A program made the position numbers and the translations under genes. Source: Minisyncoccia bacterium (GTDB lineage Bacteria; Patescibacteriota; Minisyncoccia; Phycocordibacterales; UBA918). From it: 64,000 bases of DNA. Location of the stretch: positions 128,001-192,000 of the forward strand of contig CAXRCZ010000004.1 of assembly GCA_964229335.1 (NCBI GenBank), in the 5' to 3' direction. Under the pieces are notes generated by a model that was not told the DNA's origin, did not search any database, and was given only the letters and a program-made list of their open reading frames with translations. This document shows positions 1-64,000 of this stretch, one piece after another; positions within the stretch are counted from its first letter, which is position 1, and each line of letters begins with the position of its first letter.

Positions 1-366
1 GCAAAGCGAAAAATAGTAGTACTCGGAGACATGCTAGAACTTGGCCGGTTCTCAACCGAAGAACACATCAAGCTAGGGAAGAGAATTCCACCAATTGCTA
101 GATTGCTTCTGACGGTTGGTATTAGAGCGCGTAGGTTTAGCGAAGGCGCACTAGATGCTGGAATGCCTGAGCAAAACATATTACAGTACGACAATGTCTC
201 CCATGCTGGAAAAGAGCTACAAAATATCCTTGAACCAGGAGATGTGGTGCTAATCAAAGCATCTCAAGGTATTCGTGCCGAGAAAATAGTAGAAGAAATA
301 ATGGCTAATCCAGATGACGCTCACAAAATCTTGGTGCGGCAAGATCAGGCCTGGCAAGAGCGATAA
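1..366 (+). CDS. murF: UDP-N-acetylmuramoyl-tripeptide--D-Ala-D-Ala ligase, C-terminal part (5'-truncated by window)
   Basis: Frame from base 1 reads KIVVLGDMLELG...GDVVLIKASQG, the MurF C-terminal signature. Confidence 0.9.
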   Translation, partial: AKRKIVVLGDMLELGRFSTEEHIKLGKRIPPIARLLLTVGIRARRFSEGALDAGMPEQNILQYDNVSHAGKELQNILEPGDVVLIKASQGIRAEKIVEEIMANPDDAHKILVRQDQAWQER

Positions 367-369
367 TAT

Positions 370-894
370 ATGGCTCTCAAGATTGCATCAGTTTTATTTC
401 TTATTATCCTCGCTGCCAGCGTCGCTACCTTTCAACCAGTAGAAAATAACTCTACTTTACCAGCACAAGAGAGTATTATCAGCACAGGTACTGTCGAAGT
501 CATTCGAGTGATAGATGGAGACACGATTGAAGTAAGTCAGGGAAGTGAGTCTGAAACAATACGATTAATCGGTATTGATGCTCCAGAAACTAGGTTCTCT
601 CCCCAAGGCGCCGAATGTTATGGTGCAGAAGCCGCTACTTATCTCAAAGAACTTTTGTCAGAACAATCATTAGTAGAATTTCGGTTTGACAACACCCAAG
701 ACGCTACAGACGACTACGGCCGCTACTTAGGGTATCTAAATTTTAACAATCGAGATCTTGGCTTAGCAATGATAGAGAGTGGTCATGCTCAAGAATTCAC
801 CTTTGTCAAACCCTACCAGCAGCAAGAGTTGTACCAACAAGCTGAACTGTTAGCTAGAGAAGAGAATCGTGGCATTTGGAGTGAATGCTACTAA
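370..894 (+). CDS. Thermonuclease (SNase) family protein, secreted
   Basis: Signal/TM N-terminus; VIDGDTI, IRLIGIDAPE, DDYGRYLGY, RGIW motifs. Confidence 0.9.
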   Translation: MALKIASVLFLIILAASVATFQPVENNSTLPAQESIISTGTVEVIRVIDGDTIEVSQGSESETIRLIGIDAPETRFSPQGAECYGAEAATYLKELLSEQSLVEFRFDNTQDATDDYGRYLGYLNFNNRDLGLAMIESGHAQEFTFVKPYQQQELYQQAELLAREENRGIWSECY

Positions 895-923
895 TTAGCT
901 ACTCTTACTATGGTAATTAGCTA

Positions 924-966
924 TAAATAAAACCTTTGGTAGCGTAAGTACCAAAGGTTTTATTTA
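924..966. terminator. Bidirectional intrinsic terminator
   Basis: Perfect 18-bp inverted repeat TAAATAAAACCTTTGGTA-7nt-TACCAAAGGTTTTATTTA between convergent genes. Confidence 0.8.
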
Positions 967-975
967 ATTTAGGGG

Positions 976-1479
976 TTAGCGCCAGAAGAATAGGAAATCT
1001 AGCAATTTCTGCCACCACGAGCTTTGGACTTCATTTATTACTTCTTCAAGAGCCGTAGTAGCGGTGTCTACTACTGTAGCTGGAGTTTCACCATCCAGTA
1101 CTACATCGGTAGTGATATCAGCCGCATTATTGTTAGTTATGGTAATGTCAGTGGCTTCAATGGTGTAGCTAGTAATCAAACCACTGTCTAAAGTAGCGTT
1201 AATCCGGCCTGGTCGATAATCTTCAGTCACCATTAGTGGTTCACCATCCTCTTCAACCACTCGAAAAGGAATATTGACGGTTCCAAGACTCTCCATCGCT
1301 TGCTCGGGCGTTTTACCTATAAGAGCCAATTCGCTCGATGCAGAAATAGCTTGCTCAACCTGATCAGCAAAATTTTCTTCCACCTCTGGTGATTGTGCCT
1401 GACTAACAAGTGGAATTAGAAAAGCCAATAAAGTAACTACAAGTATTCTCAAGGAATAGCGATTTGTTGCGTGTGTCAT
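976..1479 (-). CDS. Secreted hypothetical protein with protease-inhibitor (I78/potato I)-like loop
   Basis: Signal peptide; MVTEDYRPGRIN resembles the TxDYRxxR(I/V) reactive loop. Confidence 0.5.
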   Translation of the reverse strand: MTHATNRYSLRILVVTLLAFLIPLVSQAQSPEVEENFADQVEQAISASSELALIGKTPEQAMESLGTVNIPFRVVEEDGEPLMVTEDYRPGRINATLDSGLITSYTIEATDITITNNNAADITTDVVLDGETPATVVDTATTALEEVINEVQSSWWQKLLDFLFFWR

Positions 1480-1528
1480 ACGAGCAATATCTTGACACTA
1501 TTATTAATATTATACAAGGTAGCAGATT

Positions 1529-1622
1529 GTGAGCCTTCTCGTGATAGAACCTCCCAAATTTATTAACCTGTAAGGCTATTATGACCAGGGATAACAAAAT
1601 CTGAATTACCCTTCTCGAGCGT
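1529..1622. repeat. 94-bp direct repeat, copy 1
   Basis: Aligns without gaps to 2889-2982 (68/94 identical by hand count), with near-identical ends. Confidence 0.85.
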
Positions 1623-1991
1623 GTATGCAATAGAATTATTTGCCAACAATCCTTCTCCAAAAAGAAGTACTAAGAATGCAACTAGAACAGTCAAGGTGGC
1701 TATAATATTTGCCCACATTGATATTTTCACACTTCTTTCCTGGATTTTTTGAGATTTAATTTGTGCAGCCAAACTATCTTTTGCGTTCTGTTCCTGGATT
1801 TTTAATAATTCCTTTTGCGCTAAAAATGAATCAAGAGAATTTTTCTCCAACATTGTAATTATCGTTTTGCACTTAGTACACAAAAAGACTGTGTTGCCCG
1901 TAGCAGGTCCGCCAGTATTGTCTACATCAACATGAAGTTCCCAGTCGTGATCACAAGTTTTAAACTTGGCTCTGTTTTCCATTCTTCCCAT
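1563..1991 (-). CDS. Hypothetical protein, Zn-ribbon-like N-terminus plus TM
   Basis: CDH...CTKC, coiled segment, TM helix; TATAAT just upstream; C-terminus runs into the repeat. Confidence 0.6.
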   Translation of the reverse strand: MGRMENRAKFKTCDHDWELHVDVDNTGGPATGNTVFLCTKCKTIITMLEKNSLDSFLAQKELLKIQEQNAKDSLAAQIKSQKIQERSVKISMWANIIATLTVLVAFLVLLFGEGLLANNSIAYTLEKGNSDFVIPGHNSLTG

Positions 1992-2184
1992 ATAGTTAGT
2001 TACATTATAGAAAAATGTGGCAAAAGTGACACGCTATTAACTTTATTTTTATCAAGCCTAAGTTTCTCTTAATGTACCCTACCTACAAACTGTAAATACA
2101 GGAACATAGATAGTAGATCAATGTCTCTTAAGCTTGATATTTTAAAAAAAAGTTGTATCGTAAGACATAGAAAAGGAGGTCAAT

Positions 2185-2829
2185 ATGAAAAAAGTTTTTG
2201 CCTTCTGTGGAAGGCTCTTTGCTTTCATAATTCTCAACGCTTATTTGCTTGCCCACAACTTTCGGATGAGACTTTTGTATTGGCAGGCTATGTTTCGGCA
2301 AGATGACCTTATATCATTGCAAGAAGCTGTGATGGAGATGTTGCACGATTCTGGGTTAGAAAAAGAATTTGGTGTTAAGTTACATACCCAGCACAAGCCT
2401 GGATACGAGGTTGGTATAGGGAGGGAGCGCCAGGCTGACATCGCCTGGGAGGCTCCTATCTGTTTGACTATTCACGTTCAGGAAACACCTATTTTTGGCT
2501 TTTCCTTAGAAGTGTCTGGAAATATTCTCTGTATCAAACAAATGCAAGGTATTGCTGGCGTCAAGCTTCCTAATGAGCTGAAGAATATACCGATGTCGTT
2601 TGTTAAAGTCACTCAGCAATTTGTTGAAAATCATCCCAGATTTTTAACCTTGCGAATGACTTCTGCCAAAAATCGCTTCTGCTATTATTTTCCTTACGAG
2701 GTTACTCGTGATCAGGTGGTAGGAATACAGCAGAGAATGCAGCGTCGTTACGAGGGTACTGCTCGCCAAGCAGGCTTTCGGCGAGTCAATTGGCGATATT
2801 GGGAATGGAGAGCCAACAATGTACCTTGA
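2185..2829 (+). CDS. Hypothetical protein (weak VirK/DUF535-like segment)
   Basis: 214-aa ORF with AGGAGG RBS; ILCIKQMQG segment; followed by hairpin 2831-2859. Confidence 0.6.
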   Translation: MKKVFAFCGRLFAFIILNAYLLAHNFRMRLLYWQAMFRQDDLISLQEAVMEMLHDSGLEKEFGVKLHTQHKPGYEVGIGRERQADIAWEAPICLTIHVQETPIFGFSLEVSGNILCIKQMQGIAGVKLPNELKNIPMSFVKVTQQFVENHPRFLTLRMTSAKNRFCYYFPYEVTRDQVVGIQQRMQRRYEGTARQAGFRRVNWRYWEWRANNVP

Positions 2830-2888
2830 GGGCCGAAGAACCATCTTGATTCTTCGGCCTTTATCTATAATTAAAAGCTCTAAATTTA

Positions 2889-2982
2889 GTGAGCCTTCTC
2901 GAGATAGAACCTATCTGATGTATTGCCCTACAAGGTCATTTTGACTATCGGTCGTACAATTTAATTGACCCTTCTCGTGCGT
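2889..2982. repeat. 94-bp direct repeat, copy 2
   Basis: Ungapped match to 1529-1622, offset 1360 bp. Confidence 0.85.
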
Positions 2983-2992
2983 ACTAAAAACT

Positions 2993-3718
2993 CTAGACCT
3001 TTGGTGCGTAACAACATCGACACCATCCTATACCTTTTTCATTTGCATCATGTGCACATTCCTTACATGGTAGTATCTCCTGTTCGAGAGCTTCTTTAAT
3101 TGTAAAAACTTTCCCTTCCAGTTTCCTACATCCTTCACAAGATTGCTCTCTAGCGGTAATAACTTCAACTCCTTCAATTACTTCGCTCTTCTGGTAATCC
3201 TTTAAATCTTTTTCAAAGCTAAGTAATCTGATTTTAGTTGGATCTTTTCCTTCACTATGAAGAAATAAAGCTTGTTGAAAATGAATCCCACTTGCTAAGT
3301 CTGGGTACTTCATAATGAGTTTATTTGAAATTCCCCACGCAACGTCAGCGAACGATGGGTCTTTACCAAACTTTTCTATTAGGGCTTGAGTCTGTTGAAG
3401 AACTAGCTTATCAATTTCATTCTTTTCTATACCGAAGTTTCCTAATCCTCTTAAAAAACTCGTTACTGAATAGTACTTTTCTTTTTCTTTATCAAACTTG
3501 ACCACCTGTGATTCAGTTAATAGGACCTTTTCTTTAGTTTTATAGTGCGTTCGTACAATAATAGATTCGCCACAATGTGGACATTTCTTTTTACGACTTG
3601 GAAGCGGAGTAACTTCAGCAGCACAATAGGGACAAACTCCAGTAGAAAGTTCTGCTTTTGCAACTGCAGCTTTTTGAGAAGTATTTTTAGGTTTGAATAA
3701 ATTTGAAAAGAATGACAT
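2993..3718 (-). CDS. Double Zn-ribbon protein with C-terminal phage Mu gpF-like Cys motif
   Basis: CPYC, CPHC; CEGCRKLEGKVF...LP...CRC. Confidence 0.6.
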   Translation of the reverse strand: MSFFSNLFKPKNTSQKAAVAKAELSTGVCPYCAAEVTPLPSRKKKCPHCGESIIVRTHYKTKEKVLLTESQVVKFDKEKEKYYSVTSFLRGLGNFGIEKNEIDKLVLQQTQALIEKFGKDPSFADVAWGISNKLIMKYPDLASGIHFQQALFLHSEGKDPTKIRLLSFEKDLKDYQKSEVIEGVEVITAREQSCEGCRKLEGKVFTIKEALEQEILPCKECAHDANEKGIGWCRCCYAPKV

Positions 3719-3843
3719 AGGGTAATTCTATCAAAAGAAAAGTGACAAATGTGACATACCCCGATAGCCGTAACCTAATTGGTTTGCTGACTCTTATGAT
3801 ATTTGTAAAATAAAGTTACTGTTACAAGTTTTTAATAAATATT

Positions 3844-4293
3844 ATGAATTTAAAACCATATATAAACTTTTTTACCATGATTGGGATATCGTCAGTATGT
3901 ATGTATCTCACCATGTATCTGCACACCTACTCATGGGACCACGTCTTTTTTAGTGAGACTCGTCTATACATGAACTTCCTCATGACAGCCGTCATGGCCA
4001 TGGTAATGCTTTGGTTTATGCGCCACATGTATACTGATAAAAAACTAAATGCCTACATAGTAGGTGGAAGTATTGCGCTGTTCGCAGTTTCATTATTCCT
4101 CGTGAGAAGCCAAGTACTGGTTGATGACGTAGACTTTATGGAAGCCATGATTCCACATCATTCTATCGCCATCCTTACCAGTGAACGCGCGCAGATAACT
4201 GACCCGCGCGTACGTGAGTTGGCAGACGAAATAATTGAAGCACAACGGCGTGAAATTGATGAAATGAAACAACTTATTGAAGATCTAAAATAA
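3844..4293 (+). CDS. DUF305 family membrane protein
   Basis: Three TMs then FMEAMIPHHSIAI...IIEAQRREI. Confidence 0.85.
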   Translation: MNLKPYINFFTMIGISSVCMYLTMYLHTYSWDHVFFSETRLYMNFLMTAVMAMVMLWFMRHMYTDKKLNAYIVGGSIALFAVSLFLVRSQVLVDDVDFMEAMIPHHSIAILTSERAQITDPRVRELADEIIEAQRREIDEMKQLIEDLK

Positions 4294-4328
4294 CAAAAAG
4301 CGGACTCGTGAGAAGTCCGCTTTTTGTT
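4292..4328. terminator. Bidirectional terminator
   Basis: AACAAAAAGCGGACT...AGTCCGCTTTTTGTT between convergent DUF305 genes. Confidence 0.85.
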
Positions 4329-4342
4329 TTGGCAAAGTTTGT

Positions 4343-4927
4343 CTAGTCGTATTCAAGCTCTGCGTGAAGCTTTTGCATTACTTCAATTTCTCGCGTCTGA
4401 TTCACAATGATATTGTTGGTCAATTCTTTCATAACGTCATGCTCTAGATACGGTTGTATGTTACGTGACATCATAATCGCTCCCATGTGGTGCATCGACA
4501 TGTCGTGCAAGAAGATACTATCAAGTTCCGCTCCACTGTATGGATCCAAGTCGCGCATCATTGGTTGGTACGTTCCTGTATCCTTGTACGGCACCCCAAA
4601 CCATTCTTCGTAACTTTCTTTCATCAACGCAACCTCCACTGTTTGTGAAGAAATGATGTTGTTTGCCAGATCAATCATGCCTTGTGTCGTACCACCACGC
4701 TCGAGTATTTCTTTAGCAGTTGCAATAGCTTCCTCATGGTGAGGCACCATTTCCTCAATAAAGGCTTGTTCGCTCGTTATTGACATATTGCCATGCATCA
4801 TGCCACCGGCTTTTTCGTTTTCCATCATCTCTCCGCGCGACGTGTGCATTGGGTATTGAACAACTAAGAGTGCAACTAACGCACCAACGACTACGATAAG
4901 TGTACTTAGGAGAACTGTTTTATTCAT
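4343..4927 (-). CDS. DUF305 (CopM-like) Met/His-rich exported metal-binding protein
   Basis: Two MxxHH repeats (MVPHHEEAI, MSMHHMGAI); N-terminal TM. Confidence 0.85.
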   Translation of the reverse strand: MNKTVLLSTLIVVVGALVALLVVQYPMHTSRGEMMENEKAGGMMHGNMSITSEQAFIEEMVPHHEEAIATAKEILERGGTTQGMIDLANNIISSQTVEVALMKESYEEWFGVPYKDTGTYQPMMRDLDPYSGAELDSIFLHDMSMHHMGAIMMSRNIQPYLEHDVMKELTNNIIVNQTREIEVMQKLHAELEYD

Positions 4928-4931
4928 AACG

Positions 4932-5420
4932 TTAGAGCGTTAGATACGGGGACATGTCGCCCGCTTCTGATAATTGATAGATATTGTATGGCGCAGTTTT
5001 AATTCCTGGCATGCCAGGTGTGCCAATGGGCATGGAGGCAAGGCCAATACCGACCACGTCTGGCTTTTCAGTGAGCAGTTTTTGAAGTGCTTCCAAGGGA
5101 ACATGTCCTTCTACCACATATTCGCCGATGAGTGATGTATGACAACTCTCACCTTGTGTCGGGATGTTGTACGTTTTCTTTATCGCTCCCATGTCTTCTG
5201 TTTCTTCAATAACCACCTCAAAGCCCTCACGGCGCAGGGCTTCTGCATAACCAGTACAACATCCACAATTTGGATCCTTGTACATGGTTACAGTGTGGCC
5301 GCTACCGAACATGACCGTGTGTTCAGATTCTGTGTGTACGCTTTGATTCTTTGTGAAGAGATACGTACTTGCTCCGACTAGCGCAATCGCTATGGCAAGT
5401 ACGCCAATAGTTTTATTCAT
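4932..5420 (-). CDS. DUF411 (CopG-like) metal-binding protein
   Basis: YKDPNCGCC, SCHT, YVVEGHVP, MPIGTPGM. Confidence 0.9.
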   Translation of the reverse strand: MNKTIGVLAIAIALVGASTYLFTKNQSVHTESEHTVMFGSGHTVTMYKDPNCGCCTGYAEALRREGFEVVIEETEDMGAIKKTYNIPTQGESCHTSLIGEYVVEGHVPLEALQKLLTEKPDVVGIGLASMPIGTPGMPGIKTAPYNIYQLSEAGDMSPYLTL

Positions 5421-5459
5421 AAATTCTAGGTATAACTAATAAAAATACTAGTAGTCTAA

Positions 5460-5852
5460 CTAGAATAGTTTTGGATGAAGAATGCCGTTTGAAAACAGTT
5501 CCTGAAGAGGTCTGTAAGAGAATGAATAGGTTCTTTCCTTTAGCCACCTCGTAAGTACACATATTCTCCTTAGGCGCCGAGACGGTAAAAGATTCGGTAT
5601 GATTGTTGCAACATAAGCAGCCGCGAGAATGGAAGATAGTAAAAATGTGACTGTCTGGATAACCGCCAAAAATGTAGATTTCCAGGCACCAATATGGTCG
5701 CTAAGATTCATTGCACACACGACCTCTCCATGTTCCATAAAAGGACAATCGGACATGGATCCAGTCATATCCATACCGGCAGACATATTCAATAGACTCA
5801 GAGTCATTGCTCCGAGAAGAAACATCATCATTAAACCAGCTCCTACTTTCAT
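5460..5852 (-). CDS. Putative metal-sensing leader peptide 1 (GILHPK family)
   Basis: Start reassigned to the ATG 7 nt after TGCTATAAT; TM, Met/Cys/His loop, TM, then LQELFSNGILHPKLF; three paralogs in the window. Confidence 0.75.
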   Translation of the reverse strand: MKVGAGLMMMFLLGAMTLSLLNMSAGMDMTGSMSDCPFMEHGEVVCAMNLSDHIGAWKSTFLAVIQTVTFLLSSILAAAYVATIIPNLLPSRRLRRICVLTRWLKERTYSFSYRPLQELFSNGILHPKLF

Positions 5853-5860
5853 TGGGATGA

Positions 5861-6607
5861 TTATAGCATTGTGAATAACATCCACACCGCCATACCAACC
5901 ATCATAAGGTTTTCGGTAAGTGAGATAAAGCCAAGTGGAACGTTGGTGTCACCTCCAACACAGGCACATTTAAGTTCGCGCTTTTCTATATAAACGGCTT
6001 TAAACACTGACACTGCCCCAACGCCGCCGATAAAAAGTGCTACGGGGATAGAGATAACTGGCAGTACACCAGCAAACATCAGTAACCCTGCTGTGACTTC
6101 TGCGTAAGGATAGATATATCCATACGGTACCCACTTCCGAGCCAAAACATCATAGTTAAGAAACATCGTGGAAAAACCTTCAACATCGCGAAGTTTCATC
6201 AGTGCTAAAAGCACCATGGTGATAGAGATGAAGTGTGGAATGATCATTAGGTATCCATAGGCAAAACTAGTCATCACTCCAACAGCAACTGCCAACAATA
6301 ACCCGACCGCAAATATGGCGATGACTGGCTTGTACGTAGTGTCACCTGCTTTTAAGACATGCTTGCCAAAATACTCTCTAAGCTCTGTATGTCCACCGAT
6401 ACGCTTCCCGCCAATAAACGTTTGCGGTGTAGTCTCTACCTGATGTTCTTTTTTAAAAATATCAGTCTCCTCCCGAGTTTTGAGATGATGGTCTTCAACT
6501 TTATACCCATGAGATTCTAGAAGGTGTTTCGATTTCATTCCATAAGGACAGACATGCTTAGGCATAACCATTCGATACAAAACAGCTTTTTTTATTTCTT
6601 TACTCAT
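5861..6607 (-). CDS. Glutaredoxin-MauE/DoxX fusion membrane protein
   Basis: CPYG, TTPQTFIGG..IGG; membrane domain ending LKCACVG...EN. Confidence 0.85.
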   Translation of the reverse strand: MSKEIKKAVLYRMVMPKHVCPYGMKSKHLLESHGYKVEDHHLKTREETDIFKKEHQVETTPQTFIGGKRIGGHTELREYFGKHVLKAGDTTYKPVIAIFAVGLLLAVAVGVMTSFAYGYLMIIPHFISITMVLLALMKLRDVEGFSTMFLNYDVLARKWVPYGYIYPYAEVTAGLLMFAGVLPVISIPVALFIGGVGAVSVFKAVYIEKRELKCACVGGDTNVPLGFISLTENLMMVGMAVWMLFTML

Positions 6608-6801
6608 ACTTTTAGTGTACCAAACGTGTCAAGCTGTCACACTTCTGAGCATACACTCATTTTATTTACGCATTTTAGCCATATATTTATGCGTTGTAAA
6701 AAAATAATTTCAGTGTATCCTTAGCCATAAGCAAGCAACGGAAATCTAATGTAGGGGTTTCTGTATATGACAAAACTTATCAATTAGTTTTTTCGTTGCT
6801 T

Positions 6802-8103
6802 ATGCAGAAACTCATATGGACTACAGTCCAACGTCGTATAAACGACCTTATTCCCCAAGAGGTTAATCCTCGTAAAATCACTGACAAACAAATGTCAGAT
6901 CTTAAGCGTAGTCTTAAGAAATATAATTTAGTAGAAATCCCTGCGGTCGATGAAGACGGAAAGATATTGGCAGGACATCAACGTATTAAGGCGATGCAAC
7001 TACTTGGTCGTGGTGACGAGCTGGTAGATGTTCGTGTACCTAATCGTAAACTTACTAAAGAAGAGTCAGAAGAATATCTCATTGCATCAAACAAGCTTGG
7101 TGGAGACTGGGACTTTGACTCTCTTAAAACATTCGATTTCGACACACTTAGCTTTGCCGGTTTTGATGACACCGAATTATCAAACCTGTTCGACACCGAG
7201 GTTGAAGTAAAGGAAGAAAAGTTTGATGTAGAAGAAGAACTAAAGAAGATAAAAACACCTAAGACTAGGCTGGGCGATCTTATTACGCTTGGCAACCATC
7301 GAATCTTATGTGGAGACTCAACTAAGCCAGAAAACCTTAAACGTCTACTTGGTACCGAGAAAGCTTCGATGATATACAGTGATCCCGTCTACAACATCAA
7401 CGTAGATTACGATGGCGGTATTGGTGGAAGGAAGGATTATGGCGGTAATGTAAATGATAAGCGTAGCTTTGAAGAATATAAAAAATTCCTTAGTGACAGT
7501 CTCAAAGCCGCACTAGCGGTATCTGCTAAAAATACCCATGTTTTCTACTGGTGCGACCAAGTCTATATCGGTGTAGTTCAAGACATTTACCGTGAGAACA
7601 AAATACATAACAAGAGAGTCTGCTTATGGTTAAAGAACAACCAAAACCCTGTGCCAACGGTAGCTTTTAACAAGGTCTATGAACCAGTTGTGTACGGAAC
7701 TCGAGGAAAGCCATTCCTATCTACTCAGCATACCAATCTCACTGAAGTGTTGAACAAAGAATTGAGTACAGGTAATGAATTGCTTGAAGAAGTAGACGTC
7801 TTTGTAGATGTTTGGACAGCTAAGCGATTATCTGCAAAGGACTATGAGCACGCAACCTCAAAACCACCTACGCTACACGAGAAAGCTATTAGGCGTTGTA
7901 CGAAGATAAACGACATCATTCTCGATAGTTTTTTAGGTTCAGGTAGCACCCTAATTGCTGGCGAGCAGCTAAGGAGACGAGTCTTTGGCTGTGAACTTGA
8001 ACCACAGTTTTGTGATCTCATCATTCGACGCTATGAGAAGCTGACGGGAGTAAAAGCTAAGGTTGAACATGAAAAAGAACCAAGTACAACCAAAGTTCAT
8101 TAA
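6802..8103 (+). CDS. ParB-N domain plus N6/N4 DNA methyltransferase (phage/ICE type)
   Basis: NPR, ILAGHQR; HRILCGDS, SDPVY, HATSKP, LDSFLGSGST, ELEP. Confidence 0.9.
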   Translation: MQKLIWTTVQRRINDLIPQEVNPRKITDKQMSDLKRSLKKYNLVEIPAVDEDGKILAGHQRIKAMQLLGRGDELVDVRVPNRKLTKEESEEYLIASNKLGGDWDFDSLKTFDFDTLSFAGFDDTELSNLFDTEVEVKEEKFDVEEELKKIKTPKTRLGDLITLGNHRILCGDSTKPENLKRLLGTEKASMIYSDPVYNINVDYDGGIGGRKDYGGNVNDKRSFEEYKKFLSDSLKAALAVSAKNTHVFYWCDQVYIGVVQDIYRENKIHNKRVCLWLKNNQNPVPTVAFNKVYEPVVYGTRGKPFLSTQHTNLTEVLNKELSTGNELLEEVDVFVDVWTAKRLSAKDYEHATSKPPTLHEKAIRRCTKINDIILDSFLGSGSTLIAGEQLRRRVFGCELEPQFCDLIIRRYEKLTGVKAKVEHEKEPSTTKVH

Positions 8104-8542
8104 GGAACTAGCAAAGACTCCTATAGTATCTGTAGCTTGTGAGAAAGTGGGTATTTCTAGACAAACTGCATATCGCTGGATGAAAGAAGATGAAAAGTTC
8201 CTAGAGAAGGTTAAGGAAGCAATGAAAGAAGGTGTTAGTTTGGTTAATGATGTAGCTGAAAGTAACATCTTAAAAGGTATCAAGCAGGGAGATAAAGGAG
8301 ATACTAAGTATTGGCTCAGTCACCGACATGAGTCATTTAGAAAACCACATCGCCATCGTGACGCCCAGTTAGATTTCCTCACTTTTAAACTACTGGAACA
8401 ATATAGCTCCACTGATGCAACGTTTGATCCTTATTCAGAAGCTAAGAAGCAAGCTGCCAAAGCACGAGTTCGAGAAATGCTTGATAAGTGGAAGCCGTTT
8501 TTCCCCGACGAACCGACTAAGTGTAAAAAGCAGAAGAAATAG
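8069..8542 (+). CDS. HTH protein, terminase-small-subunit-like
   Basis: ACEKVGISRQTAYRWMKEDEKF; overlaps the end of the MTase as in phage packaging modules. Confidence 0.65.
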   Translation: MKKNQVQPKFIKELAKTPIVSVACEKVGISRQTAYRWMKEDEKFLEKVKEAMKEGVSLVNDVAESNILKGIKQGDKGDTKYWLSHRHESFRKPHRHRDAQLDFLTFKLLEQYSSTDATFDPYSEAKKQAAKARVREMLDKWKPFFPDEPTKCKKQKK

Positions 8543-9004
8543 TTATTCTGCTTTTACTAGCCAATCACAGGCTATCCAGCCAACTTGTCCTCCAGCATTT
8601 ATCTTGCAGTAATCATTTGCCTCATCGTAAGAAATGACTTCAACAACTGTATGTTCCTTTACTGCACCTATTTTCTTTCGGTCAGTATACGACTGCCAGA
8701 TATTAACTTCTTTTGGTGAGATGTATGCAAATTCTGTTGATTCAACTTTGTACGTTCCTAGTTCGAAGCTGCTTTCTCGTACAGGAGGTACGTATGTTCC
8801 GACGTCATAATTAGTATTGGGTGTACTGCTAGCATCGTTTATTGATGACATTACTACTGATGACATGACCCCAATAAACAATATGATGACTATCAATCCT
8901 CCTAGTCCAATACCTTGTTTGGCTCGACAATGAGGACATCGTCGTGCCTTCTTAGGAATGTCCATCTGACACTCTTTGCATTTCTTTGTTTGTTCGTTTG
9001 ACAT
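8543..9004 (-). CDS. Zn-ribbon/TM/SH3-like hypothetical protein
   Basis: CKEC..CPHC, TM, C-terminal YCKI...GQVGWI; start reassigned to ATG 9004. Confidence 0.65.
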   Translation of the reverse strand: MSNEQTKKCKECQMDIPKKARRCPHCRAKQGIGLGGLIVIILFIGVMSSVVMSSINDASSTPNTNYDVGTYVPPVRESSFELGTYKVESTEFAYISPKEVNIWQSYTDRKKIGAVKEHTVVEVISYDEANDYCKINAGGQVGWIACDWLVKAE

Positions 9005-9172
9005 TAAATTGTGGCTTACGTTTTTAAAAAGGAGCGGATACACAAAGCCCGCTACCAGGAGAGCCGAAGCTCCTACAAGAGTTTCCCCTTGCAACGTAAG
9101 CCACGCCCTGATAACGGGTTCTCTGTGGCTTACGTTTTCGTACCATACCGCCAGAAATCTGTCGGGTTAGGT
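9005..9172 (-). ncRNA. Candidate structured RNA leader
   Basis: 12-bp perfect stem, GAAA- and UUCG-capped hairpins, and a 15-nt direct repeat allowing alternative pairing. Confidence 0.5.
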
Positions 9173-9429
9173 CACTTGTTGTGTAATGAACATAATAACA
9201 GAAATCTGCTATTACTGGGATTGTATCGCTGAAATTAGTGTTTGCTAAGCAAGATGCCTACAGCGTCACAATCGTAACATCTGACGCATATACCTGACCT
9301 TTCTTGAGGTTAGGGTCAGGTTTCAGATTCTGCTCATCTAATTTCTGCAAAAGTTCTATTAATTCGACTAAGTTACTTGCCATATGTGAGAGCTTAGCAG
9401 GACTAGTATTCTCTGGCATTAATATAAAT

Positions 9430-10725
9430 ATGGAAGGAGACATATCTTTGTCAGAGGCACGAGTGAAATATTGTTTATACGCTCGTAAATCTACTGAGTC
9501 AGATGAACAACAGGCATTGTCTATCGATTCTCAGATCAAGGAGATGCAAGCTATTGCTGAGAAGTTGAACCTTAATATTGTTGATGTAAAGCGAGAGTCG
9601 TACTCAGCTAAAGCGTCTGGCAAGCGACCTGTATTTCAAGAGCTACTCAATGAAATAGATTCAGGAAAATATAACGGAATACTCACATGGGCACCTGATA
9701 GATTGAGTCGTAATGCTGGTGACCTAGGTTCAGTCGTTGACTTAATGGATGCGAAGAAGTTAGTTCATATACAAACCTATGGGCAAACTTTCAGTAACTC
9801 ACCAAACGAGAAGTTTCTCCTAATGATTTTATGTTCTCAAGCAAAACTAGAGAACGATAACAAAAGTCAGAATGTACGACGAGGACTCCGAGCTAGGGTT
9901 GAAATGGGATTATGGCCGTGCCGACCACCGACTGGCTATACTAAATTCAAACGTATGGATCAGAAGTGTGAATCTGTAATTGATCCAGAACGAGCGCCAA
10001 TCATTAAGCAGATATTTGAGAAGATTGGTTATGATGGCTGGAGTGGTCGCAAACTCCATATCTGGCTTCGGGATGAATTAGATTTCAAAACTGAGAATGG
10101 TAAGCATCTCAGCCTAGGTAATCTTTATCGTATTCTTGAAAACCATTTCTACTACGGACGGTTTGAATATCCAAAGAATTCAGGGAAATGGTATGACGGC
10201 GCACATGAACCAATCATTACCAAAGAGTTATTCATCATTGTTCAAGAGCAGATTAAGAGTCAAATACTTGAACCACGTTCACAACAAAAAGAATTTGCGT
10301 TTACCAAAGTAATGACGTGCGGACTCTGTGGATCAGGAATCACTGCTGACGAGAAATTCAAGAAACAAAAGAATGGCAACGTCCACCGCTATGTCTATTA
10401 CAAATGCACTCGCACTAAAGATCCTAATTGTGACTGTGGCTTCATCAATGAAAACGACCTCATATCACAACTACAAAACCTGATTGATGATATTGACATC
10501 AAAGTAGTGCCGATGAGAGACAAGATTACTTCTGAGGTTAAAAGATATAAACAATTTCAGCACATGTTACTGGGAAAAGAAGAAAAGATTGCTGTTAGTA
10601 ATATTGATATTAGGAATTATGCGAAGTTCATTTTACAAGAGGGCGATATAGAAGAAAAAAGAGAGTTTCTACGGTGCTTAAAAAGTGCAGTTGTGCTGAA
10701 TAAAAAAGAAGTCTCACTCGTCTAG
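9430..10725 (+). CDS. Large serine recombinase (resolvase, recombinase and Zn-ribbon domains)
   Basis: YARKST, DRLSRN, PPTGY, HEPII, CGLCG...YYKC. Confidence 0.95.
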   Translation: MEGDISLSEARVKYCLYARKSTESDEQQALSIDSQIKEMQAIAEKLNLNIVDVKRESYSAKASGKRPVFQELLNEIDSGKYNGILTWAPDRLSRNAGDLGSVVDLMDAKKLVHIQTYGQTFSNSPNEKFLLMILCSQAKLENDNKSQNVRRGLRARVEMGLWPCRPPTGYTKFKRMDQKCESVIDPERAPIIKQIFEKIGYDGWSGRKLHIWLRDELDFKTENGKHLSLGNLYRILENHFYYGRFEYPKNSGKWYDGAHEPIITKELFIIVQEQIKSQILEPRSQQKEFAFTKVMTCGLCGSGITADEKFKKQKNGNVHRYVYYKCTRTKDPNCDCGFINENDLISQLQNLIDDIDIKVVPMRDKITSEVKRYKQFQHMLLGKEEKIAVSNIDIRNYAKFILQEGDIEEKREFLRCLKSAVVLNKKEVSLV

Positions 10726-10845
10726 TCCATAGGCCATCATTTGCTTTTTTTGGACTAAAGTGTTTCACTATTTGAGTATACGTTGCTCCAATACTTTTTG
10801 CCTCACACATTTTCTCCGAGGTACTTACAATTTAACTAAATATAT

Positions 10846-11664
10846 ATGATCGAATGGTTTTTAGCCTTGGGTCCTGTGACTCAAGCGCTCTTAGCAGGTT
10901 GTTTTACCTGGCTCGTTACTGCACTCGGTGCATCAGGAGTAATCTTCTTTAAAGAAATAAACAAAAAAGTTTTAAACGGAATGCTAGCCTTTGCGGCTGG
11001 TGTGATGATTGCAGCCAGTTTTTGGTCGTTACTCTCTCCGGCAATTGAATTATCAGAAGGCGGTCCACTGCCAAAATGGTCGCCACCTTTGATAGGGTTC
11101 TTACTCGGTGCTGGAACGTTATGGATAATGGACAAAATCATCCCTCACTTGCATCTCGGTGCACCTATGTCAGAAGTTGAGGGAGTAAAGACCTCTTGGC
11201 ACCGTAGTGTCCTTCTGATTTCATCAATAACACTTCATAACATACCTGAAGGATTGGCTATTGGTGTTGCTTTTGGAGCGGCTGCGGCAGGTATTGAAGG
11301 AGCAACAGTTGCAGCAGCGATTGCTCTAGCTGTTGGTATTGGTATACAGAATTTCCCAGAAGGTGCAGCAGTTTCTGTCCCATTGAGACGAGAAGGATTT
11401 ACTCGTAAAAAAGCGTTTTGGTATGGTCAATTTTCAGGAATGGTTGAGCCAATCTCAGCGGTGTTAGGAGCTGCTTTAGTAATAACGTTCTCACCCGTTT
11501 TACCGTATGCACTAGCCTTTGCGGCTGGAGCTATGATGTTTGTAGTCGTTGAAGAATTGATTCCTGAAGCCCAGCGTGGCGGTCCGGGCATGGCAGATTT
11601 TGCCACAGTGGGAGCAATGATTGGTTTTGCTGTAATGATGTCATTAGACGTAGGATTAGGTTAA
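10846..11664 (+). CDS. ZIP family (GufA/ZupT-like) metal transporter
   Basis: LHNIPEG and QNFPEG motifs. Confidence 0.92.
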
Positions 11665-11670
11665 AAATAT

Positions 11671-12579
11671 ATGTCTCACAACCATCATCACGGTCATGGA
11701 CATCACCACCATCACCATGTACCCAGAGGGGGTAACATTTTGTTTGCTGCTATCCTAAATCTATCTTTCACCATCATCGAAATCATTGGTGGTATTTTGA
11801 CCAACAGTGTCGCAATTCTCTCAGACGCTCTGCATGACTTGGGAGACAGTATCGCTTTGTTCACTGCATACATTGCTGAAAAGCAGTCTGAACGTTCACC
11901 TGACAAAAAGCGTACCTTTGGCTACGCTCGTATTTCTGTATTCTCAGCACTCTTTAGTGCCGTGATTCTGATTGTTGGTTCAATCTTTATTTTGACGGAG
12001 GCTATTCAGAGATTATTCAGTCCGGAACCAGTTCACGCTACTGGAATGATTCTATTAGCAATCTTTGGAGTAGGGGTAAACCTTGTGGCGTTCTTTAGAT
12101 TAAGCAAAGGAATGAGTGCCAATGAAAAAGTGCTGTCATGGCACTTACTTGAAGACGTGATTGGCTGGGCAGCTGTACTGGTTGGAGCCATCATCATCTA
12201 CTTCACAGATTTCTATCTCATTGACCCAATCCTAACCGTTGGCTACACCCTGTTCATTCTTTGGGGTGTTTATGGGGGTCTCAAAAATGTCATCAATATC
12301 TTCATGCAGGGGACACCGGCCTCGGTTGATATAGAAAAAATCAAAGAGGCGATTCTAGAAGTTTATGAAGTTCAATCAGTTCACGATATTCACGTGTGGT
12401 CGCTAGATGGTGAGCACAATGTTTTGACCTGTCACGTAGTACTTGATAATGGCACTATAGCTGAAACGAAGAGGATCAAGGAGAGTATAGAAGATAAAAT
12501 GAAATCATTCCACGTCAACCACACAACAATTGAGTGTGAGATTGAAGGAGAGTGTGTTGGAAAAGACTGTAGTCACTAG
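11671..12579 (+). CDS. czcD: CDF family Zn/Co/Cd efflux transporter
   Basis: His-rich N-terminus, SDALHDLGD, TFGYAR, HLLED, HDIHVW, HTTIE. Confidence 0.9.
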   Translation: MSHNHHHGHGHHHHHHVPRGGNILFAAILNLSFTIIEIIGGILTNSVAILSDALHDLGDSIALFTAYIAEKQSERSPDKKRTFGYARISVFSALFSAVILIVGSIFILTEAIQRLFSPEPVHATGMILLAIFGVGVNLVAFFRLSKGMSANEKVLSWHLLEDVIGWAAVLVGAIIIYFTDFYLIDPILTVGYTLFILWGVYGGLKNVINIFMQGTPASVDIEKIKEAILEVYEVQSVHDIHVWSLDGEHNVLTCHVVLDNGTIAETKRIKESIEDKMKSFHVNHTTIECEIEGECVGKDCSH

Positions 12580-12642
12580 TTTGTTGGAATGTAGACATAT
12601 CGTTTAATCTTATGTATTTATCTGATAAAATGGTCAGGATAT

Positions 12643-13047
12643 ATGCGGAAATTACTTAATGCTAATTCGATACGTAGAATACTGATTTTCTTAGGGATTG
12701 GTTTTTTCTTGTTGGCAGTGACACTGTGTGCACATTTTGCAAATCCAACCGATTACGCCACCGACACTAGTGTTGCTACGTGTGATTTGTCAGAAGTAAT
12801 ATCATCAATTTCTGTCTCAAAAGAAAGCATGGGACTACTGTTCCTGTTGATGCTTTTAGCATTAGCGTCCCTTGCTTTACCTACTATTTCTTCATATCCA
12901 AAAACAGAGGTGTGTTTGCAGTCGCTCTACTCACAGACCTATTCAATTACGAATGAATCTTGGTACAAAGTTTTAGACCCTTTTTTACTTGCGCTCCGTA
13001 AAGGAATCATACATCCCAAGCTATACAACACAGCGATAATTAGCTAA
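12643..13047 (+). CDS. Putative metal-sensing leader peptide 2 (GIIHPK)
   Basis: TM, CAH..C loop, TM, then FLLALRKGIIHPKLY; TGATAAAAT upstream. Confidence 0.65.
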   Translation: MRKLLNANSIRRILIFLGIGFFLLAVTLCAHFANPTDYATDTSVATCDLSEVISSISVSKESMGLLFLLMLLALASLALPTISSYPKTEVCLQSLYSQTYSITNESWYKVLDPFLLALRKGIIHPKLYNTAIIS

Positions 13048-13098
13048 CGTTCACGACTGCTGATAAGTCAGCTTTTCGTGATACACGTTGGCTTTTTT
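13042..13098 (+). terminator. Terminator/attenuator hairpin overlapping the stop codon of leader 2
   Basis: Nested stems AGCTAACGT/ACGTTGGCT, TCACGA/TCGTGA, GCTGA/TCAGC, then a T tract. Confidence 0.7.
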
Positions 13099-13148
13099 GC
13101 TATTCATTTATTTACTCTAGAACGTTTAACACAAAACCTATTAATTTT

Positions 13149-13907
13149 ATGGAAGAAACTATTACACAGAAACCTACTAACCCGTACCTGATACCCTTGG
13201 CTATCGTTGTTGCTGGCGGGTTGATTGCAGGGGCGTTGTACTTCGGCACAAATGGAAACACAGTAGCTCCAGTAGCGGTAAACAATAATGCTGAACAAAC
13301 AGCCCAAGCAGCACCACCGCCAACTGGCTCAACTGATGACGTTAGACCAGTTACTTCTGAAGACCACATTAAAGGCAATCCTGACGCACCAATTAAAATT
13401 GTTGAATATTCTGACTTTGAGTGTCCATTCTGCAAGCGGTTCCACGACACTATGAATGAAGTTATGGATAAGTACGGCGAGAGTGGCGAAGTCGCTTGGG
13501 TGTTTAGACAATTTCCATTAGAGCAGTTACATCCAGTAAAAGCTCAGCGAGCAGCAGTTGCATCAGAGTGTGCAGCAGAGTTGGGAGGAAACAATGCGTT
13601 CTGGACCTTTACTGACGGATACTTCGCAGACCCTTCAACTGGAAACAATCGAACGAACCAAGACGTGTTAATTCCTGAATTAGCAGCTGCAGCTGGTCTG
13701 GACAGTAATCAGTTTAATGAATGTCTTGAAAGTGGTAAATACGATAATCATATAGACGCAGATATCGCCAATGCGGTCGAAACCGGCGGGCGTGGTACAC
13801 CATGGAGTGTCATGATTGGCCCTGATGGTGCAACCTATCCAATTAATGGCGCGCAACCTCTAGCGGCCGTTGAGCAACTTATTTCAATTGCGAAAGACGG
13901 TCAGTAA
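13149..13907 (+). CDS. DsbA/BdbD family thiol-disulfide oxidoreductase
   Basis: EYSDFECPFC, GTP, GAQP; N-terminal TM. Confidence 0.92.
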   Translation: MEETITQKPTNPYLIPLAIVVAGGLIAGALYFGTNGNTVAPVAVNNNAEQTAQAAPPPTGSTDDVRPVTSEDHIKGNPDAPIKIVEYSDFECPFCKRFHDTMNEVMDKYGESGEVAWVFRQFPLEQLHPVKAQRAAVASECAAELGGNNAFWTFTDGYFADPSTGNNRTNQDVLIPELAAAAGLDSNQFNECLESGKYDNHIDADIANAVETGGRGTPWSVMIGPDGATYPINGAQPLAAVEQLISIAKDGQ

Positions 13908-13912
13908 CTATC

Positions 13913-14461
13913 ATGTACCTCAAGACGTTTAAGCAAGTTCTGGCAAAATCCGTCTATGCGGGACTGTTTCTAGCGGTGAGTTTTTTTGTGCTGTCGATTG
14001 CCATCTTGTTGCCACACATCGGACTGTTAAAAACCTTATGGCAGTACGAATCAGTGTCGTTACTCGAAATCGGGTTGATGACTGTGAATCTCTACGGTTC
14101 ACTAGGAACAAATTTTTCGTTTCTGTCAGCAACATACACGATACTCATTGCCGTATTATTTGGTCTACAAGTAACTCTTCTCACCTATTACGTCAGGAGT
14201 ATACGGAGCAAAATAACCAATCTCACCAGCGTAGGTGCTAGTAGTATCGGCGGCCTCGTTAGTGGATTTTTCGGCATTGGTTGTGCCGCTTGTGGAACTT
14301 TCTTACTGTCTTCAATTCTTGTTTTGTTTGGTGCAGGTGGCTTACTCGCTTGGCTACCCTTTGGTGGAGAAGAGTTCGGTTTGCTTGGTGTGGGGCTGCT
14401 CTTGTATGCCAATCACATCGTCGTAAAGAAAATAAATGCACCACTAGTGTGTGCATCGTAA
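13913..14461 (+). CDS. Membrane protein with CxxC (GCAACG)
   Basis: Several TMs, GIGCAACG, C-terminal Cys. Confidence 0.7.
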   Translation: MYLKTFKQVLAKSVYAGLFLAVSFFVLSIAILLPHIGLLKTLWQYESVSLLEIGLMTVNLYGSLGTNFSFLSATYTILIAVLFGLQVTLLTYYVRSIRSKITNLTSVGASSIGGLVSGFFGIGCAACGTFLLSSILVLFGAGGLLAWLPFGGEEFGLLGVGLLLYANHIVVKKINAPLVCAS

Positions 14462-14488
14462 TCAAAATTTATTCTTAAGTAATTAAAC

Positions 14489-15022
14489 ATGAAACCATTA
14501 ATAATTATTGTTGGTCTATCAGTACTCCTTCTCGTAGGTGGTTCGTGGTGGTCAAACAACGCACAACAGAAAGTATACGAACAAGAAATTGTCGGTATTA
14601 CATCTACTATTGTGACAGATCGTAGCCATGTACAGACTGAAGTAGACTACAAAGACACTCCTCCGGTTGGTGGGAATCATCATCCTGTCTGGTTGAGCTG
14701 TAATGGCGACATCTACGATGAGCCAGTGGTAGATGAAAATGCGGTTCATTCACTTGAGCATGGTGCCGTCTGGATTACCTATCAGCCAGAACTTGCTGCC
14801 GAACAAATTGAAATTCTCAAAGGTAAAGTGAAAGGATACTCTTTCATGAGTCCGTACCCAGAACAAGAGTCACCAATTATGCTCACAGCGTGGGGTGTAC
14901 AACTTCCACTTGATGCAGCTGATGATCCTCGGATAGATCAGTTTCTAGCAAAATTCCGCCAAGGACCACAAACGCCTGAGCCGGGTGCAACCTGTAATGC
15001 CATTCCGGGAGGAATGCAGTAA
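14489..15022 (+). CDS. DUF3105 family protein
   Basis: PPVGGNH, VHSLEHGAVWITY, LTAWG, PEPGA. Confidence 0.88.
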   Translation: MKPLIIIVGLSVLLLVGGSWWSNNAQQKVYEQEIVGITSTIVTDRSHVQTEVDYKDTPPVGGNHHPVWLSCNGDIYDEPVVDENAVHSLEHGAVWITYQPELAAEQIEILKGKVKGYSFMSPYPEQESPIMLTAWGVQLPLDAADDPRIDQFLAKFRQGPQTPEPGATCNAIPGGMQ

Positions 15023-15030
15023 ACTGAACT

Positions 15031-15654
15031 ATGAATTATCAAGCTATTAAAAGACAGTTGCCAGCCCTCCTTATCGGGATTGTTGTTGGTGTTGGAATGT
15101 TCTTGCTCGGTCAGAATTCTATTCCACTCGATAAACCAAATGAGGCAGAGATTGGTTTTGCACAGGACATGAGTGTTCACCATCAACAAGCAATCGAAAT
15201 GTCATTTCTTGTTCGAGAAAAAACCGATGATCAAGAGATTCGCGGTTTTGCCTTTGACATCATTAACACCCAAGCCAACCAGCGTGGCATGATGCTTGGT
15301 TGGCTGGATTTGTGGCAACAGCCACTCTCAACCACTAAAACGCCAATGATGTGGATGATGGATGATATGTCTTTTATGGATCACAGTCAGATGACAAAAG
15401 ACTTTACCTCTGGAGCATACATGCCCGGCATGGCAACCAGTGACGAAATGCAGACACTTGTTGAAGCGAGCGGAACAGACGCTGAGCAGTTATTTCTCGA
15501 GCTGATGATTCGCCATCATAAAGGCGGTGTCATGATGGCAGACGGGGTTATAAAGCGCAGTGAGAATGAAACAGTCACTCGCTTGGCGCAAACCATGGTC
15601 AACGGTCAACAGGCAGAGATTGATTACATGAATGAGTTATTAACAAACTACTAA
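15031..15654 (+). CDS. DUF305 family protein
   Basis: FAQDMSVHHQQA, MPGMA, FLELMIRHHKGG. Confidence 0.9.
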   Translation: MNYQAIKRQLPALLIGIVVGVGMFLLGQNSIPLDKPNEAEIGFAQDMSVHHQQAIEMSFLVREKTDDQEIRGFAFDIINTQANQRGMMLGWLDLWQQPLSTTKTPMMWMMDDMSFMDHSQMTKDFTSGAYMPGMATSDEMQTLVEASGTDAEQLFLELMIRHHKGGVMMADGVIKRSENETVTRLAQTMVNGQQAEIDYMNELLTNY

Positions 15655-15663
15655 AGAAATAAT

Positions 15664-16323
15664 ATGGAAGAAACACAAATAAGCGAAGATCCTGTTAAAC
15701 ATAACGAGATAGAAACTCCTGCTACAGCAGTAAAGATTCAACAAAAACCACTGCTAATGTACGGTGCAGTTGTTTTAGTTGTCGTCTTGATACTAGGTGC
15801 ACTTTTATACTCGCAAGGAATTATTGTGGCAGCCAAAGTAAATGGCGAGTCCATTAGTCGTCTTAGCGTTCTTAGTGAATTAGAAGATCAAGCTGGAGCA
15901 GCGGTACTTGATTCTCTTATCTCAGATATCCTGATTGAACAAGCTGCGACTGAAGCGGGTGTTACTGTAACTGATGCTGATGTGGTAACAGAGATAGCGG
16001 CCATCGAATCACAAATTTCTGGACAGGGTGGAACTCTCGAGGATGTGTTGGCGCAACAGGGATTAACCCGAGAAAGTCTCACGAAGCAAATCAGAACACA
16101 AAAGATGTTAGAGACGTTATTTGCCTCAGACATTACGGTCACTGAGGAAGAAGTTAACGCGTTTATTGAAGCCAATGGACCCTTACCAGAAGGGCAAGAA
16201 GAAGCACTGCGTCCGCAGATAGAAGAACAAATCAAAAGTCAGAAATTTAGCACTGCTGCACAAAGCTACATTACCGGTTTACGCACACAGGCAAACATTC
16301 AGTACTTCGTAGACTATGAATAG
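15664..16323 (+). CDS. SurA-N/PrsA-like extracytoplasmic chaperone
   Basis: TM, AAKVNGESI, ITVTEEEV; no parvulin domain. Confidence 0.75.
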   Translation: MEETQISEDPVKHNEIETPATAVKIQQKPLLMYGAVVLVVVLILGALLYSQGIIVAAKVNGESISRLSVLSELEDQAGAAVLDSLISDILIEQAATEAGVTVTDADVVTEIAAIESQISGQGGTLEDVLAQQGLTRESLTKQIRTQKMLETLFASDITVTEEEVNAFIEANGPLPEGQEEALRPQIEEQIKSQKFSTAAQSYITGLRTQANIQYFVDYE

Positions 16324-17578
16324 TATGAAATATATTTTATTTAGCTTACTGGTATTTTCTTTGCTCGGCGGCTTGTTTGCAACCATACACAACTCAGAAG
16401 TAACCACCGTTACGTACAAACGTGATACTCCTAGTGTCACGACAGAAGTGGTCACCCAAATAGCTGAACCAGAAGAAATAGTTGAGGAACCAGTTGTATC
16501 GACCGGAAACCAAGTAAAAGAAATTGAAATTCAACCAGGCGACACTTTCTCAACCATTATGGAAGAAGTAGATGTGACGGATGAGGAACAAAGTTCGATT
16601 CTTGTTGCTGTCCAAGATGTCTATGACTTCACCAAACTACAAGCTGGCAAACTGATACACGTTGTCTTTGCGCAGGACGCGTTAGCGTCGGTTGACTATG
16701 ACCTGAACGACGATAAGAAGATTGTGATTGAAAACGTTGACGGTGAGTTTGTAGCTAAAGAAGAAGCGATTGAGTATGACATTACTGAAGCAGTACGTAG
16801 TGTCACAATTGAGTCTTCATTATTCTACGACGGTGCAAGTGCTGGCTTGTCCGACAAGACTTTGGTTGAACTAGCCGAAATCTTTCAATGGGACATAGAC
16901 TTCAGTACTGACATTCAGATTGACGACTCGTTTGTTGTTTTGTATGAAGAGCGAAAAACAAAAGACGGTGAAGAAGCCAGTGCCGGAAAAATTCTCGCTG
17001 CTCAGTTCACTAATCAAGGCGAGACGTACGAGGCGTACTACTTTGAAACATCAAGTAGTACAGGTGGTTACTACGCTGCCAATGGTGAGAGTGTTGAACG
17101 TCAGTTCTTAAGCTCACCAATTGGTGTTGGGTACGTGAGTTCAGGTTTCAGTTATAGCCGACTGAATCCAATTACCAAACGTGTGACTCCACACCGAGCT
17201 ATCGACTACGCTGCGCCTCATGGCACACCCATTGTAGCTATCGCAGACGGCGAAGTGACATTATCAGGCAACAGAGGTCCACTTGGTATTGCCATTGATC
17301 TTGATCACGGACAATACATGAGTCAATACGCTCACATGTCTAGTATCGATTCTGCAGTGAAGAAAAATCCAAAAGTGAAACAAGGACAGGTTATCGGATA
17401 CGTTGGTTCAACTGGTCAATCAACTGGTCCTCACTTGCACTACACACTTTTCAAAGACGGAAACCCTATCAATCCAGCTGATGTTGATATGCCAGTCGGT
17501 GAATTACTCACTGAAACAGAGCTTGATGACTTTCAGGTCGTTGCTGATGGCTATAAGATTCAATTGGGTGTAAATTAA
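16316..17578 (+). CDS. M23 family peptidoglycan endopeptidase (MepM-like)
   Basis: HRAIDYAAP, YAHM, TGPHLHY. Confidence 0.9.
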   Translation: MNSMKYILFSLLVFSLLGGLFATIHNSEVTTVTYKRDTPSVTTEVVTQIAEPEEIVEEPVVSTGNQVKEIEIQPGDTFSTIMEEVDVTDEEQSSILVAVQDVYDFTKLQAGKLIHVVFAQDALASVDYDLNDDKKIVIENVDGEFVAKEEAIEYDITEAVRSVTIESSLFYDGASAGLSDKTLVELAEIFQWDIDFSTDIQIDDSFVVLYEERKTKDGEEASAGKILAAQFTNQGETYEAYYFETSSSTGGYYAANGESVERQFLSSPIGVGYVSSGFSYSRLNPITKRVTPHRAIDYAAPHGTPIVAIADGEVTLSGNRGPLGIAIDLDHGQYMSQYAHMSSIDSAVKKNPKVKQGQVIGYVGSTGQSTGPHLHYTLFKDGNPINPADVDMPVGELLTETELDDFQVVADGYKIQLGVN

Positions 17579-17592
17579 TCTAATTTATTAGT

Positions 17593-19548
17593 ATGACTGA
17601 AAAACATAACAACAATGCAGCTGTCTGTGATGACTGTGGAGCTGGGGACGAGACTACTCCTGTTACCGGCCTACGATCACTCTTCTCTCGCAGTGGTGCA
17701 CTTAAAATGCTTACGCCTATTTCGGGAATGTTGCTTGTTTTAGCTTTTTTGAGTTCTTATTCATTACCACAACCAGGTTTTGCAACCTTGTTCTACTTAC
17801 TATCGCTCTTGACTGGTTCGGTGTTTGTGGTACAAAGCGCGATTACTGGACTGGTAAAACAGCGGTTCTTAAACATCAGTTTTTTGGTGGTTATTGCGTC
17901 GATTGGTGCTATCTATATCGGTGAGTACGCTGAGGCAGCTGCGGTAGTATTCTTCTTTGCCTTAGCGGAACTCTTTGAAAGTTACGGCGTTGAACGCTCA
18001 CGGCGAGCAGTAGCAGCATTGATTAAAAAATCACCCAAAGTAGCTCGAATGTTAGATGGTACTACTATGCCGGTTGAGGAAGTGGTTGTTGGAACCATTG
18101 TTGTTGTAAAGCCTGGAGAGCAGATTCCGTTAGATGGTGTGGTTACCAAAGGAGAGTCGACCATTGATGAGGCGTCCATTACAGGCGAATCTATTCCGGT
18201 TGATAAAACTACTGATGATCAAGTGTTTGCCAGCACTATGAATGTGCAAGGGTATCTTGAGATTAGGGTTGAGAAAGCTAGCCAAGACTCAACGTTTGCT
18301 CGGATTATTACTCTCATTGAAGAAGCACAAGCATCGCGGGCACCTACTCAGGCGTTCATCGACAAGTTTGCCCGCTACTACACGCCAGCCGTTGTTATAC
18401 TGTCTATTTTGATTGCCGTAATACCAACCTTAGTCTTTGGTCTACCGTTTGAAGACTGGCTCTATCGAGCGCTCATTCTCTTAGTTATTGCCTGTCCATG
18501 TGCATTGGTGATTGCTACACCAGTGGCGATTGCTTCAGCGATTGGCGGAGCGTCACGTAGTGGCATTCTCATAAAAGGTGGGAAATATCTTGAAAAATTA
18601 GCTAGCGTTAAAGCGATTGCATTTGATAAGACTCGTACTCTCACCTATGGCACCCATACTGTTACTGATGTCATAGCTTTTGGTTCGCATAGTAAAGAGA
18701 AGGTTATTGCTGATGCGGCTGGTATTGAATTATTTTCTTCACATCCACTTGCTGAAGCAATTATTGCCTATGCAAAAGAACAGAATATCGAGCCACATAA
18801 AATGGACTCCTATGAGAATGTGGCTGGCAAGGGTGGACGAGCACAGTGTTTGGTGTGTGAAGCCGATAGTTATATCGGTAACAGAAAACTACTGACCGAA
18901 AGCGGTATCGACAGCACCACATTTGAAGCAGATGTAGAACGCTTAGAAAAAGAAGGTAAAACGGTGGTGTTGGTAGCTGAAGGTAAGGAAGTAATTGGAG
19001 CGCTCGCGATTTCCGATCAAGTTCGTGAAGAAGCATCAGAAGTAATTGATGTACTCAGAAGAAGGGGTGTTGAGAGCGCAATGCTTACTGGTGACAACGA
19101 GCATAGTGCAGCCTACGTTGCTAATCTGATTGGTATAAATGACGTTAAAGCCTCATTACTGCCTGAAGAAAAAGTAACCAGCGTGAAAGAACTAAGAGAC
19201 AAGTATCACTCAGTGGCGATGGTTGGTGATGGAGTAAATGACGCTCCATCACTCGTTACATCAGACGTGGGGTTTGCTATTGGTGCTGGTGGTACCGATG
19301 CTGCTATAGAATCAGCTGACATAACTCTGTTATCTGGAGACTTACGGACTATCCCACAGTCAATCAAACTAGCTCGCGCTACGGTTAAAACTATTCGAAC
19401 AAACATTATTCTCGCACTTGGTATAAAAATCCTCTTCCTCATTCTCGTGCCGTTTGGTTTAACTAACCTGGTGTTCGCCATTGCCGCTGATTCAGGTATG
19501 GCTATTGTCGTAATTCTTAACAGCTTGAGGCTCTTTGCGGTGAAATAA
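17593..19548 (+). CDS. Heavy-metal P1B-type ATPase (ZntA/CadA-like)
   Basis: TGES, CPC, DKTRT (variant), HPLA, GDGVNDAP; N-terminal CDDC. Confidence 0.92.
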   Translation: MTEKHNNNAAVCDDCGAGDETTPVTGLRSLFSRSGALKMLTPISGMLLVLAFLSSYSLPQPGFATLFYLLSLLTGSVFVVQSAITGLVKQRFLNISFLVVIASIGAIYIGEYAEAAAVVFFFALAELFESYGVERSRRAVAALIKKSPKVARMLDGTTMPVEEVVVGTIVVVKPGEQIPLDGVVTKGESTIDEASITGESIPVDKTTDDQVFASTMNVQGYLEIRVEKASQDSTFARIITLIEEAQASRAPTQAFIDKFARYYTPAVVILSILIAVIPTLVFGLPFEDWLYRALILLVIACPCALVIATPVAIASAIGGASRSGILIKGGKYLEKLASVKAIAFDKTRTLTYGTHTVTDVIAFGSHSKEKVIADAAGIELFSSHPLAEAIIAYAKEQNIEPHKMDSYENVAGKGGRAQCLVCEADSYIGNRKLLTESGIDSTTFEADVERLEKEGKTVVLVAEGKEVIGALAISDQVREEASEVIDVLRRRGVESAMLTGDNEHSAAYVANLIGINDVKASLLPEEKVTSVKELRDKYHSVAMVGDGVNDAPSLVTSDVGFAIGAGGTDAAIESADITLLSGDLRTIPQSIKLARATVKTIRTNIILALGIKILFLILVPFGLTNLVFAIAADSGMAIVVILNSLRLFAVK

Positions 19549-19550
19549 AC

Positions 19551-20012
19551 ATGGATGAAATAATAATTTTCCTAGCTAGTAAGTTACATGTAGTGATTGT
19601 TGTTATTGCAATCATTACATTCCTGCTCTCCACTAAGAAGCAAAGAATGATACTTGCTCTAACTGCAACAGCAGCACTACCACTGTCGTACCTACTGGGA
19701 AAGCTAGCGAGTTTCTTCAACTACACCGAACGCCCTTTTTCTGAACTTGGCATTACTCCGCTCGTGCCCCATATCGCTGACAATGGATTTCCTTCAGAAC
19801 ACACTCTCTATGCCATGGTGATTGCAATGGTGGTCTTCTTGGTACACAGACGCTGGGGTACTATGCTCATAATTTTAGCTTTGCTGGTGGGTGTTGGACG
19901 TGTTTGGGCTGATGTACATAATCCAATTGATATAGTGGGTTCTGTGTTGGTAGCCACCGTTAGTGTACTAGCTTCATTTTTTGTACTCCAGCAATGTAAA
20001 AAATCAAAATGA
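19551..20012 (+). CDS. PAP2 family phosphatase (BcrC-like undecaprenyl-PP phosphatase)
   Basis: RPF, FPSEH, GRVWADVHNPID. Confidence 0.85.
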   Translation: MDEIIIFLASKLHVVIVVIAIITFLLSTKKQRMILALTATAALPLSYLLGKLASFFNYTERPFSELGITPLVPHIADNGFPSEHTLYAMVIAMVVFLVHRRWGTMLIILALLVGVGRVWADVHNPIDIVGSVLVATVSVLASFFVLQQCKKSK

Positions 20013-20103
20013 TTTTGAAATAATGCAGTGATTTAGCGTGATATACATTTACATTTTGTATTCATTGCTTGACACATTTGGTATCATTAATAGTGTAAAA
20101 GGC

Positions 20104-20490
20104 ATGACAAGTTGGTTGAACAGAAACATTTCGCATAAGCTCACCGCACTTCTGATCGTGGGAGTGTTTGTGGTAGTTACTTTTTCTTGTTTTACGATTG
20201 CAGATGATCACGGTGGACACAGCTTTGACGCCGCAGTTGTTTGCGAGACAGTTCTTTCACTAGCTGATACCACTATAATTCAAATAGGCGTCATGCTCTT
20301 GTTAGTGGCAGCCGCTGCACACCTCTGCTTCAGGACTTTCAACCCATTTTCACTGCAAAATCCACTCTACAGACTACTTGTTTTTCATGGTCCACCACCA
20401 GACTACCTTTTTTCACCAAAAAGATATTCCTATTTGCAAAAACTCTTTAGTTCTGGGCTCATTCATTCAAAACTTCATAGCGTAGCGTAA
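20104..20490 (+). CDS. Putative metal-sensing leader peptide 3 (HGPP and GLIHSK)
   Basis: TM, C..DDHGGH..C loop, TM, then HGPP...YLQKLFSSGLIHSKL; start reassigned to ATG 20104. Confidence 0.65.
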   Translation: MTSWLNRNISHKLTALLIVGVFVVVTFSCFTIADDHGGHSFDAAVVCETVLSLADTTIIQIGVMLLLVAAAAHLCFRTFNPFSLQNPLYRLLVFHGPPPDYLFSPKRYSYLQKLFSSGLIHSKLHSVA

Positions 20491-20491
20491 T

Positions 20492-20536
20492 AACCAACGA
20501 CGTAAAGCTCGTTGCAGTCTTTACCGTTGGTTTTTT
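20492..20536 (+). terminator. Terminator/attenuator hairpin immediately after leader 3
   Basis: AACCAACG/CGTTGGTT and GTAAAG/CTTTAC stems, then a T tract. Confidence 0.7.
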
Positions 20537-20590
20537 GTATTTATAAATAAGAAGTTAGTGATACATAATCAATACCAAGTAAACGAAATT

Positions 20591-21364
20591 ATGAATTGGA
20601 AAATGATAACCGGAACGTTCCTCGCACTATTTACGTTAGTGCTTGTGGGTTCGTATTTGATTTTGACTCAAGACACATCATTAAATAAAGACGTTGTGGT
20701 TTTCGACACAACGATAATACTCCAGCCACAAGCTGACAACAATATTGTTACTGTCGATACAGTGACTCTATCAGTTCCGGGTTTTCTGGCTGTTAGGGAG
20801 ATTGATGGTGAACGACTGGGACAGATTATTGAGATTAGTGAGTATCTTAATGGGGGAACACATAACGATATGTCTATTCCGTTAGGTGAATTCTATACAG
20901 GTGACGAGGAACTGATAGTGATGATTTATGAAGACGCTGCTAATGACAAGATATTCAATGACCTTGATCAACCGTACGAGGAAAATGGAATTCCTGTTGC
21001 AGTCTATGTAGCGACTGGCGAAAAAGTCCCTGAATCAATTGTGACTAATACTGTTGCTCCTGAAGGAATTTCACTCATGAATATGGGAAGTATGGAGTTT
21101 GTCAGTTATACCGACGAGGGCTTTAAACCGAAAGACTTGACGATATCTCGCGGCACCATGGTGCACTTTGTTAACGAAAGTTCAATCGATATGTGGGTTG
21201 CTTCAGACGATCATCCAGCTCACACAGATTTGCCGACATTTGACCAATTCAAGGGTAGTCCGCCGGGAGAACAGTATGTGTATATCTTCGATCAGGCTGG
21301 CGAGTGGAAATATCACGACCATCTTACTCCAACCGCAGTAGGCACAATTACCGTAACCAATTAA
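20591..21364 (+). CDS. Membrane-anchored cupredoxin-domain protein
   Basis: C-terminal F.P..LTI..G..V.F.N, HPAH, GEWKYHDH...GTITV. Confidence 0.75.
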   Translation: MNWKMITGTFLALFTLVLVGSYLILTQDTSLNKDVVVFDTTIILQPQADNNIVTVDTVTLSVPGFLAVREIDGERLGQIIEISEYLNGGTHNDMSIPLGEFYTGDEELIVMIYEDAANDKIFNDLDQPYEENGIPVAVYVATGEKVPESIVTNTVAPEGISLMNMGSMEFVSYTDEGFKPKDLTISRGTMVHFVNESSIDMWVASDDHPAHTDLPTFDQFKGSPPGEQYVYIFDQAGEWKYHDHLTPTAVGTITVTN

Positions 21365-21377
21365 CTTCTAACTAATC

Positions 21378-21665
21378 ATGAAAAAAGATGAATTCACAAA
21401 ACTACTAGAATCAGATTCAAATACGCTGTTGATTGATATTCGTGAAGCTGAAGAGTTAGAACATTCAGACAATCTCCCTGGCACACAGCATATATCGATG
21501 GGGAAAATGTTTACTGAAGCAGTGAATGATAAATTGCCCAAAGATACACAGATGGTGGTCTTTTGCCGCACAGGTGTGCGTGCAGAAATAGTTGCTCGCG
21601 AGTTGCGTGAGCGCGGTTACGATATTGACGGTTTAGAAGGCGGGCTTAATGCACTTAACAACTAA
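21378..21665 (+). CDS. Rhodanese-like domain protein
   Basis: LIDIRE, FCRTGVRA, LEGG. Confidence 0.88.
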   Translation: MKKDEFTKLLESDSNTLLIDIREAEELEHSDNLPGTQHISMGKMFTEAVNDKLPKDTQMVVFCRTGVRAEIVARELRERGYDIDGLEGGLNALNN

Positions 21666-21668
21666 CGT

Positions 21669-23678
21669 ATGGAACATACACACACAAAACATAACCACTG
21701 TCACGACCACGGCTCACCGGGTATGGGACATGGTTCAGCGGAAACATTTTTGAGACGATTTTGGATTGTTACCTTTCTTCTAATTCCACTCGTGTTTGCT
21801 AATGAGATGGTGATGAATGCTATAGGATTGGAGGCATATATATTGAGTAAATGGATCGGCTTCGGAGTGGCGACCGTAATCTTTGGTTTTGCTCTTATCT
21901 TCTTTGAACACGCTTGGCACGAAATCAAAGCGCGTAAGTACGGCATGATGACATTGGTGTCACTTGCTGTAGGTGCTGGGTATCTGTTTTCAGTTGCAGC
22001 AACTTTCATACCAACATTAGAGGCTGATTTTTACTTAGAAATCTCAACACTAATCTGGGTACTACTCTTTGGACACTACCTTGAAGCTCGTTCAGGAGCG
22101 GCGGCTGGTAATGCACTTCAAGAAGTAGCGAAGCTTCTGCCAAAACAAGCTCATAAGCTTCTAAATGGAGTAGAGACAGACGTTGATGTAACTGAACTCA
22201 ATGAGGGTGATTTGGTTCTCGTAAAACCAGGAGAGAAAATCCCAGCTGACGGTGTGATTACAAAAGGTTCAGCCAATGTTGATGAAGCACTCATCAGTGG
22301 CGAATCAAAACCAATTCAAAAAAATAAAAGGGATGAAGTTGTGGCCGGTAGTATTTGTCTTGATGCGTCTCTAACAATCCAACTCTCACGCGTTGGTGAG
22401 CATTCAACTATTGGACAGATTCAGAAATTAATTGCTGAGGCACAGCAGACCAAACCAAACTCACAGCGAATCGCTGACAAAGCCGCTGCTGTACTCACGT
22501 TCGTGGCTGGAATTACAGCCCTTCTGACTATTCTGGTGTGGTCACTGATTATCGGTGAACCATTTGTATTTGCGATTACGCTCGCTATCACGGTACTTGT
22601 CATCGCTTGCCCGCATGCCTTGGGTCTGGCGATTCCTACTGTTACCACCATCACTACCTCGCTTGCGGTAAAAAACGGCTTCTTTATCAAGAATCTCGCC
22701 AAGATAGAAGTGATCAAGAAGACTGATTATGTGGTCTTCGATAAGACCGGCACACTCACCACAGGAATATTTGGTGTTACCGATGTTGTCCCGTTTGGTG
22801 GAAAGACAAAAGACGCAGTACTCAAAATTGCCGCTTCACTCGAACAACACTCGTCCCACATTATTGGTCAATCTATAGTGACACATGCCAAAGCAGAGCG
22901 AATCAGACTTGAAGAAATTGCCGAGTTTAAAAACGTAGCTGGAAAAGGTATCAAAGCTAAGTTAGCAAATAAGCTCTATATTGTTGGAAACAAAGCAATT
23001 GTTGAGGACGCAAACATCTCACTTGATGAGGTGAAGGAAGGATACCAGAAACTGGCCGCCAGAGGAAAAACAACCATTTTTGTCGCTACTGAGAATGAGA
23101 TTATTGGTTTGATTGCGCTTTCTGACACTATAAAACCAGAGTCATACGAAACAGTTGGAAAACTGCATGAAATGGGAGTGAGGGTAGCGATGCTCACAGG
23201 CGATAACCAGGAAGTCGCCAAGGGGGTGGCAGAAGAGCTTGGTATCGACACCTATTTTGCTGAAGTCCTACCAGAAGATAAATATAGCCATGTGCAATCA
23301 CTCCAGCAAGACGGCAGTGTGGTCTTGATGGTTGGTGATGGTGTGAACGATGCACCTGCACTTACACAAGCTGATGCCGGGATTGCCATTGGAGCTGGTA
23401 CTGATGTGGCGGTGGAAGCTGGTGATGTGGTCTTAACCCGTAGCAATCCCGAAGACATTGTCAGACTCATTACACTCTCGAAAAAAGTGTATACCAAGAT
23501 GATTCAGAATCTTGTCTGGGCCCTCGGCTACAACATCGTTGCTATTCCGGCGGCGGCTGGAGCGTTCGCCTACTGGGGATTCTTTCTGCGTCCAGAGATC
23601 GGAGCGTTTGTGATGAGTTTATCAACGGTAATTGTGGTGGCTAACGCCATGCTACTCAAACGAATTGACTTAGATTAG
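21669..23678 (+). CDS. copB: Copper-translocating P1B-3 ATPase
   Basis: His-rich N-terminus, CPH, DKTGT, GDGVNDAP, YN and MSLS motifs. Confidence 0.9.
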   Translation: MEHTHTKHNHCHDHGSPGMGHGSAETFLRRFWIVTFLLIPLVFANEMVMNAIGLEAYILSKWIGFGVATVIFGFALIFFEHAWHEIKARKYGMMTLVSLAVGAGYLFSVAATFIPTLEADFYLEISTLIWVLLFGHYLEARSGAAAGNALQEVAKLLPKQAHKLLNGVETDVDVTELNEGDLVLVKPGEKIPADGVITKGSANVDEALISGESKPIQKNKRDEVVAGSICLDASLTIQLSRVGEHSTIGQIQKLIAEAQQTKPNSQRIADKAAAVLTFVAGITALLTILVWSLIIGEPFVFAITLAITVLVIACPHALGLAIPTVTTITTSLAVKNGFFIKNLAKIEVIKKTDYVVFDKTGTLTTGIFGVTDVVPFGGKTKDAVLKIAASLEQHSSHIIGQSIVTHAKAERIRLEEIAEFKNVAGKGIKAKLANKLYIVGNKAIVEDANISLDEVKEGYQKLAARGKTTIFVATENEIIGLIALSDTIKPESYETVGKLHEMGVRVAMLTGDNQEVAKGVAEELGIDTYFAEVLPEDKYSHVQSLQQDGSVVLMVGDGVNDAPALTQADAGIAIGAGTDVAVEAGDVVLTRSNPEDIVRLITLSKKVYTKMIQNLVWALGYNIVAIPAAAGAFAYWGFFLRPEIGAFVMSLSTVIVVANAMLLKRIDLD

Positions 23679-23679
23679 T

Positions 23680-25188
23680 ATGAGTATTGTTGAACATATT
23701 TTAGATCGCTATACGATGTACCAAGTCCTGACAGCCGTCTTGGTGTCATATGTGGCGTACGCACTCATTTTGAGTGTTTTTGGAGTACTTGTGTATGGAA
23801 TTAGTGAGTTACTACTCTCACTGCTGGTTGTTGTTGCCTCAGTAGTTGTTACTCACTATATTCTTGTCAGTCTAACGAAAGCGCCAGGAAATATTTGGTC
23901 GAGTATTTTAACCGGACTCATTATTTTCTTGATTTTCACCCCAACTGCCAGCGCAGGCGGGTTGGCGGTCTTGGCTGCGGTTGCTGTCATCAGTGTTGTC
24001 AGTAAATACATTGTGAAGTATCGCAATGCACATCTGATCAATCCGGTTGCACTGGCGGCAGTGTTGTCCGGAGTGTTTGACTTGGCGTACGCCTCGTGGT
24101 GGGTTGGAACTGCGTGGTTTGCACCACTCTTACTACTTGGCGGATTACTCGTGGTACTAAAGATAAGAAGACTACCAATGGTAGTGGCAGGTGTACTCGC
24201 CTCACTCTGTATGGTATTTGTCTATGCATTAATCCGAGACTCTGTTTCATTGTCTATGTTCAATGGAATCCTGCTGGCCTCACCACTTTGGTTCTTTATG
24301 ACCATTATGGTCACTGAACCTCTATCGACTCCGGCGGGAGGGCGGGCACAAATTCTCTACGGTACTTTCATCGGCCTGCTGTCCCAGATGCCGTTCTCGC
24401 TTGGACCGCTCTTTAATTCTCCCGAGCTAACACTAATGATTGCTAATTTGTTGGTGTGGCCACTGTCACTTAAGGGACGATTGAAGCTCGTATGTCTAAA
24501 AGTTAACGAAGTGGCAAACAACACTTTCGAGTATGTCTTTCGACCATCGTTTCCAGTGTCATTCCAAGCTGGTCAATACCTAGAATGGGCCTTGCCACAT
24601 CAATCACCTGACGGTCGAGGAACGAGACGTTATTTCACCATTGCCTCCAGTCCAACCAGACAAAACATCCGTCTGGTTGTACGGACTGAAAATAAAGGCA
24701 GTAGCTACAAAGAAAGATTAAAAGCGTTTCAGCGTGGCGATACTATCCAAGCCGCGCAGCTAGCTGGAGACTTTGTGCTGCCAAAAGACATGACTGACCA
24801 AAAATTTATCTTCGTGGCTGGTGGAATTGGTATCACACCGTTTTTGAGCCACTTCGAATATCTAAAAGACACGAAGCAAAAAACTGATATCGTCTTGTAT
24901 TACTGCAACCGGACTGCTGAAGATATTGCGTACACACAGTTGTTGCGAGGATATGAATCAATCGGTGTACGAACAGTGCACGTACTAGCTGAACCAGCTC
25001 CGGATTGGTCTGGTGAAATAGGCTACCTTGGTCCGCATATGCTGAAACGGTACACTCCTGACATCACTGATCGACTGGTATACCTCTCTGGTCCACCGAG
25101 TATGGTTGGTGCATACAAAAAATTATTCATCGACTGTGGAGTGCCAAGTCGTCATATTAAAACAGATTATTTCCCTGGATTAGCTTAA
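23680..25188 (+). CDS. RnfD/NqrB-like membrane domain fused to an FNR-type NAD(P)H oxidoreductase
   Basis: SK...HLINP, FFMTIMVTEP; RYFTIASSP, AGGIGITP, YLSGPP. Confidence 0.85.
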   Translation: MSIVEHILDRYTMYQVLTAVLVSYVAYALILSVFGVLVYGISELLLSLLVVVASVVVTHYILVSLTKAPGNIWSSILTGLIIFLIFTPTASAGGLAVLAAVAVISVVSKYIVKYRNAHLINPVALAAVLSGVFDLAYASWWVGTAWFAPLLLLGGLLVVLKIRRLPMVVAGVLASLCMVFVYALIRDSVSLSMFNGILLASPLWFFMTIMVTEPLSTPAGGRAQILYGTFIGLLSQMPFSLGPLFNSPELTLMIANLLVWPLSLKGRLKLVCLKVNEVANNTFEYVFRPSFPVSFQAGQYLEWALPHQSPDGRGTRRYFTIASSPTRQNIRLVVRTENKGSSYKERLKAFQRGDTIQAAQLAGDFVLPKDMTDQKFIFVAGGIGITPFLSHFEYLKDTKQKTDIVLYYCNRTAEDIAYTQLLRGYESIGVRTVHVLAEPAPDWSGEIGYLGPHMLKRYTPDITDRLVYLSGPPSMVGAYKKLFIDCGVPSRHIKTDYFPGLA

Positions 25189-25196
25189 AAATTATT

Positions 25197-26513
25197 ATGC
25201 CTATATACATTGTTACAATCGGAATATTTATCTTGGTCAGCGCCTTTTCGTATTCGCTTTTGGCGACCCGCGAAACGTCAGACACCCTAGCTTCTCGAGA
25301 AGTCATAGTAACCGATGGAATCAGTCAGGCAATGATCGCTGACGGGACCTATCGGAGCGAAGTTCGCTATGAGGTCCCGTATGGGTACATAGAGCCAATG
25401 AGTCTTGAGATCACTGTGGAGAATGGAGTGGTTACCGATTCGACAGTAGACTTTGACATTGTGAATCCTGTTTCAGGAGACTACGTTCGTTCATTTGAGC
25501 AGTACTATGAAGATGAGGTGATTGGAAAGCCAATCACTGAAGTTTCATTAGCTCGTCTTGGTGGCGCGTCGCTCACCAACGTAGCCTTTGATGCTGCGCT
25601 TGAGAAAATCAAGGTTGAAGCAGCTGGTGGTGCGCTGGCTTCAGCTACTAAGGACGAAGCGTTGCCGCTACTTCTGCCTGGTACTCCAACTGAAGACGGT
25701 ATCGTGCTAGGTCCTGTACCAACTACTCCTAGTTACACTGACGCCGACCTCAAGGACGGAACATACAGCAGTGCGGTTCGTTATGAGGTTCCGTTTGAGC
25801 ACGTTGGACTGATGAATCTAGAGGTGACTGTAGCCGAGGGAGTCGTTACTGACTCAGCGGTCGAGTTTGAGGTGACCAACCCTGTCTCCGAGAGTTACGC
25901 TCGTTCATTTGACAACTACTACAAAGATGAAGTCATTGGACAGTCATTGGCTGAAGTTTCACTAGCGCGAGTCGGTGGCGCTTCGCTTACTAACGCAGCC
26001 TTTGATGCTGCGCTCGAGAATATCAAAACTGAAGCCAGTGGCAACACGGTAGCTGCTACCGCAGACACAACACTTCCGCTACCAGTACCTGAGCTTGTGA
26101 TACGAGGCATTCCAAACTTGGCTGAGATTGCTGCCACCTCTAAAAATAAGATTCACCTGGTCACCGGACCGCTTCCCGGCACAGAGTCATCGACTAACAA
26201 TACGAGTCCATATGCTGATGGTACGTATGTCGTTGATCAGTCATACTATGCCTGGCCAAATATCTACGAACCAATGCAGACTGTAATCACGCTTGAAAAC
26301 GGGACAATCGTCGCTGCTGACCAAACTTACTCCACCGTTGATTACACTCACTCAGACCAATATCAACGCCACTTTGACTCCATCTACAAAAATGTGGTGA
26401 TAGGTATGCCGCTGGCTGATGCACCAATCGCTCGTATCGGACAAGCTTCTGAGACTACTGATGGGTTTAACGACGCGCTACTCGCGATTAAAGAACAAGC
26501 GCAGAATCAATAA
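25197..26513 (+). CDS. Membrane-anchored protein with three FMN-binding-like repeats
   Basis: Three DGTY...GGASLT/GGASLT/GQASET...F..AL..IK repeats; adjacent to apbE. Confidence 0.75.
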   Translation: MPIYIVTIGIFILVSAFSYSLLATRETSDTLASREVIVTDGISQAMIADGTYRSEVRYEVPYGYIEPMSLEITVENGVVTDSTVDFDIVNPVSGDYVRSFEQYYEDEVIGKPITEVSLARLGGASLTNVAFDAALEKIKVEAAGGALASATKDEALPLLLPGTPTEDGIVLGPVPTTPSYTDADLKDGTYSSAVRYEVPFEHVGLMNLEVTVAEGVVTDSAVEFEVTNPVSESYARSFDNYYKDEVIGQSLAEVSLARVGGASLTNAAFDAALENIKTEASGNTVAATADTTLPLPVPELVIRGIPNLAEIAATSKNKIHLVTGPLPGTESSTNNTSPYADGTYVVDQSYYAWPNIYEPMQTVITLENGTIVAADQTYSTVDYTHSDQYQRHFDSIYKNVVIGMPLADAPIARIGQASETTDGFNDALLAIKEQAQNQ

Positions 26514-26515
26514 CC

Positions 26516-27379
26516 ATGCTGTTACCAAAGATTGAAGCATTGGGAACACACTGGCACATAGAGCTGTTTGAAGACTGCGCCGATGCAACAGTGCTTCGAG
26601 ACTCAGTTGCTGACTGGCTAGAGGAGTATGAGTCACGGTACAGTCGTTTCAGGCCTAATTCGTGGTTGTCAAAATTAAATCAAAACGGTGAGTTTCGGGA
26701 CCCCGACCTACAGTTTGCAAAGCTTCTTAATCTATCACTCGACTACTACCAAAAGACCGACGGAGTCTTTAATATAGCGGTGGGAGAAAAGTTGGTACAC
26801 GCTGGCTACGATACCAACTATTCTTTTACTGCTGATGAGCAAGAGGCCGTCGTGCCTAAATTGCCAGACATCCTTTCTGTGACTGACGATAGAATAATTC
26901 TCTCGGCAGGACAACTTGATTTGGGTGGTATTGGTAAAGGGTTTGCGATTGATGCTTTAGCAGACCACTTAAAAACCGAACATAACCTCTCATATTTTCT
27001 AATTAATGGCGGTGGTGACATGTTCGCTACGTCTGATAATGGAAAACCGGTCACTATTGCGCTTGGACATCCGTACGACAAGTCGCTTGGTATAGGCAAT
27101 CTCGAGCTTCAGGATGCTGGTTTTGCAGCCTCGTCACCTCACGTGCGAAGTTGGGTAGATGCTAAAACTGGGGCAGCTAAAAACCACCTTCTGACCGATG
27201 AGCATGTTGCCACCTATGTAACAGCCCGAACTGCTACTGAAGCGGATGTGTGGGCTACTACACTGTGTCTAAATCTGTCTATAAACAAGCCTGATGATGT
27301 GGGTGCACTGGTGATAGATCAGATGAATATCTGTCACCAAGATGAGGTATTTCAGCTCTATTCTGGGCATAAAATATAG
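26516..27379 (+). CDS. apbE: FAD:protein FMN transferase
   Basis: ALGT, SRFRPNS, DLGGIGKG, INGGGD, ADVWAT. Confidence 0.9.
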   Translation: MLLPKIEALGTHWHIELFEDCADATVLRDSVADWLEEYESRYSRFRPNSWLSKLNQNGEFRDPDLQFAKLLNLSLDYYQKTDGVFNIAVGEKLVHAGYDTNYSFTADEQEAVVPKLPDILSVTDDRIILSAGQLDLGGIGKGFAIDALADHLKTEHNLSYFLINGGGDMFATSDNGKPVTIALGHPYDKSLGIGNLELQDAGFAASSPHVRSWVDAKTGAAKNHLLTDEHVATYVTARTATEADVWATTLCLNLSINKPDDVGALVIDQMNICHQDEVFQLYSGHKI

Positions 27380-27385
27380 TGTATT

Positions 27386-27790
27386 ATGGAATTAACAATG
27401 AAAAAAATAGCTAGTATAGGTGTTTTTACGATTTTCATAAGTGTGCTATTTGCCAGCCTATTTGCTATGCCTGTTGGTATGGACATGGAAGGTGGAATGG
27501 GTGACTGTCCGTTTATGGAGGTCGGTCAGGTGATCTGCCCGATGGATTTTGCGGGCCATATTGAAGCCTGGAAAGCAGCATTTGCATCTGTTGTACCAAC
27601 TATTTTCACCCTCATATTGATTGCTGGGGCAGCTCTTGCATCCACTCTGCCCATACGGTTTCTTTTCACAAACAAAAGAAAACCCATACCAATTAGGTCA
27701 AATATACTGCGTACTCGTACCTACTCTTACGTATATCGTCCACTCCAGGAATTATTTTCAAACGGTATCCTACACCCCAAGGTTTTTTAA
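27386..27790 (+). CDS. Putative metal-sensing leader peptide 4 (GILHPK)
   Basis: TM, MDMEGGMGDCPFM..CPMDFAGH loop, TM, then LQELFSNGILHPKVF; close paralog of 5460-5852. Confidence 0.75.
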   Translation: MELTMKKIASIGVFTIFISVLFASLFAMPVGMDMEGGMGDCPFMEVGQVICPMDFAGHIEAWKAAFASVVPTIFTLILIAGAALASTLPIRFLFTNKRKPIPIRSNILRTRTYSYVYRPLQELFSNGILHPKVF

Positions 27791-27837
27791 CTGCCAACAA
27801 GCAGGCTCGCCCTGCACTTATCAGTTAAGAAAAATCT

Positions 27838-28497
27838 ATGAAGATAATAGTAATGATTGGAGCGTTGCTTATTGCACCGCTTACAACACTCGCCCATGAC
27901 GGCGACCACGTTGTTACCGCGTGGTACCAAGACCCATACACGATTGGTTTGTTGGTTGTAGGACTGGCAACGCTTGGTTTGCTTGGATATGGTTTCTTTG
28001 CAAAAAAGAGATCATTTACCACTATTCCAACCATCGCCTTAGTGATGATCGCAGTTATTGGACTCACCGGACTTGGTCAAAATAGCACACCGTATGAACC
28101 ACAGCTTGCTGTCGCTGACTTTGGCGCTGGAGAAACCGTTACACTTTATAAAAGCCCTAATTGTGGCTGTTGTACCGGACATGCAAAGGCGCTAGAAGAA
28201 GCTGGCTTTAACGTGGATATAGTTGAAACAAACAATCTTGACGAGATTAAAAGTACACAGAACATTCCGTCAGATGGAGCAAGTTGTCACACCTCACTCA
28301 TTGGCGATTATGTAGTTGAGGGCCACGTTCCTTTGGAAGCAATTGAGAAGTTGCTTACTGAAAAACCTGACGTAGCTGGTATTGGACTCCCAGGTATGCC
28401 TATCGGAACGCCTGGTATGCCAGGCCGGAAAACAGCACCATATGAGGTATACCAGCTATCAGCAGACGGACAAACGTCACCATATATGACGATCTAA
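27838..28497 (+). CDS. DUF411 (CopG-like) protein with N-terminal TMs
   Basis: AHDGDH after signal; YKSPNCGCC, SCHT, EGHVP, GMPIGTPGM. Confidence 0.9.
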   Translation: MKIIVMIGALLIAPLTTLAHDGDHVVTAWYQDPYTIGLLVVGLATLGLLGYGFFAKKRSFTTIPTIALVMIAVIGLTGLGQNSTPYEPQLAVADFGAGETVTLYKSPNCGCCTGHAKALEEAGFNVDIVETNNLDEIKSTQNIPSDGASCHTSLIGDYVVEGHVPLEAIEKLLTEKPDVAGIGLPGMPIGTPGMPGRKTAPYEVYQLSADGQTSPYMTI

Positions 28498-28518
28498 TTA
28501 GTAAAACAAGTAAAGATT

Positions 28519-30321
28519 ATGAAATATATAAGTATTGCGGTACTCGCGCTCATCCTCATTGGTGGAGGAGTGTGGTACTACACAAATAACATGCATTCCA
28601 TGATGAATATGGACGGCATGATGATGGGGCAAGAAATCCCGGAAAAAGAAAATTTATCAATCCTGCATGACTCGGACGTACCAGAGGTACAGCCGATGGA
28701 AATCGTAGAATTGAATGACGGCGATACGTATGACATGACCGCTTCAATCGTTAAACAAAAGGTTGGTAATCGAGAAATCAAGCGATTGGCGTACAATAAC
28801 CAGATCCCGGGCCCGGTGTTGAAAGTAGAAAAAGGTTCAGAGATCACAGTAAACTTCACTAACAACATCGACATGGAAACTGCCTTACACGCACACGGAT
28901 TGCGCGGTGATTGGCGTATGGACGGTGCCGTGCCGATTACACCACCAGTTGAAATTGGTGAGACCTTCAGTTATCAGCTTGAGTTTAAAGATACTGGTGT
29001 CTTTTGGTACCACCCACACGTACGAGAAGACTACCAGCAAGATATGGGGCTATACGGTAATTTTGCGGTAACGGAAGACGGGTATTGGAGTGAAGTAGAC
29101 CAAGAAGCCTACCTAATCGTCGACGACATCCTCGAAGACGGTGAATACAGTAGTGAAGTAGTGACGCATACACTTATGGGTCGCTTCGGAGACAAGCTAC
29201 TCATTAATGACAGCGAAGACTACAATCTCACCGTGAAGCAAGGAGAGATTACCCGTGCCTTCATCACGAACGTAGCGAATACTCGTACTTTCAAGCTAGA
29301 GTTCGAGGGTGCACAAATGAAACTGGTTGGTGGCGATGTCGGCCGGATTGAGCAGGAAGAAATGATTGACCACCAAATTATTGGTACGTCTGAACGCTAC
29401 ATCATTGAGCTCTACTATGACACACCAGGTACGTATTCAATCGTACATCGAGGACAAGAAATGGGTACTGTGACTGTTGAGCCATCAGACACCGATCGTC
29501 TTAGTGAGTTTGAAGTGTTGCGAAACAATGCTGCTGACTATGCAGAATTCCGTAACCAAGCAGCTGCGCTCTTAGCTAAGACACCAGACAAGAATCTCCG
29601 TCTTGATATTGAGATGAAAGGCATGATGGGTGACATGATGATGCAAGAAGGCGGTATGGGCATGATGGGCGATGATGAGATGGTTAATCTCATGGGAATG
29701 GAAATGAATCGTCAGCAAGCTATCGAGCATTGTGAGATGATGCCGAACATGGCTGGTTGTGAACCGTTCTTCAATGCTGAAGAAGAATCTGGCACAATCA
29801 TGTTGATGGGTATGGAGATGACTGAAGAACAAGCGATCGAACACTGCCAGATGATGCCAAATATGGCGGGTTGTGAGCCGTATTTAGACAGTGAAGCTAC
29901 CGAGGAAGAGCCACACAGTGAAGACGGTATCGAGTGGGAAGACGATATGGCCATGATGAACCAAATGAGTACCGACGACACCATAGAATGGGTCTTAGAG
30001 GACACTGATACCGGGTTACGCAATGGCGATATTGATTGGTCATTTGAAGTGGGTGACTTAGTGAAAGTCCGCATCTATAACGATGAGAATGGTATGCATC
30101 CAATGCAACACCCAATCCACTTCCACGGACAAAAGTTTGTGGTCTTAGCTAAAGATGGTGAACTGAATAACAATCTGCAGTGGAAAGACTCAGTCTTAAT
30201 TCCAGAAGGAGCAACGTATGATCTCTTGGTTGATATGGAAACACTCGGTAAATGGATGACGCATTGTCATATTGCTGAGCACTTAGATTCTGGAATGATG
30301 TTCCAGTTTGAGGTTAATTAG
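28519..30321 (+). CDS. Multicopper oxidase with Met-rich insert
   Basis: HAHG, WYHPH, HPIHFHG, HCHIAEHLDSGM. Confidence 0.93.
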   Translation: MKYISIAVLALILIGGGVWYYTNNMHSMMNMDGMMMGQEIPEKENLSILHDSDVPEVQPMEIVELNDGDTYDMTASIVKQKVGNREIKRLAYNNQIPGPVLKVEKGSEITVNFTNNIDMETALHAHGLRGDWRMDGAVPITPPVEIGETFSYQLEFKDTGVFWYHPHVREDYQQDMGLYGNFAVTEDGYWSEVDQEAYLIVDDILEDGEYSSEVVTHTLMGRFGDKLLINDSEDYNLTVKQGEITRAFITNVANTRTFKLEFEGAQMKLVGGDVGRIEQEEMIDHQIIGTSERYIIELYYDTPGTYSIVHRGQEMGTVTVEPSDTDRLSEFEVLRNNAADYAEFRNQAAALLAKTPDKNLRLDIEMKGMMGDMMMQEGGMGMMGDDEMVNLMGMEMNRQQAIEHCEMMPNMAGCEPFFNAEEESGTIMLMGMEMTEEQAIEHCQMMPNMAGCEPYLDSEATEEEPHSEDGIEWEDDMAMMNQMSTDDTIEWVLEDTDTGLRNGDIDWSFEVGDLVKVRIYNDENGMHPMQHPIHFHGQKFVVLAKDGELNNNLQWKDSVLIPEGATYDLLVDMETLGKWMTHCHIAEHLDSGMMFQFEVN

Positions 30322-30341
30322 TCTAAAGGTCAAAATTAACG

Positions 30342-30367
30342 CAAAAAGCCCTACCAGGGCTTTTTTG
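30342..30367 (+). terminator. Intrinsic terminator
   Basis: AAAAAGCCCT-ACC-AGGGCTTTTT after the MCO gene. Confidence 0.7.
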
Positions 30368-30382
30368 TTATGCTATGTAGAC

Positions 30383-30697
30383 ATGTTGCAACCCTTGATT
30401 CATTATTCGCTTCATTTTCTGTTTCCTGGGGCTTTGGCGTTTGCATTGTTTAGGGAGCGCTGGAAGCTTGTGTGGCTAATGTTGTTCACAACGATGTTGG
30501 TTGATTTAGATCATTTGGTAGCAGATCCTATATTCGACCCCAATCGATGTAGTATTGGTTTCCACCCACTTCACTCAGAAATTGCAATTGCTTTCTATTT
30601 AGTACTGTTACTTGTGCCAAATTTCTATGTGAGAGCTATTAGTGTTGGACTACTATTTCACATGCTGACCGATTGGTTAGACTGCCTTTGGCTATAA
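30383..30697 (+). CDS. DUF6122-like membrane protein
   Basis: HYSLH, VDLDHL..PIFDPNRCSIGFHPLHS. Confidence 0.75.
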   Translation: MLQPLIHYSLHFLFPGALAFALFRERWKLVWLMLFTTMLVDLDHLVADPIFDPNRCSIGFHPLHSEIAIAFYLVLLLVPNFYVRAISVGLLFHMLTDWLDCLWL

Positions 30698-30728
30698 CAA
30701 AAATAGCTCCGCATGGAGCTATTTTTGT
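30697..30728. terminator. Bidirectional terminator (CDS versus tRNA)
   Basis: ACAAAAATAGCTCC-GCAT-GGAGCTATTTTTGT. Confidence 0.85.
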
Positions 30729-30751
30729 ATGCTTCTCGTGCTAGCACTAAT

Positions 30752-30826
30752 TGGTGACCCTACGGAGAATCGAACTCCGATTTCCAGGATGAGAACCTGG
30801 CGTCCTAGCCGTTAGACGATAGGGCC
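30752..30826 (-). tRNA. tRNA-Glu (anticodon CTC)
   Basis: GGCCCTA acceptor, CCAGG-TTCTCAT-CCTGG anticodon arm, GTTCGATTC T-loop, encoded CCA; 75 nt. Confidence 0.97.
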
Positions 30827-30886
30827 TATTGGGCATAGTTATAGCAATTTTTACCCATTTTTAAAAGTTTCTATAGTTGGGTATGG

Positions 30887-31096
30887 ATGCCATTGCAAAT
30901 TTTTAGATATTTAGTAAAATCGCACGTTGAAATAACCAGGAGCTCTTTTATGAAAGGTGAGGATTTACCTACACCACCTACTTGGCTAAAGGGTTATGAA
31001 GCGCCGGATCCGTCCAAACCATGGACAATGGGTCTAGCTTATGCTGAGATAACCGAAGAAAATCGTTACTTACGTGAGCAGCGAAGAGGACAATAA
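30887..31096 (+). CDS. Small hypothetical protein
   Basis: TATAGT shortly upstream of the ATG; followed by terminator-like hairpin 31111-31145. Confidence 0.4.
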   Translation: MPLQIFRYLVKSHVEITRSSFMKGEDLPTPPTWLKGYEAPDPSKPWTMGLAYAEITEENRYLREQRRGQ

Positions 31097-31143
31097 CTTC
31101 TCACGAGCATAGAAAAGCCGCGGCCTGCTTAGGTCGCGGTTTT

Positions 31144-32988
31144 CTAATTAGTGGTTCGTATATTGTGCTTGATATCAAACCGAGGATTGACTTTTTTTCC
31201 AGGGTTAAAGATATCGTGAGGGTCAAAGATATGCTCTACGTCTTCAAATAGGCCGAGCATCTTTTTAGTAAACATTTTATTGAGATACGGAGTTCTGATG
31301 ATACCGTCATTGTGTTCACCACAGATATCACCGTCGTATTTGATGGCGGTATCATAAAAGGCATCAGCCATTTTTTCGATTAGTTTACCAGTTGTCTTAT
31401 TAGTGAAATCTAAAAGGGGATAGAAGTGAAAATGTCCATTACCACCATGACCATGAACAGCTGCAGTAACATTAAATTCTTTAAACAATCGTTTGATTTG
31501 TGTAAAGAACTTGGACAGATTTTCTGGTGGTACGGTCATGTCTTCTAAAAACGCTGCGGGACGCTTGGTAGTATCTTGGAATTTAGACAAGGTATAGCTG
31601 GCTCGTCTGATTTGCCAAAACATTTCAGCTTCAAACGGATTATTAACCACTCGCGCTTTTATACCTTTACTACTAATTCTCCTGACTATAGTGCTAGGCG
31701 AATGTTGCTTGGTTGTTTCTTCGTCGAGGGTAACTAAAACAACAAATTCTGGTGTCTTGCCACCATAGCGAACGTGATAGGTGGTATACATCGCTAGCAT
31801 GGCGCGTAGATAGGTGAGACCGGATAACCGCTGTTTAAAAAATTCAGGATTTTTCAGAGCCAACTGGTAGGTCAACGCATCAAAGATTTCTATATTCAAC
31901 GGGTTGTACTTCAGCGTCTTTACTATCGTGTCAGCCGCAGTAGTAAGGTCAAAAATCGGGATAGCGAGGAGGGTGTTTTTCTTTTGTATCGGCAGTGCCC
32001 GCATGGTGATACCGACAATCATGCCTAATGTACCTTGGCTACCAGCAATCAGTCGGGTGATATCAAAGGTACCTTCACCCTTAGCAAAGGCTCCAGCGCC
32101 GTCAGAAAAGACGTGCCACAGGGCATAGCCAGAAGAATTCTTTTTGGTTTTGGGTTTATTCTTGATAATCTCTTTCTCATTTTTGACAGCTAATTCATAA
32201 ATTTCTCGTACAATCCGTGCGTATTCAGTCTTTTGCTTAGCTACTTTTTTATATTCCTTATAAGTTAAAGGAGCGAAGGTGTAGGTCTGACCGTCAGATA
32301 AGACAACTTCAAGTGATTCTACCCAGTCAGCACAATGACCGTAGCGCAGTGAGTCTGGACCGGCGGCATTGTTGGCGACCGAACCACCGATGGTGCAGAT
32401 ATCCTTTGACGATGTGTATGGTGGTAGATATAGCCCTTTTTTAGCCAGTACCTTTTCCATATCGCGCCAATAAAGACCAGGTTCGCAGGTGAATGTGTAT
32501 TTCTTGCCTTTGCTTGTAATGTCACCCATGGCATTGAGGTGTTTTACGTCAATTACTACAGAGTCAGTCAATGAACCGCCAGACAATCCGGTACCAGCAG
32601 CGCGGGGAGTGAGCGAGAGAGAAGAGAAGCGTTGAGTCTCCTTTGCGACAACTTGGGTAGCGATTTCGACGTCTTTTCTATGGTTGGGAATTAATACAAC
32701 TTGTGGACGAATACAAAAAATACTCTCGTCAGTACTATACGATTCCAACACTTTTTTATTGGTAGAGATTTCACCTGTAAAGCCAGCTTCACGCAGTGAT
32801 TTCTCGAGGAGAAGGTGTCCCAATGGGTTGCGTTTCGTGGTGGTGGTAGTGCTAATGCGCTTGGCTACTATAGCTAGTGGTTCAGTCGTTTTTTTTGTTT
32901 GGCTACGTTTAGTTGACGCAGTTTTTTTACGAGTCGCATTTTTGGTAGACTTTTTGGCCTTAGCTTTTGGAGAAGAACGTTGCGGCAT
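31144..32988 (-). CDS. FAD-binding oxidoreductase (GlcD/D-lactate dehydrogenase family)
   Basis: PRAAGTGLSG, CTIGGSVANNAAG, GSQGTLG, GEHNDG, FDPHDIFNPGK. Confidence 0.9.
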   Translation of the reverse strand: MPQRSSPKAKAKKSTKNATRKKTASTKRSQTKKTTEPLAIVAKRISTTTTTKRNPLGHLLLEKSLREAGFTGEISTNKKVLESYSTDESIFCIRPQVVLIPNHRKDVEIATQVVAKETQRFSSLSLTPRAAGTGLSGGSLTDSVVIDVKHLNAMGDITSKGKKYTFTCEPGLYWRDMEKVLAKKGLYLPPYTSSKDICTIGGSVANNAAGPDSLRYGHCADWVESLEVVLSDGQTYTFAPLTYKEYKKVAKQKTEYARIVREIYELAVKNEKEIIKNKPKTKKNSSGYALWHVFSDGAGAFAKGEGTFDITRLIAGSQGTLGMIVGITMRALPIQKKNTLLAIPIFDLTTAADTIVKTLKYNPLNIEIFDALTYQLALKNPEFFKQRLSGLTYLRAMLAMYTTYHVRYGGKTPEFVVLVTLDEETTKQHSPSTIVRRISSKGIKARVVNNPFEAEMFWQIRRASYTLSKFQDTTKRPAAFLEDMTVPPENLSKFFTQIKRLFKEFNVTAAVHGHGGNGHFHFYPLLDFTNKTTGKLIEKMADAFYDTAIKYDGDICGEHNDGIIRTPYLNKMFTKKMLGLFEDVEHIFDPHDIFNPGKKVNPRFDIKHNIRTTN

Positions 32989-33036
32989 ATACCTAGTATA
33001 CCTAGTTGCCAGCCAGGCTTCCGCGTGGTGTCCACA

Positions 33037-33073
33037 TAAATATATAATTAATTATATATTTAATTATATAATT
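33037..33073. repeat. All-A/T 3x12-mer element, copy 1
   Basis: 28 bp identical to 59010-59037; includes a 26-bp perfect palindrome at 33037-33062. Confidence 0.75.
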
Positions 33074-33120
33074 CTTGCCCAACTATCTCTGTCCCGGCCC
33101 TTTGTGATATTCTAGAGACC

Positions 33121-34803
33121 ATGACGCAAGACAGAGCTCTTTCTATTCTCAAAACCGGTGCCAACGTCTTTTTGACTGGTGAACCGGGAGCAGGGAAGAC
33201 TCACGTAATTAATCAGTACATTGCTTGGCTCGAAGCAGCCAAACTCAAAGTAGCAGTGACAGCTTCGACCGGTATTGCCGCAACTCACATCGGCGGATTA
33301 ACCATTCATTCTTGGAGCGGGATTGGTATTAAGGATTCGCTTACCCCGTTTGATTTGGAGCAAATTATCGCTAGAGAAAAAGTCACCAAGCGCATGCAAG
33401 CCGCGCAGGTCTTAGTGATTGATGAGATATCAATGCTCGACGGAAAAATCCTCGATATGGTAGATAGGGTGTTACAAGCCGCTCGCAGCAACAAAGAGCC
33501 GTTTGGCGGAATCCAAGTGGTGTTTGTGGGAGACTTTTTCCAGTTGCCACCGGTCACCAGGCAAGGCGATGTGTTGCGCTATGCTTTTGAGTCACTCGTC
33601 TGGCAAAATGCCAAACCGCTGACTTGCTATATCACTGAGCAATATCGTCAAGAAGACGAAATTCTACTCTCACTCCTCAGTTCAATCAGGAAAAACGAAA
33701 TTGAAGAAGACCACTATACGTTACTGCAAGAACAAACTGATATTGCGTTTGAGCAACTGGAACCAACTCGTTTGTATACACATAATATAGACGTAGACAC
33801 AGTAAACAGTGAAAAGTTAGCAGAATTACCTGGTTACGCTCACACTTACAAAATGGAAGGCGTGGGACGCAAGCCGCTGGTAGAAAGCTTAAAGAAGAAC
33901 TGTCTCTCGCCTGAGACACTAGTACTGAAAGAAGACGCTATGGTGATGTGTACCAAGAATAATTTTGAAGCGGGGTATGTTAACGGTAGTTTAGGTAGAG
34001 TGGTGAGTTTTGAAGATGGGTATCCAGTGATTGAATTACTTGATGGTAAGCGCATTACTATCAAACCAGTATCGTGGGAAGTGATAGAAGATAAAAAGGT
34101 GTTAGCTGGCATAGAGCAATTACCGTTGCGACTAGCGTGGGCGATTACCGTTCACAAGAGTCAGGGTATGTCACTCGATGCAGCTGAAGTGGATTTATCA
34201 AAAGCCTTTGTGTATGGACAGGGATATGTAGCGTTATCTCGAGTAAGGAGCTTGGAGGGGTTGAAGGTAAACGGTATGCACCCCAACGCGCTGCAAGTTG
34301 ATCCAAAGGTAGTCGCACAAGACACGAGGTTTGTGGAAGATTCAGAAGCGGCGGACAGTGCGTTTGAAGCTATGGAAGAAGCAGAAGTAGAGAATATGCA
34401 TGAACGCTTTGTGGTAGCTAATGGAGGTGTAGTGCCGCAAGGTGAGATAGAACCAAAGGCTCCAAGTGAACGAATCAAACAGGAAAGCACCTTTGCTCTC
34501 ACTAAACAATTGCTAGAGGTAGGAAAGAGTTTAGCTGCTATCGCGAAAGAACGCTCGTTGACAGAGTCTACTGTCTGGAATCATATCGAACGGTTGGCGG
34601 AGGAGGGCGACATAAACCAATCACATATTGCTCACCTAGAGCCAAGTAACCCTGACTGGCAAGAAGTACAAGCAGAACTATATTCAATCATGGATAAAAT
34701 CGGCACAGACAAGCTGAAACCAATTTTCGAAGCGGCGGAAGAAAAATACGATTACAATTTGATTCGTTTAGGACGAGTTGAGTACCAGCTAGCCAAGCAG
34801 TAG
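33121..34803 (+). CDS. Pif1-family helicase with C-terminal HTH
   Basis: GEPGAGKT, TIHSWSG, DEISM, GDFFQLPPV, AITVHKSQG, YVALSR. Confidence 0.92.
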   Translation: MTQDRALSILKTGANVFLTGEPGAGKTHVINQYIAWLEAAKLKVAVTASTGIAATHIGGLTIHSWSGIGIKDSLTPFDLEQIIAREKVTKRMQAAQVLVIDEISMLDGKILDMVDRVLQAARSNKEPFGGIQVVFVGDFFQLPPVTRQGDVLRYAFESLVWQNAKPLTCYITEQYRQEDEILLSLLSSIRKNEIEEDHYTLLQEQTDIAFEQLEPTRLYTHNIDVDTVNSEKLAELPGYAHTYKMEGVGRKPLVESLKKNCLSPETLVLKEDAMVMCTKNNFEAGYVNGSLGRVVSFEDGYPVIELLDGKRITIKPVSWEVIEDKKVLAGIEQLPLRLAWAITVHKSQGMSLDAAEVDLSKAFVYGQGYVALSRVRSLEGLKVNGMHPNALQVDPKVVAQDTRFVEDSEAADSAFEAMEEAEVENMHERFVVANGGVVPQGEIEPKAPSERIKQESTFALTKQLLEVGKSLAAIAKERSLTESTVWNHIERLAEEGDINQSHIAHLEPSNPDWQEVQAELYSIMDKIGTDKLKPIFEAAEEKYDYNLIRLGRVEYQLAKQ

Positions 34804-34807
34804 TAAT

Positions 34808-35221
34808 ATGTGGTCGCGAAGGAGATATCGCCAGCGTGCGAGTACGGTAACGAAACATTATCAAGAGCATAAAGAAGTAGCGAGGCAATTAATCATCAGC
34901 CGCCTACATCACTATAATGAGCACTACAATTTGTCTTGGAACCGGGTAGCAATTCGCAACCAACGACGGTGTTGGGGGAGTTGTTCATCTAAAATGAACC
35001 TGAACTTCAGCTATAAATTATTGTTTCTCCCACCTCATTTGTGTGATTACGTCATTGTTCATGAGTTGTGCCATTTAAAAGAGTTAAATCACGGAGTGAA
35101 CTTTTGGAAACTAGTAGCCGAAACTTTACCCAATTATCAAGAGTTGGTTCGAGAACTCAAAATGATTGAACGACAAGGTTCTAGTATCGCCGCCCTTGAA
35201 GCTCGCTATCATTCTGCGTGA
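34808..35221 (+). CDS. YgjP/DUF45 (M48-like) metallo-hydrolase
   Basis: WGSCS, DYVIVHELCH...NH..FW. Confidence 0.88.
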   Translation: MWSRRRYRQRASTVTKHYQEHKEVARQLIISRLHHYNEHYNLSWNRVAIRNQRRCWGSCSSKMNLNFSYKLLFLPPHLCDYVIVHELCHLKELNHGVNFWKLVAETLPNYQELVRELKMIERQGSSIAALEARYHSA

Positions 35222-35234
35222 TACTATTCTAGGT

Positions 35235-35681
35235 ATGAACGATTATCAAAAACCAACTAAAGAAGAGTTAAAACAACAGCTCGATGAGTTGACCTACCGA
35301 GTCACTCAAGAGGGTGGTACTGAGGCATCTGGTAGTAGTTCGCTTGATAAGCATTATGAACCTGGTATTTATGTCGATGCGGTATCAGGAGAGCCTCTGT
35401 TCTCCTCGCGTGACAAATATGATTCTGGTAGTGGTTGGCCGTCGTTTACAAAACCAATCAAAAGCGATGTGGTAAAGGAGAAGCAAGATTTTACCCTAAT
35501 TGCACCCCGCACTGAAGTACGGTCGGCTCAGGCAGATAGTCATCTCGGACACGTGTTTAATGACGGGCCAAAAGAAAGTACCGGACTACGATATTGCATG
35601 AATGGGGCGGCGTTGCGTTTTGTACCAAAAGACGCTATGGAAGCAGAGGGGTATGGAGACTATTTATCAGAAGTTGAGTAG
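35235..35681 (+). CDS. msrB: Peptide-methionine (R)-S-oxide reductase
   Basis: SGSGWPSF, RTEV, HLGHVF.DGP, RYCMN. Confidence 0.95.
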   Translation: MNDYQKPTKEELKQQLDELTYRVTQEGGTEASGSSSLDKHYEPGIYVDAVSGEPLFSSRDKYDSGSGWPSFTKPIKSDVVKEKQDFTLIAPRTEVRSAQADSHLGHVFNDGPKESTGLRYCMNGAALRFVPKDAMEAEGYGDYLSEVE

Positions 35682-35730
35682 TCACTTTATGCTATGTCAC
35701 AAGGTGGCCTAATGTGCTAGCATAGTCATC

Positions 35731-36951
35731 ATGACAAAGCTTTTAGCTGCCAGTTTGCTGGTATTTACTTTCATGGGAGCCGGGTTTGTGCCAACGGCTA
35801 TTGCACAAGATGTTGTTGATGAAAATCAACCACCGGTCTACATGTTTGGCCGGGATGATTGTGGTTTTTGTAAAGCTCAGGTTGAGTTCATGACTGAGGA
35901 GGGGATTGCCTATGAATATTTAAATATTGTCGAAGATAATGAGGCGAAGGAGTTGTATGAAGCAGTGGCGACCAAGCATGAGCTCACTCGCGTCACACCA
36001 ATTACAGTTATAGGAGAAACTGTACTGTTAGGATTTGACAGTCCACGCACAACCGGTGAACAAATAAAATCAGCACTCAACCGAGCGCAAGGTTCAGATA
36101 TAGATACTATAGAAGAACATCTTGAACTTGCTCAGAAGCAATCCGGCCAAGCGGGCGGAGGTTGTACTGACGTATCATGTGCTGAAGGAGAAGGGCAGTT
36201 TAATTTTGACTTACCATTTGTCGGGGTGGTTGATTTGCGGAGTTTTTCATTATTCACCCTTTCTCTCGTGCTAGGTGTGATTGATGGATTCAATCCGTGT
36301 GCAATGTGGGTATTGATTACCTTCCTCACTTTGCTCTCGCAGGCAGGTAGCCGCAAAAAGATGGTTTTCTTGGCGGGAATATTTATCTTAGCGGAAGCAA
36401 TCATGTACAACCTGATTCTCAATGTCTGGTACAAGACATGGGATTTTGTCGCTCTTGACCAAATTGTAACTCCGCTGGTTGGGTTCTTAGCGCTCGGCGG
36501 AGGTTTGTTCTTCTTGTGGCGGTGGTACAAGAATAAGAACGCTCCATTAGTATGTGATATCAGTGACATAGAAACTCAAGCCAAAACAGTCGGGCGATTT
36601 AAAGCAATCATTGATCAGCCAATTACTCTTGCCACTCTGGCTGCTATCTTGGTTATTGCTTTCTCGGTAAACATTATTGAATTTGCTTGTTCTATCGGTA
36701 TTCCGCAGGCGTACACCAAGATATTGGAACTCAACTTGCTAAGTTTTGCCGAGAGACAGTGGTATATCCTTGTTTACACTCTTGGCTACATGTTCGATGA
36801 TCTGGTGGTCTTTGGTCTAGCGATTTGGGGGTACTCTAAGTTGCAATCGCACGGTGCAAAATATGCGCAACTATCGCTCCTTATTGGTGGCGGACTAATG
36901 CTACTTCTAGGAGCTCTGTTAGTGTTTGCGCCTGAATTATTGGTCTTATAA
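35731..36951 (+). CDS. Glutaredoxin domain plus CcdA/DsbD-like membrane protein
   Basis: CGFC, TP; DGFNPCAMWVL, EFACS. Confidence 0.8.
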   Translation: MTKLLAASLLVFTFMGAGFVPTAIAQDVVDENQPPVYMFGRDDCGFCKAQVEFMTEEGIAYEYLNIVEDNEAKELYEAVATKHELTRVTPITVIGETVLLGFDSPRTTGEQIKSALNRAQGSDIDTIEEHLELAQKQSGQAGGGCTDVSCAEGEGQFNFDLPFVGVVDLRSFSLFTLSLVLGVIDGFNPCAMWVLITFLTLLSQAGSRKKMVFLAGIFILAEAIMYNLILNVWYKTWDFVALDQIVTPLVGFLALGGGLFFLWRWYKNKNAPLVCDISDIETQAKTVGRFKAIIDQPITLATLAAILVIAFSVNIIEFACSIGIPQAYTKILELNLLSFAERQWYILVYTLGYMFDDLVVFGLAIWGYSKLQSHGAKYAQLSLLIGGGLMLLLGALLVFAPELLVL

Positions 36952-36966
36952 GCTATACTCATTAGT

Positions 36967-37905
36967 ATGCAATTACTGTTTCCGGTTGTATTCCTTCTCA
37001 TCTCGCTCACTCTCTTGGTAAAGGGAGCGGATTGGTTTGTCGCTGGCGCCAAAAAAGTTGGTCTAGCCTTGGGTATGAGCTCATTCATTGTGGGGGTGCT
37101 GATTGTAGGGATTGGTACTTCGTTACCCGAGCTAGCCTCTTCTATTGCTGGGGTACTGAGTGGTGCGCCGACAATCGTGATAGCGAACGCTCTCGGATCA
37201 AATATCACTAATATTTTGCTGATTGTTGGGTTTATGGCCGCGGTCAGCGGACCGATTTTTATAAAACAAGATTTGATAAAGTCTGAACTTCCGATTTTTT
37301 TGATTGCTACCGTACACTTCGTAGTAGCTGTCTATGATGGCGTTATCGATCAGCTTGAAGGGGGATTGTTGGTCGGTACCTTCATCGCCTACCTATGGTA
37401 TCTCCACAGCCAAGCGAAAGAAGATAGAAAAACAGCCCAGAAGCCAACCGGAGACAGTGAATTCGCCAAAGCATTCTTTTTGTTATTTATAGGTATTGCC
37501 GCCGTGCTGGTGGGAGCACATTTCACTGTACAAAACGCCATCATGATTGCCACTAGTCTATCAGTCCCGATTGGTTTGGTGTCAATCGCGGCTATTGCTA
37601 TTGGTACTTCGCTTCCAGAATTGTTTGTCTCGGTGCAGGCCATCCGTAGTGGCGAAGCAGATTTGGCAGTAGGGAACATCTTTGGTTCCAATGCCTTTAA
37701 TATTTTGATGGTGGTGGGACTGCCAGCTCTTTGGGTGCCGCTGCCAGCTGATAGTGTTGTGATGGATGTTGGTCTTGCAATCTTTGTTGCCGCTTCAGTT
37801 ATCTTCTTTGTAAATGGTCTTTCTAGACAACTAATGCGCTGGGAGGGTGTGATGATGTTGCTTTTCTTTGGTTATTTCTTGGCAAAATTGGCGACACTAG
37901 TCTAA
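36967..37905 (+). CDS. Ca2+/Na+ antiporter (YrbG family)
   Basis: Two GTSLPE repeats; GSN motifs. Confidence 0.92.
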
Positions 37906-37908
37906 GTC

Positions 37909-38568
37909 ATGGCTGATATCGAAGAACTACTATTGATAGATAAGCCAGCTGGTATTACATCGATGGATGTAATCCGAAAGTTACGCAAGCAAATCGGAAT
38001 TAAAAAAATTGGTCACGCCGGTACCCTTGACCCACTAGCTACCGGGTTGATGTTGGTAGGGGTTGGGAAAGGAACCAAACAATTAGCACAGCTAGTGAAA
38101 CTTGATAAAGAGTATCTAGCAGAGGTTAGAATAGGTGAAAGTCGCACCACTAGCGACCTAGAAGGGGAAGTAGTTGAGGCAAAACTAGTTGAAGGTATTG
38201 AAGTTGCTCAAATTAAAAAGCAGCTAGCTGATATGGTTGGTACAATCACTTTGCCTGTGTCAGCTTATAGCGCCATCAAGGTAGATGGTGTTCCAATGTA
38301 CAAGCGAGCCAGGGCAGCCGAAAAGAAAGGTGAGATAGTCAACGAGGTGCCAGAACGAGAAATGGTTGTCCATGAAGCAGAGTTTTTTGGATACCAAGAA
38401 AGTGAGGGCATCGGTGTGATTACGGTCAGGTTTGCAGTCGGTAGTGGGACTTATATTCGCTCGCTAGCAGAAGAGTTGGGAAGGCGTCTGGGATATCCTG
38501 CCACACTCCAGAAGCTCCGCCGCACGAAGGTGGGAGATTTTGATATAAAAAATGCACGACCCATATAG
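37909..38568 (+). CDS. truB: tRNA pseudouridine(55) synthase
   Basis: GHAGTLDPLATG, YSAIK, GTYIRSL. Confidence 0.95.
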   Translation: MADIEELLLIDKPAGITSMDVIRKLRKQIGIKKIGHAGTLDPLATGLMLVGVGKGTKQLAQLVKLDKEYLAEVRIGESRTTSDLEGEVVEAKLVEGIEVAQIKKQLADMVGTITLPVSAYSAIKVDGVPMYKRARAAEKKGEIVNEVPEREMVVHEAEFFGYQESEGIGVITVRFAVGSGTYIRSLAEELGRRLGYPATLQKLRRTKVGDFDIKNARPI

Positions 38569-38609
38569 GTCGTGACTAACGTGGCGGCGTCAACCGGATT
38601 GTTGACGCC

Positions 38610-39134
38610 TTATAATTTTCCACTGAGTATTCGGTGTGCAATCTCTACAGATTTTCGCCTATGAAGCTCTATAATCATTGTATTTCTACAAGGACGACGT
38701 TCTACTTCAAAGCCACCTGTATCAATATAGCTACCATACAAGATGGTAGCAGACCGACTCAAGGTAATGGTGTGGTACAGACTGAAACCTTGTTGGTGAT
38801 CTTCAACAAAGATGCTCCAACCACCGTAATCGGCAGGTCTCTTCCTAGTCCGTTTTACCGCCTTAAAGTATTGCGAGAGTAATGCGTGGTAGCTACTTCT
38901 TCGTACTTTGTCCCGCACATGATGCATATCCAGTAAAAAAGAAACTTTTTTGGGATAGGTTTGGATACTGCGAGGGAATTTGTGCGTTCTCATGAGACGA
39001 ATGAGCTTACATAGAAGACTGTAGCAAAAAGGCGCTTCCTCAGTGCCAAACTCATTGTCTCGCTCCCAGCATAGTCGGCTGAGAATCGCTTCGTCAATGA
39101 AAAAATCACTGACGATGGGTGAGTGTACACTCAT
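38610..39134 (-). CDS. Hypothetical protein
   Basis: 174-aa ORF with AAGGA upstream; no family recognised. Confidence 0.5.
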   Translation of the reverse strand: MSVHSPIVSDFFIDEAILSRLCWERDNEFGTEEAPFCYSLLCKLIRLMRTHKFPRSIQTYPKKVSFLLDMHHVRDKVRRSSYHALLSQYFKAVKRTRKRPADYGGWSIFVEDHQQGFSLYHTITLSRSATILYGSYIDTGGFEVERRPCRNTMIIELHRRKSVEIAHRILSGKL

Positions 39135-39195
39135 GTCAATTTCCTTTCATCAACAGAACAACCTGCTATTTTATACAACTAAATATAATAATTAT

Positions 39196-39489
39196 CTAGT
39201 CTTCAGGATCTCCGCCACGTTGTCGTATCATCTCCAGGGCTTCTCTCTCCTTGAGACTCTTCTCATAATCTACTTCTTCTTCATGCGAGATTTTTCTTTC
39301 AGCTAGTAATGCGCCAATCTCACTTTGAATCCTTTTTACATCGGATTCGTTAGTTATCATTTCGTTACGCAACACTTGACGTATTGCTGCCGGTACACTG
39401 GGAGACTTCTTGTCTCGAAGGCGCTCCATTACTTCGTCAGCCCGAACTTCATTTTTACTCTTAGTATTTCCAAAGCTTTCAAAGCTCAT
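39196..39489 (-). CDS. Hypothetical protein
   Basis: Starts 1 nt after the YqeY stop codon; charged helical sequence. Confidence 0.6.
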   Translation of the reverse strand: MSFESFGNTKSKNEVRADEVMERLRDKKSPSVPAAIRQVLRNEMITNESDVKRIQSEIGALLAERKISHEEEVDYEKSLKEREALEMIRQRGGDPED

Positions 39490-39490
39490 A

Positions 39491-39943
39491 TTAAAATAAT
39501 GATTCTATTACTTCTTTAACATCGCCACCTTCAGCGCGGCCAGCGGTTTCTTTCATCACTGCTCCCATTAAGATACCCATCTTTGACTTGTCATCTATTC
39601 CCAATTCTTGCTTTTTAGCTTCAGCGATAGGCCGGATTTCTTCTTGGCTTAATGTTTGAGGTAAGTAGTCTTGCAAGATTTCGAGCTCGGCTTTCTCTGG
39701 TTCGGCTAGTTCTGGCCGATTGGCGGCTTCGTACTGGGTGATAGATTCTTTACGCTGTTTGGCGAGACGTTTGATGACAGAAAGTGCTTCATCATCAGAT
39801 AGCTCGTCTTGCGGAGTACGTTTGGTGGCGACTAATTCATTGGTAAAAGCGGTCAAAATATGGCGAATAGTGCGCAAGCGCACTTCTTGCTTGGCTTTCA
39901 TGGCTTCTTTGAGAGAAGCTCGTATCTTGGTGTGTAGTGACAT
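39491..39943 (-). CDS. GatB/YqeY domain protein
   Basis: LKEAMKAK, KQRKESI, YLP, MG..MG. Confidence 0.92.
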   Translation of the reverse strand: MSLHTKIRASLKEAMKAKQEVRLRTIRHILTAFTNELVATKRTPQDELSDDEALSVIKRLAKQRKESITQYEAANRPELAEPEKAELEILQDYLPQTLSQEEIRPIAEAKKQELGIDDKSKMGILMGAVMKETAGRAEGGDVKEVIESLF

Positions 39944-39972
39944 ATGAGTTATTTTAGCATGAGTGGTATCAT

Positions 39973-41055
39973 GTGGGTATTATGGAAAATATACTTGTAA
40001 TTCTGGTTGGTCTGTTGTTGTTGAGTAATGTGTTGGTGCTTTGGTGGTTACGGAGACCCAGTGATAAAAAAGACGTACCTTCAGATAGTTTTGTGTTGTT
40101 ACAACAACAACTACAAGACCTCTCTCGGACAGTAGATGCTAGATTAGGGGAGACAAACAAAGCCATGCAAGAGGGTGCTCGTTCGCAATTTCGGGAGAGT
40201 AAAGAATTGATGCAAGAAATTAACAAGGAAATGAACGAGCAATTGCGCAACGTAGTAAAAGGAGTGACCGAAGTAAGTGAAAGCAGCAAACAAGTTTTTA
40301 CAGTAGCTGATCAGCTCAAGGAACTGCAAGATATCTTAAAAAATCCCAAGCAACGTGGCGTGCTAGGGGAATATTATCTCGAAACCGTACTACAGAATGT
40401 GCTACCACCAAACAGCTTTCAGATGCAGTACGCTTTTCCAGATGGCGAGGTGGTGGATGCGGCTGTGTTTATCAAAGGCAAGGTGATTCCGGTGGATTCT
40501 AAGTTCTCGCTCGAGAACTACAACCGGTTTGCCGCGGCAGCCGACGGAGTGGAGAAAGTGCAATTTGAAAAAGCGTTCATTAATGACCTCAAACTCCGTA
40601 TTACTGAGACTGCAAAATATATTCGTCCAACAGAGAAGACTACTGATTTTGCCTTTATGTTTATTCCGCACGAAGGAATTTACTATGACTTACTCTCTAA
40701 TAAGGTAGGAGCTAGTGAAGATAACTTGATTCAACGAGCAGCTGGTAAGTACAAGGTGATTATTGTCTCACCGACTTCATTCCTAGCCTACCTCCAGACT
40801 GTTTTGCAGGGTCTTAAAGCGATGGAAATTGAAGAGCAAGCGCAGGATATTATTAAAAATGTCGACAAGCTATCGACTCATATCTCAAACTACGAGACGT
40901 ACTATCAGAAACTTGGTAAGACTCTAGAAACCACCGTCAATCACTATAACGCTGGCTACAAGGAGTTAAATAAGATAGACAAAGATATTACCAAGATAAC
41001 TGGCACCACAGCAGGGGTAGATATGCTCAGTATCGATCGTCCACAGCAGGAATAA
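39973..41055 (+). CDS. rmuC: DNA recombination protein RmuC
   Basis: RGVLGE, PVDSKF, FAFMFIP.EG, VSPTS. Confidence 0.92.
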   Translation: MGIMENILVILVGLLLLSNVLVLWWLRRPSDKKDVPSDSFVLLQQQLQDLSRTVDARLGETNKAMQEGARSQFRESKELMQEINKEMNEQLRNVVKGVTEVSESSKQVFTVADQLKELQDILKNPKQRGVLGEYYLETVLQNVLPPNSFQMQYAFPDGEVVDAAVFIKGKVIPVDSKFSLENYNRFAAAADGVEKVQFEKAFINDLKLRITETAKYIRPTEKTTDFAFMFIPHEGIYYDLLSNKVGASEDNLIQRAAGKYKVIIVSPTSFLAYLQTVLQGLKAMEIEEQAQDIIKNVDKLSTHISNYETYYQKLGKTLETTVNHYNAGYKELNKIDKDITKITGTTAGVDMLSIDRPQQE

Positions 41056-41091
41056 TTTAACCCCTCCCACTAAGCGCGGGAGGGGAATTGG

Positions 41092-41280
41092 TTAGGCGAC
41101 GTAGAGCGGACGCTCATTTGTCCCTGGGGCTGCGATTTCTACGTTGACGGTGCGTTTTCGTCCATCAATTTCGATTTCGAGCGTATCGCTGGTGTTGTAT
41201 TCTGAGGCTGGTCTCTCAAGATCGACATCGTGATCCTTGCAGTGACGACCAGACCGAAGGCATATGTGCGCTTTCGGCAT
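41092..41280 (-). CDS. Small hypothetical protein
   Basis: 62 aa from ATG 41280 with AAGGAG upstream; hairpin downstream. Confidence 0.45.
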   Translation of the reverse strand: MPKAHICLRSGRHCKDHDVDLERPASEYNTSDTLEIEIDGRKRTVNVEIAAPGTNERPLYVA

Positions 41281-41356
41281 ATCAGGCTCCTTTCCGTTCT
41301 TTAGAGTAGCAAAATGGTTGCAAAAAAGCCACAATCTTGTATGATAGCGCCCACAT

Positions 41357-41686
41357 ATGGCAACAGAAACTAAAACCACCCCATTTGCAGTAATTGCTAC
41401 TGGAGGCAAGCAATACGTCGTCCGCGAAGGCGATGTCTTAGCTGTAGAACTACTCGGTACTCATAAAGAGGGCGACAAAATTGAATTTGACCAAGTGCTA
41501 CTTACTGATGATGGTAAGAAGGCAACCATGGGTTCACCAACCACAGGAGGTAAGGTGACCGCAATGTACCTAGGAGAAAAGAAAGGTAAGAAGCTCACTA
41601 TTATCCGCTTCGAAGCCAAAAGTAACCGAGACCGTCGACTAGGCCACCGCCAAAAATACTCACAAATTAAAATTGAAAAAATTTAA
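41357..41686 (+). CDS. rplU: 50S ribosomal protein L21
   Basis: AVIATGGKQY, GHRQ. Confidence 0.96.
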   Translation: MATETKTTPFAVIATGGKQYVVREGDVLAVELLGTHKEGDKIEFDQVLLTDDGKKATMGSPTTGGKVTAMYLGEKKGKKLTIIRFEAKSNRDRRLGHRQKYSQIKIEKI

Positions 41687-41716
41687 CAAAAACTTCCCGC
41701 TAGGGAAGTTTTTGTT
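41685..41716 (+). terminator. Intrinsic terminator
   Basis: AACAAAAACTTCCC-GCTA-GGGAAGTTTTTGTT. Confidence 0.8.
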
Positions 41717-41729
41717 ATGATTGAGTTAT

Positions 41730-42077
41730 ATGGAGCAACCAAATTTTGAAACACCATTTTCTCACGAAGGTAATGATGTGCTAAAAGCCAGGATAGATAA
41801 TCTTAAAATAGCTTGTCTCAATGCGTACCGCTCTCTAAATCACATAACTGATAAAGCGGGTGTCCTTAAAACAGAAATTATGGATGGTTTGTCCGAACAG
41901 AGTGAAGATCCAGAAGCTGTTGAGGAGGTGAAGTTGTGGCACTATCTAATTAGTAGTACTAAAGAAGATTATTCAGCAAATCCAAAGGTTAAAGCTTACG
42001 TGGAAAGTAAAATTGAGGAATTTGTTCACAAACTAGAAGACGAGGTCGGAGTCAATGAGCTAGAGCCAGCTGAATAG
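41730..42077 (+). CDS. Hypothetical protein
   Basis: Acidic ORF filling the intergenic gap. Confidence 0.55.
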   Translation: MEQPNFETPFSHEGNDVLKARIDNLKIACLNAYRSLNHITDKAGVLKTEIMDGLSEQSEDPEAVEEVKLWHYLISSTKEDYSANPKVKAYVESKIEEFVHKLEDEVGVNELEPAE

Positions 42078-42079
42078 AT

Positions 42080-42691
42080 TTAGAAACGATTTTTTAATGC
42101 GTTCTTTAGCGTTTCAGCATCAGCATACTCAAGTTCGCTGCCGGTAGATAAACCGCGGCCGAGATGACTGATAATTAGATCGGTATTCTTTATTACAGGG
42201 TTTAGTAAAGATTCTACAAAACGGGCGGTATTCTCACCATCCGGGTTGATTGAGAAGCCGAGGATTATTTCTTTGAGGTCAGCTAATCTAGTCTCTACAG
42301 TAGCTTTAAGGGCACCGGCTCGGAGTTTTTCATTTGCGACATTATTGAGGAGCGGGGCAGTGCCACCGAGTACAAAATACAGTCCATCGTACATACCCGC
42401 TCGTTCAATGGCTTGAATATCTGAATCTCGCTCTACCACTAGTAGCTTGCTGTGGTCGCGATCAATTGAGGTACAAATTGAGCACATGTTGCCGCTGCTA
42501 GGAGTGGTGTAGAAACGATGGCAACTCTCGCACTCACTCACTGTCGTTTTGACTGTGGTGATGAGCTTGGCTAATTCTGTATTGTCGCTTTCACTTAGAT
42601 TGAGTACATGAAAAGCAAATCGTCGCGCTTGCCGAGCGCCAATCCCAGGAAATTTTTCAAAATACAAAATTAGTTTATCCAGCTCAGACAT
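42080..42691 (-). CDS. recR: Recombination mediator RecR
   Basis: PGIG, C4 zinc finger, Toprim, ELEYAD. Confidence 0.95.
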   Translation of the reverse strand: MSELDKLILYFEKFPGIGARQARRFAFHVLNLSESDNTELAKLITTVKTTVSECESCHRFYTTPSSGNMCSICTSIDRDHSKLLVVERDSDIQAIERAGMYDGLYFVLGGTAPLLNNVANEKLRAGALKATVETRLADLKEIILGFSINPDGENTARFVESLLNPVIKNTDLIISHLGRGLSTGSELEYADAETLKNALKNRF

Positions 42692-42699
42692 AGTGGGAA

Positions 42700-44079
42700 T
42701 TAGAAATCATCACCTCCGCCAGCCATACTGTGGTGAGTATCAAGGTTAAGGAAGCGGACGTGTTTTTCATCGAAGAATAGTTCAGCCATTCCAACCGGCC
42801 CGTTTCGGTGTTTTTCTACTAGAATTTCAGCTATATTTGGACGTTCGGCTTCTTTATCTTTGTTCATCTTGTCCTCACGGTGAATAAACATCACTACGTC
42901 GGCGTCCTGCTCGATAGAACCTGAGTCACGCAAGTCAGAGAGGCGAGGTTTACCGCCACGTTGTTCAACGGCGCGAGAGAGCTGTGAGAGGGCAATTACT
43001 GGTACCATCAGCTCACGAGCGAGAATCTTGAGAGAGCGAGAAATCTCAGTGACTTGTTGTACCATCGAGTCACTGTGTTTGGTGAGGGTAGGGGACATAA
43101 GCTGCAAGTAGTCGACGATAAGCATATCGAGTCCGTACTCATTTTTGAGGCGTCGTGCGGCAGAGCGCATCTTGACGATATTGAGGGCTGGTTCGTCGAT
43201 AATATGAATCGGTGCTTTGTGAAGCTTTGTCATAGCTGTTTGCAAAGCTTCATATTCAGTGTCGTTTGATAGGCGACCGGTGCGGAGCTTCCAAGAATCA
43301 ACTCCCGCTTCAGCGGCTAGCATACGATCAACCAACTGTTGGTCACTCATCTCTAGTGAAAATATCCCTACCGCCTTGTTATGAAGGAGTGCAGCGTTGC
43401 GGGCAAGGTCAAGGGCGAAGGTAGTTTTACCCATTGACGGTCGTGCCGCCAAAATCACCAGGTCAGATTCTTGGAAGCCAGACAGCAGGTTGTCTAGCGA
43501 AGTAAAGCCTGAAGGTACACCACGCTTCTCGTCTTGATTTTCTGTGAGGTGTTCAAAACGTTCCCACGCTTCGGTCAATGCAGTACCGATAGGTCGGAAT
43601 TTTTGGGCCGAAGGAGCTTGGGTGGCTTGGAATATTTTCTTTTCTGCCCGATCTAGCGCTTCGTCGACACTCTCAGGGTCAGAGTAGCCAATCTCCGCAA
43701 TATCATCAGCGGCATGAATGAGATTTCGCAACGTCGACTTATTTCCTACTTGTTCGGCATAGTACATCGCATTACCAGCCGCTGGAACAGTCTCGATTAG
43801 TTCTGTGACATAGGCACCACCACCAGCGCGATCGAGTTGGCCCATATCCTTTAGTTTGGTAATTACTGAAACCGTGTCTATCGGATCACCCTTGGAAAAG
43901 ATTTTTCCAATAGCTTCGTATATAAGTCGATGTTTGTCAGCGTAAAAACTTTCTGGGAAGACAGTCACTGCCACGTCATGCATGACGTCTGGTTTCAGAA
44001 TAATGGCACCCAATAATGCTTTCTCAGCATCAACGTTTTGTGGGGGTTTTCGTAGGTTTCGATTGGTCTCAGCAGCCAT
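42700..44079 (-). CDS. dnaB: Replicative DNA helicase
   Basis: AARPSMGKT, DYLQL, LSQLSR, LRDSGSIEQDAD. Confidence 0.97.
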   Translation of the reverse strand: MAAETNRNLRKPPQNVDAEKALLGAIILKPDVMHDVAVTVFPESFYADKHRLIYEAIGKIFSKGDPIDTVSVITKLKDMGQLDRAGGGAYVTELIETVPAAGNAMYYAEQVGNKSTLRNLIHAADDIAEIGYSDPESVDEALDRAEKKIFQATQAPSAQKFRPIGTALTEAWERFEHLTENQDEKRGVPSGFTSLDNLLSGFQESDLVILAARPSMGKTTFALDLARNAALLHNKAVGIFSLEMSDQQLVDRMLAAEAGVDSWKLRTGRLSNDTEYEALQTAMTKLHKAPIHIIDEPALNIVKMRSAARRLKNEYGLDMLIVDYLQLMSPTLTKHSDSMVQQVTEISRSLKILARELMVPVIALSQLSRAVEQRGGKPRLSDLRDSGSIEQDADVVMFIHREDKMNKDKEAERPNIAEILVEKHRNGPVGMAELFFDEKHVRFLNLDTHHSMAGGGDDF

Positions 44080-44177
44080 AAGTAACGCTTAGTGTAGCAC
44101 GATATCGGGATTGACCTTGATTGGGGAAAATGTTCAAAAATTGTGTATGAAGTGAGGAAAAACCTAGATGAATTTCG

Positions 44178-45635
44178 TTATTCCTTTTTCAATAATTTCG
44201 GGCCCGCGGCTGAATCTTCAATCTGGTAACCTTCTAGTTCGATAGCGTCACGCAGTCTATCTGCTTCGAGCCAGTTTTGCGCAGCCCTAGCCAACTCTCT
44301 TTGTTCAACTAAATCAGCTAGTTTTTTAGACACATCGTCAGAAGACATGACGCCAATTGATTGAGTTGTTTTGTCTGCTGGTTTGGTCAAGCCAATTTGC
44401 AGTACTTCATCCATTGCTAATAAGGTACCGCACTTGGTAGCAGCATCAAGTGAGTCGTCTTTTATAATCTCCCACATCAAGGCAATCGCGGCTGGGGTGT
44501 CGAGATCGTCTGCTAAAGATTCATCAAATCTTTCCAAATATGAGGTATCTGGCAAGGCTGATTTACTTTTAAATTCTTCGTGGAAGTGTCGTTTAAGTCT
44601 AAACAGCGCCTTTTTTGAGCCTTGCAAGGCTTCCCAAGAGAAATTAACTGGGCTGCGGTAGTGAGCAGTTAGAAGCCAGTAGCGATAATCCTCACCACTA
44701 AATCCACGATCTTTGAGGTGTCTTAGGGTAATACTGTTGCCAAGAGACTTAGAAATCTTGGTGTTGTCGATAGTGATAAACGCGCTATGTAACCAATAGT
44801 TAACAAATTTTTTACCAGTAGTAGCTTCGCTCTGGGCAATTTCAGCATTATGGTGTACTGGAATGAGATCAATGCCGCCAGTGTGTATATCGATTTGTTT
44901 ACCAAGTGTAGCCATGGCCATGGCTGAACACTCGATATGCCAACCGGGGAACCCGGTACCAAATCGGCTCGGCCAACCAAGGGAACTATTTTTCCAGACA
45001 GCAAAGTCAGCTGGATGATGTTTTTCTTGGTTTACTTCCACCCGAGCACCACTTTTAAGCTTATTAAGATCAATGTTTCCTAATCGACCATAAGAAGGGA
45101 ACTTGGTAATATCAAAATATACCCCATCGCTAGTCTCGTAGGTGTAGCCTCGCTCATCAAGGGTTTTGATTAGGCTGATTTGTTTTTTTACATACTCGCT
45201 AGCTCTCGCCCATGACGTGGGTTGAAGAACTAGTAGAGAAACCAAATCATCTTGAAAAGCAGTAATGTAGCGGTCTGAAAGTTGACGTAAGTTATTTAGT
45301 GAAAATTCTAATTTCTCTCGCTTTAGTCCTTTCATCATTTTGTCTTCACCAGCGTCACCATCGTCGTTAAGATGGCCAAAATCAGTCAAATTGATGGTGT
45401 GAGAGACATCGTAGCCATTGCGAATGAGAGTGCGCTTGAGAATATCTGCAAAGACATATGAGCGCAGGTTCCCTATATGGACGTAGTCGTAGACAGTTGG
45501 ACCACAAGAGTACATTTTGACTTTAGAGGGATGGAGAGAGTTGAATACCTCTAATGATTTAGTCTCAGTGTTATACAAGTGTATGTCGCGGTGAACTACA
45601 GGAGTTTTACCGCGCTGGAACCAGCTGCCAAACAT
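44178..45635 (-). CDS. cysS: Cysteine--tRNA ligase
   Basis: CGPTVY, HIGN, PGWHIECSAM, KISKS. Confidence 0.96.
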   Translation of the reverse strand: MFGSWFQRGKTPVVHRDIHLYNTETKSLEVFNSLHPSKVKMYSCGPTVYDYVHIGNLRSYVFADILKRTLIRNGYDVSHTINLTDFGHLNDDGDAGEDKMMKGLKREKLEFSLNNLRQLSDRYITAFQDDLVSLLVLQPTSWARASEYVKKQISLIKTLDERGYTYETSDGVYFDITKFPSYGRLGNIDLNKLKSGARVEVNQEKHHPADFAVWKNSSLGWPSRFGTGFPGWHIECSAMAMATLGKQIDIHTGGIDLIPVHHNAEIAQSEATTGKKFVNYWLHSAFITIDNTKISKSLGNSITLRHLKDRGFSGEDYRYWLLTAHYRSPVNFSWEALQGSKKALFRLKRHFHEEFKSKSALPDTSYLERFDESLADDLDTPAAIALMWEIIKDDSLDAATKCGTLLAMDEVLQIGLTKPADKTTQSIGVMSSDDVSKKLADLVEQRELARAAQNWLEADRLRDAIELEGYQIEDSAAGPKLLKKE

Positions 45636-45710
45636 GCCTTGAGTGTACCAGACTTATCATGACTCGGCGATACAACTTATACTTTGCGGCAGTACTGGGG
45701 GTGTGAGATA

Positions 45711-47045
45711 ATGCCTCGTATGAGATCAAATGAACGTTCTTTAGCTAGTGACAACACTGCAGCGCCAGCGTCGTCGCCAAATTGGCTATTGTATGTGTTG
45801 GCGATAGGACTAGCAGCCGGCGCATTTATGGTAGGAGTACAAGCTGGTCAAATGCAGTCAATTTCTCAACAAGAAGCCGGATTATTTAGCTGGTTATTTA
45901 ACCGCGCAGAGCGACCAGCTGAGGAAGCGGACCTGGGAGAATTTTGGCGAGTTTGGAACTTACTGGAAGAGAAATACGTCGCTGCTAGCAGCACTGACCC
46001 TTTAACTCCTGAGCAGAAGATTCAGGGTGCAATCGCTGGATTGGTAGATGCCTATAATGATCCATATACCGTATATCTACCACCAGCCGAGAGTGAGGTG
46101 TTTGAGGAGCAAATTTCTGGAAACTTTAGTGGAGTCGGTATGGAAGTGGGGTTGCGGGACGGACTGATTACGGTGATTGCACCGCTGCCTGATACTCCAG
46201 CCGCCAATGCAGGACTCATGCCCGGAGACGTGATTGTAAGAATAGACGATACTAGTACTGAAAGAATGCGAATTGATGAAGCAGTGCAGTTGATTCGTGG
46301 GGAGGAAGGAACTGATGTCACCTTTACTCTTTATCGAGAAGGGGAAACCGAGTTCAAGACTATTACCGTTACCCGTGACACTATCAACATCCCAACTGTA
46401 GAAACGGAGATTCGTGGTGACACCTTCATCCTTTCACTTTATAGCTTCAACGCTATTGCCGAAGAACGGGTAGAGGAAGCGATGCAAGAATACCTTTCGA
46501 GTGGAGCTGAGAACTTCATTCTTGATTTGCGTGGTAATCCAGGTGGATACTTGCAAAGCGCAGTTACAATTTCTGGTTACTTCCTACCGTCAGGAAAAAT
46601 TGTCGTTCGTGAACAAACTGGTGAAGGCGAAGAAATAGTATTTCGTAGTCCTGGTAGTCGCATCACCGACCGCTTCAACCCAGACAACTTTGTAGTGTTA
46701 GTCGATAACGGCTCTGCTTCTGCCTCAGAGATTTTGGCTGGAGCCCTCAAGGATCATCAGGTAGCGACTCTGATTGGAGTGTCGACCTTTGGAAAGGGCT
46801 CCGTGCAAGAACTAGTTTCTTTGCCCGGGGATGCTTCCTTGAAGGTAACAATTGCCCGCTGGCTTACTCCAAATGGCACTTCTATCTCTAATGGAGGCCT
46901 TTCTCCTGATATTAATTTCCCAATTAGCACCGAAGACCGTCAGTTGGGGAACGACACCCAGCTACAAGCCGCTCTCGATTTCTTGCAAGGAGAAGAAGTG
47001 GCTAGCGAGGACTTCCTTGAGCAATTTGAGCAAATTGGAAGTTAA
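45711..47045 (+). CDS. S41 carboxy-terminal processing protease (CtpA-like)
   Basis: PDZ domain; DLRGNPGG, SASASEI, FGKGSVQ. Confidence 0.93.
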   Translation: MPRMRSNERSLASDNTAAPASSPNWLLYVLAIGLAAGAFMVGVQAGQMQSISQQEAGLFSWLFNRAERPAEEADLGEFWRVWNLLEEKYVAASSTDPLTPEQKIQGAIAGLVDAYNDPYTVYLPPAESEVFEEQISGNFSGVGMEVGLRDGLITVIAPLPDTPAANAGLMPGDVIVRIDDTSTERMRIDEAVQLIRGEEGTDVTFTLYREGETEFKTITVTRDTINIPTVETEIRGDTFILSLYSFNAIAEERVEEAMQEYLSSGAENFILDLRGNPGGYLQSAVTISGYFLPSGKIVVREQTGEGEEIVFRSPGSRITDRFNPDNFVVLVDNGSASASEILAGALKDHQVATLIGVSTFGKGSVQELVSLPGDASLKVTIARWLTPNGTSISNGGLSPDINFPISTEDRQLGNDTQLQAALDFLQGEEVASEDFLEQFEQIGS

Positions 47046-47128
47046 CGGGTAATTTTGGTATGATACAACCAACAAACGGCGCTTTGTAAGCCGATTTGCA
47101 ACTTTAGTAGCAACCTAAATTGAATGAA

Positions 47129-47572
47129 ATGAAAGTTATATTGTTGAAAGACGTAGCCCGAATCGGAAAACGTAATCAAGTGGTAGAGGTACCAAATGGG
47201 TTTGCGATGAATCGATTGATTCCACAAAAAATGGCAGAGCCAGCGACCAAGGCAAACATGAAGAGAATCGCTGAGCAATCTGAGAAGAATGAGGCTGAAC
47301 GAGAAGCTGACAAAGAGCGTTTCCAAGAAGCGCTTACTTCACTCCAAGAATCTCCACTAGTACTAACGGCCGAGGCTAACGAAAAAGGTCACTTGTTTAA
47401 GGCGGTGAGCAAAGAAGAAATTGCTGAGGAGGCAAAGTCAAAAGGAATTGACTTACCAGTGTCCAGTATTCTCTTTAAAGATCCAATTAAGGACGTTGGA
47501 GAACATGAGTTATTATTGTCACGCGGTACTGAAACCGACACCATTGTTGTGACAGTAGAAGCAGCCAAATAA
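47129..47572 (+). CDS. rplI: 50S ribosomal protein L9
   Basis: MKVILLKDV..IG...VEVPNGFA.N.LIP. Confidence 0.95.
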   Translation: MKVILLKDVARIGKRNQVVEVPNGFAMNRLIPQKMAEPATKANMKRIAEQSEKNEAEREADKERFQEALTSLQESPLVLTAEANEKGHLFKAVSKEEIAEEAKSKGIDLPVSSILFKDPIKDVGEHELLLSRGTETDTIVVTVEAAK

Positions 47573-47583
47573 TCCTTATATAC

Positions 47584-48291
47584 ATGGACCAAAAAATGAA
47601 AGAGCAACTGTACCCCATACTTATCCTCTTAGGGATTTGTGCGGTACTCGTTGCTGCGATAGCGTGGTGGGTTAATAGTGATACTACCGAACCAGTAGTA
47701 GAACTAACCAATGATGATGAGCTCCCAGCACCGCTAAGTCCAGAACAATTAGCAGCCTATGATGAAGATATGGTAAATGATAATAATCCAGTTGTCGTAC
47801 TAGATACAACAGCTGGCCAAATTGAAATAGAGTTATACGAAGACCGAATGCCAATTACAGCCGGTAACTTCAAAAAATTAGTAAATGAGGGTTTCTATGA
47901 TAGCACAAAGTTCCATCGAGTGATTGAAGGCTTCATGATCCAAGGGGGAGACCCAATTACAAAAACAGACGAAGTACTACGATATGGTACCGGTGGCCCA
48001 GGGTATTCAATCCCAGATGAACATATTAAGGGAGATAATTTGACCAATGTTCGCGGCACCATCTCAATGGCTAACAGCGGCCCAAATAGTGGCGGTAGTC
48101 AGTTCTTTATCAATCTTGTCGACAATACCAGTCTAGACTTTGACAAACAACCACTCAGTTCAAAGCATCCAGTCTTTGGGAAAGTGATTGGTGGTATGGA
48201 TATAGTAGATGAGATTGGTTCTACCGAAACCAATGCTCGTGATTTACCGGTAGAGGACATCAGTATTACCGCGGCTACTATTCGTGAATAA
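47584..48291 (+). CDS. Cyclophilin-type peptidyl-prolyl isomerase, membrane-anchored
   Basis: FHRVIEGFMIQGGD, SMANSG, SQFFIN. Confidence 0.95.
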   Translation: MDQKMKEQLYPILILLGICAVLVAAIAWWVNSDTTEPVVELTNDDELPAPLSPEQLAAYDEDMVNDNNPVVVLDTTAGQIEIELYEDRMPITAGNFKKLVNEGFYDSTKFHRVIEGFMIQGGDPITKTDEVLRYGTGGPGYSIPDEHIKGDNLTNVRGTISMANSGPNSGGSQFFINLVDNTSLDFDKQPLSSKHPVFGKVIGGMDIVDEIGSTETNARDLPVEDISITAATIRE

Positions 48292-48343
48292 TAGAAATAA
48301 ATAATCACTGCTTTAATACTAGTATTAAAGCAGTGGTTCCCAA

Positions 48344-48384
48344 GATACAAAAAGCCCGACCTATAAGGTCGGGTTTTTTGTATC
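48344..48384. terminator. Bidirectional terminator
   Basis: GATACAAAAAGCCCGACCT-ATA-AGGTCGGGTTTTTTGTATC. Confidence 0.85.
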
Positions 48385-48393
48385 AAAGTGATG

Positions 48394-48672
48394 TTACGAA
48401 GTCACTACGTCGACGGTCTTTTTCTTGACTACTTTTCCGTTGAAGCGAACTTTTCGAGCGTCACGGAAAGAAACCACGCCCTCATTGAGTGCAAAGATAG
48501 TGTGGTCACGACCAACTTTAGTGTTCTTACCAGCTTCAATTTTGGTCCCTCGTTGCCGAACGATGATTTGACCAGTTTTCACTGATTGACCATCCGCACG
48601 CTTTACACCAAGGTATTTTGGCTGAGAATCACGTAGGTTCTTTGACGAACCGGCTGATTTTTTGGTTGACAT
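48394..48672 (-). CDS. rpmA: 50S ribosomal protein L27
   Basis: [27 protein letters not shown]. Confidence 0.96.
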
Positions 48673-48735
48673 AGTGGTATCGTATAATGAGTTAATCTAA
48701 TTAGGCGTGGCCTAGTGGTGGCGAGTATACGATAT

Positions 48736-49098
48736 ATGTGGGAAAAATTCAAGCACTATATCTCCGATGATGCGGTTTTCTATACGGTAGCGATTCTGCT
48801 GGTGGGTATATGCTCATTTGGGCTGGGGAGGATGTCAGCAGAGCCGTCAACAAGGGAAAATACCATTGAAATCATTCCGCCACCAGAACTGGTACCATAC
48901 AACCAAGCGTCAGCCGTACAGGCTACTACAAATAACGAAATAGGTGTGGTAGTAGCTTCAAAATCAGGCACCAAATATCATTTACCAGACTGTCCCGGCG
49001 CAAAGCAGATAAAGGAGTCCAATCTTATCTCATTTTCATCCATTGCCGCCGCCAAAGCCGCCGGCTACACCGCCGCAGCAAATTGCCCAGGACTTTAG
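48736..49098 (+). CDS. Membrane protein with Ada-like metal-binding domain
   Basis: SFGLGR TM; SKSGTKYHLPDC...GY...NC. Confidence 0.75.
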   Translation: MWEKFKHYISDDAVFYTVAILLVGICSFGLGRMSAEPSTRENTIEIIPPPELVPYNQASAVQATTNNEIGVVVASKSGTKYHLPDCPGAKQIKESNLISFSSIAAAKAAGYTAAANCPGL

Positions 49099-49285
49099 CG
49101 ATATATAAAAGTTAGAACATCATCCCACACGCTGAACACACGATCATAGCTGTGTTTGACAACGAAAGTTAGTTTGAGTCCTGTCGAGCTCTATAATTCG
49201 ATGCAGAACCATTTTCAAAACTTTAGATTCCCTAAGCACTCTAATTTATTGATAAAATTAAGAAAAATCGTATAGTAAAGATAAT

Positions 49286-49879
49286 ATGAAAAATCTTATC
49301 ATTCTATTCATTGTATCTATCGCCATCAGTCCTAGTTTTGCTGATGCGAGAGTATACGAAGAAAATTCTAAATATAGTGGATCTAAATCTTATTTGACTG
49401 AGGAAAAGGTAGATGAGTGGAAGTATAAGCTTCAGTCATACGGTGTGTACGATTTTGACTTTGACTCAAATAAGGACATTCCTGTTTCGGATTTAGAAGA
49501 AATAATAGACGATAGCATTAAGGAAAGATTGGACATCATTCGTGACTGTAATGAGTATGAAATCTACGAAAGACCAGTTGGACGTGTCTTCAGTGTAAAT
49601 TTTACGTCTAATAGCAAACGTGAAGAAATAGCACAAGCCATAGATTTTGTTGCGAATAAATATAACGTTACACAAGAGCAGATTGCAGATTTTACAAATA
49701 CCAGGTTCTTTTTAGTGTGTCTTCCCACTGAAAACGATATCGAGGAAAGGGTTAACAATCGCTTAGAAAACTCTGAAAAAGAAGTAAAAATGGAACGAAG
49801 TAGAGCAGAAATGCTTGCGCTTATAATTGATCTCATGAAACAACTAGAGGCTCTTAAAGCGAGATTGGGAATCCAATAA
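49286..49879 (+). CDS. Secreted hypothetical protein
   Basis: Signal peptide; C-terminal coiled coil LIIDLMKQLEAL. Confidence 0.65.
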   Translation: MKNLIILFIVSIAISPSFADARVYEENSKYSGSKSYLTEEKVDEWKYKLQSYGVYDFDFDSNKDIPVSDLEEIIDDSIKERLDIIRDCNEYEIYERPVGRVFSVNFTSNSKREEIAQAIDFVANKYNVTQEQIADFTNTRFFLVCLPTENDIEERVNNRLENSEKEVKMERSRAEMLALIIDLMKQLEALKARLGIQ

Positions 49880-50027
49880 GTAGCGTTAATGATTTGTAAG
49901 TTTGCTATCAAGCAGTCTCCACCAAATCATTAGTTGAGTTCGAATATCACCTCGCAAGCGGAGCAGTATAAAGAAACACTCCGGTTTATTTTCTTGTTAA
50001 ATAAATTATGGTGGGTATAGTAGTTTT

Positions 50028-51281
50028 GTGAAGAAAAGCAATCGGCAAATTTGGGACGTGATTGTGGTGGGCGGTGGCCCAGCCGGGATGATGGCGGCGG
50101 CGCGGGCTAGTGCACGCGGGCGCAGTGTTTTGTTATTGGAGAAAAACAAGCGCTTAGGTAAGAAACTATCTATCACCGGTGGCGGGCGGTGTAATGTGAC
50201 TAATAACACTCTTGAGGTGCGAGCGATGTTGGCTAACTATAAAGAGGCTGGTAAATTTTTGTTTTCTACTTTTTCCCAGCACGCGGTGTCAGATACGATT
50301 GATTGGTTTGAGCGTAGGGGAGTTGGGGTAAAAGAAGAGAATGACGGCCGTCTTTTCCCTGAAAGTGAATCAGCGGAAACCATTTGCGCAGTACTTGAGG
50401 CAGAACTTAAAAAAACTGGCGTGCAAGTAAAGCTAAAGACAGTCGTAAAAACTATCAGTTTTGACGCGGAGGATGAACTATTTACCATATCCCTTAACAA
50501 CGGCGACATAGCAACTGGAAAGAATTGCATTATTGCTACTGGCGGGACATCGCGACCAGAAACTGGCTCTACCGGAGAAGGGTTCAGGTGGCTCAAAGAG
50601 CTTGGTCATACGGTCACAGAGAATGACTTCTCTCTGGTTCCTGTTGCGCTAAAAGAGCGATGGGTATCAGAACTAAGTGGGATTACCTTACTCGAGATGA
50701 AAATCAGTTTGTATACAGATGACATTAAACAGCACTCTACTACAGGGAAGATATTATTTACCCACACGGGACTAAGTGGACCAACTATACTGAACATGAG
50801 TAGTCAGATAGGGGAGTTTCTACAGTACAGTCGAGTGACAGTAGAGCTGGATTTATTTCCGACCCTGAATGAGGGAGAGTTACGTCAATATTTGAATACT
50901 CTGCTAGCAGAATCCTCTAATAAAAAAGTTTTAAATACGCTTACTAGCGATATACCTAAAGCGCTGGCTAGAGTGATATTAGAACAACTAGCTATCGATA
51001 TAGATACTCCAGGACACAGTTTGAGAGCCGAAGATAGAGCCAGATTGGTTCAGTTTTTGAAACATTTGCGTTTAGAAGTGAAGGGACTGCTAGGAGCTAA
51101 CAAAGCGGTAATCTCAAGCGGTGGAGTAAAATTAGAAGAGGTTGATTTCAAAACCATGGGTTCAAGGATTGTTCCTGGACTACATGTAGTAGGTGATGTG
51201 TTAGATATTGACCGACCATCAGGTGGTTATAGTTTACAACTGTGTTGGAGCACCGGTTGGGTGGCTGGAAACCATGTATAG
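50028..51281 (+). CDS. HI0933/BaiN family flavoprotein
   Basis: GGGPAGM, GGGRCNVTN, FTHTGLSGP, GGYSLQ. Confidence 0.93.
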   Translation: MKKSNRQIWDVIVVGGGPAGMMAAARASARGRSVLLLEKNKRLGKKLSITGGGRCNVTNNTLEVRAMLANYKEAGKFLFSTFSQHAVSDTIDWFERRGVGVKEENDGRLFPESESAETICAVLEAELKKTGVQVKLKTVVKTISFDAEDELFTISLNNGDIATGKNCIIATGGTSRPETGSTGEGFRWLKELGHTVTENDFSLVPVALKERWVSELSGITLLEMKISLYTDDIKQHSTTGKILFTHTGLSGPTILNMSSQIGEFLQYSRVTVELDLFPTLNEGELRQYLNTLLAESSNKKVLNTLTSDIPKALARVILEQLAIDIDTPGHSLRAEDRARLVQFLKHLRLEVKGLLGANKAVISSGGVKLEEVDFKTMGSRIVPGLHVVGDVLDIDRPSGGYSLQLCWSTGWVAGNHV

Positions 51282-51314
51282 AAGAAGTTTGTCTCAACAT
51301 GGTAAAATTTCTCT

Positions 51315-51905
51315 ATGCTAGTACTAGATGTTGAGTCCAGTGGTTTGAGCGCGGAAAAGAACTCCATTGTTTCTTTAGGAGCGCTTGATTTATCAAATCC
51401 TACCAATCGCTTTTATGCCGAGTGCCGCGTGTGGGATGGAGCGGAGATTTCGGATGAGGCCTTGGAAGTTAATGGCTTCATAAAGGAAGAGATCACTGAC
51501 CCAAACAAGATGACCGAAAGTGAATTAATCCGGAATTTTATTGACTGGTCACAGAACTTAGAAAATCGCACGATGTTAGGACAAAATGTGTCCTTTGACC
51601 GCGATATGACCAAGGCAGCAGCATTGCGTGGTGGATGGGATTGGAATTTTGCTCATAGAACTATCGACACCCATACTTTGTGCTGGCTACATCACCTGAA
51701 TCACAACCTGACTCCACCAGTAGATACAGAACACAAACGAAGCGCTCTTAACTTAGATAAAATTCTCAACTACTGCGGTATTCCAGAAGAACCAAAACCA
51801 CACAATGCTTTAACCGGAGCCCTGTGTCATGCTGAAGTCGCTGCGCGATTAATGTATAACAAGCCACTTCTCCCCGAATTCGAAGCCTATCCCATCCCGT
51901 GGTAA
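51315..51905 (+). CDS. DEDDh-like 3'-5' exonuclease
   Basis: LDVESSG, NVSFD, IDT, HNAL. Confidence 0.85.
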   Translation: MLVLDVESSGLSAEKNSIVSLGALDLSNPTNRFYAECRVWDGAEISDEALEVNGFIKEEITDPNKMTESELIRNFIDWSQNLENRTMLGQNVSFDRDMTKAAALRGGWDWNFAHRTIDTHTLCWLHHLNHNLTPPVDTEHKRSALNLDKILNYCGIPEEPKPHNALTGALCHAEVAARLMYNKPLLPEFEAYPIPW

Positions 51906-51928
51906 TACCACGATGCTACAATAGAAGC

Positions 51929-52672
51929 ATGTTGGGTAAAAAAAAGAAGAAATATCATATAAAGTCTATTTCTCCGAATACCTGTAGGATTGTCGATGAG
52001 TTACTCGACCCTAAAGGGCGCGATAGCGACGCGATTCAATCTTGGAGAGTGTTTCGAGTGATGGCAGAGTTTGTACAAGGATTTGAACTATTACGAGAAC
52101 ACAATCTCGCTGCTACCTTCTGGGGTAGTGCTCGCACAGAACCAGGAAATGAATACTATAAAGCAGCTGAGGAGCTGGCTGCTAAACTGGCCAAGAAAAA
52201 ATTCTCAATTATTTCCGGCGGGGCCGCTGGCATCATGGAAGCGTCCAATGTGGGAGCCTATAAGGTGGGTGGAAAGTCAGTCGGATTAAACATTACTCTA
52301 CCGCACGAGCAAAAACTCAATCCATACACCACCGAATCATTAAATTTTGATTTCTTCTTTGCTCGCAAGGTCATGCTAGCGTTTGCGTCTGAAGTGTATG
52401 TTTATTTTCCAGGCGGGTTTGGTACCCTAGATGAATTCTTTGAAATCATTACGCTCATCCAAACCAAAAAGATTGAACCAATTCCGATTGTTCTTTACGG
52501 AAAAGAGTACTGGGAACCATTCATCCGCATCTTTGAAAAACAATTACTTAAAAAATTCAAAACTATCAGTCCAGAGGATATGGAATTGTTCCACCTTGTC
52601 GATAGTGTAGACGAGGCTTACAAATACATTATGAAGCATGTCGATACCAAAAAAGTCTCGAGACAAATGTAA
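51929..52672 (+). CDS. LOG family (TIGR00730-type) protein
   Basis: GSAR, FFARK, PGGFGTLDE. Confidence 0.92.
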   Translation: MLGKKKKKYHIKSISPNTCRIVDELLDPKGRDSDAIQSWRVFRVMAEFVQGFELLREHNLAATFWGSARTEPGNEYYKAAEELAAKLAKKKFSIISGGAAGIMEASNVGAYKVGGKSVGLNITLPHEQKLNPYTTESLNFDFFFARKVMLAFASEVYVYFPGGFGTLDEFFEIITLIQTKKIEPIPIVLYGKEYWEPFIRIFEKQLLKKFKTISPEDMELFHLVDSVDEAYKYIMKHVDTKKVSRQM

Positions 52673-52673
52673 T

Positions 52674-53924
52674 ATGCAACTTTCTTTTTCGGACAATGAT
52701 ACTGCGGCACCAGAGATAGTTACTAAAAAACTAAAAAAATTAAATAGCTATCGCCAGGATGTAGCTGAAATTCAAAAAAAGCGTAAGAAAAGCGCTCCTG
52801 AATACGCGTTAGTGCACGCTGCTGATGCAAAACTGAGCAAGCAAATCCATGAAATTCAACAAGATTTCAAAACAGTAAAACATTTGGTTCTAATTGGCAT
52901 CGGTGGCTCTAGTTTAGGTACTGAAGCCATTCATCATGTAGTAGGGGAGAAGGGAGTGCGATTGCATGTAATAGATGAGATTGCACCCTATAAAATTGCT
53001 GACACACTAAAAAAACTACGCTCGGTCAAGAAAGTTGAACAGATAGCCGTTTGTGTGATTAGTAAATCAGGTACCACTACCGAGACTGTCACTAATGCTG
53101 CGGTAGTGCTCGAGCAGCTAGCAGATAAGTTTGGCAAGAACATATATAAACAAACTCTCTTTATTGGAGATTCTGGCTCTCCATTACTACGGGTCGGAAA
53201 GACCATGGGTGGACGCTGTATCTCAACTACAAAAAATATCGGCGGTCGCTTTTCTGTCGGAACTGAGACAGCCCTGGTACCGCTCGCTATCTTGGGTCAT
53301 GACATTGATAGTTTTATAAACGGATTTAGTGACAGCTATAATAAGCAATTCGAAGAAATTTCTGCTGCCAGTGCCGCGCGAATTAGTGCATACTTAGAAA
53401 GCGAGTATAAACACTACAATTTCTTTGTTTTTGACTCTAGGCTTGAACCACTCGGTCACTGGTACCGACAATTGTCTGCTGAAAGTTTAGGTAAAGCAAA
53501 AAAAATAAATGGTAAAAAACATACCAGTGTAATGGTTCCAGCTGTAAATACAGCCACCGAACTACATTCAACTGGACAGTTATATATGAGTGGCGTGCCA
53601 GCTACCTATACTGATATTGTGACCTTTGACGATGAGTATGATTACGAAATACCAGATACCATTGTGGCTAAGAAGTATTCTAGCTTTACCCAAGCTGAAG
53701 TTGCGGTCGCTATATATGCCGGGGTGATAAAGACGTATCAGGAACTAGGTCTGCCATACCGAACTACTGCCTTTACTGAAAATCTAACGTATTCACTTGG
53801 CTTATTTATGGGTATGCGTATGCGAGAAATCATGTATATCGCTAACTTACAAAATATCGATGCGTTCACTCAACCAAATGTAGAAATGTATAAAACCACT
53901 ACTCGAAAAATACTAAACATATGA
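52674..53924 (+). CDS. pgi: Glucose-6-phosphate isomerase
   Basis: GIGGSSLG, SKSGTT.ET, GGRFS, AESLGK, QPNVEMYK. Confidence 0.9.
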   Translation: MQLSFSDNDTAAPEIVTKKLKKLNSYRQDVAEIQKKRKKSAPEYALVHAADAKLSKQIHEIQQDFKTVKHLVLIGIGGSSLGTEAIHHVVGEKGVRLHVIDEIAPYKIADTLKKLRSVKKVEQIAVCVISKSGTTTETVTNAAVVLEQLADKFGKNIYKQTLFIGDSGSPLLRVGKTMGGRCISTTKNIGGRFSVGTETALVPLAILGHDIDSFINGFSDSYNKQFEEISAASAARISAYLESEYKHYNFFVFDSRLEPLGHWYRQLSAESLGKAKKINGKKHTSVMVPAVNTATELHSTGQLYMSGVPATYTDIVTFDDEYDYEIPDTIVAKKYSSFTQAEVAVAIYAGVIKTYQELGLPYRTTAFTENLTYSLGLFMGMRMREIMYIANLQNIDAFTQPNVEMYKTTTRKILNI

Positions 53925-54772
53925 CGTATATAGTTTTTGACATTGGAGGTACGCATACGCGAGTCGGCGTAAGTTCTTATCTTGCCACATTAGAAAAGGT
54001 AAAATCATTCAAAACACCAACGCAATTCAGCGAAGGTATACAAAAAATCAAAAAAACAATCGAAGAATTAAGTGAAGACAAACCGGTTGCCATTGCAGGA
54101 GGAATCAGAGGTTTGCTTAACGAAGAAAAAACTGGCATCCAAAACGACGGTATTCTTAGTAAATGGGCGAGTAAGTCCGTAGTGAATGAGTTACAAAGAC
54201 TCTATGACGTGCCAGTTTTTTTGGAGAATGACGCTGCTATCGCTGGAGTAGGGGAAGCAACTTTTGGGGCGGGTAAAGGAATGGAGATTGTGGCATACCA
54301 CACAGTTAGTACTGGGGTAGGAGGGGCAAAAATAGAAGACGGAGATATTGACCATGTCAGTATGGGATTTGAACCTGGGCACCAATTGATTGACGTAGAC
54401 AGAACGGTGTTAGGTGAAGATATGATTCCTACTCTTGAAAACTTAGTTTCAGGCACTGCTGTTGAAACTAGAACTGGTCACAAGCCGTATGACATACCCC
54501 AAAGTGACGTGTTGTGGGATGAACTCGCTGAATATCTAGCACAAGGACTCTGTAACACTATTATGTACTGGTCGCCTGATGTGATTGTGCTCGGTGGATC
54601 AATGATTTTGGGCGATCCAAAAATAAAAATTGAGGCTATTCGTAAATATACCGTCGAAGCATTGAATGATTTTCAACCATGTCCGCTTATCACGAACGCT
54701 ACTTTAGGCGATGAAGCTGGTTTGTATGGAGGGCTAGCAATAATATCTAAAAGGCACGTAAATAAAGAGTAA
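53921..54772 (+). CDS. ROK family sugar kinase
   Basis: DIGGT, LENDA, STGVGG, EPGH. Confidence 0.9.
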   Translation: MTYIVFDIGGTHTRVGVSSYLATLEKVKSFKTPTQFSEGIQKIKKTIEELSEDKPVAIAGGIRGLLNEEKTGIQNDGILSKWASKSVVNELQRLYDVPVFLENDAAIAGVGEATFGAGKGMEIVAYHTVSTGVGGAKIEDGDIDHVSMGFEPGHQLIDVDRTVLGEDMIPTLENLVSGTAVETRTGHKPYDIPQSDVLWDELAEYLAQGLCNTIMYWSPDVIVLGGSMILGDPKIKIEAIRKYTVEALNDFQPCPLITNATLGDEAGLYGGLAIISKRHVNKE

Positions 54773-54796
54773 CTTAGTTGTAATAAGGCATAATTG

Positions 54797-54825
54797 TTGA
54801 CAAAATACTTAAAATATGCTATAGT
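54797..54825 (+). promoter_or_regulatory. Sigma70 promoter
   Basis: TTGACA-17 bp-TATAGT with TG extension. Confidence 0.8.
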
Positions 54826-54916
54826 AATAATCTACCGCATTTCGTGTTATGATTTTGCGGTCATCGGTGTTCCACCGATGTTTGTTCGTTAAGACCATTG
54901 GCTTATTTTATCGACT

Positions 54917-55384
54917 GTGATTGTAGCCCTGTTTGCGGGAGCAGCCGTTTCGACGGTTCAGGTTCCAGAAACAGCCTACGGACACATTGCGTTGACAGAA
55001 GAGGTAGTGGCCGAGGAACGGGAGTTGGCTGTACATCGTGCAGCAAACACTCCTTCTAAACATTCGGTTCAGAACACAGAAGCCATTGTACGATCTTACT
55101 TCGATGACATTCCAGTCATGATTGAGATTGCACGGTGTGAATCTACTTTCCGTCATACATTAGGTGACGGCTCGATCCTTCGGGGTCGAGTCGATGCAGC
55201 AGACACTGGGGTGATGCAAATTAACTTGCGTTACCACAGCAAGTCAGCTACCGCAATGAACTTGAACCTAGAAAATATCTACGACAACATGGCTTACGCA
55301 CGCCACTTGTATGAGACCCAAGGGACTCAGCCATGGAGTGCATCATCTCCATGTTGGAATAGACAATTAGCTTCAAACATCTAA
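54917..55384 (+). CDS. Lysozyme-like/lytic transglycosylase domain protein
   Basis: IARCES, GVMQIN, N..YA..LY...G..PW; start codon uncertain. Confidence 0.8.
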   Translation: MIVALFAGAAVSTVQVPETAYGHIALTEEVVAEERELAVHRAANTPSKHSVQNTEAIVRSYFDDIPVMIEIARCESTFRHTLGDGSILRGRVDAADTGVMQINLRYHSKSATAMNLNLENIYDNMAYARHLYETQGTQPWSASSPCWNRQLASNI

Positions 55385-55385
55385 G

Positions 55386-55416
55386 CAAAAAGAGCGGCCT
55401 TCGGCCGCTCTTTTTG
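55386..55416 (+). terminator. Intrinsic terminator
   Basis: CAAAAAGAGCGGCC-TTC-GGCCGCTCTTTTTG. Confidence 0.85.
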
Positions 55417-55452
55417 TTATACTGTTTTACAGTACTAATAATAATATTTTTT

Positions 55453-55761
55453 ATGGAAACACCAAAACAACCCTATACTAAAGAAAATAGTATTGAGTGG
55501 TACAAGCCCATTGATAGAATAAACTTTACAGACCATATAGTTGATCAAATTAGTAAACTTTCTCCTGAAAAAAGTGAAAAATTCAAAGAGATTATTACTA
55601 ATGGTGAAGATGTAAATTTGAGAGATGTTGTGCTAATACTCGTATCGGAAGGTTATCAAGATGAATTACCCGCCATAGTAGAGAATTTTGAAAACGCTGA
55701 GGATGGTTCTGAAGAGGAGAATCAGACTATAGAAAGAGTTCGTGAAATGATTAATTTCTAG
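55453..55761 (+). CDS. Hypothetical acidic protein
   Basis: ORF between two terminators. Confidence 0.5.
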   Translation: METPKQPYTKENSIEWYKPIDRINFTDHIVDQISKLSPEKSEKFKEIITNGEDVNLRDVVLILVSEGYQDELPAIVENFENAEDGSEEENQTIERVREMINF

Positions 55762-55772
55762 CCTACCTAGAC

Positions 55773-55805
55773 AGTAAAAAAGCGGCACCAAGCCGCTTTT
55801 TTACT
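55773..55805. terminator. Bidirectional terminator
   Basis: AGTAAAAAAGCGGC...GCCGCTTTTTTACT. Confidence 0.8.
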
Positions 55806-55819
55806 TGGTAGATAAGATC

Positions 55820-56239
55820 CTAGTTTTCTTCTTCGTTCCCAGTGACATTGGTGCCACCTGGACCAAAAGCCAGGACATATAGTAGACCTCCAACGATAGC
55901 AAGGTTTTTAAGTGCTGCCGTCATTTGCATCTGGTCAGTGAAATCCATGTGTGCAATGAGAGTTGCAATTAAAGTAAAGAGGATTAAAGCTGCTGCAGCT
56001 GGGGCAATAAATCGTCCGATAATTAACGCACCACCACCAATAATTTTTACAGCCAGTACTAGTACTGCGGCTAAGTAAGGGAAGGGTAATCCGTACATCA
56101 TCATCATTTCACCTACACCAACTATTCCTTGTGTAAGTAACATAGCCAGTCCTGATACAAAAAATAGTAAGCCCAACAAAGCTCGGCCTAGTTTTGAACC
56201 TTTGGTGCGAATCAGTTCAATATGAGAGTCGCGAAACAT
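55820..56239 (-). CDS. DoxX family membrane protein
   Basis: GRALLGLLF, KNLAIVGGLL. Confidence 0.88.
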   Translation of the reverse strand: MFRDSHIELIRTKGSKLGRALLGLLFFVSGLAMLLTQGIVGVGEMMMMYGLPFPYLAAVLVLAVKIIGGGALIIGRFIAPAAAALILFTLIATLIAHMDFTDQMQMTAALKNLAIVGGLLYVLAFGPGGTNVTGNEEEN

Positions 56240-56309
56240 AAATACATCTATTTAATTATTGATAACTATCAGAATTATAGCAATTTAATAAGGTATACTG
56301 AACAATATT

Positions 56310-56768
56310 ATGCAGTACTGGCTACTCAAGAATGAACCTGAATGCTATAGCATAAAAGACTTAAAAAATGACAAAACCACCGACTGGACTGGGGTAAGGA
56401 ACTATCAGGCCAGAAATTTTATGTGTGACATGAAAGTGGGTGATAAAGCTCTTTTTTATCATTCTAAAGCTGGAGATGAAACTGGGGTAGTGGGGGAGAT
56501 GAAGGTTTCAAGACCTGCCTTTCCTGACCCGACTCAGTTTGATAAAAAAAGTGAGTATTACGACAGTAAAGCTACAAAAGCAGAGCCACGTTGGTGGTGT
56601 GTAGAAGTAAAATATGTAAGCGAACTACCACGATTAGTCAGTCTGAAAGAACTCAAAAATGATCCTACGTTCTCCAACATGACGGTGGTCAAAAAAGGGA
56701 ATCGCTTATCAATAATGCCAGTCAGCAAGGAGCACTACGATAGCATAGTGAGTCTGAGTAAAGAGTAG
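56310..56768 (+). CDS. EVE domain protein
   Basis: YWLLKNEP, WTGVRNYQARN, FYHS, RLSI. Confidence 0.93.
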   Translation: MQYWLLKNEPECYSIKDLKNDKTTDWTGVRNYQARNFMCDMKVGDKALFYHSKAGDETGVVGEMKVSRPAFPDPTQFDKKSEYYDSKATKAEPRWWCVEVKYVSELPRLVSLKELKNDPTFSNMTVVKKGNRLSIMPVSKEHYDSIVSLSKE

Positions 56769-56769
56769 T

Positions 56770-57978
56770 ATGAACGGAAAAGTAAAAGAAATTATCAAGT
56801 ATCCGCATAAGCGTTTGACTAAGCAAGAAAGAGGATTTATCCGCCTATTTATTTCGAAGAGATTGTTACAGGGCGCTGCAATGGCGATTTTGGGTATTTT
56901 TGTGCCGATATTCATCTATGAAAATACCGGCATGCAGTTTTATATTGTTGGTCTCTACTACGCTTTTCTTTCTATTAGTTATGTAGTGTTATTACCGCCA
57001 GCAATGAAGATTACAAATCGACTAGGTTTTAGTCACACGTTAGTGCTCGGTGGTATTTTCTACATTCTTACCTACAGTCTTATGTACTTGGCAGCTGAGC
57101 AAAGTCTATGGATTTACTTACCTTTTTTAACGATGGCTATTATTGGCCTCCGACTTTTCCATTGGGTGCCGTATCACGTTGATTTTGCTTTATTTACGAG
57201 TAAGGGAGCGCGAGGTAGACAACTGAGTCTGTCGATGGCTACAATTGCTTTTATGGGTGTGATTGGCCCAATTTTGGCTGGATTTATCATCTCTGAGGCA
57301 GGGTACGACGCGCTGTTTGCCACTGCTGTAGCACTCTTGGTTGCAGCAACCATTTCCTACGCGTACGTGCCCGAAACTCGGACAAAATTTACATGGACAG
57401 CGAGGCAGACCTGGAAGAAGCTATTCTCCCGTGATAATAGGGGTATTATGGTGGGAGAGTTTGCTAATGGAGCTGAAACAGCAGTGAACCTTATTGTGTG
57501 GCCAATCTTTCTATATGTCATATTAGATGGAGATGTATTTGAGATTGGTGCAGTATCTACATTTGTAGTTGGTGCAACTATCATTTTGCAGCTATTACTT
57601 GGTAAATATTTGGACTCACCATTACATTCGAAAGAAAAAACATTACGAGCGGGAAGCGCTCTATACGCTCTTGGTTGGATATTTAAGATATTTGTACTAT
57701 CTACGGCACAAGTATTTTTTGTCGGTTTATATCACAATATCGTTAAGATTTTTACCTCAACACCGTTCGGCACCATCATTTATGACACCACTGCAGAACA
57801 GGGTCGTTATGCCGATGAATTCACCGTTATTAGGGAAATGTCTCAGCACTCTGGTCGAGCTCTCAGTTTAATCATTATTGCTGGGCTGTCGTTATTAATC
57901 CCAATTGAATGGACTTTTATTATTGCTGCCGTGGCTTCAATTGCTCTTAATGCAGTGTATCGAGTACACCACTCATAA
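56770..57978 (+). CDS. MFS transporter
   Basis: About 12 TMs in two halves; GPILAG. Confidence 0.8.
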   Translation: MNGKVKEIIKYPHKRLTKQERGFIRLFISKRLLQGAAMAILGIFVPIFIYENTGMQFYIVGLYYAFLSISYVVLLPPAMKITNRLGFSHTLVLGGIFYILTYSLMYLAAEQSLWIYLPFLTMAIIGLRLFHWVPYHVDFALFTSKGARGRQLSLSMATIAFMGVIGPILAGFIISEAGYDALFATAVALLVAATISYAYVPETRTKFTWTARQTWKKLFSRDNRGIMVGEFANGAETAVNLIVWPIFLYVILDGDVFEIGAVSTFVVGATIILQLLLGKYLDSPLHSKEKTLRAGSALYALGWIFKIFVLSTAQVFFVGLYHNIVKIFTSTPFGTIIYDTTAEQGRYADEFTVIREMSQHSGRALSLIIIAGLSLLIPIEWTFIIAAVASIALNAVYRVHHS

Positions 57979-58496
57979 TGGGCACTACAAGACTTACACT
58001 TTGTTTTATTCAAGAGCCTGAGCGCATTTTGCTGGCTATGAAAAAACGTGGGTTCGGTGCGGGCCGGTACAACGGATATGGAGGCAAAATTAAGAATAGT
58101 GAGTCTATTGAAGAATCAGCAAAGCGAGAAATTTTAGAAGAATCCGGTATCAAAGCCGAGGTTTTAAAAAAACAGGCCATTCTCATTTTTACTAGTACAG
58201 AGCGACCCGATGAAATTCTCGAGACACATGTCTATAGAATAGTTCAGTACACCGGAGAACCAGTTGAGACTGAAGAAATGAAGCCAGACTGGTTTACGAC
58301 CACAGACATACCGTATTCCAGTATGTGGCCAGATGATGAGTATTGGCTACCCCTTTTTCTCGATGAAAAACACTTCATCGGACATTTTCACTTCGGTAAA
58401 GATGATCAAGTAATTGAGAAAAATGTAGAAGAAATGTCAGCTGATGAATTTTTACATCGAGTAGGGGAGTACGCCAGCAAAAGAATCGATTACTGA
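57978..58496 (+). CDS. NUDIX hydrolase (8-oxo-dGTPase, MTH1-like)
   Basis: KKRGFG, GGK...AKREILEESG, EEM.P.W, MWPDD..W. Confidence 0.9.
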   Translation: MGTTRLTLCFIQEPERILLAMKKRGFGAGRYNGYGGKIKNSESIEESAKREILEESGIKAEVLKKQAILIFTSTERPDEILETHVYRIVQYTGEPVETEEMKPDWFTTTDIPYSSMWPDDEYWLPLFLDEKHFIGHFHFGKDDQVIEKNVEEMSADEFLHRVGEYASKRIDY

Positions 58497-58651
58497 TATA
58501 AACTGCACGAAAGGTAGGTTGGTGACGGACGATAGAAGGAGTGGTGGGGTGGAGTAGTAACGCTAATAGTTTTTATAGAAAGTAACTTGTGTCTAACCAC
58601 TATTTCTTATTCGTAATTGCTGGAGGGGACTGTATATATAAATATTTCCTA

Positions 58652-58679
58652 ATGTCGCACAATATATCTTTTGCGACAT
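58652..58679. other. Candidate dif (Xer recombination) site
   Basis: 11-6-11 layout ATGTCGCACAA-TATATC-TTTTGCGACAT in a gene-free gap where transcription converges. Confidence 0.6.
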
Positions 58680-59009
58680 ATAATAAAAAGCCACTGTATA
58701 CATACTATATCGTAACCAATAACTTAATCATAAAGAATACAAGAGCTTAGTGTCTTAAGTGATGCGACTACTGATACCTAAATTGATAGCTAGACGCCTT
58801 AAAATCGATTCTATGGCTTTGTATATTAATGATGGGAACATGCTTATAGACATCTAAATTATCTTGGAGTAATAAAGTTAAAATATTAAAAATGGTTAGA
58901 AGAATGTGAAATATAAAATATCGAAATTTAAATTAGTATTGAAGTGCAAAATCACTTCTCTATTAATTAGTCCTCCACACTCACCTAGCCAGTCTTATAA
59001 TTGGTAAAA

Positions 59010-59048
59010 AATTAATTATATATTTAATTATATAATTAAATATATATA
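59010..59048. repeat. All-A/T 3x12-mer element, copy 2
   Basis: 28 bp identical to 33046-33073; 30-bp perfect palindrome at 59017-59046. Confidence 0.75.
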
Positions 59049-59130
59049 TTCCACTCAGACTTCTCTTCCCTCACTAGCCCGCTCACAATTTACAATTTTG
59101 AAACATATATAGAATTTGTCAAATAGCCCA

Positions 59131-59156
59131 GAAGCCCGCTCTTTTGAGCGGGCTTC
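59131..59156. terminator. GC-rich hairpin, possible terminator of the ftsW-murG-gltX-M23 operon
   Basis: GAAGCCCGCTC-TTTT-GAGCGGGCTTC; no clear T tract. Confidence 0.5.
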
Positions 59157-59260
59157 CATTCGGGTAAGTTCCTACGATGCACAGCATCGCACTTACATAA
59201 TAGCTTGTTTTTTATAGGGTATCCACTGCTTATCCCCGGCTTTTCCCCAGTCAGTCAGCT

Positions 59261-60568
59261 CTAATATGCAGGAAGGTACAACATTGGGTCGATATAAGCT
59301 TCAGTGGCGGCTACTGGGGTCGTGGCAGCGCCACAGCTAGTGACAGTTTTGATTTGATTGAATTGACGAACTGACACACCCTCTTTAGCGTACACAGTAA
59401 AGTGTAAGTGAGGTCCAGTAGAAAATCCAGTGTTACCAACATAACCAATAATCTCACCAGTGCTCACCTTTTGTCCGGGAGATACACCAATAACGTCTTG
59501 GTGAGCATATAGTGTAGTAAGTCCGTTGGCATGATCAATCAGTGTCCACTTACCCCATGAATAGCAGCCTGGCACAGCGTCTGTATTACCAGTTGCTCTT
59601 ACCGTACCTGAAAGCGGAGCGTAGATTGGTGTGCCACGAGGGGCTCCAAAGTCCACACCAGGGTGATGGGCTCGACCGCCGTAGGCAGCTGCGTTGCGAG
59701 CCGCAAATTCTGTACCCCCAAAGTATTGAGTAATGATGATACTTTTTAGCGGCCATGCAAACACCGCTGTACCAGCTGTAGGTACAGTACTAGGGTCAAG
59801 AATAAATTGTAGTTCTGATTCAAACGCTCGAAGCTCTTTAAGAATTTGTTCACGAGCAGCTTCTTTTTCAGCAAGAAGTTGCTGGTAAGTACGCTCTTCG
59901 TTTTTGGTAGCATTCAATAGCTCTGTTTGTTCTGCTCGGTTGTTAAGTAAAACCTCGTTTTGTTCACTGTACTGATCGCGTAGACTACTCAACTCCCCTC
60001 TTTTCTCAACGTTAGTATTTTGTTTCTCCTCCATTAGTGTCTTATAAGAGTCTAGTTCTAATACTTTTTGGGCTAGGTTACCGCGGACATTTTCGTGGGC
60101 ATCATACGTACTCCAAAAGGCAGATAAATTATCTTCACTAAGTAGCAGTTCAATGAGAGAGTTGTCGCTTATTTTGTATTCAGCTCGAATAATCGCTGCA
60201 ATGGCTGATTCAACAGTGTCAATATCCTCTTCAGTGGCGTCTATCTCGAGCAAAAGTTTACTGATTTGGAGGTCGGTGGAGGCAATTAAGTTTTCTGTTC
60301 TAGATATTTCAGCAGTAATCTTTTTTCTTTCGGTCTCCAACCTATTAATGGCTGCTTGTAGTGTTTGCTTTTCAGCGCCAACTTCCTGTAGCTGTGCTTC
60401 ATACTGGGCTATCTCAGCTTGAATTTGATCTAGCCGAGAATTACGATCTTCAATTTGGTTTTGAAGCTTTTCGATTTCTGATTGTGCGCCGACTGGAGTA
60501 GGTAGCAGAAAAACACTCTGCGGTACCAGAAGTCCGATAATAAAGGCTACGAACAATCGCTTCTTCAT
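59261..60568 (-). CDS. Coiled-coil M23 peptidase (EnvC/CwlO-like architecture)
   Basis: Signal, long coiled coil, HPGVDF, YAH, STGPHLHF. Confidence 0.9.
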   Translation of the reverse strand: MKKRLFVAFIIGLLVPQSVFLLPTPVGAQSEIEKLQNQIEDRNSRLDQIQAEIAQYEAQLQEVGAEKQTLQAAINRLETERKKITAEISRTENLIASTDLQISKLLLEIDATEEDIDTVESAIAAIIRAEYKISDNSLIELLLSEDNLSAFWSTYDAHENVRGNLAQKVLELDSYKTLMEEKQNTNVEKRGELSSLRDQYSEQNEVLLNNRAEQTELLNATKNEERTYQQLLAEKEAAREQILKELRAFESELQFILDPSTVPTAGTAVFAWPLKSIIITQYFGGTEFAARNAAAYGGRAHHPGVDFGAPRGTPIYAPLSGTVRATGNTDAVPGCYSWGKWTLIDHANGLTTLYAHQDVIGVSPGQKVSTGEIIGYVGNTGFSTGPHLHFTVYAKEGVSVRQFNQIKTVTSCGAATTPVAATEAYIDPMLYLPAY

Positions 60569-62022
60569 TACGCATCTATTTTAGCACAAGCTTTTTCAAT
60601 GCGTCCAAGGGTTTCTTCCCGCCCTAATATATAAGCTAAGGTAAAGGGATCGATTGATTTTTCTCTTCCACTGAGCGCTGTTCTCATTGGCCAGAGCACT
60701 TCTCCCCTACCCAACTCTTCTGTTAAGGGCCAAACAGTATTTTTGATTGATTCAGGAGTTGTGAAGTCTGACGTGGTAAGTAATTCTACTAGTGCGTTGA
60801 ATCTGTCTTTATACTGATCAAAAGATGAGTCATTTTTCCAAAGCAATAAAGAAGCTTCATAGCTAGGCATAGTAAATATGTAGTCGTACTCCCCTGCCTC
60901 AATCGCTGTAACGATATCTTTTTTATGATTTGCTCTTTCGAGGAGACTCGGGCAAAGTCGTTCGATTTTGTCAGAGTCGTCCATAGTGTTCGCAAGCTTG
61001 GTGTCTTTAAGTGCTTGGCTTACATACTCTTTTTTTTCTTGTGAAGACAGCTTAAGTAAGTGCTGTTTGTTAATCCAATCCAATTTTTCTTCATTGAAGC
61101 CACCACCTGATTTTTGGATTTTTTCAATTGAGAACTGCTCCACTAGTTCTGTTGGTGTAAATATTTCCTTATCAGTACCCGGGTTCCAGCCAATTAAAGC
61201 AAGAAAATTAATCATTGCCTCTGGTAAGTACCCTTCTTTTTTGTAGTCCAAAATGTCCTTTGCACCATCTCGCTTACTCAATTTTTTCTTGCCGTCAGGT
61301 GCCATGATTGGTGGCAGGGTGACAAATACCGGCGGTTGAATATCGAGTGCTTCATAGAGGCTGAGATATTTTGGGGTGCTAGAAATAAATTCTTCTCCGC
61401 GCATTACGTGGGTGACTCCCATCTCAAGGTCGTCAATAATGTGAGCAAAATTGTAGGTTGGATACCCGTCAGCCTTAAGAATAATAAAGTCATCTAGCAT
61501 TTCTTCCCCCGCTGTTAATTCACCTCGAACAGCGTCTTGCCAGGTATAACGTTTAATTTCTGGCACTTTAAAACGTAACGGCTGAGTACCGTCCCACTCA
61601 CTGGTTTTTTGAGGCCTATGGTTTCGGTAAAGAAAAGGTTTGTTTTTGCCTACAGCTTCTCCTCTAAACTTTTCTACCTCGCTCTCTCTGTAGGGGTCTG
61701 GATACGCATAGCCATTTTTAAGTAATTCCAAAGCATACCCCTTGTAAATTTCTAGCCGCTCAGATTGGATACAGCTTCCAAAAGAGCTCTCTTTGTCAGG
61801 ACCATAATCCCACTCTAGCCCAAGCCACTGCAGTGACTCCATGGTGTGGGAAATAGCCTGTTCGACTTCTCGCTTTTTGTCAGTATCTTCAATTCGTAGA
61901 ATAAAATCACCTTGGTTTTTTCTAGCCCAAAGCCAAGCATACAAAGCTGTTCTTACACCTCCAACGTGCTGAAATCCAGTTGGTGATGGAGCGTATCTTG
62001 TAACTACAGTTTTTTTATTCAT
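60568..62022 (-). CDS. gltX: Glutamate--tRNA ligase
   Basis: RYAPSPTG, HVGG, LRIEDTD, KLSKR. Confidence 0.96.
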   Translation of the reverse strand: MNKKTVVTRYAPSPTGFQHVGGVRTALYAWLWARKNQGDFILRIEDTDKKREVEQAISHTMESLQWLGLEWDYGPDKESSFGSCIQSERLEIYKGYALELLKNGYAYPDPYRESEVEKFRGEAVGKNKPFLYRNHRPQKTSEWDGTQPLRFKVPEIKRYTWQDAVRGELTAGEEMLDDFIILKADGYPTYNFAHIIDDLEMGVTHVMRGEEFISSTPKYLSLYEALDIQPPVFVTLPPIMAPDGKKKLSKRDGAKDILDYKKEGYLPEAMINFLALIGWNPGTDKEIFTPTELVEQFSIEKIQKSGGGFNEEKLDWINKQHLLKLSSQEKKEYVSQALKDTKLANTMDDSDKIERLCPSLLERANHKKDIVTAIEAGEYDYIFTMPSYEASLLLWKNDSSFDQYKDRFNALVELLTTSDFTTPESIKNTVWPLTEELGRGEVLWPMRTALSGREKSIDPFTLAYILGREETLGRIEKACAKIDA

Positions 62023-63127
62023 GTTCTCTGGTAATACTGATTAATGCAGTAGCTATCTTATTGGCAGCACCTGGTAAAGCTTGAGCTTTTGCGGCAGTTG
62101 CCATACGGTTATAGCGCTCTGAATCATCGATGATAGAGCGTATTTCTTGACTTAGCAAGTGTGAGGTAAGATTTTTCTCTTCGATTACACTCCCTGCTCC
62201 GGAACTAGCATAGGTGTACGCATTTGTTCGTTGGTCATGACTGATAGCTTCTGGAATAGGAATGATAATTGCCGGTTTGCCGTGCTCGGCTATTTCAAAT
62301 AAGGTGGTGCTACCTGCTCTTGTTACCACTACGGAAGCAGCCTGCAGTAAAAGTGACACAGTCTCGGCAGGAAGAGTACCTTCTAGGTAATAACGTTTTT
62401 TCTGCTCTTCAGTTTCTAATATATTTTGAGCCACTTCCAAAACTGCAGATTTTACTCTGTTACCACACTGATGAAACACTTGGTAGTCCTCTAATATTTC
62501 CGGCAAAGCTTCTAGCACGCTACTGTTGAGTCTCTCAGCTCCTAGTGAACCACCGGTAACATACACAAGAGGTAAGTTTGGATTAATGCCTAGTGCTGAA
62601 ACTGGATCTGGATTTTTTTCTAGTAACTTTGATCTGATAGGAATACCTACCAAAGCAGTCTTTTCTTTTGGAAAGTAAGTTGCTACATCGTCGTAAGCAA
62701 TTCCAATATAACGAGCAAAACTAGCCGCTAGTTTGTTTGAGAGTCCTGGTTTTGCGTCTGATTCATGAATAACTACTGGTATACGAAGCAATCTCGCTGC
62801 CTGAAGAACAGGAACACTAGCGTAACCTCCTTTACTGAAGATTACGTCAGGATAAATTATATAAAGTTTCCACAAGGCAACAAAAAAACCAGCTATTGTT
62901 CTAAAAAAATCAAAGAAATTTTGAATTGAAAAGTATCGACGCAGTTTGCCGGCTGGGCAGGATATGAACTTCATTTTATAGGCATCGAGTTCCTTTTGGT
63001 CATAGGGCTCAGGTCCCATATAATAGAATAAAGAATCATTGGTTTGCGATTGAACACTTTCTGCTACCGCTAATAGTGGATAGAAATGACCGCCTGAACC
63101 AGAACCAACAAAGAGAATTTTCATCAT
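62015..63127 (-). CDS. murG: Lipid II GlcNAc transferase
   Basis: GSGSGGHFYP, KGGY, HESD..PG, GGSLGA, RAGS, Q..NA. Confidence 0.95.
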   Translation of the reverse strand: MMKILFVGSGSGGHFYPLLAVAESVQSQTNDSLFYYMGPEPYDQKELDAYKMKFISCPAGKLRRYFSIQNFFDFFRTIAGFFVALWKLYIIYPDVIFSKGGYASVPVLQAARLLRIPVVIHESDAKPGLSNKLAASFARYIGIAYDDVATYFPKEKTALVGIPIRSKLLEKNPDPVSALGINPNLPLVYVTGGSLGAERLNSSVLEALPEILEDYQVFHQCGNRVKSAVLEVAQNILETEEQKKRYYLEGTLPAETVSLLLQAASVVVTRAGSTTLFEIAEHGKPAIIIPIPEAISHDQRTNAYTYASSGAGSVIEEKNLTSHLLSQEIRSIIDDSERYNRMATAAKAQALPGAANKIATALISITREHE

Positions 63128-63138
63128 AATTTAGTGTA

Positions 63139-64000
63139 TCACGAGCGTTTGTAGCGCTTATATCGGGAAACATTAAGGACAATTCCTAAGGTGGCCAGAG
63201 TTGCTAGCAGTGCACTACCGCCATGACTAATAAAAGGCAAAGGTAGACCCGATACTGGTGCAATCCCAATCATGGCAGCCATGTTAAGAAACGCCTGCGC
63301 TACGATTATGGTGATGAATCCGGTGACTAGCAGTGTACCGAAGACGTCTGGCGATTGAGCTGCTGTTTTGTAACCACGCAAGGCAAAGAATACAAATAAA
63401 ACTACTATTCCAGCGGTACCAATAAAGCCAAACTCCTCCGCATACACGGCAAAGATAGAGTCCCCAATAGCTTCTGGGAGATAATCGAATTTTTGAATAC
63501 TTTGGCCAAACCCTCTCCCTGTTATTCCGCCCGAACCAACTGCGATTAAGGATTGTTGAATCTGGTAACCACTGCCGAGTGGATCAGAGCTTGGATCTAA
63601 AAAAGTGGTGAGGCGATCCATTACATATGGTCTCATCATGGCTAGTAAGAGCAAAAGCAACAGCCCACAACCAATAATGACTCCTAAATGCCTCCATTTA
63701 GCTCCTGAAGTAAGAAACATGGCCATCCCAGCAGCTGCCATAATTATAAATGAGTCGGTATCTGGTTGGCTCAGCAGAATCAGGCCCACTATGGCGGTAA
63801 TAACCGCAAATGGTAAAAGCCCATACCTCCAATCATTCACCTTGCCGTGCATACCCGACAACCAGGTTGCTAAGTAAATAACGTAGCCAATCTTTAAAAA
63901 TTCGGCTGGTTGGACTGTGGTAAAGCCAAGGTCAATCCAACGCGTCGCTCCCCCATGTGATAACCCTAGACCAGGGATAAATACAGCTAATGTAGCCAAG
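63139..64000 (-). CDS. ftsW: SEDS peptidoglycan polymerase (5'-truncated by window)
   Basis: GATRW, QPAEFLK, QPD, GYQ..QS, LPE...D.IF, LPFIS.GGS; upstream of murG. Confidence 0.9.
   Translation of the reverse strand, partial: LATLAVFIPGLGLSHGGATRWIDLGFTTVQPAEFLKIGYVIYLATWLSGMHGKVNDWRYGLLPFAVITAIVGLILLSQPDTDSFIIMAAAGMAMFLTSGAKWRHLGVIIGCGLLLLLLLAMMRPYVMDRLTTFLDPSSDPLGSGYQIQQSLIAVGSGGITGRGFGQSIQKFDYLPEAIGDSIFAVYAEEFGFIGTAGIVVLFVFFALRGYKTAAQSPDVFGTLLVTGFITIIVAQAFLNMAAMIGIAPVSGLPLPFISHGGSALLATLATLGIVLNVSRYKRYKRS

Follow-up and report, generated by a model that had tools for sequence, protein, structure and literature searches.

The locus raises the question of what four small paralogous ORFs, each directly ahead of a metal or envelope gene run in the 64,000-nucleotide window analysed here, do for the genes behind them. 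A sequence-only reading had proposed that they are metal-sensing ribosome-arrest leader peptides. A cis-acting leader role is well supported, and we lean towards the view that they are CutF/CruR-like leaders, in which the C-terminal tail would stall the ribosome upon copper binding to an exported loop, opening a hairpin and turning on the next gene. The stalling, the stall codon and the metal sensing we infer from sequence.

The source genome is a 741-kb genome of Patescibacteria type, and a leader profile found exactly five matches in it, the four in the window (ORF1 to ORF4) and a fifth on contig C9. All four ORFs translate where the sequence-only reading had placed them, each with two hydrophobic helices, and their downstream genes are those it had described. 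ORF1 (130 aa; 5460..5852, minus strand) has TM1 at residues 3-21, TM2 at 67-85, a loop with CPFM...C plus His and Met, and the tail LQELFSNGILHPKLF. An extended -10-like box, TGcTATAAT (5860..5868, minus strand), lies 7 nt ahead of its start and overlaps the stop of the upstream glutaredoxin/MauE gene; the start is predicted to be leaderless. A start-masking hairpin (5423..5466, minus strand; -11.5 kcal/mol, z = -2.15) begins in the last codon and stop and ends 3 nt short of the start codon of a DUF411 (CopG-like) gene (4932..5420, minus strand), which is followed by DUF305 (4343-4927).

ORF4 (134 aa, or 130 aa if started at Met 27398; 27386..27790, plus strand) has TM1 at 8-26, TM2 at 70-88, a loop with C41-PFM...C51 and H58, and the tail LQELFSNGILHPKVF. 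The -10-like hexamer TATAGT (27375..27380, plus strand), 5 nt ahead of its start, overlaps the stop codon of ApbE. Its hairpin, also start-masking (27783..27832, plus strand; -17 kcal/mol, z = -2.42), has an outer stem that begins in the last codons and stop and closes 6 nt ahead of the DUF411 start, and an inner GC stem; the DUF411 (CopG-like) gene (27838..28497, plus strand) precedes a multicopper oxidase gene (28519-30321). An AlphaFold2 model of this leader, of low confidence (pLDDT 64, pTM 0.29), has a helix at residues 2-26 at its N-terminus; it had no Foldseek match in the PDB, and a PDB sequence search gave no match below E 0.16.

The hairpins of ORF2 and ORF3 are terminator-like. ORF2 (134 aa; 12643..13047, plus strand; TM1 13-31, TM2 62-80) has loop residues C29/H31/C47 and the tail FLLALRKGIIHPKLY plus 6 residues. 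Its hairpin, with a U6 run (13042..13098, plus strand; z = -6.25), begins at the last codon and stop, with its GC base 31 nt beyond the His codon. A DsbA-like thioredoxin gene (13149..13907, plus strand) follows, and beyond it DUF3105, DUF305, SurA-like, M23 and P1B ATPase genes. ORF3 (128 aa; 20104..20490, plus strand; TM1 13-31, TM2 58-76) has a loop with C29, DDHGGH and C47, and the tail LQKLFSSGLIHSKLH plus 3 residues; its spacer carries HGPPP about 30 residues from the end, kept as x[SG]PP in the ORF3 subfamily. The hairpin, with a U-run (20492..20536, plus strand; z = -2.03), lies 3' of the stop with its GC base 30 nt beyond the His codon, ahead of a DUF7282 plus cupredoxin-like gene (20558..21364, plus strand) and then rhodanese, P1B ATPase, flavin reductase and ApbE genes. 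Against 200 shuffles the hairpins of ORF1 to ORF4, all starting at or beside the stop as had been claimed, gave z = -2.2, -6.3, -2.0 and -2.4.

An artefact or chance motif was rejected on the matches to a degenerate DNA pattern for the tail (3 in the window, 0 in 100 shuffles) and on the profile matches. The family comprises 2,022 clusters at 50% identity, has no model in Pfam or NCBIfam, and its body is present in 104 of 401 sampled genomes of the host's class, about a quarter. A loose GI[IL]HPK DNA scan of about half of the collection returned 117 loci, most of them chance matches or internal ones. One locus in viral contigs matched the family, and a plasmid search with ORF4 and with a Bacteroidota member gave no match. 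Four members titled Gammaproteobacteria were not counted as transfer because their host genomes measure 0.8-1.3 Mb. Positions 1-36000 held no att-like direct repeat at tRNA-Glu, Rfam matched only LOOT and a tRNA in the window, and reads from one RNA run covered 194 nt of the oxidase gene only.

Members have a median length of 136 aa (earliest start used) and two predicted membrane helices, and the leaders, below ~150 aa, carry an N-terminal TM (TM1 by hydrophobicity scale and by the model helix). The loop contains exactly two Cys in 209 of 215 members; these and one His are its only invariant residues, and Met varies from 0 to 9 (median 6) with a median of 2 His. The Cys residues lie ~9-10 residues apart (17 in ORF2 and ORF3), and CPFM reads as CxxM. 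In ORF1 to ORF4 the motif P/S lies 42, 45, 46 and 43 residues beyond the point where the TM2 segment ends, in agreement with the 41-46 first reported. Across homologues the distance proved similarly tight, with TM2 end to Pro at a median of 40 (IQR 39-42, range 28-52, n = 215; TM2 centre to Pro, median 50) in a set picked by a full-length profile, which favours constant spacing. The spacer is near-fixed in length and hypervariable in sequence. A conserved distance from membrane segment to tail, a trait of the force-sensing arrest peptides SecM, MifM and VemP, is also found here.

The main tail, LxxLFSxGIL[HN]PK, is conserved at the protein level and lies a few residues ahead of the stop. All 81 distinct motif instances (loci L001-L135 plus the window) end 2-10 residues short of a stop, a conservation that is partly circular for pattern-found loci and comes from related members that are not independent; of 202 proteins, 162 have the motif ending exactly 2 residues from the stop. 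Among 62 clusters sharing less than 45% identity, 60% of the motif codon pairs that encode the same residue differ synonymously; pairs that encode different amino acids make up 42% in the motif and 91% in the spacer. The tail Gly is encoded by GGT/GGC/GGA/GGG 27/25/20/9 times, Leu by all six codons, and Ser codons include AGY. An RNA or DNA element posing as protein was rejected, since the motif codons change freely at synonymous sites; the last ~15 residues are constrained as protein. The Pro is S, T or A in 18 of 143 representatives (~13%).

A second tail, WLxLHENSP, occurs on the same body in the same register: a tail-free body profile retrieves either, with medians of 82 versus 84 residues from second Cys to Pro, while a single-protein scan for the second tail found only 4 loci. 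No RAPP, PPP or any PP occurs in the last 15 residues, where the tail is GIL[HN]PK or ENSP. About 7 of 90 body homologues lack a recognisable tail, the motif of locus L322 lies far from a stop, and loci L007, L046 and L049 look frameshifted. A GI[IL]HPK[IV]Y-like string also occurs inside long unrelated proteins.

Homologues, too, lie just upstream of metal or redox genes (76 plus 36 loci scanned), the next gene being nearly always a copper or thiol-redox gene. In the 76 loci the first downstream gene was DUF305 (28), DsbA (14), DUF411 (12), rhodanese with or without DUF1573 (9), HMA P1B-ATPase (4), multicopper oxidase (2), other (2) or without a hit (5); in the further 36 it was DsbD_2, mostly with HMA (12), DsbA (5), DUF411 (3), HMA/ATPase (2), cupredoxin (1), DUF1513 (1) or without a hit (12, 4 of them truncated). 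As with CutF-like uORFs, the copper or metal gene follows directly after a short gap with a stem-loop. The claim that the ORFs head metal operons fares less well by gene order, each having a co-oriented gene 6-91 nt upstream, and holds only if the -10-like boxes are real promoters. The case for this is clear at ORF1 and plausible at ORF4; at ORF2 and ORF3 it is weak. Among 78 leaders, 54 have such a box 4-9 nt upstream of a candidate start; the corresponding figures are 162 of 611 for ORFs of the genome and 4 of 77 for the downstream genes. A generic sigma-70 and terminator scan of 4000-21000 did not rise above shuffles. Start regions of the downstream genes are A-rich, with an SD-like word in 1 of 77.

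The two hairpin kinds recur in the family. In short-gap members the hairpin pairs the last codons with the next start region, and in short-tail members the stop codon is part of the stem. The stop region pairs with the next start at a mean probability of 0.46 (n = 70) versus 0.16 at 168 control junctions. On the prediction of covarying hairpins the tests differ. Own arms outpair swapped arms (-6.3 versus -4.3 kcal/mol, 0 of 10,000 permutations, against p = 0.19 at control junctions). The same was seen in 26 non-redundant members, with a spacer-derived control arm beating swaps weakly (p = 0.029). Column-wise covariation was not significant: 67.9% of cells paired across 13 DUF411-type junctions, a value reached in 53 of 500 shuffles, and RNAalifold gave no consensus structure for the junctions. 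Folding at z < -2 was seen in 40 of 78 junctions, the DUF305/[HN]PKAP group being often unstructured. With a simulated ribosome footprint in place, the start region becomes 3.9 kcal/mol cheaper to open, against 1.2 kcal/mol in controls.

In other members the hairpin is terminator-like and placed relative to the motif instead of the stop. Terminator-like stems were found in 30 of 130, and 21 of these start 22-31 nt beyond the Pro codon; their distance to Pro is uncorrelated with tail length (rho 0.01), their distance to the stop correlated (rho -0.52). With the second tail this motif-registered test failed, stems lying in that range in 1 of 16. The regulatory polarity at ORF2 and ORF3 is uncertain because 22-31 nt is the edge of a stalled footprint.

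We propose that transcription would begin at a -10 box immediately ahead of the leader, with an mRNA that would often be leaderless. TM1 and TM2 would insert co-translationally via SecY/YidC in an N-in/C-in topology (their cytoplasmic flanks carry basic residues), placing the loop of Cys-x9-Cys, His and Met outside. With ~40 residues between TM2 and Pro, TM2 would be at the translocon while LxxLFSxGIL[HN]PK[LIV][FY] occupies the exit tunnel. If no ligand is bound, the chain would be pulled through by insertion or by folding of the loop, and the ribosome would leave; the hairpin would then hide the A-rich start region at ORF1 and ORF4, or end transcription at ORF2 and ORF3. Copper on the loop would abolish the pull, as proposed for CutF; the ribosome would then dwell, its P-site near the aromatic residue two after Lys, covering the 5' arm, and the downstream gene would be expressed. 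Upstream position, tight spacing, a protein-constrained tail and the match of hairpin arms speak for this arrest-leader reading; that many targets are thiol-disulfide rather than metal genes, and that the Pro varies, speak against it.

The same cis-acting arrest leader might answer to a different signal, its Cys pair reporting extracytoplasmic disulfide formation or its TM hairpin YidC/Sec insertion capacity (as in MifM and ApcA), with copper acting indirectly via thiol redox. The invariance of only two Cys and one His in a loop with 0 to 9 Met would fit, as would the frequency of DsbA, DsbD-like and AhpC/redoxin genes as first targets, the presence of YidC in this genome and the part that disulfides already play in the CutF model. 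The N-in/C-in double-TM form with a short spacer resembles MifM, ApcA and uC_KYxIW (PMC10987492), MifM having there a median of 54 against our TM2-centre median of 50. We nevertheless consider this signal unlikely: no member stands upstream of sec or yidC in the scanned loci, neither being among the first downstream genes; DUF305, DUF411, HMA ATPase, multicopper oxidase, cupredoxin and a Cus-like efflux unit are copper genes; and a loop with a median of 6 Met and 2 His fits Cu(I).

A trans-acting explanation would make these stable small membrane proteins, metal chaperones or accessory subunits, with the tail a binding or degradation motif and the hairpins ordinary operon features. The AlphaFold2 model allows the tail a short amphipathic helix (H119-125), the two-TM products are full length with a conserved H..AW..F helix, some body homologues are tail-less, and a similar string lies within long unrelated proteins. 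We give it little credence: the same tail stands ahead of partners as unrelated as a soluble DUF305, DsbA, an ATPase and an oxidase, with no common partner evident; two unlike tails replace each other at a single distance; the spacer conserves its length and not its sequence; the hairpins are positioned relative to the motif; each of the five paralogues has a different unit behind it; and the model is of low confidence with no fold match. Plain translational coupling, in which any ribosome terminating on the leader opens the hairpin with neither sequence-specific stall nor sensing, seems very improbable. The stop codon within the stem of short-tail members suits it, and so does the precedent of E. 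coli ribosomes at a stop repressing nearby terminators (PMC4824070); it leaves without explanation the 15-residue protein-conserved tail, the fixed spacer, the two Cys, and terminators that stay equally far from the motif where the position of the stop shifts.

The leaders resemble CutF of Rhodobacter capsulatus (PMC9973294; bioRxiv 10.1101/2025.02.05.636593), a small exported Cys-containing leader ahead of copper detoxification genes, with a short intergenic gap, a stem-loop hiding the next initiation site, and copper-induced stalling proposed to cause induction. CutF carries a cleavable signal peptide and CxxxC, stalls at a PPP that EF-P relieves, uses SRP and hides a Shine-Dalgarno sequence; the leaders here have two TM helices, Cys-x9-Cys (longer in ORF2 and ORF3), no PP in the tail and A-rich start regions, in a genome with no SRP54 match over cut-off. 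A CutF-like survey would exclude the GIL[HN]PK family because it required PP within the last 15 residues. CruR (Bp2923, Bordetella pertussis, DUF2946/PF11162; PMC9426467), whose arrest is shown in PMC12992588, likewise has metal-liganding Cys at a conserved distance from a near-terminal motif and control of transcription between leader and next gene. It uses CxxC, RAPP 45 residues on and Rho-dependent termination, copper relieving arrest and shutting off uptake; here, by contrast, Cys and Pro lie ~80 residues apart with a TM helix between, terminators are intrinsic-like, the targets are detoxification or chaperone genes, and a genome profile search gave no Rho, CsoR or MerR match.

DUF2946 membership was rejected on the absence of a PF11162 match (searched at E <= 10 with the four ORFs and at E <= 1 with 37 members), of CxxC or CxxxC, the two Cys standing farther apart, and of a RAPP/PP tail; 0 of 401 phylum genomes passed the PF11162 cut-off. 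In language-model features DUF2946 is the nearest named cluster at only 0.84 (104 of 256 features), a lead. HYC_CC_PP (NF047658) adjoins a GILNPK leader in one Bacteroidota copper island (L157) and matched 0 of 37 aligned members at E <= 0.1. MifM, ApcA, uC_KYxIW and the NSP/NAP-stop monitoring substrates (PMC10987492) likewise have a membrane segment, then a spacer about as long as the exit tunnel, and close to the stop a conserved tail other than RAPP, some with the N-in/C-in double-TM layout, and Asn-x-Pro near the stop of the NSP/NAP-stop substrates loosely recalls our ENSP tail; unlike the leaders here, they precede yidC/sec genes and have no reported metal loop. "HPK" does not occur in the main text of that paper, and a literature search found no paper describing the GIL[HN]PK motif. 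Our best reading is that both tails would be stall motifs of sequences not described before.

More tentatively, and a little short of an even chance, Patescibacteria may run copper and envelope-redox genes with their own superfamily of transmembrane leader-sensors: one two-Cys body with interchangeable arrest tails (LFSxGIL[HN]PK or WLxLHENSP) and no proline pair, working without SRP, Rho or Shine-Dalgarno pairing, replacing missing metal-sensing transcription factors and moving on islands into Bacteroidota and other hosts. Nascent-chain metal sensing has so far been shown for two leaders only, both proline-rich stalls from Proteobacteria. If the proposal is true, the family would add two stall motifs of different chemistry and a membrane-hairpin sensor design, and would give a concrete regulatory mechanism for Patescibacteria, whose gene regulation is almost unstudied.

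The four candidate leader ORFs (ORF1, 5460-5852, minus strand; ORF2, 12643-13047, ORF3, 20104-20490, and ORF4, 27386-27790, all plus strand) translate as the sequence-only reading had given them, stand beside the metal or envelope genes it had listed, and carry at each stop codon the hairpin it had described, with folding z-scores of -2.0 to -6.3. None matched a Pfam or NCBIfam family. Six-frame and profile searches of the genome (740,809 bases, 13 contigs) agree on five paralogues, the fifth (8827-9216 of contig C9) lying ahead of a DUF305 gene; the named relatives belong to Paceibacteria/Parcubacteria and other Patescibacteria. Between the metal gene runs of the window, positions 6796-10725 hold genes for an N6/N4 methyltransferase, an HTH protein and a large serine recombinase, together with a LOOT RNA (9060-9173, minus strand), and a tRNA-Glu (30752-30826) ends the metal cluster. 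The cluster is possibly an integrative island; a search of positions 1-36000 for an att-like direct repeat at the tRNA-Glu found none. Two 94-nt intergenic repeats (1529-1622 and 2889-2982), 72% alike and with TTCTCG...CTTCTCG ends, lie 5' of minus-strand genes.

Protein anatomy was compared across 215 members of <70% identity, using a hydrophobicity scale for transmembrane (TM) segments. Exactly two Cys occur in the loop between TM1 and TM2 in 209 of them; with a median of 6 Met and 2 His, the loop has an acidic composition and basic segments on both flanks, which suggests an N-in/C-in topology. The spacing from TM2 to the tail motif had been expected to be conserved, and TM2 indeed ends a median of 40 residues before the tail proline (IQR 39-42, range 28-52), although searching for TM2 within a window of 25-75 and picking members by full-length profile both favor such tightness. 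The intervening spacer is near random (~3.5 bits per column), and the last 15 residues, which include the GIL-type tail LxxLFSxGIL[HN]PK, are conserved. Because synonymous codons vary freely in the tail, this constraint acts at the protein level. The tail regex missed six of 208 proteins: three carry near variants and the other three have no tail. A low-confidence AlphaFold2 model shows a pair of long helices, a loop lacking structure and, in the tail, a short helix; a fold search with it gave no match. The ORF3 spacer contains HGPPP (20380-20400), in which HGPP is a published RAPP-like stall word ~24 residues before the GLIHSK tail; its subfamily retains x[SG]PP with PP invariant, and HGPP may be a second pause site.

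The family is present in other CPR genomes, where the sequence-only reading had proposed to look for it: a full-length profile built from 37 sequences had matches in 17 of the 401 genomes used to sample the phylum. Searched against 1.84 billion sequences, it matched 2,022 clusters (50% identity) with the cut-off at E<=0.001, or 1,361 with E<=1e-10; the best 150 matches were inspected. A strict DNA pattern retrieved 76 loci from GTDB genomes, with named hosts in Patescibacteria lineages save two Bacteroidota and two 'Ca. Elulimicrobium'. Both Bacteroidota loci come from genomes of 4.1-4.2 Mb with one RecA apiece; one neighbors T9SS-tail genes, a VirD4-like gene and a serine recombinase, the other an RprY-like regulator. 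In a 6.6-Mb non-Patescibacteria genome, a metal island (L311-L312, G404:C4:36000-72000), next to which lie a TraD-like gene and a pair of tyrosine integrases, holds four leaders, three of the GIL type and one with the W-type tail described below; one of the four lies ahead of a CusBA-like efflux unit. An HYC_CC_PP family ORF (L157:1606-2046) shares a Bacteroidota copper island with a GILNPK leader (L157:9707-10099), and one IMG/VR contig (L405) bears a 50% identical member. Apparent frameshifts 5' of an intact tail in L007, L046 and L049, which leave ORFs of 83, 56 and 12 residues, may reflect either decay or assembly error. GI[ILF]HPKIY also occurs, probably by coincidence, inside long Bacillota proteins that we take to be BlaR1/M56-like (L195, L198, L211, L215, L235, L236, L262, L269 and L299), one of which scores 21.9 bits against the family profile.

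The motif ends 2-10 residues ahead of the stop codon in 81 of 81 distinct instances (L001-L135 and the window), and a co-oriented gene follows in 80, mostly 35-100 nt off. At 76 loci the first downstream gene encodes DUF305, presumably CopM-like (28), DsbA (14), DUF411 (12), rhodanese, with or without DUF1573 (9), an HMA P1B-ATPase (4), a multicopper oxidase (2), DUF6803 (1) or a YncE-like protein (1), and at 5 it has no domain match; at 36 more divergent loci DsbD_2, mostly HMA fused, is commonest (12). DUF411 is identified as CopG in one report (PMC13707694). Homologues stand upstream of copper or thiol-redox genes at most loci, but their place in the gene order is not enough to identify them as operon heads: of 76 scorable leaders, 61 come after a co-oriented gene, in many cases at close range.

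A -10 hexamer was seen 4-9 nt 5' of a candidate start for 54 of 78 leaders and for 77 of 126 in a larger set. The corresponding counts are 162 of 611 for genome ORFs (several starts tried) and, with one start each, 56 of 168 for control junction genes and 4 of 77 for downstream genes. The ORF1 and ORF4 boxes both overlap the stop codon of the preceding gene. This position just before the start points to transcription of the leaders as leaderless mRNAs. Genome-wide, about one-quarter of ORFs have a -10 box right before the start codon, which suggests that leaderless mRNAs are common in this organism.

Forty of 78 leader-gene junctions fold at z<-2; those of the DUF305-linked group with [HN]PKAP tails are often unstructured. 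Where the tail is short, pairing joins the stop region to the last 25 nt ahead of the downstream start codon (mean probability 0.46 versus 0.16 in 168 control junctions). Own arms paired better than swapped ones (0 of 10,000 permutations as good; control junctions, p=0.19), an effect that held in 26 nonredundant members and was weaker for a spacer-derived control arm (p=0.029), but a column-wise covariation test covering 13 junctions did not reach significance and RNAalifold gave no consensus structure for the junctions, perhaps because their hairpins fail to align with one another. An SD-like word stands ahead of 1 of 77 downstream starts and of 9 of 168 control starts, and simulated ribosome masking cuts the opening cost by 3.9 kcal/mol versus 1.2 in controls.

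Of 130 members, 30 gave a terminator-like stem, and 21 of the 30 stems start 22-31 nt past the Pro codon, with 3 or 9 trailing residues alike (rho 0.01). Their distance from the stop shifts with tail length (rho -0.52), and the spread is 2 nt from the motif versus 7.5 nt from the stop, in a comparison with few long-tail cases (12), some of them related. This spacing is the best sign that the RNA would be built for a ribosome whose position is set by the motif rather than the stop. Since an E. coli ribosome at a stop codon represses terminators up to ~27 nt away (PMC4824070), it is plausible that stalling would give readthrough if coupling occurs in Patescibacteria.

Within the class, 104 of the 401 genomes sampled matched a tail-free body profile. 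By regex, the best 90 of the profile's 107 matches, four of which are seeds or the window's own, comprised 20 GILHPK-type, 49 WLxLxENSP/KRDP-type, 1 truncated sequence and 20 others, which on visual inspection were 12 W/ENSP variants, 1 GILNHK and 7 without a tail. WLxLHENSP (variant WLxxxEKRDP) is a sister tail on the two-Cys body, commoner in the class than GILHPK among those best 90 of 107 (L145, L176-L182 and L315-L404). The two bodies are homologous (hhalign, 97.7%), with a median of 82 versus 84 residues from second Cys to Pro. Downstream of W-type leaders come mostly genes for DUF1573, DsbD-like proteins or DsbA (one scan covered 34 of 83 downstream genes). The sharp hairpin of these leaders begins ~15 nt past the Pro codon, a placement indistinguishable from registration on the stop, and the motif-registered terminator test failed in this type (1 of 16 stems within 22-31 nt).

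DUF2946 membership was ruled out, with no genome of 401 in the phylum above cut-off and no leader-family match among 37 diverse members. CruR combines CxxC, RAPP and Rho (PMC9426467), and CutF combines CxxxC, PPP, SRP and an SD-hiding stem (PMC9973294; bioRxiv 10.1101/2025.02.05.636593), as far as the accessible text of these sources goes; the latter's survey of CutF-like proteins there demanded PP within the last 15 residues and names Pseudomonadota and Bacteroidota, not Patescibacteria. The arrest motifs in the available portions of Fujiwara et al. (RAPP-like, LPPP, KYxIW, NSP/NAP-stop and DGMK-stop; PMC10987492; PMC12992588) differ from ours in that none contains HPK. Full-text searches, mostly of open-access papers, for the motif and for Patescibacteria with arrest, uORF or copper gave no description of it among the matches listed, in line with its earlier billing as undescribed, and supplementary candidate tables could hold some of the ORFs. 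In the host genome (rated 98% complete, 7.5% contaminated) YidC is present and an EF-P-like protein matched weakly; Rho, CsoR and MerR gave no match, and SRP54/FtsY none over cut-off.

Alongside a protein-constrained tail and motif-registered RNA, a cis-acting leader role is very probable. Within it we lean toward CutF-like induction by ribosome stalling, with a putative stall site in the tail and the ligand and polarity predicted. The same leader might instead monitor thiol redox state or membrane insertion, a distinctly less likely reading that has the two-Cys loop and the DsbA and DsbD neighbors in its favor and the copper genes against it. That the product acts in trans as a protein is improbable. 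Plain translational coupling is the least probable, given stems that keep their distance from the motif. The four ORFs are real and lie where the arrest-leader reading placed them, but stalling on them is still a prediction. Most likely the leaders work like CutF and CruR, from which their regulatory logic would already be known, in a family outside DUF2946.

What the first reader, a model, noticed from the sequence alone, without database searches (positions are those of the whole stretch)
9005..9172. Switch-like structured RNA upstream of the Zn-ribbon/SH3 gene, divergent from the recombinase
Seen on the minus strand: AAAACGTAAGCCACA occurs twice (9124-9138 and 9010-9024, the latter 5 nt before the ATG), with one complementary copy GTGGCTTACGTT (9093-9104) between them. 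A 12-bp helix can therefore form with either copy. Between lie hairpins TGCAAGGG-GAAA-CTCTTGTA, GAGC-TTCG-GCTC and AGCGGG..TCCGCT followed by CCTTTTT. GNRA/UUCG tetraloops indicate an RNA on this strand. Inference: mutually exclusive folds that expose or hide the start region (riboswitch/attenuator-like), or an ncRNA of the mobile element. It matches no family I recognise. The three repeats could instead be DNA-binding sites.
Basis: partly seen in the sequence, partly recalled or inferred. Interest (0 to 1): 0.7.

Follow-up and report, generated by a model that had tools for sequence, protein, structure and literature searches.

The report
LOOT RNA leader with double lock
The flagged stretch is a copy of LOOT, a catalogued bacterial RNA of unknown function, and relatives keep two pairings missing from the catalogue model, one ending in a run of U and one beside the next gene's start codon, which likely make it an on/off leader for swappable cargo genes of a mobile element.

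Summary
In 110 non-redundant LOOT loci I tested two pairings outside the 121-position Rfam model. (1) The main hairpin's loop pairs with the 3' tail and U-run: own pairing beats 95% of swapped partners in 104 of 110 loci, with compensatory changes. (2) A copy of the hairpin's 5' strand lies just before the next ATG in 54 of 110 loci (swapped control 0.9%) and changes with the hairpin. An extended -10 promoter motif precedes 57 of 110. Here three folds lie within 3 kcal/mol. Best reading (inferred): a two-state 5' leader, one fold allowing read-through and translation, the other terminating and masking the start site of exchangeable cargo genes beside a serine recombinase. The trigger is unknown, no RNA data show expression, and trans targets are at most sporadic. 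This scan already reported LOOT with the start box and tail on other DNA; my paper searches found neither in print, but the discovery paper's supplement was unreadable.

The parts
9192..9200 (-). Predicted extended -10 promoter (TG-n-TATTAT); transcription start predicted about 9184-9186
   Evidence: Motif in 57 of 110 loci within 50 nt upstream, 6.5 expected from shuffles, 3 on the reverse strand; present here at 9200. Not listed by the -35/-10 scan. Untested.
9060..9173 (-). LOOT RNA core (Rfam RF03000)
   Evidence: 68 bits, cut-off 46.4, E 1.7e-11, model positions 1-121
9141..9173 (-). P1 hairpin with an 11-nt-type GAAA-tetraloop-receptor-like internal loop (9171-9166 with 9147-9143)
   Evidence: Rfam alignment; loop variants counted in 110 loci; receptor signature from PMC2615604 passage. 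Docking untested.
9125..9136 (-). b0: 5' strand of main hairpin P2 (upstream repeat; 15-nt repeat 9124-9138)
9106..9124 (-). P2 loop: A-rich linker plus segment a, 5' strand of the alternative long helix P5
9093..9104 (-). b: 3' strand of P2, complementary to both b0 and the start box b1
9074..9093 (-). P3 hairpin with GAAA tetraloop
   Evidence: a G/C-GAAA-G/C motif in the P3 stretch of 110 of 110 loci
9060..9073 (-). P4 hairpin (UUCG loop here; variable in relatives)
9040..9060 (-). Tail a' (9060-9048) plus U-rich run (9047-9040): 3' strand of P5, predicted terminator-like end; outside the Rfam model
9033..9053 (-). Small hairpin P6 that can hold a' in read-through RNA; optional in the family
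   Evidence: own pairing beats 95% of swaps in only 29 of 110 loci
9010..9024 (-). b1 start box: copy of b0, ending 5 nt before the ATG
   Evidence: family test
8543..9004 (-). Cargo gene, 153 aa: N-terminal CxxC..CxxC zinc ribbon and a hydrophobic stretch (read from the sequence), C-terminal SH3-like domain
   Evidence: SH3_3 E 1.4e-4, below Pfam cut-off; Atlas look-alikes SH3_3 and zinc ribbon, best score 0.90
9433..10725 (+). Divergent large serine recombinase
   Evidence: Resolvase, Recombinase, Zn_ribbon_recom above cut-off; PHROG integrase
6802..8542 (+). ParB-like/DNA methyltransferase gene and terminase-small-subunit-like HTH gene, convergent with the cargo gene; other wall of the cargo slot
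   Evidence: recurring arrangement in relatives

Best explanation
This is a LOOT RNA that likely works as a two-state 5' leader controlling the cargo gene behind it: one predicted fold would allow read-through and leave the start site free, the other would end transcription and mask the start site. Steps: (1) transcription is predicted to start at an extended -10 promoter about 12 nt before P1 (motif shown, activity inferred). (2) The nascent RNA is computed to fold first into the Rfam structure, with b0 paired to b and segment a held in the P2 loop; the P3 GAAA loop would dock on the receptor-like loop of P1 and stabilise this ON fold (inferred). (3) As the tail emerges, a' plus the U-run can instead pair with the whole P2 loop in a helix of about 20 bp (P5; covariation shown). 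P5 reaches to or into the 3' end of b0, so it is inferred to be incompatible with full b0:b pairing; it ends in a U-rich run like an intrinsic terminator, and it frees b. (4) In read-through RNA the freed b would pair with the box b1 next to the AUG and block initiation, a second lock present in about half of the loci. The trigger I think most likely is folding kinetics plus feedback by the RNA's own freed b strand, not a metabolite, because b is hypervariable between elements (inferred, untested).
For: Rfam hit. P5: own loop:tail duplex median -26.5 against -12.5 kcal/mol for 9,542 swapped pairs; better than 95% of swaps in 104 of 110 and than all swaps in 83 of 110; on a 36-locus alignment 96% of cells paired, 10 of 16 pairs with changes on both sides, slid controls 44-49% paired; RNAalifold finds P5 unprompted; sense strand pairs better than antisense in 107 of 110. 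Box: 54 of 110 loci, against 102 of 11,472 swapped and 50 of 3,300 shuffled trials; 17 of 53 b families; it ends within 8 nt of an ATG in 52 of 54. Energies: the three folds here are -59.0, -59.3 and -61.8 kcal/mol, and the computed order along the transcript is b0:b, then P5, then b:b1; across 108 loci P5 minus Rfam fold has median -0.55, P5 favoured in 60. Promoter motif 57 of 110 against 6.5. Only 24 nt lie between U-run and box here, so the cargo mRNA most likely includes the leader. DNA contigs of four other studies match leader, box and recombinase side with at most 1 difference up to 9007 and then run on into one different gene start: the box belongs to the leader, not to the cargo.
Against: No RNA evidence: of 2 RNA runs laid, one covers only 9336-9509 and the other gives only divergent (under 90%) matches over LOOT. 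56 of 110 loci lack the box; in the phylum-wide draw only 5 of 28 have it. The wobble test on the box is inconclusive: 5 internal b0/b1 differences keep pairing, 5 break it. In full leaders b:b1 beats b0:b in only 17 of 54, so the box needs P2 opened first. P2 and P5 stabilities do not correlate (rho 0.11, p 0.28, n 94), so 'balanced energies' is not shown to be selected. The U-run is imperfect (5 T in 8 here; 5-7 in 90 of 110) and the standard terminator scan, limited to loops of 3-8 nt, finds nothing. The box often copies unpaired A-rich letters in front of b0 too, which pairing alone does not explain. Kin loci are not independent and the energy model ignores pseudoknots and tertiary contacts.
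Confidence: 0.6

Rival explanations
1. Trans-acting antisense immunity RNA of the P4 CI / P1 C4 type: the terminated or processed P5-closed RNA exposes b, which binds b0 and b1 of new transcripts (its own or an incoming element's) and other genes of the element; variation in b would define immunity groups.
For: Same layout as P4 seqA-CI-seqC, with complementary sites upstream and downstream (PMC4825925 passage). 81 distinct b sequences in 110 loci. Sporadic matches near other starts: 11 nt in the first codons of a recombinase (L163), 12 nt likewise (L143), 10 nt at a start (L161); 5 hits against 1.58 expected at 1,526 ORF starts after removing 4 self-matches.
Against: No target before an ATG within 10 kb in 60 loci (0 found, 2.4 expected); recombinase N-termini 1 hit of 43, 0.37 expected, median rank 0.60; within 1.5-2.5 kb 21 sites against 20.5 in controls; no fourth site in this genome. 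No processing data. Feedback on b0 and b1 themselves cannot be excluded and is compatible with the best explanation.
Confidence: 0.2
2. Ligand- or protein-sensing riboswitch: P1-P4 is an aptamer whose docking is driven by a metabolite, ion or element-encoded protein, with P5 and the box as expression platform.
For: Conserved receptor-like loop and GAAA loop; aptamer-then-terminator order; near-equal fold energies.
Against: Downstream genes share no pathway: of 100 first cargo proteins most have no Pfam family, the rest are surface, zinc-ribbon, nuclease, methyltransferase or superinfection-immunity proteins. Invariant positions lie mainly in the receptor-like loop, the GAAA loop and the P5 strands. 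No ligand tested.
Confidence: 0.1
3. Free-standing small RNA with a large-loop terminator (Rfam's 'sRNA' type); the box is a by-product of local duplication without regulatory role.
For: Rfam type 'Gene; sRNA'; own promoter motif and U-run; 56 of 110 loci lack the box; box includes unpaired flanking letters.
Against: Fixed distance of box to ATG in 52 of 54 across 17 sequence families; P5 competes with the conserved P2, which a plain terminator need not do.
Confidence: 0.07
4. The three repeats are DNA sites (protein operators, recombination sites or a target-site duplication).
For: Recombinase next door; a cargo exchange point lies 3 nt after the 15-nt box.
Against: The sequence differs among families yet tracks the RNA helix; P1 lies outside the repeats, so they do not flank the element; P5 has many G-U pairs (343 of 1,893) and prefers the sense strand. 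The exchange point is simply the end of shared sequence, and all four runs show the same single allele.
Confidence: 0.03

Closest known systems
LOOT RNA motif (Rfam RF03000; ZWD collection per PMC7779021)
   Same: Full-length match above the gathering score; same four hairpins.
   Different: The 121-position model stops before the tail; it holds neither P5 with its U-run nor the start box, and types the RNA as an sRNA. No function is given in the passages I could read.
Phage P4 immunity region seqA - CI RNA - seqC (PMC4825925 passage) and phage P1 C4 antisense RNA (recalled)
   Same: Mobile-element leader RNA with one strand complementary to sites upstream and downstream of it, linked to premature termination.
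   Different: No Rfam hit to C4-type families; upstream partner b0 is the adjacent strand of a stable hairpin; processing and trans action untested; downstream genes are variable cargo.
Riboswitch and attenuator expression platforms (general knowledge)
   Same: Mutually exclusive helices, U-run, start-site masking.
   Different: Terminator-like helix encloses two hairpins and the antisense strand; no ligand known; transcriptional and translational locks would be in series.
11-nt GAAA tetraloop receptor (PMC2615604; bioRxiv 10.1101/2024.03.11.584472)
   Same: P1 internal loop has the CCUAAn / nAUGG pattern; the canonical form occurs in 2 of 110 loci and a variant studied in the preprint in 11 of 110.
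   Different: The two commonest LOOT variants (53 and 38 of 110) replace the G-U pair; the passages read do not cover them; docking not tested.

Membership tests
LOOT RNA (RF03000) | Covariance-model score above the gathering threshold over the whole model | tested here: met
   68 bits vs 46.4, positions 1-121
LOOT RNA (RF03000) | Consensus hairpins P1-P4 can form | tested here: met
   cmscan alignment, folding
Intrinsic-terminator attenuator | GC-rich helix directly followed by a U-rich run, with an alternative fold that hides one strand | tested here: inconclusive
   Helix and alternative fold supported by covariation; U-run imperfect; standard scan negative because of loop size
Intrinsic-terminator attenuator | Transcripts end at the U-run | not testable with these tools
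   Only contigs were available; no RNA ends
Translational switch (start-site sequestration) | Co-varying strand pairs next to the start codon | tested here: met
   54 of 110 loci vs 0.9% control; within 8 nt of ATG in 52 of 54
Translational switch (start-site sequestration) | Masked stretch is a Shine-Dalgarno sequence | tested here: not met
   SD-like word in 1 of 54 box loci, 7 of 49 others; masking would act on an SD-less start region
C4 / CI antisense RNAs | Match to the Rfam families of these RNAs | tested here: not met
   Only LOOT and a chance snoRNA hit up to E 5
C4 / CI antisense RNAs | Complementary sites both upstream and downstream in the own operon | tested here: met
   b0 and b1
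C4 / CI antisense RNAs | Processed stable RNA acting in trans | tested here: inconclusive
   Target search mostly negative, weak excess near starts; processing not testable
Metabolite riboswitch | Consistent downstream gene function pointing to a ligand | tested here: not met
   Heterogeneous cargo among 100 proteins scanned
Metabolite riboswitch | Direct ligand binding | not testable with these tools
   Needs probing
Leader-peptide attenuator | Conserved short ORF through the leader | tested here: not met
   Frame from the conserved AUG in P1 is no longer than the other two frames (median 11.5, 11, 11.5 codons; 108 loci)
GAAA tetraloop / 11-nt receptor contact | Receptor sequence pattern plus GAAA loop | tested here: met
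   (sequence pattern only)
GAAA tetraloop / 11-nt receptor contact | Magnesium-dependent docking | not testable with these tools
   Needs chemical mapping or structure

The most novel reading that the evidence does not exclude
LOOT is a protein-free, self-addressed feedback switch of Patescibacteria mobile elements: the terminated RNA exposes a hypervariable 10-13 nt strand that invades the matching hairpin of new transcripts and locks the start of read-through mRNA, giving a burst of cargo expression on entry into a new cell and sequence-specific immunity groups among elements.
Probability: 0.2. Interest if true: 0.8.

Novelty: new variant of a known kind. Interest (0 to 1): 0.52.

Why it matters
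LOOT is a common orphan RNA of ultra-small bacteria (60 of 151 relatives, 30 of 151 genomes drawn across the phylum, own genome counted in both). The extended structure turns 'unknown sRNA' into a concrete model that in vitro transcription, probing and reporter mutants can test without culturing the host, and shows that the Rfam model is truncated. If true it is a compact two-layer switch that serves exchangeable cargo (defence, surface, immunity genes) without a Shine-Dalgarno sequence.

Tried and rejected
Unknown family: rejected. Leader peptide from the AUG in P1: a 40-codon frame exists here (read from the sequence) but no frame bias in 108 loci. General trans-targeting of recombinase or neighbour genes, a lead from note e1-2030063: not general, absent in this locus. 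Target-site duplication or DNA operator: rejected on layout and variability. Wobble test on the box: inconclusive, 5 vs 5. Selection for balanced P2/P5 energies: no correlation. P6 as a universal element: 29 of 110 only. This b family in viral contigs: 0 matches, one exact pattern only. Element ends: no second copy of the tRNA-Glu end on this contig, so boundaries are undefined. Literature: searches for LOOT + RNA motif + riboswitch, 'LOOT RNA' (15), LOOT + Rfam + Candidate Phyla Radiation (25, none), RF03000 (39) returned only Rfam and method papers; two searches returned nothing relevant by listing.

Full report
Observation. The 181-nt strand folds better than 197 of 200 shuffles. The 12-mer occurs exactly three times in the window and no further close copy exists in the 741-kb genome.

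Identity. cmscan gives LOOT (RF03000) at 9060-9173(-), 68 bits against a cut-off of 46.4, over the whole model; it is the only copy in this genome. LOOT was found in 60 of 151 relatives and 30 of 151 genomes drawn across the phylum, the own genome counted in both, and in 0 of 14 control genomes. Nine records with this same hairpin family are titled Paceibacterota, Parcubacteria, Nomurabacteria, Kaiserbacteria, Saccharibacteria or uncultured bacterium, so the host is inferred to be a Patescibacteria (CPR) member and the module appears to cross lineages; these records may overlap the handle loci and are not counted as independent.

What is in print. I saw: the Rfam 14 passage naming LOOT as a metagenomic ZWD family (PMC7779021), a table row in Rfam 15 (PMC11701678), one sentence and one supplementary row in the CaCoFold paper (PMC7657543). 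In the main text of the paper Rfam cites for these families (PMC5737381) the word occurs only as an author name (other passages), and its supplement could not be read; it may bear on novelty. Four searches found no paper giving LOOT a function. Notes of this scan on other DNA already describe LOOT with a start box and a switch-like tail; none covers this place.

Data set. All 88 matches and 29 of the 42 other matches were fetched: 117 loci. Dropped: 5 that could not be parsed, 1 mis-parsed, 1 identical in leader to this locus, leaving 110. Kin are not independent, so counts by sequence family are given where possible.

Start box. The hairpin's 3' strand b finds at least 8 contiguous Watson-Crick pairs downstream in 54 of 110 loci, against 102 of 11,472 swapped and 50 of 3,300 shuffled trials; 17 of 53 b families have it. 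It ends within 8 nt of an ATG in 52 of 54; it is common in the order-level set (49 of 82) and rare in the phylum draw (5 of 28). In the nine records, 7 have the box and 2 do not. Box loci have almost no SD-like word (1 of 54). Against: internal b0/b1 differences keep pairing in 5 and break it in 5 cases, and the copy often includes unpaired A-rich flank.

Tail helix P5. The P2 loop pairs with the tail beyond the Rfam end over about 20 bp including the U-run. Own pairing beats 95% of dissimilar swaps in 104 of 110 loci. On an alignment of 36 hand-picked loci of similar length, 96% of cells pair and 10 of 16 pairs show two-sided changes; slid controls pair 44-49%. RNAalifold predicts P5 without being told (P2 itself is poorly aligned there). 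The sense strand pairs better in 107 of 110 and 343 of 1,893 pairs are G-U, which points to RNA-level pairing. P5 reaches to or into the 3' end of b0, so I infer that it excludes full P2.

Energies and order. In this locus the folds constrained to b0:b, P5 or b:b1 are -59.0, -59.3 and -61.8 kcal/mol; in equilibrium snapshots of growing length b0:b dominates until the tail appears, P5 at the U-run, b:b1 at full length. In 108 loci the P5 fold minus the Rfam fold has median -0.55 kcal/mol, P5 favoured in 60; in 54 full leaders b:b1 beats b0:b in 17. P2 and P5 strengths are uncorrelated. These are model energies without pseudoknots or tertiary contacts. P5 together with b:b1 would be a pseudoknot, with 18-40 nt between U-run and box; its feasibility is an estimate.

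Tertiary motif and promoter. The P1 internal loop follows the 11-nt GAAA receptor pattern (signature in PMC2615604 passage; one LOOT variant is among receptors probed in bioRxiv 10.1101/2024.03.11.584472, passages), and the P3 stretch carries GAAA in 110 of 110. An extended -10 motif lies upstream in 57 of 110 loci, 6.5 expected.

Context. The leader and its cargo gene sit on the minus strand between a methyltransferase plus terminase-small-subunit-like pair and a divergent large serine recombinase. In 110 loci with 1.5-2.5 kb flanks tblastn found recombinase homologs in 32 (20 divergent just upstream), the methyltransferase in 34 and the HTH gene in 30, own locus included. First cargo genes are diverse; of 100 scanned (of 107 extracted) most lack a Pfam family, others are DUF4352, tRNA_anti-like, Ltp, zinc-ribbon, nuclease, methyltransferase or Imm_superinfect proteins. 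DNA contigs from four other studies (X3, X6, X7, X12) match from 9007 upward with 0-1 differences and continue with one different gene start: a single alternative allele, showing cargo exchange at the start codon with the box staying on the leader.

Trans action. No excess of b targets within 1.5-2.5 kb (21 vs 20.5); none just before an ATG within 10 kb in 60 loci, though 10-nt-or-longer matches were 11 against 3.4 expected. Three lie in the first codons of two recombinases and one other gene. Systematically: 1 of 43 recombinase N-termini (0.37 expected; the motif search missed some genes) and 5 against 1.58 at 1,526 ORF starts after removing 4 self-matches. Weak at best, and absent here.

Expression. 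Two RNA runs laid gave no support: one piece over the recombinase 5' region only, and divergent matches over LOOT.

Verdict. A real structured RNA and a member of a known family; it most likely works as a two-state leader with a terminator-like helix and an optional start-site lock (0.6). Closest working analogy is P4 seqA-CI-seqC (PMC4825925 passage), but membership of that family is not met. Function is inferred from covariation and position only.

Noticed in passing
window 3844-30697: Long block of apparent metal-resistance and redox cargo (heavy-metal ATPase-like, ZIP and CDF transporter-like, multicopper-oxidase-like, DsbA-like, DUF305-like genes; names read from the translations, not scanned) on both sides of the recombinase, ending at a tRNA-Glu.
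   Followed up: no
window 30752-30826: tRNA-Glu(CTC) at the island's right edge; two 59-nt near-copies of part of it lie on contig C7, possibly other tRNA-Glu genes or attachment-site remnants.
   Followed up: partly
window 9007: Four studies' DNA contigs carry this leader and recombinase side almost unchanged but a different cargo gene from this point on; 10 of the 20 runs holding the stretch share 0.51-0.55 of its words, consistent with that allele being the common one.
   Followed up: partly
L143 (2.6 kb from LOOT), L163 (2.3 kb), L084 (1.75 kb): The local b strand matches 11-12 nt at or just after the start of a serine recombinase gene; not general across loci.
   Followed up: yes
G081, G022, G031, G041, G056, G141: Genomes with 3 to 6 LOOT matches, with different hairpin sequences among the copies read.
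   Followed up: no
window 9145-9025 (-): A 40-codon open frame runs from the AUG in P1 to a stop at the edge of the box; not conserved in the family.
   Followed up: yes
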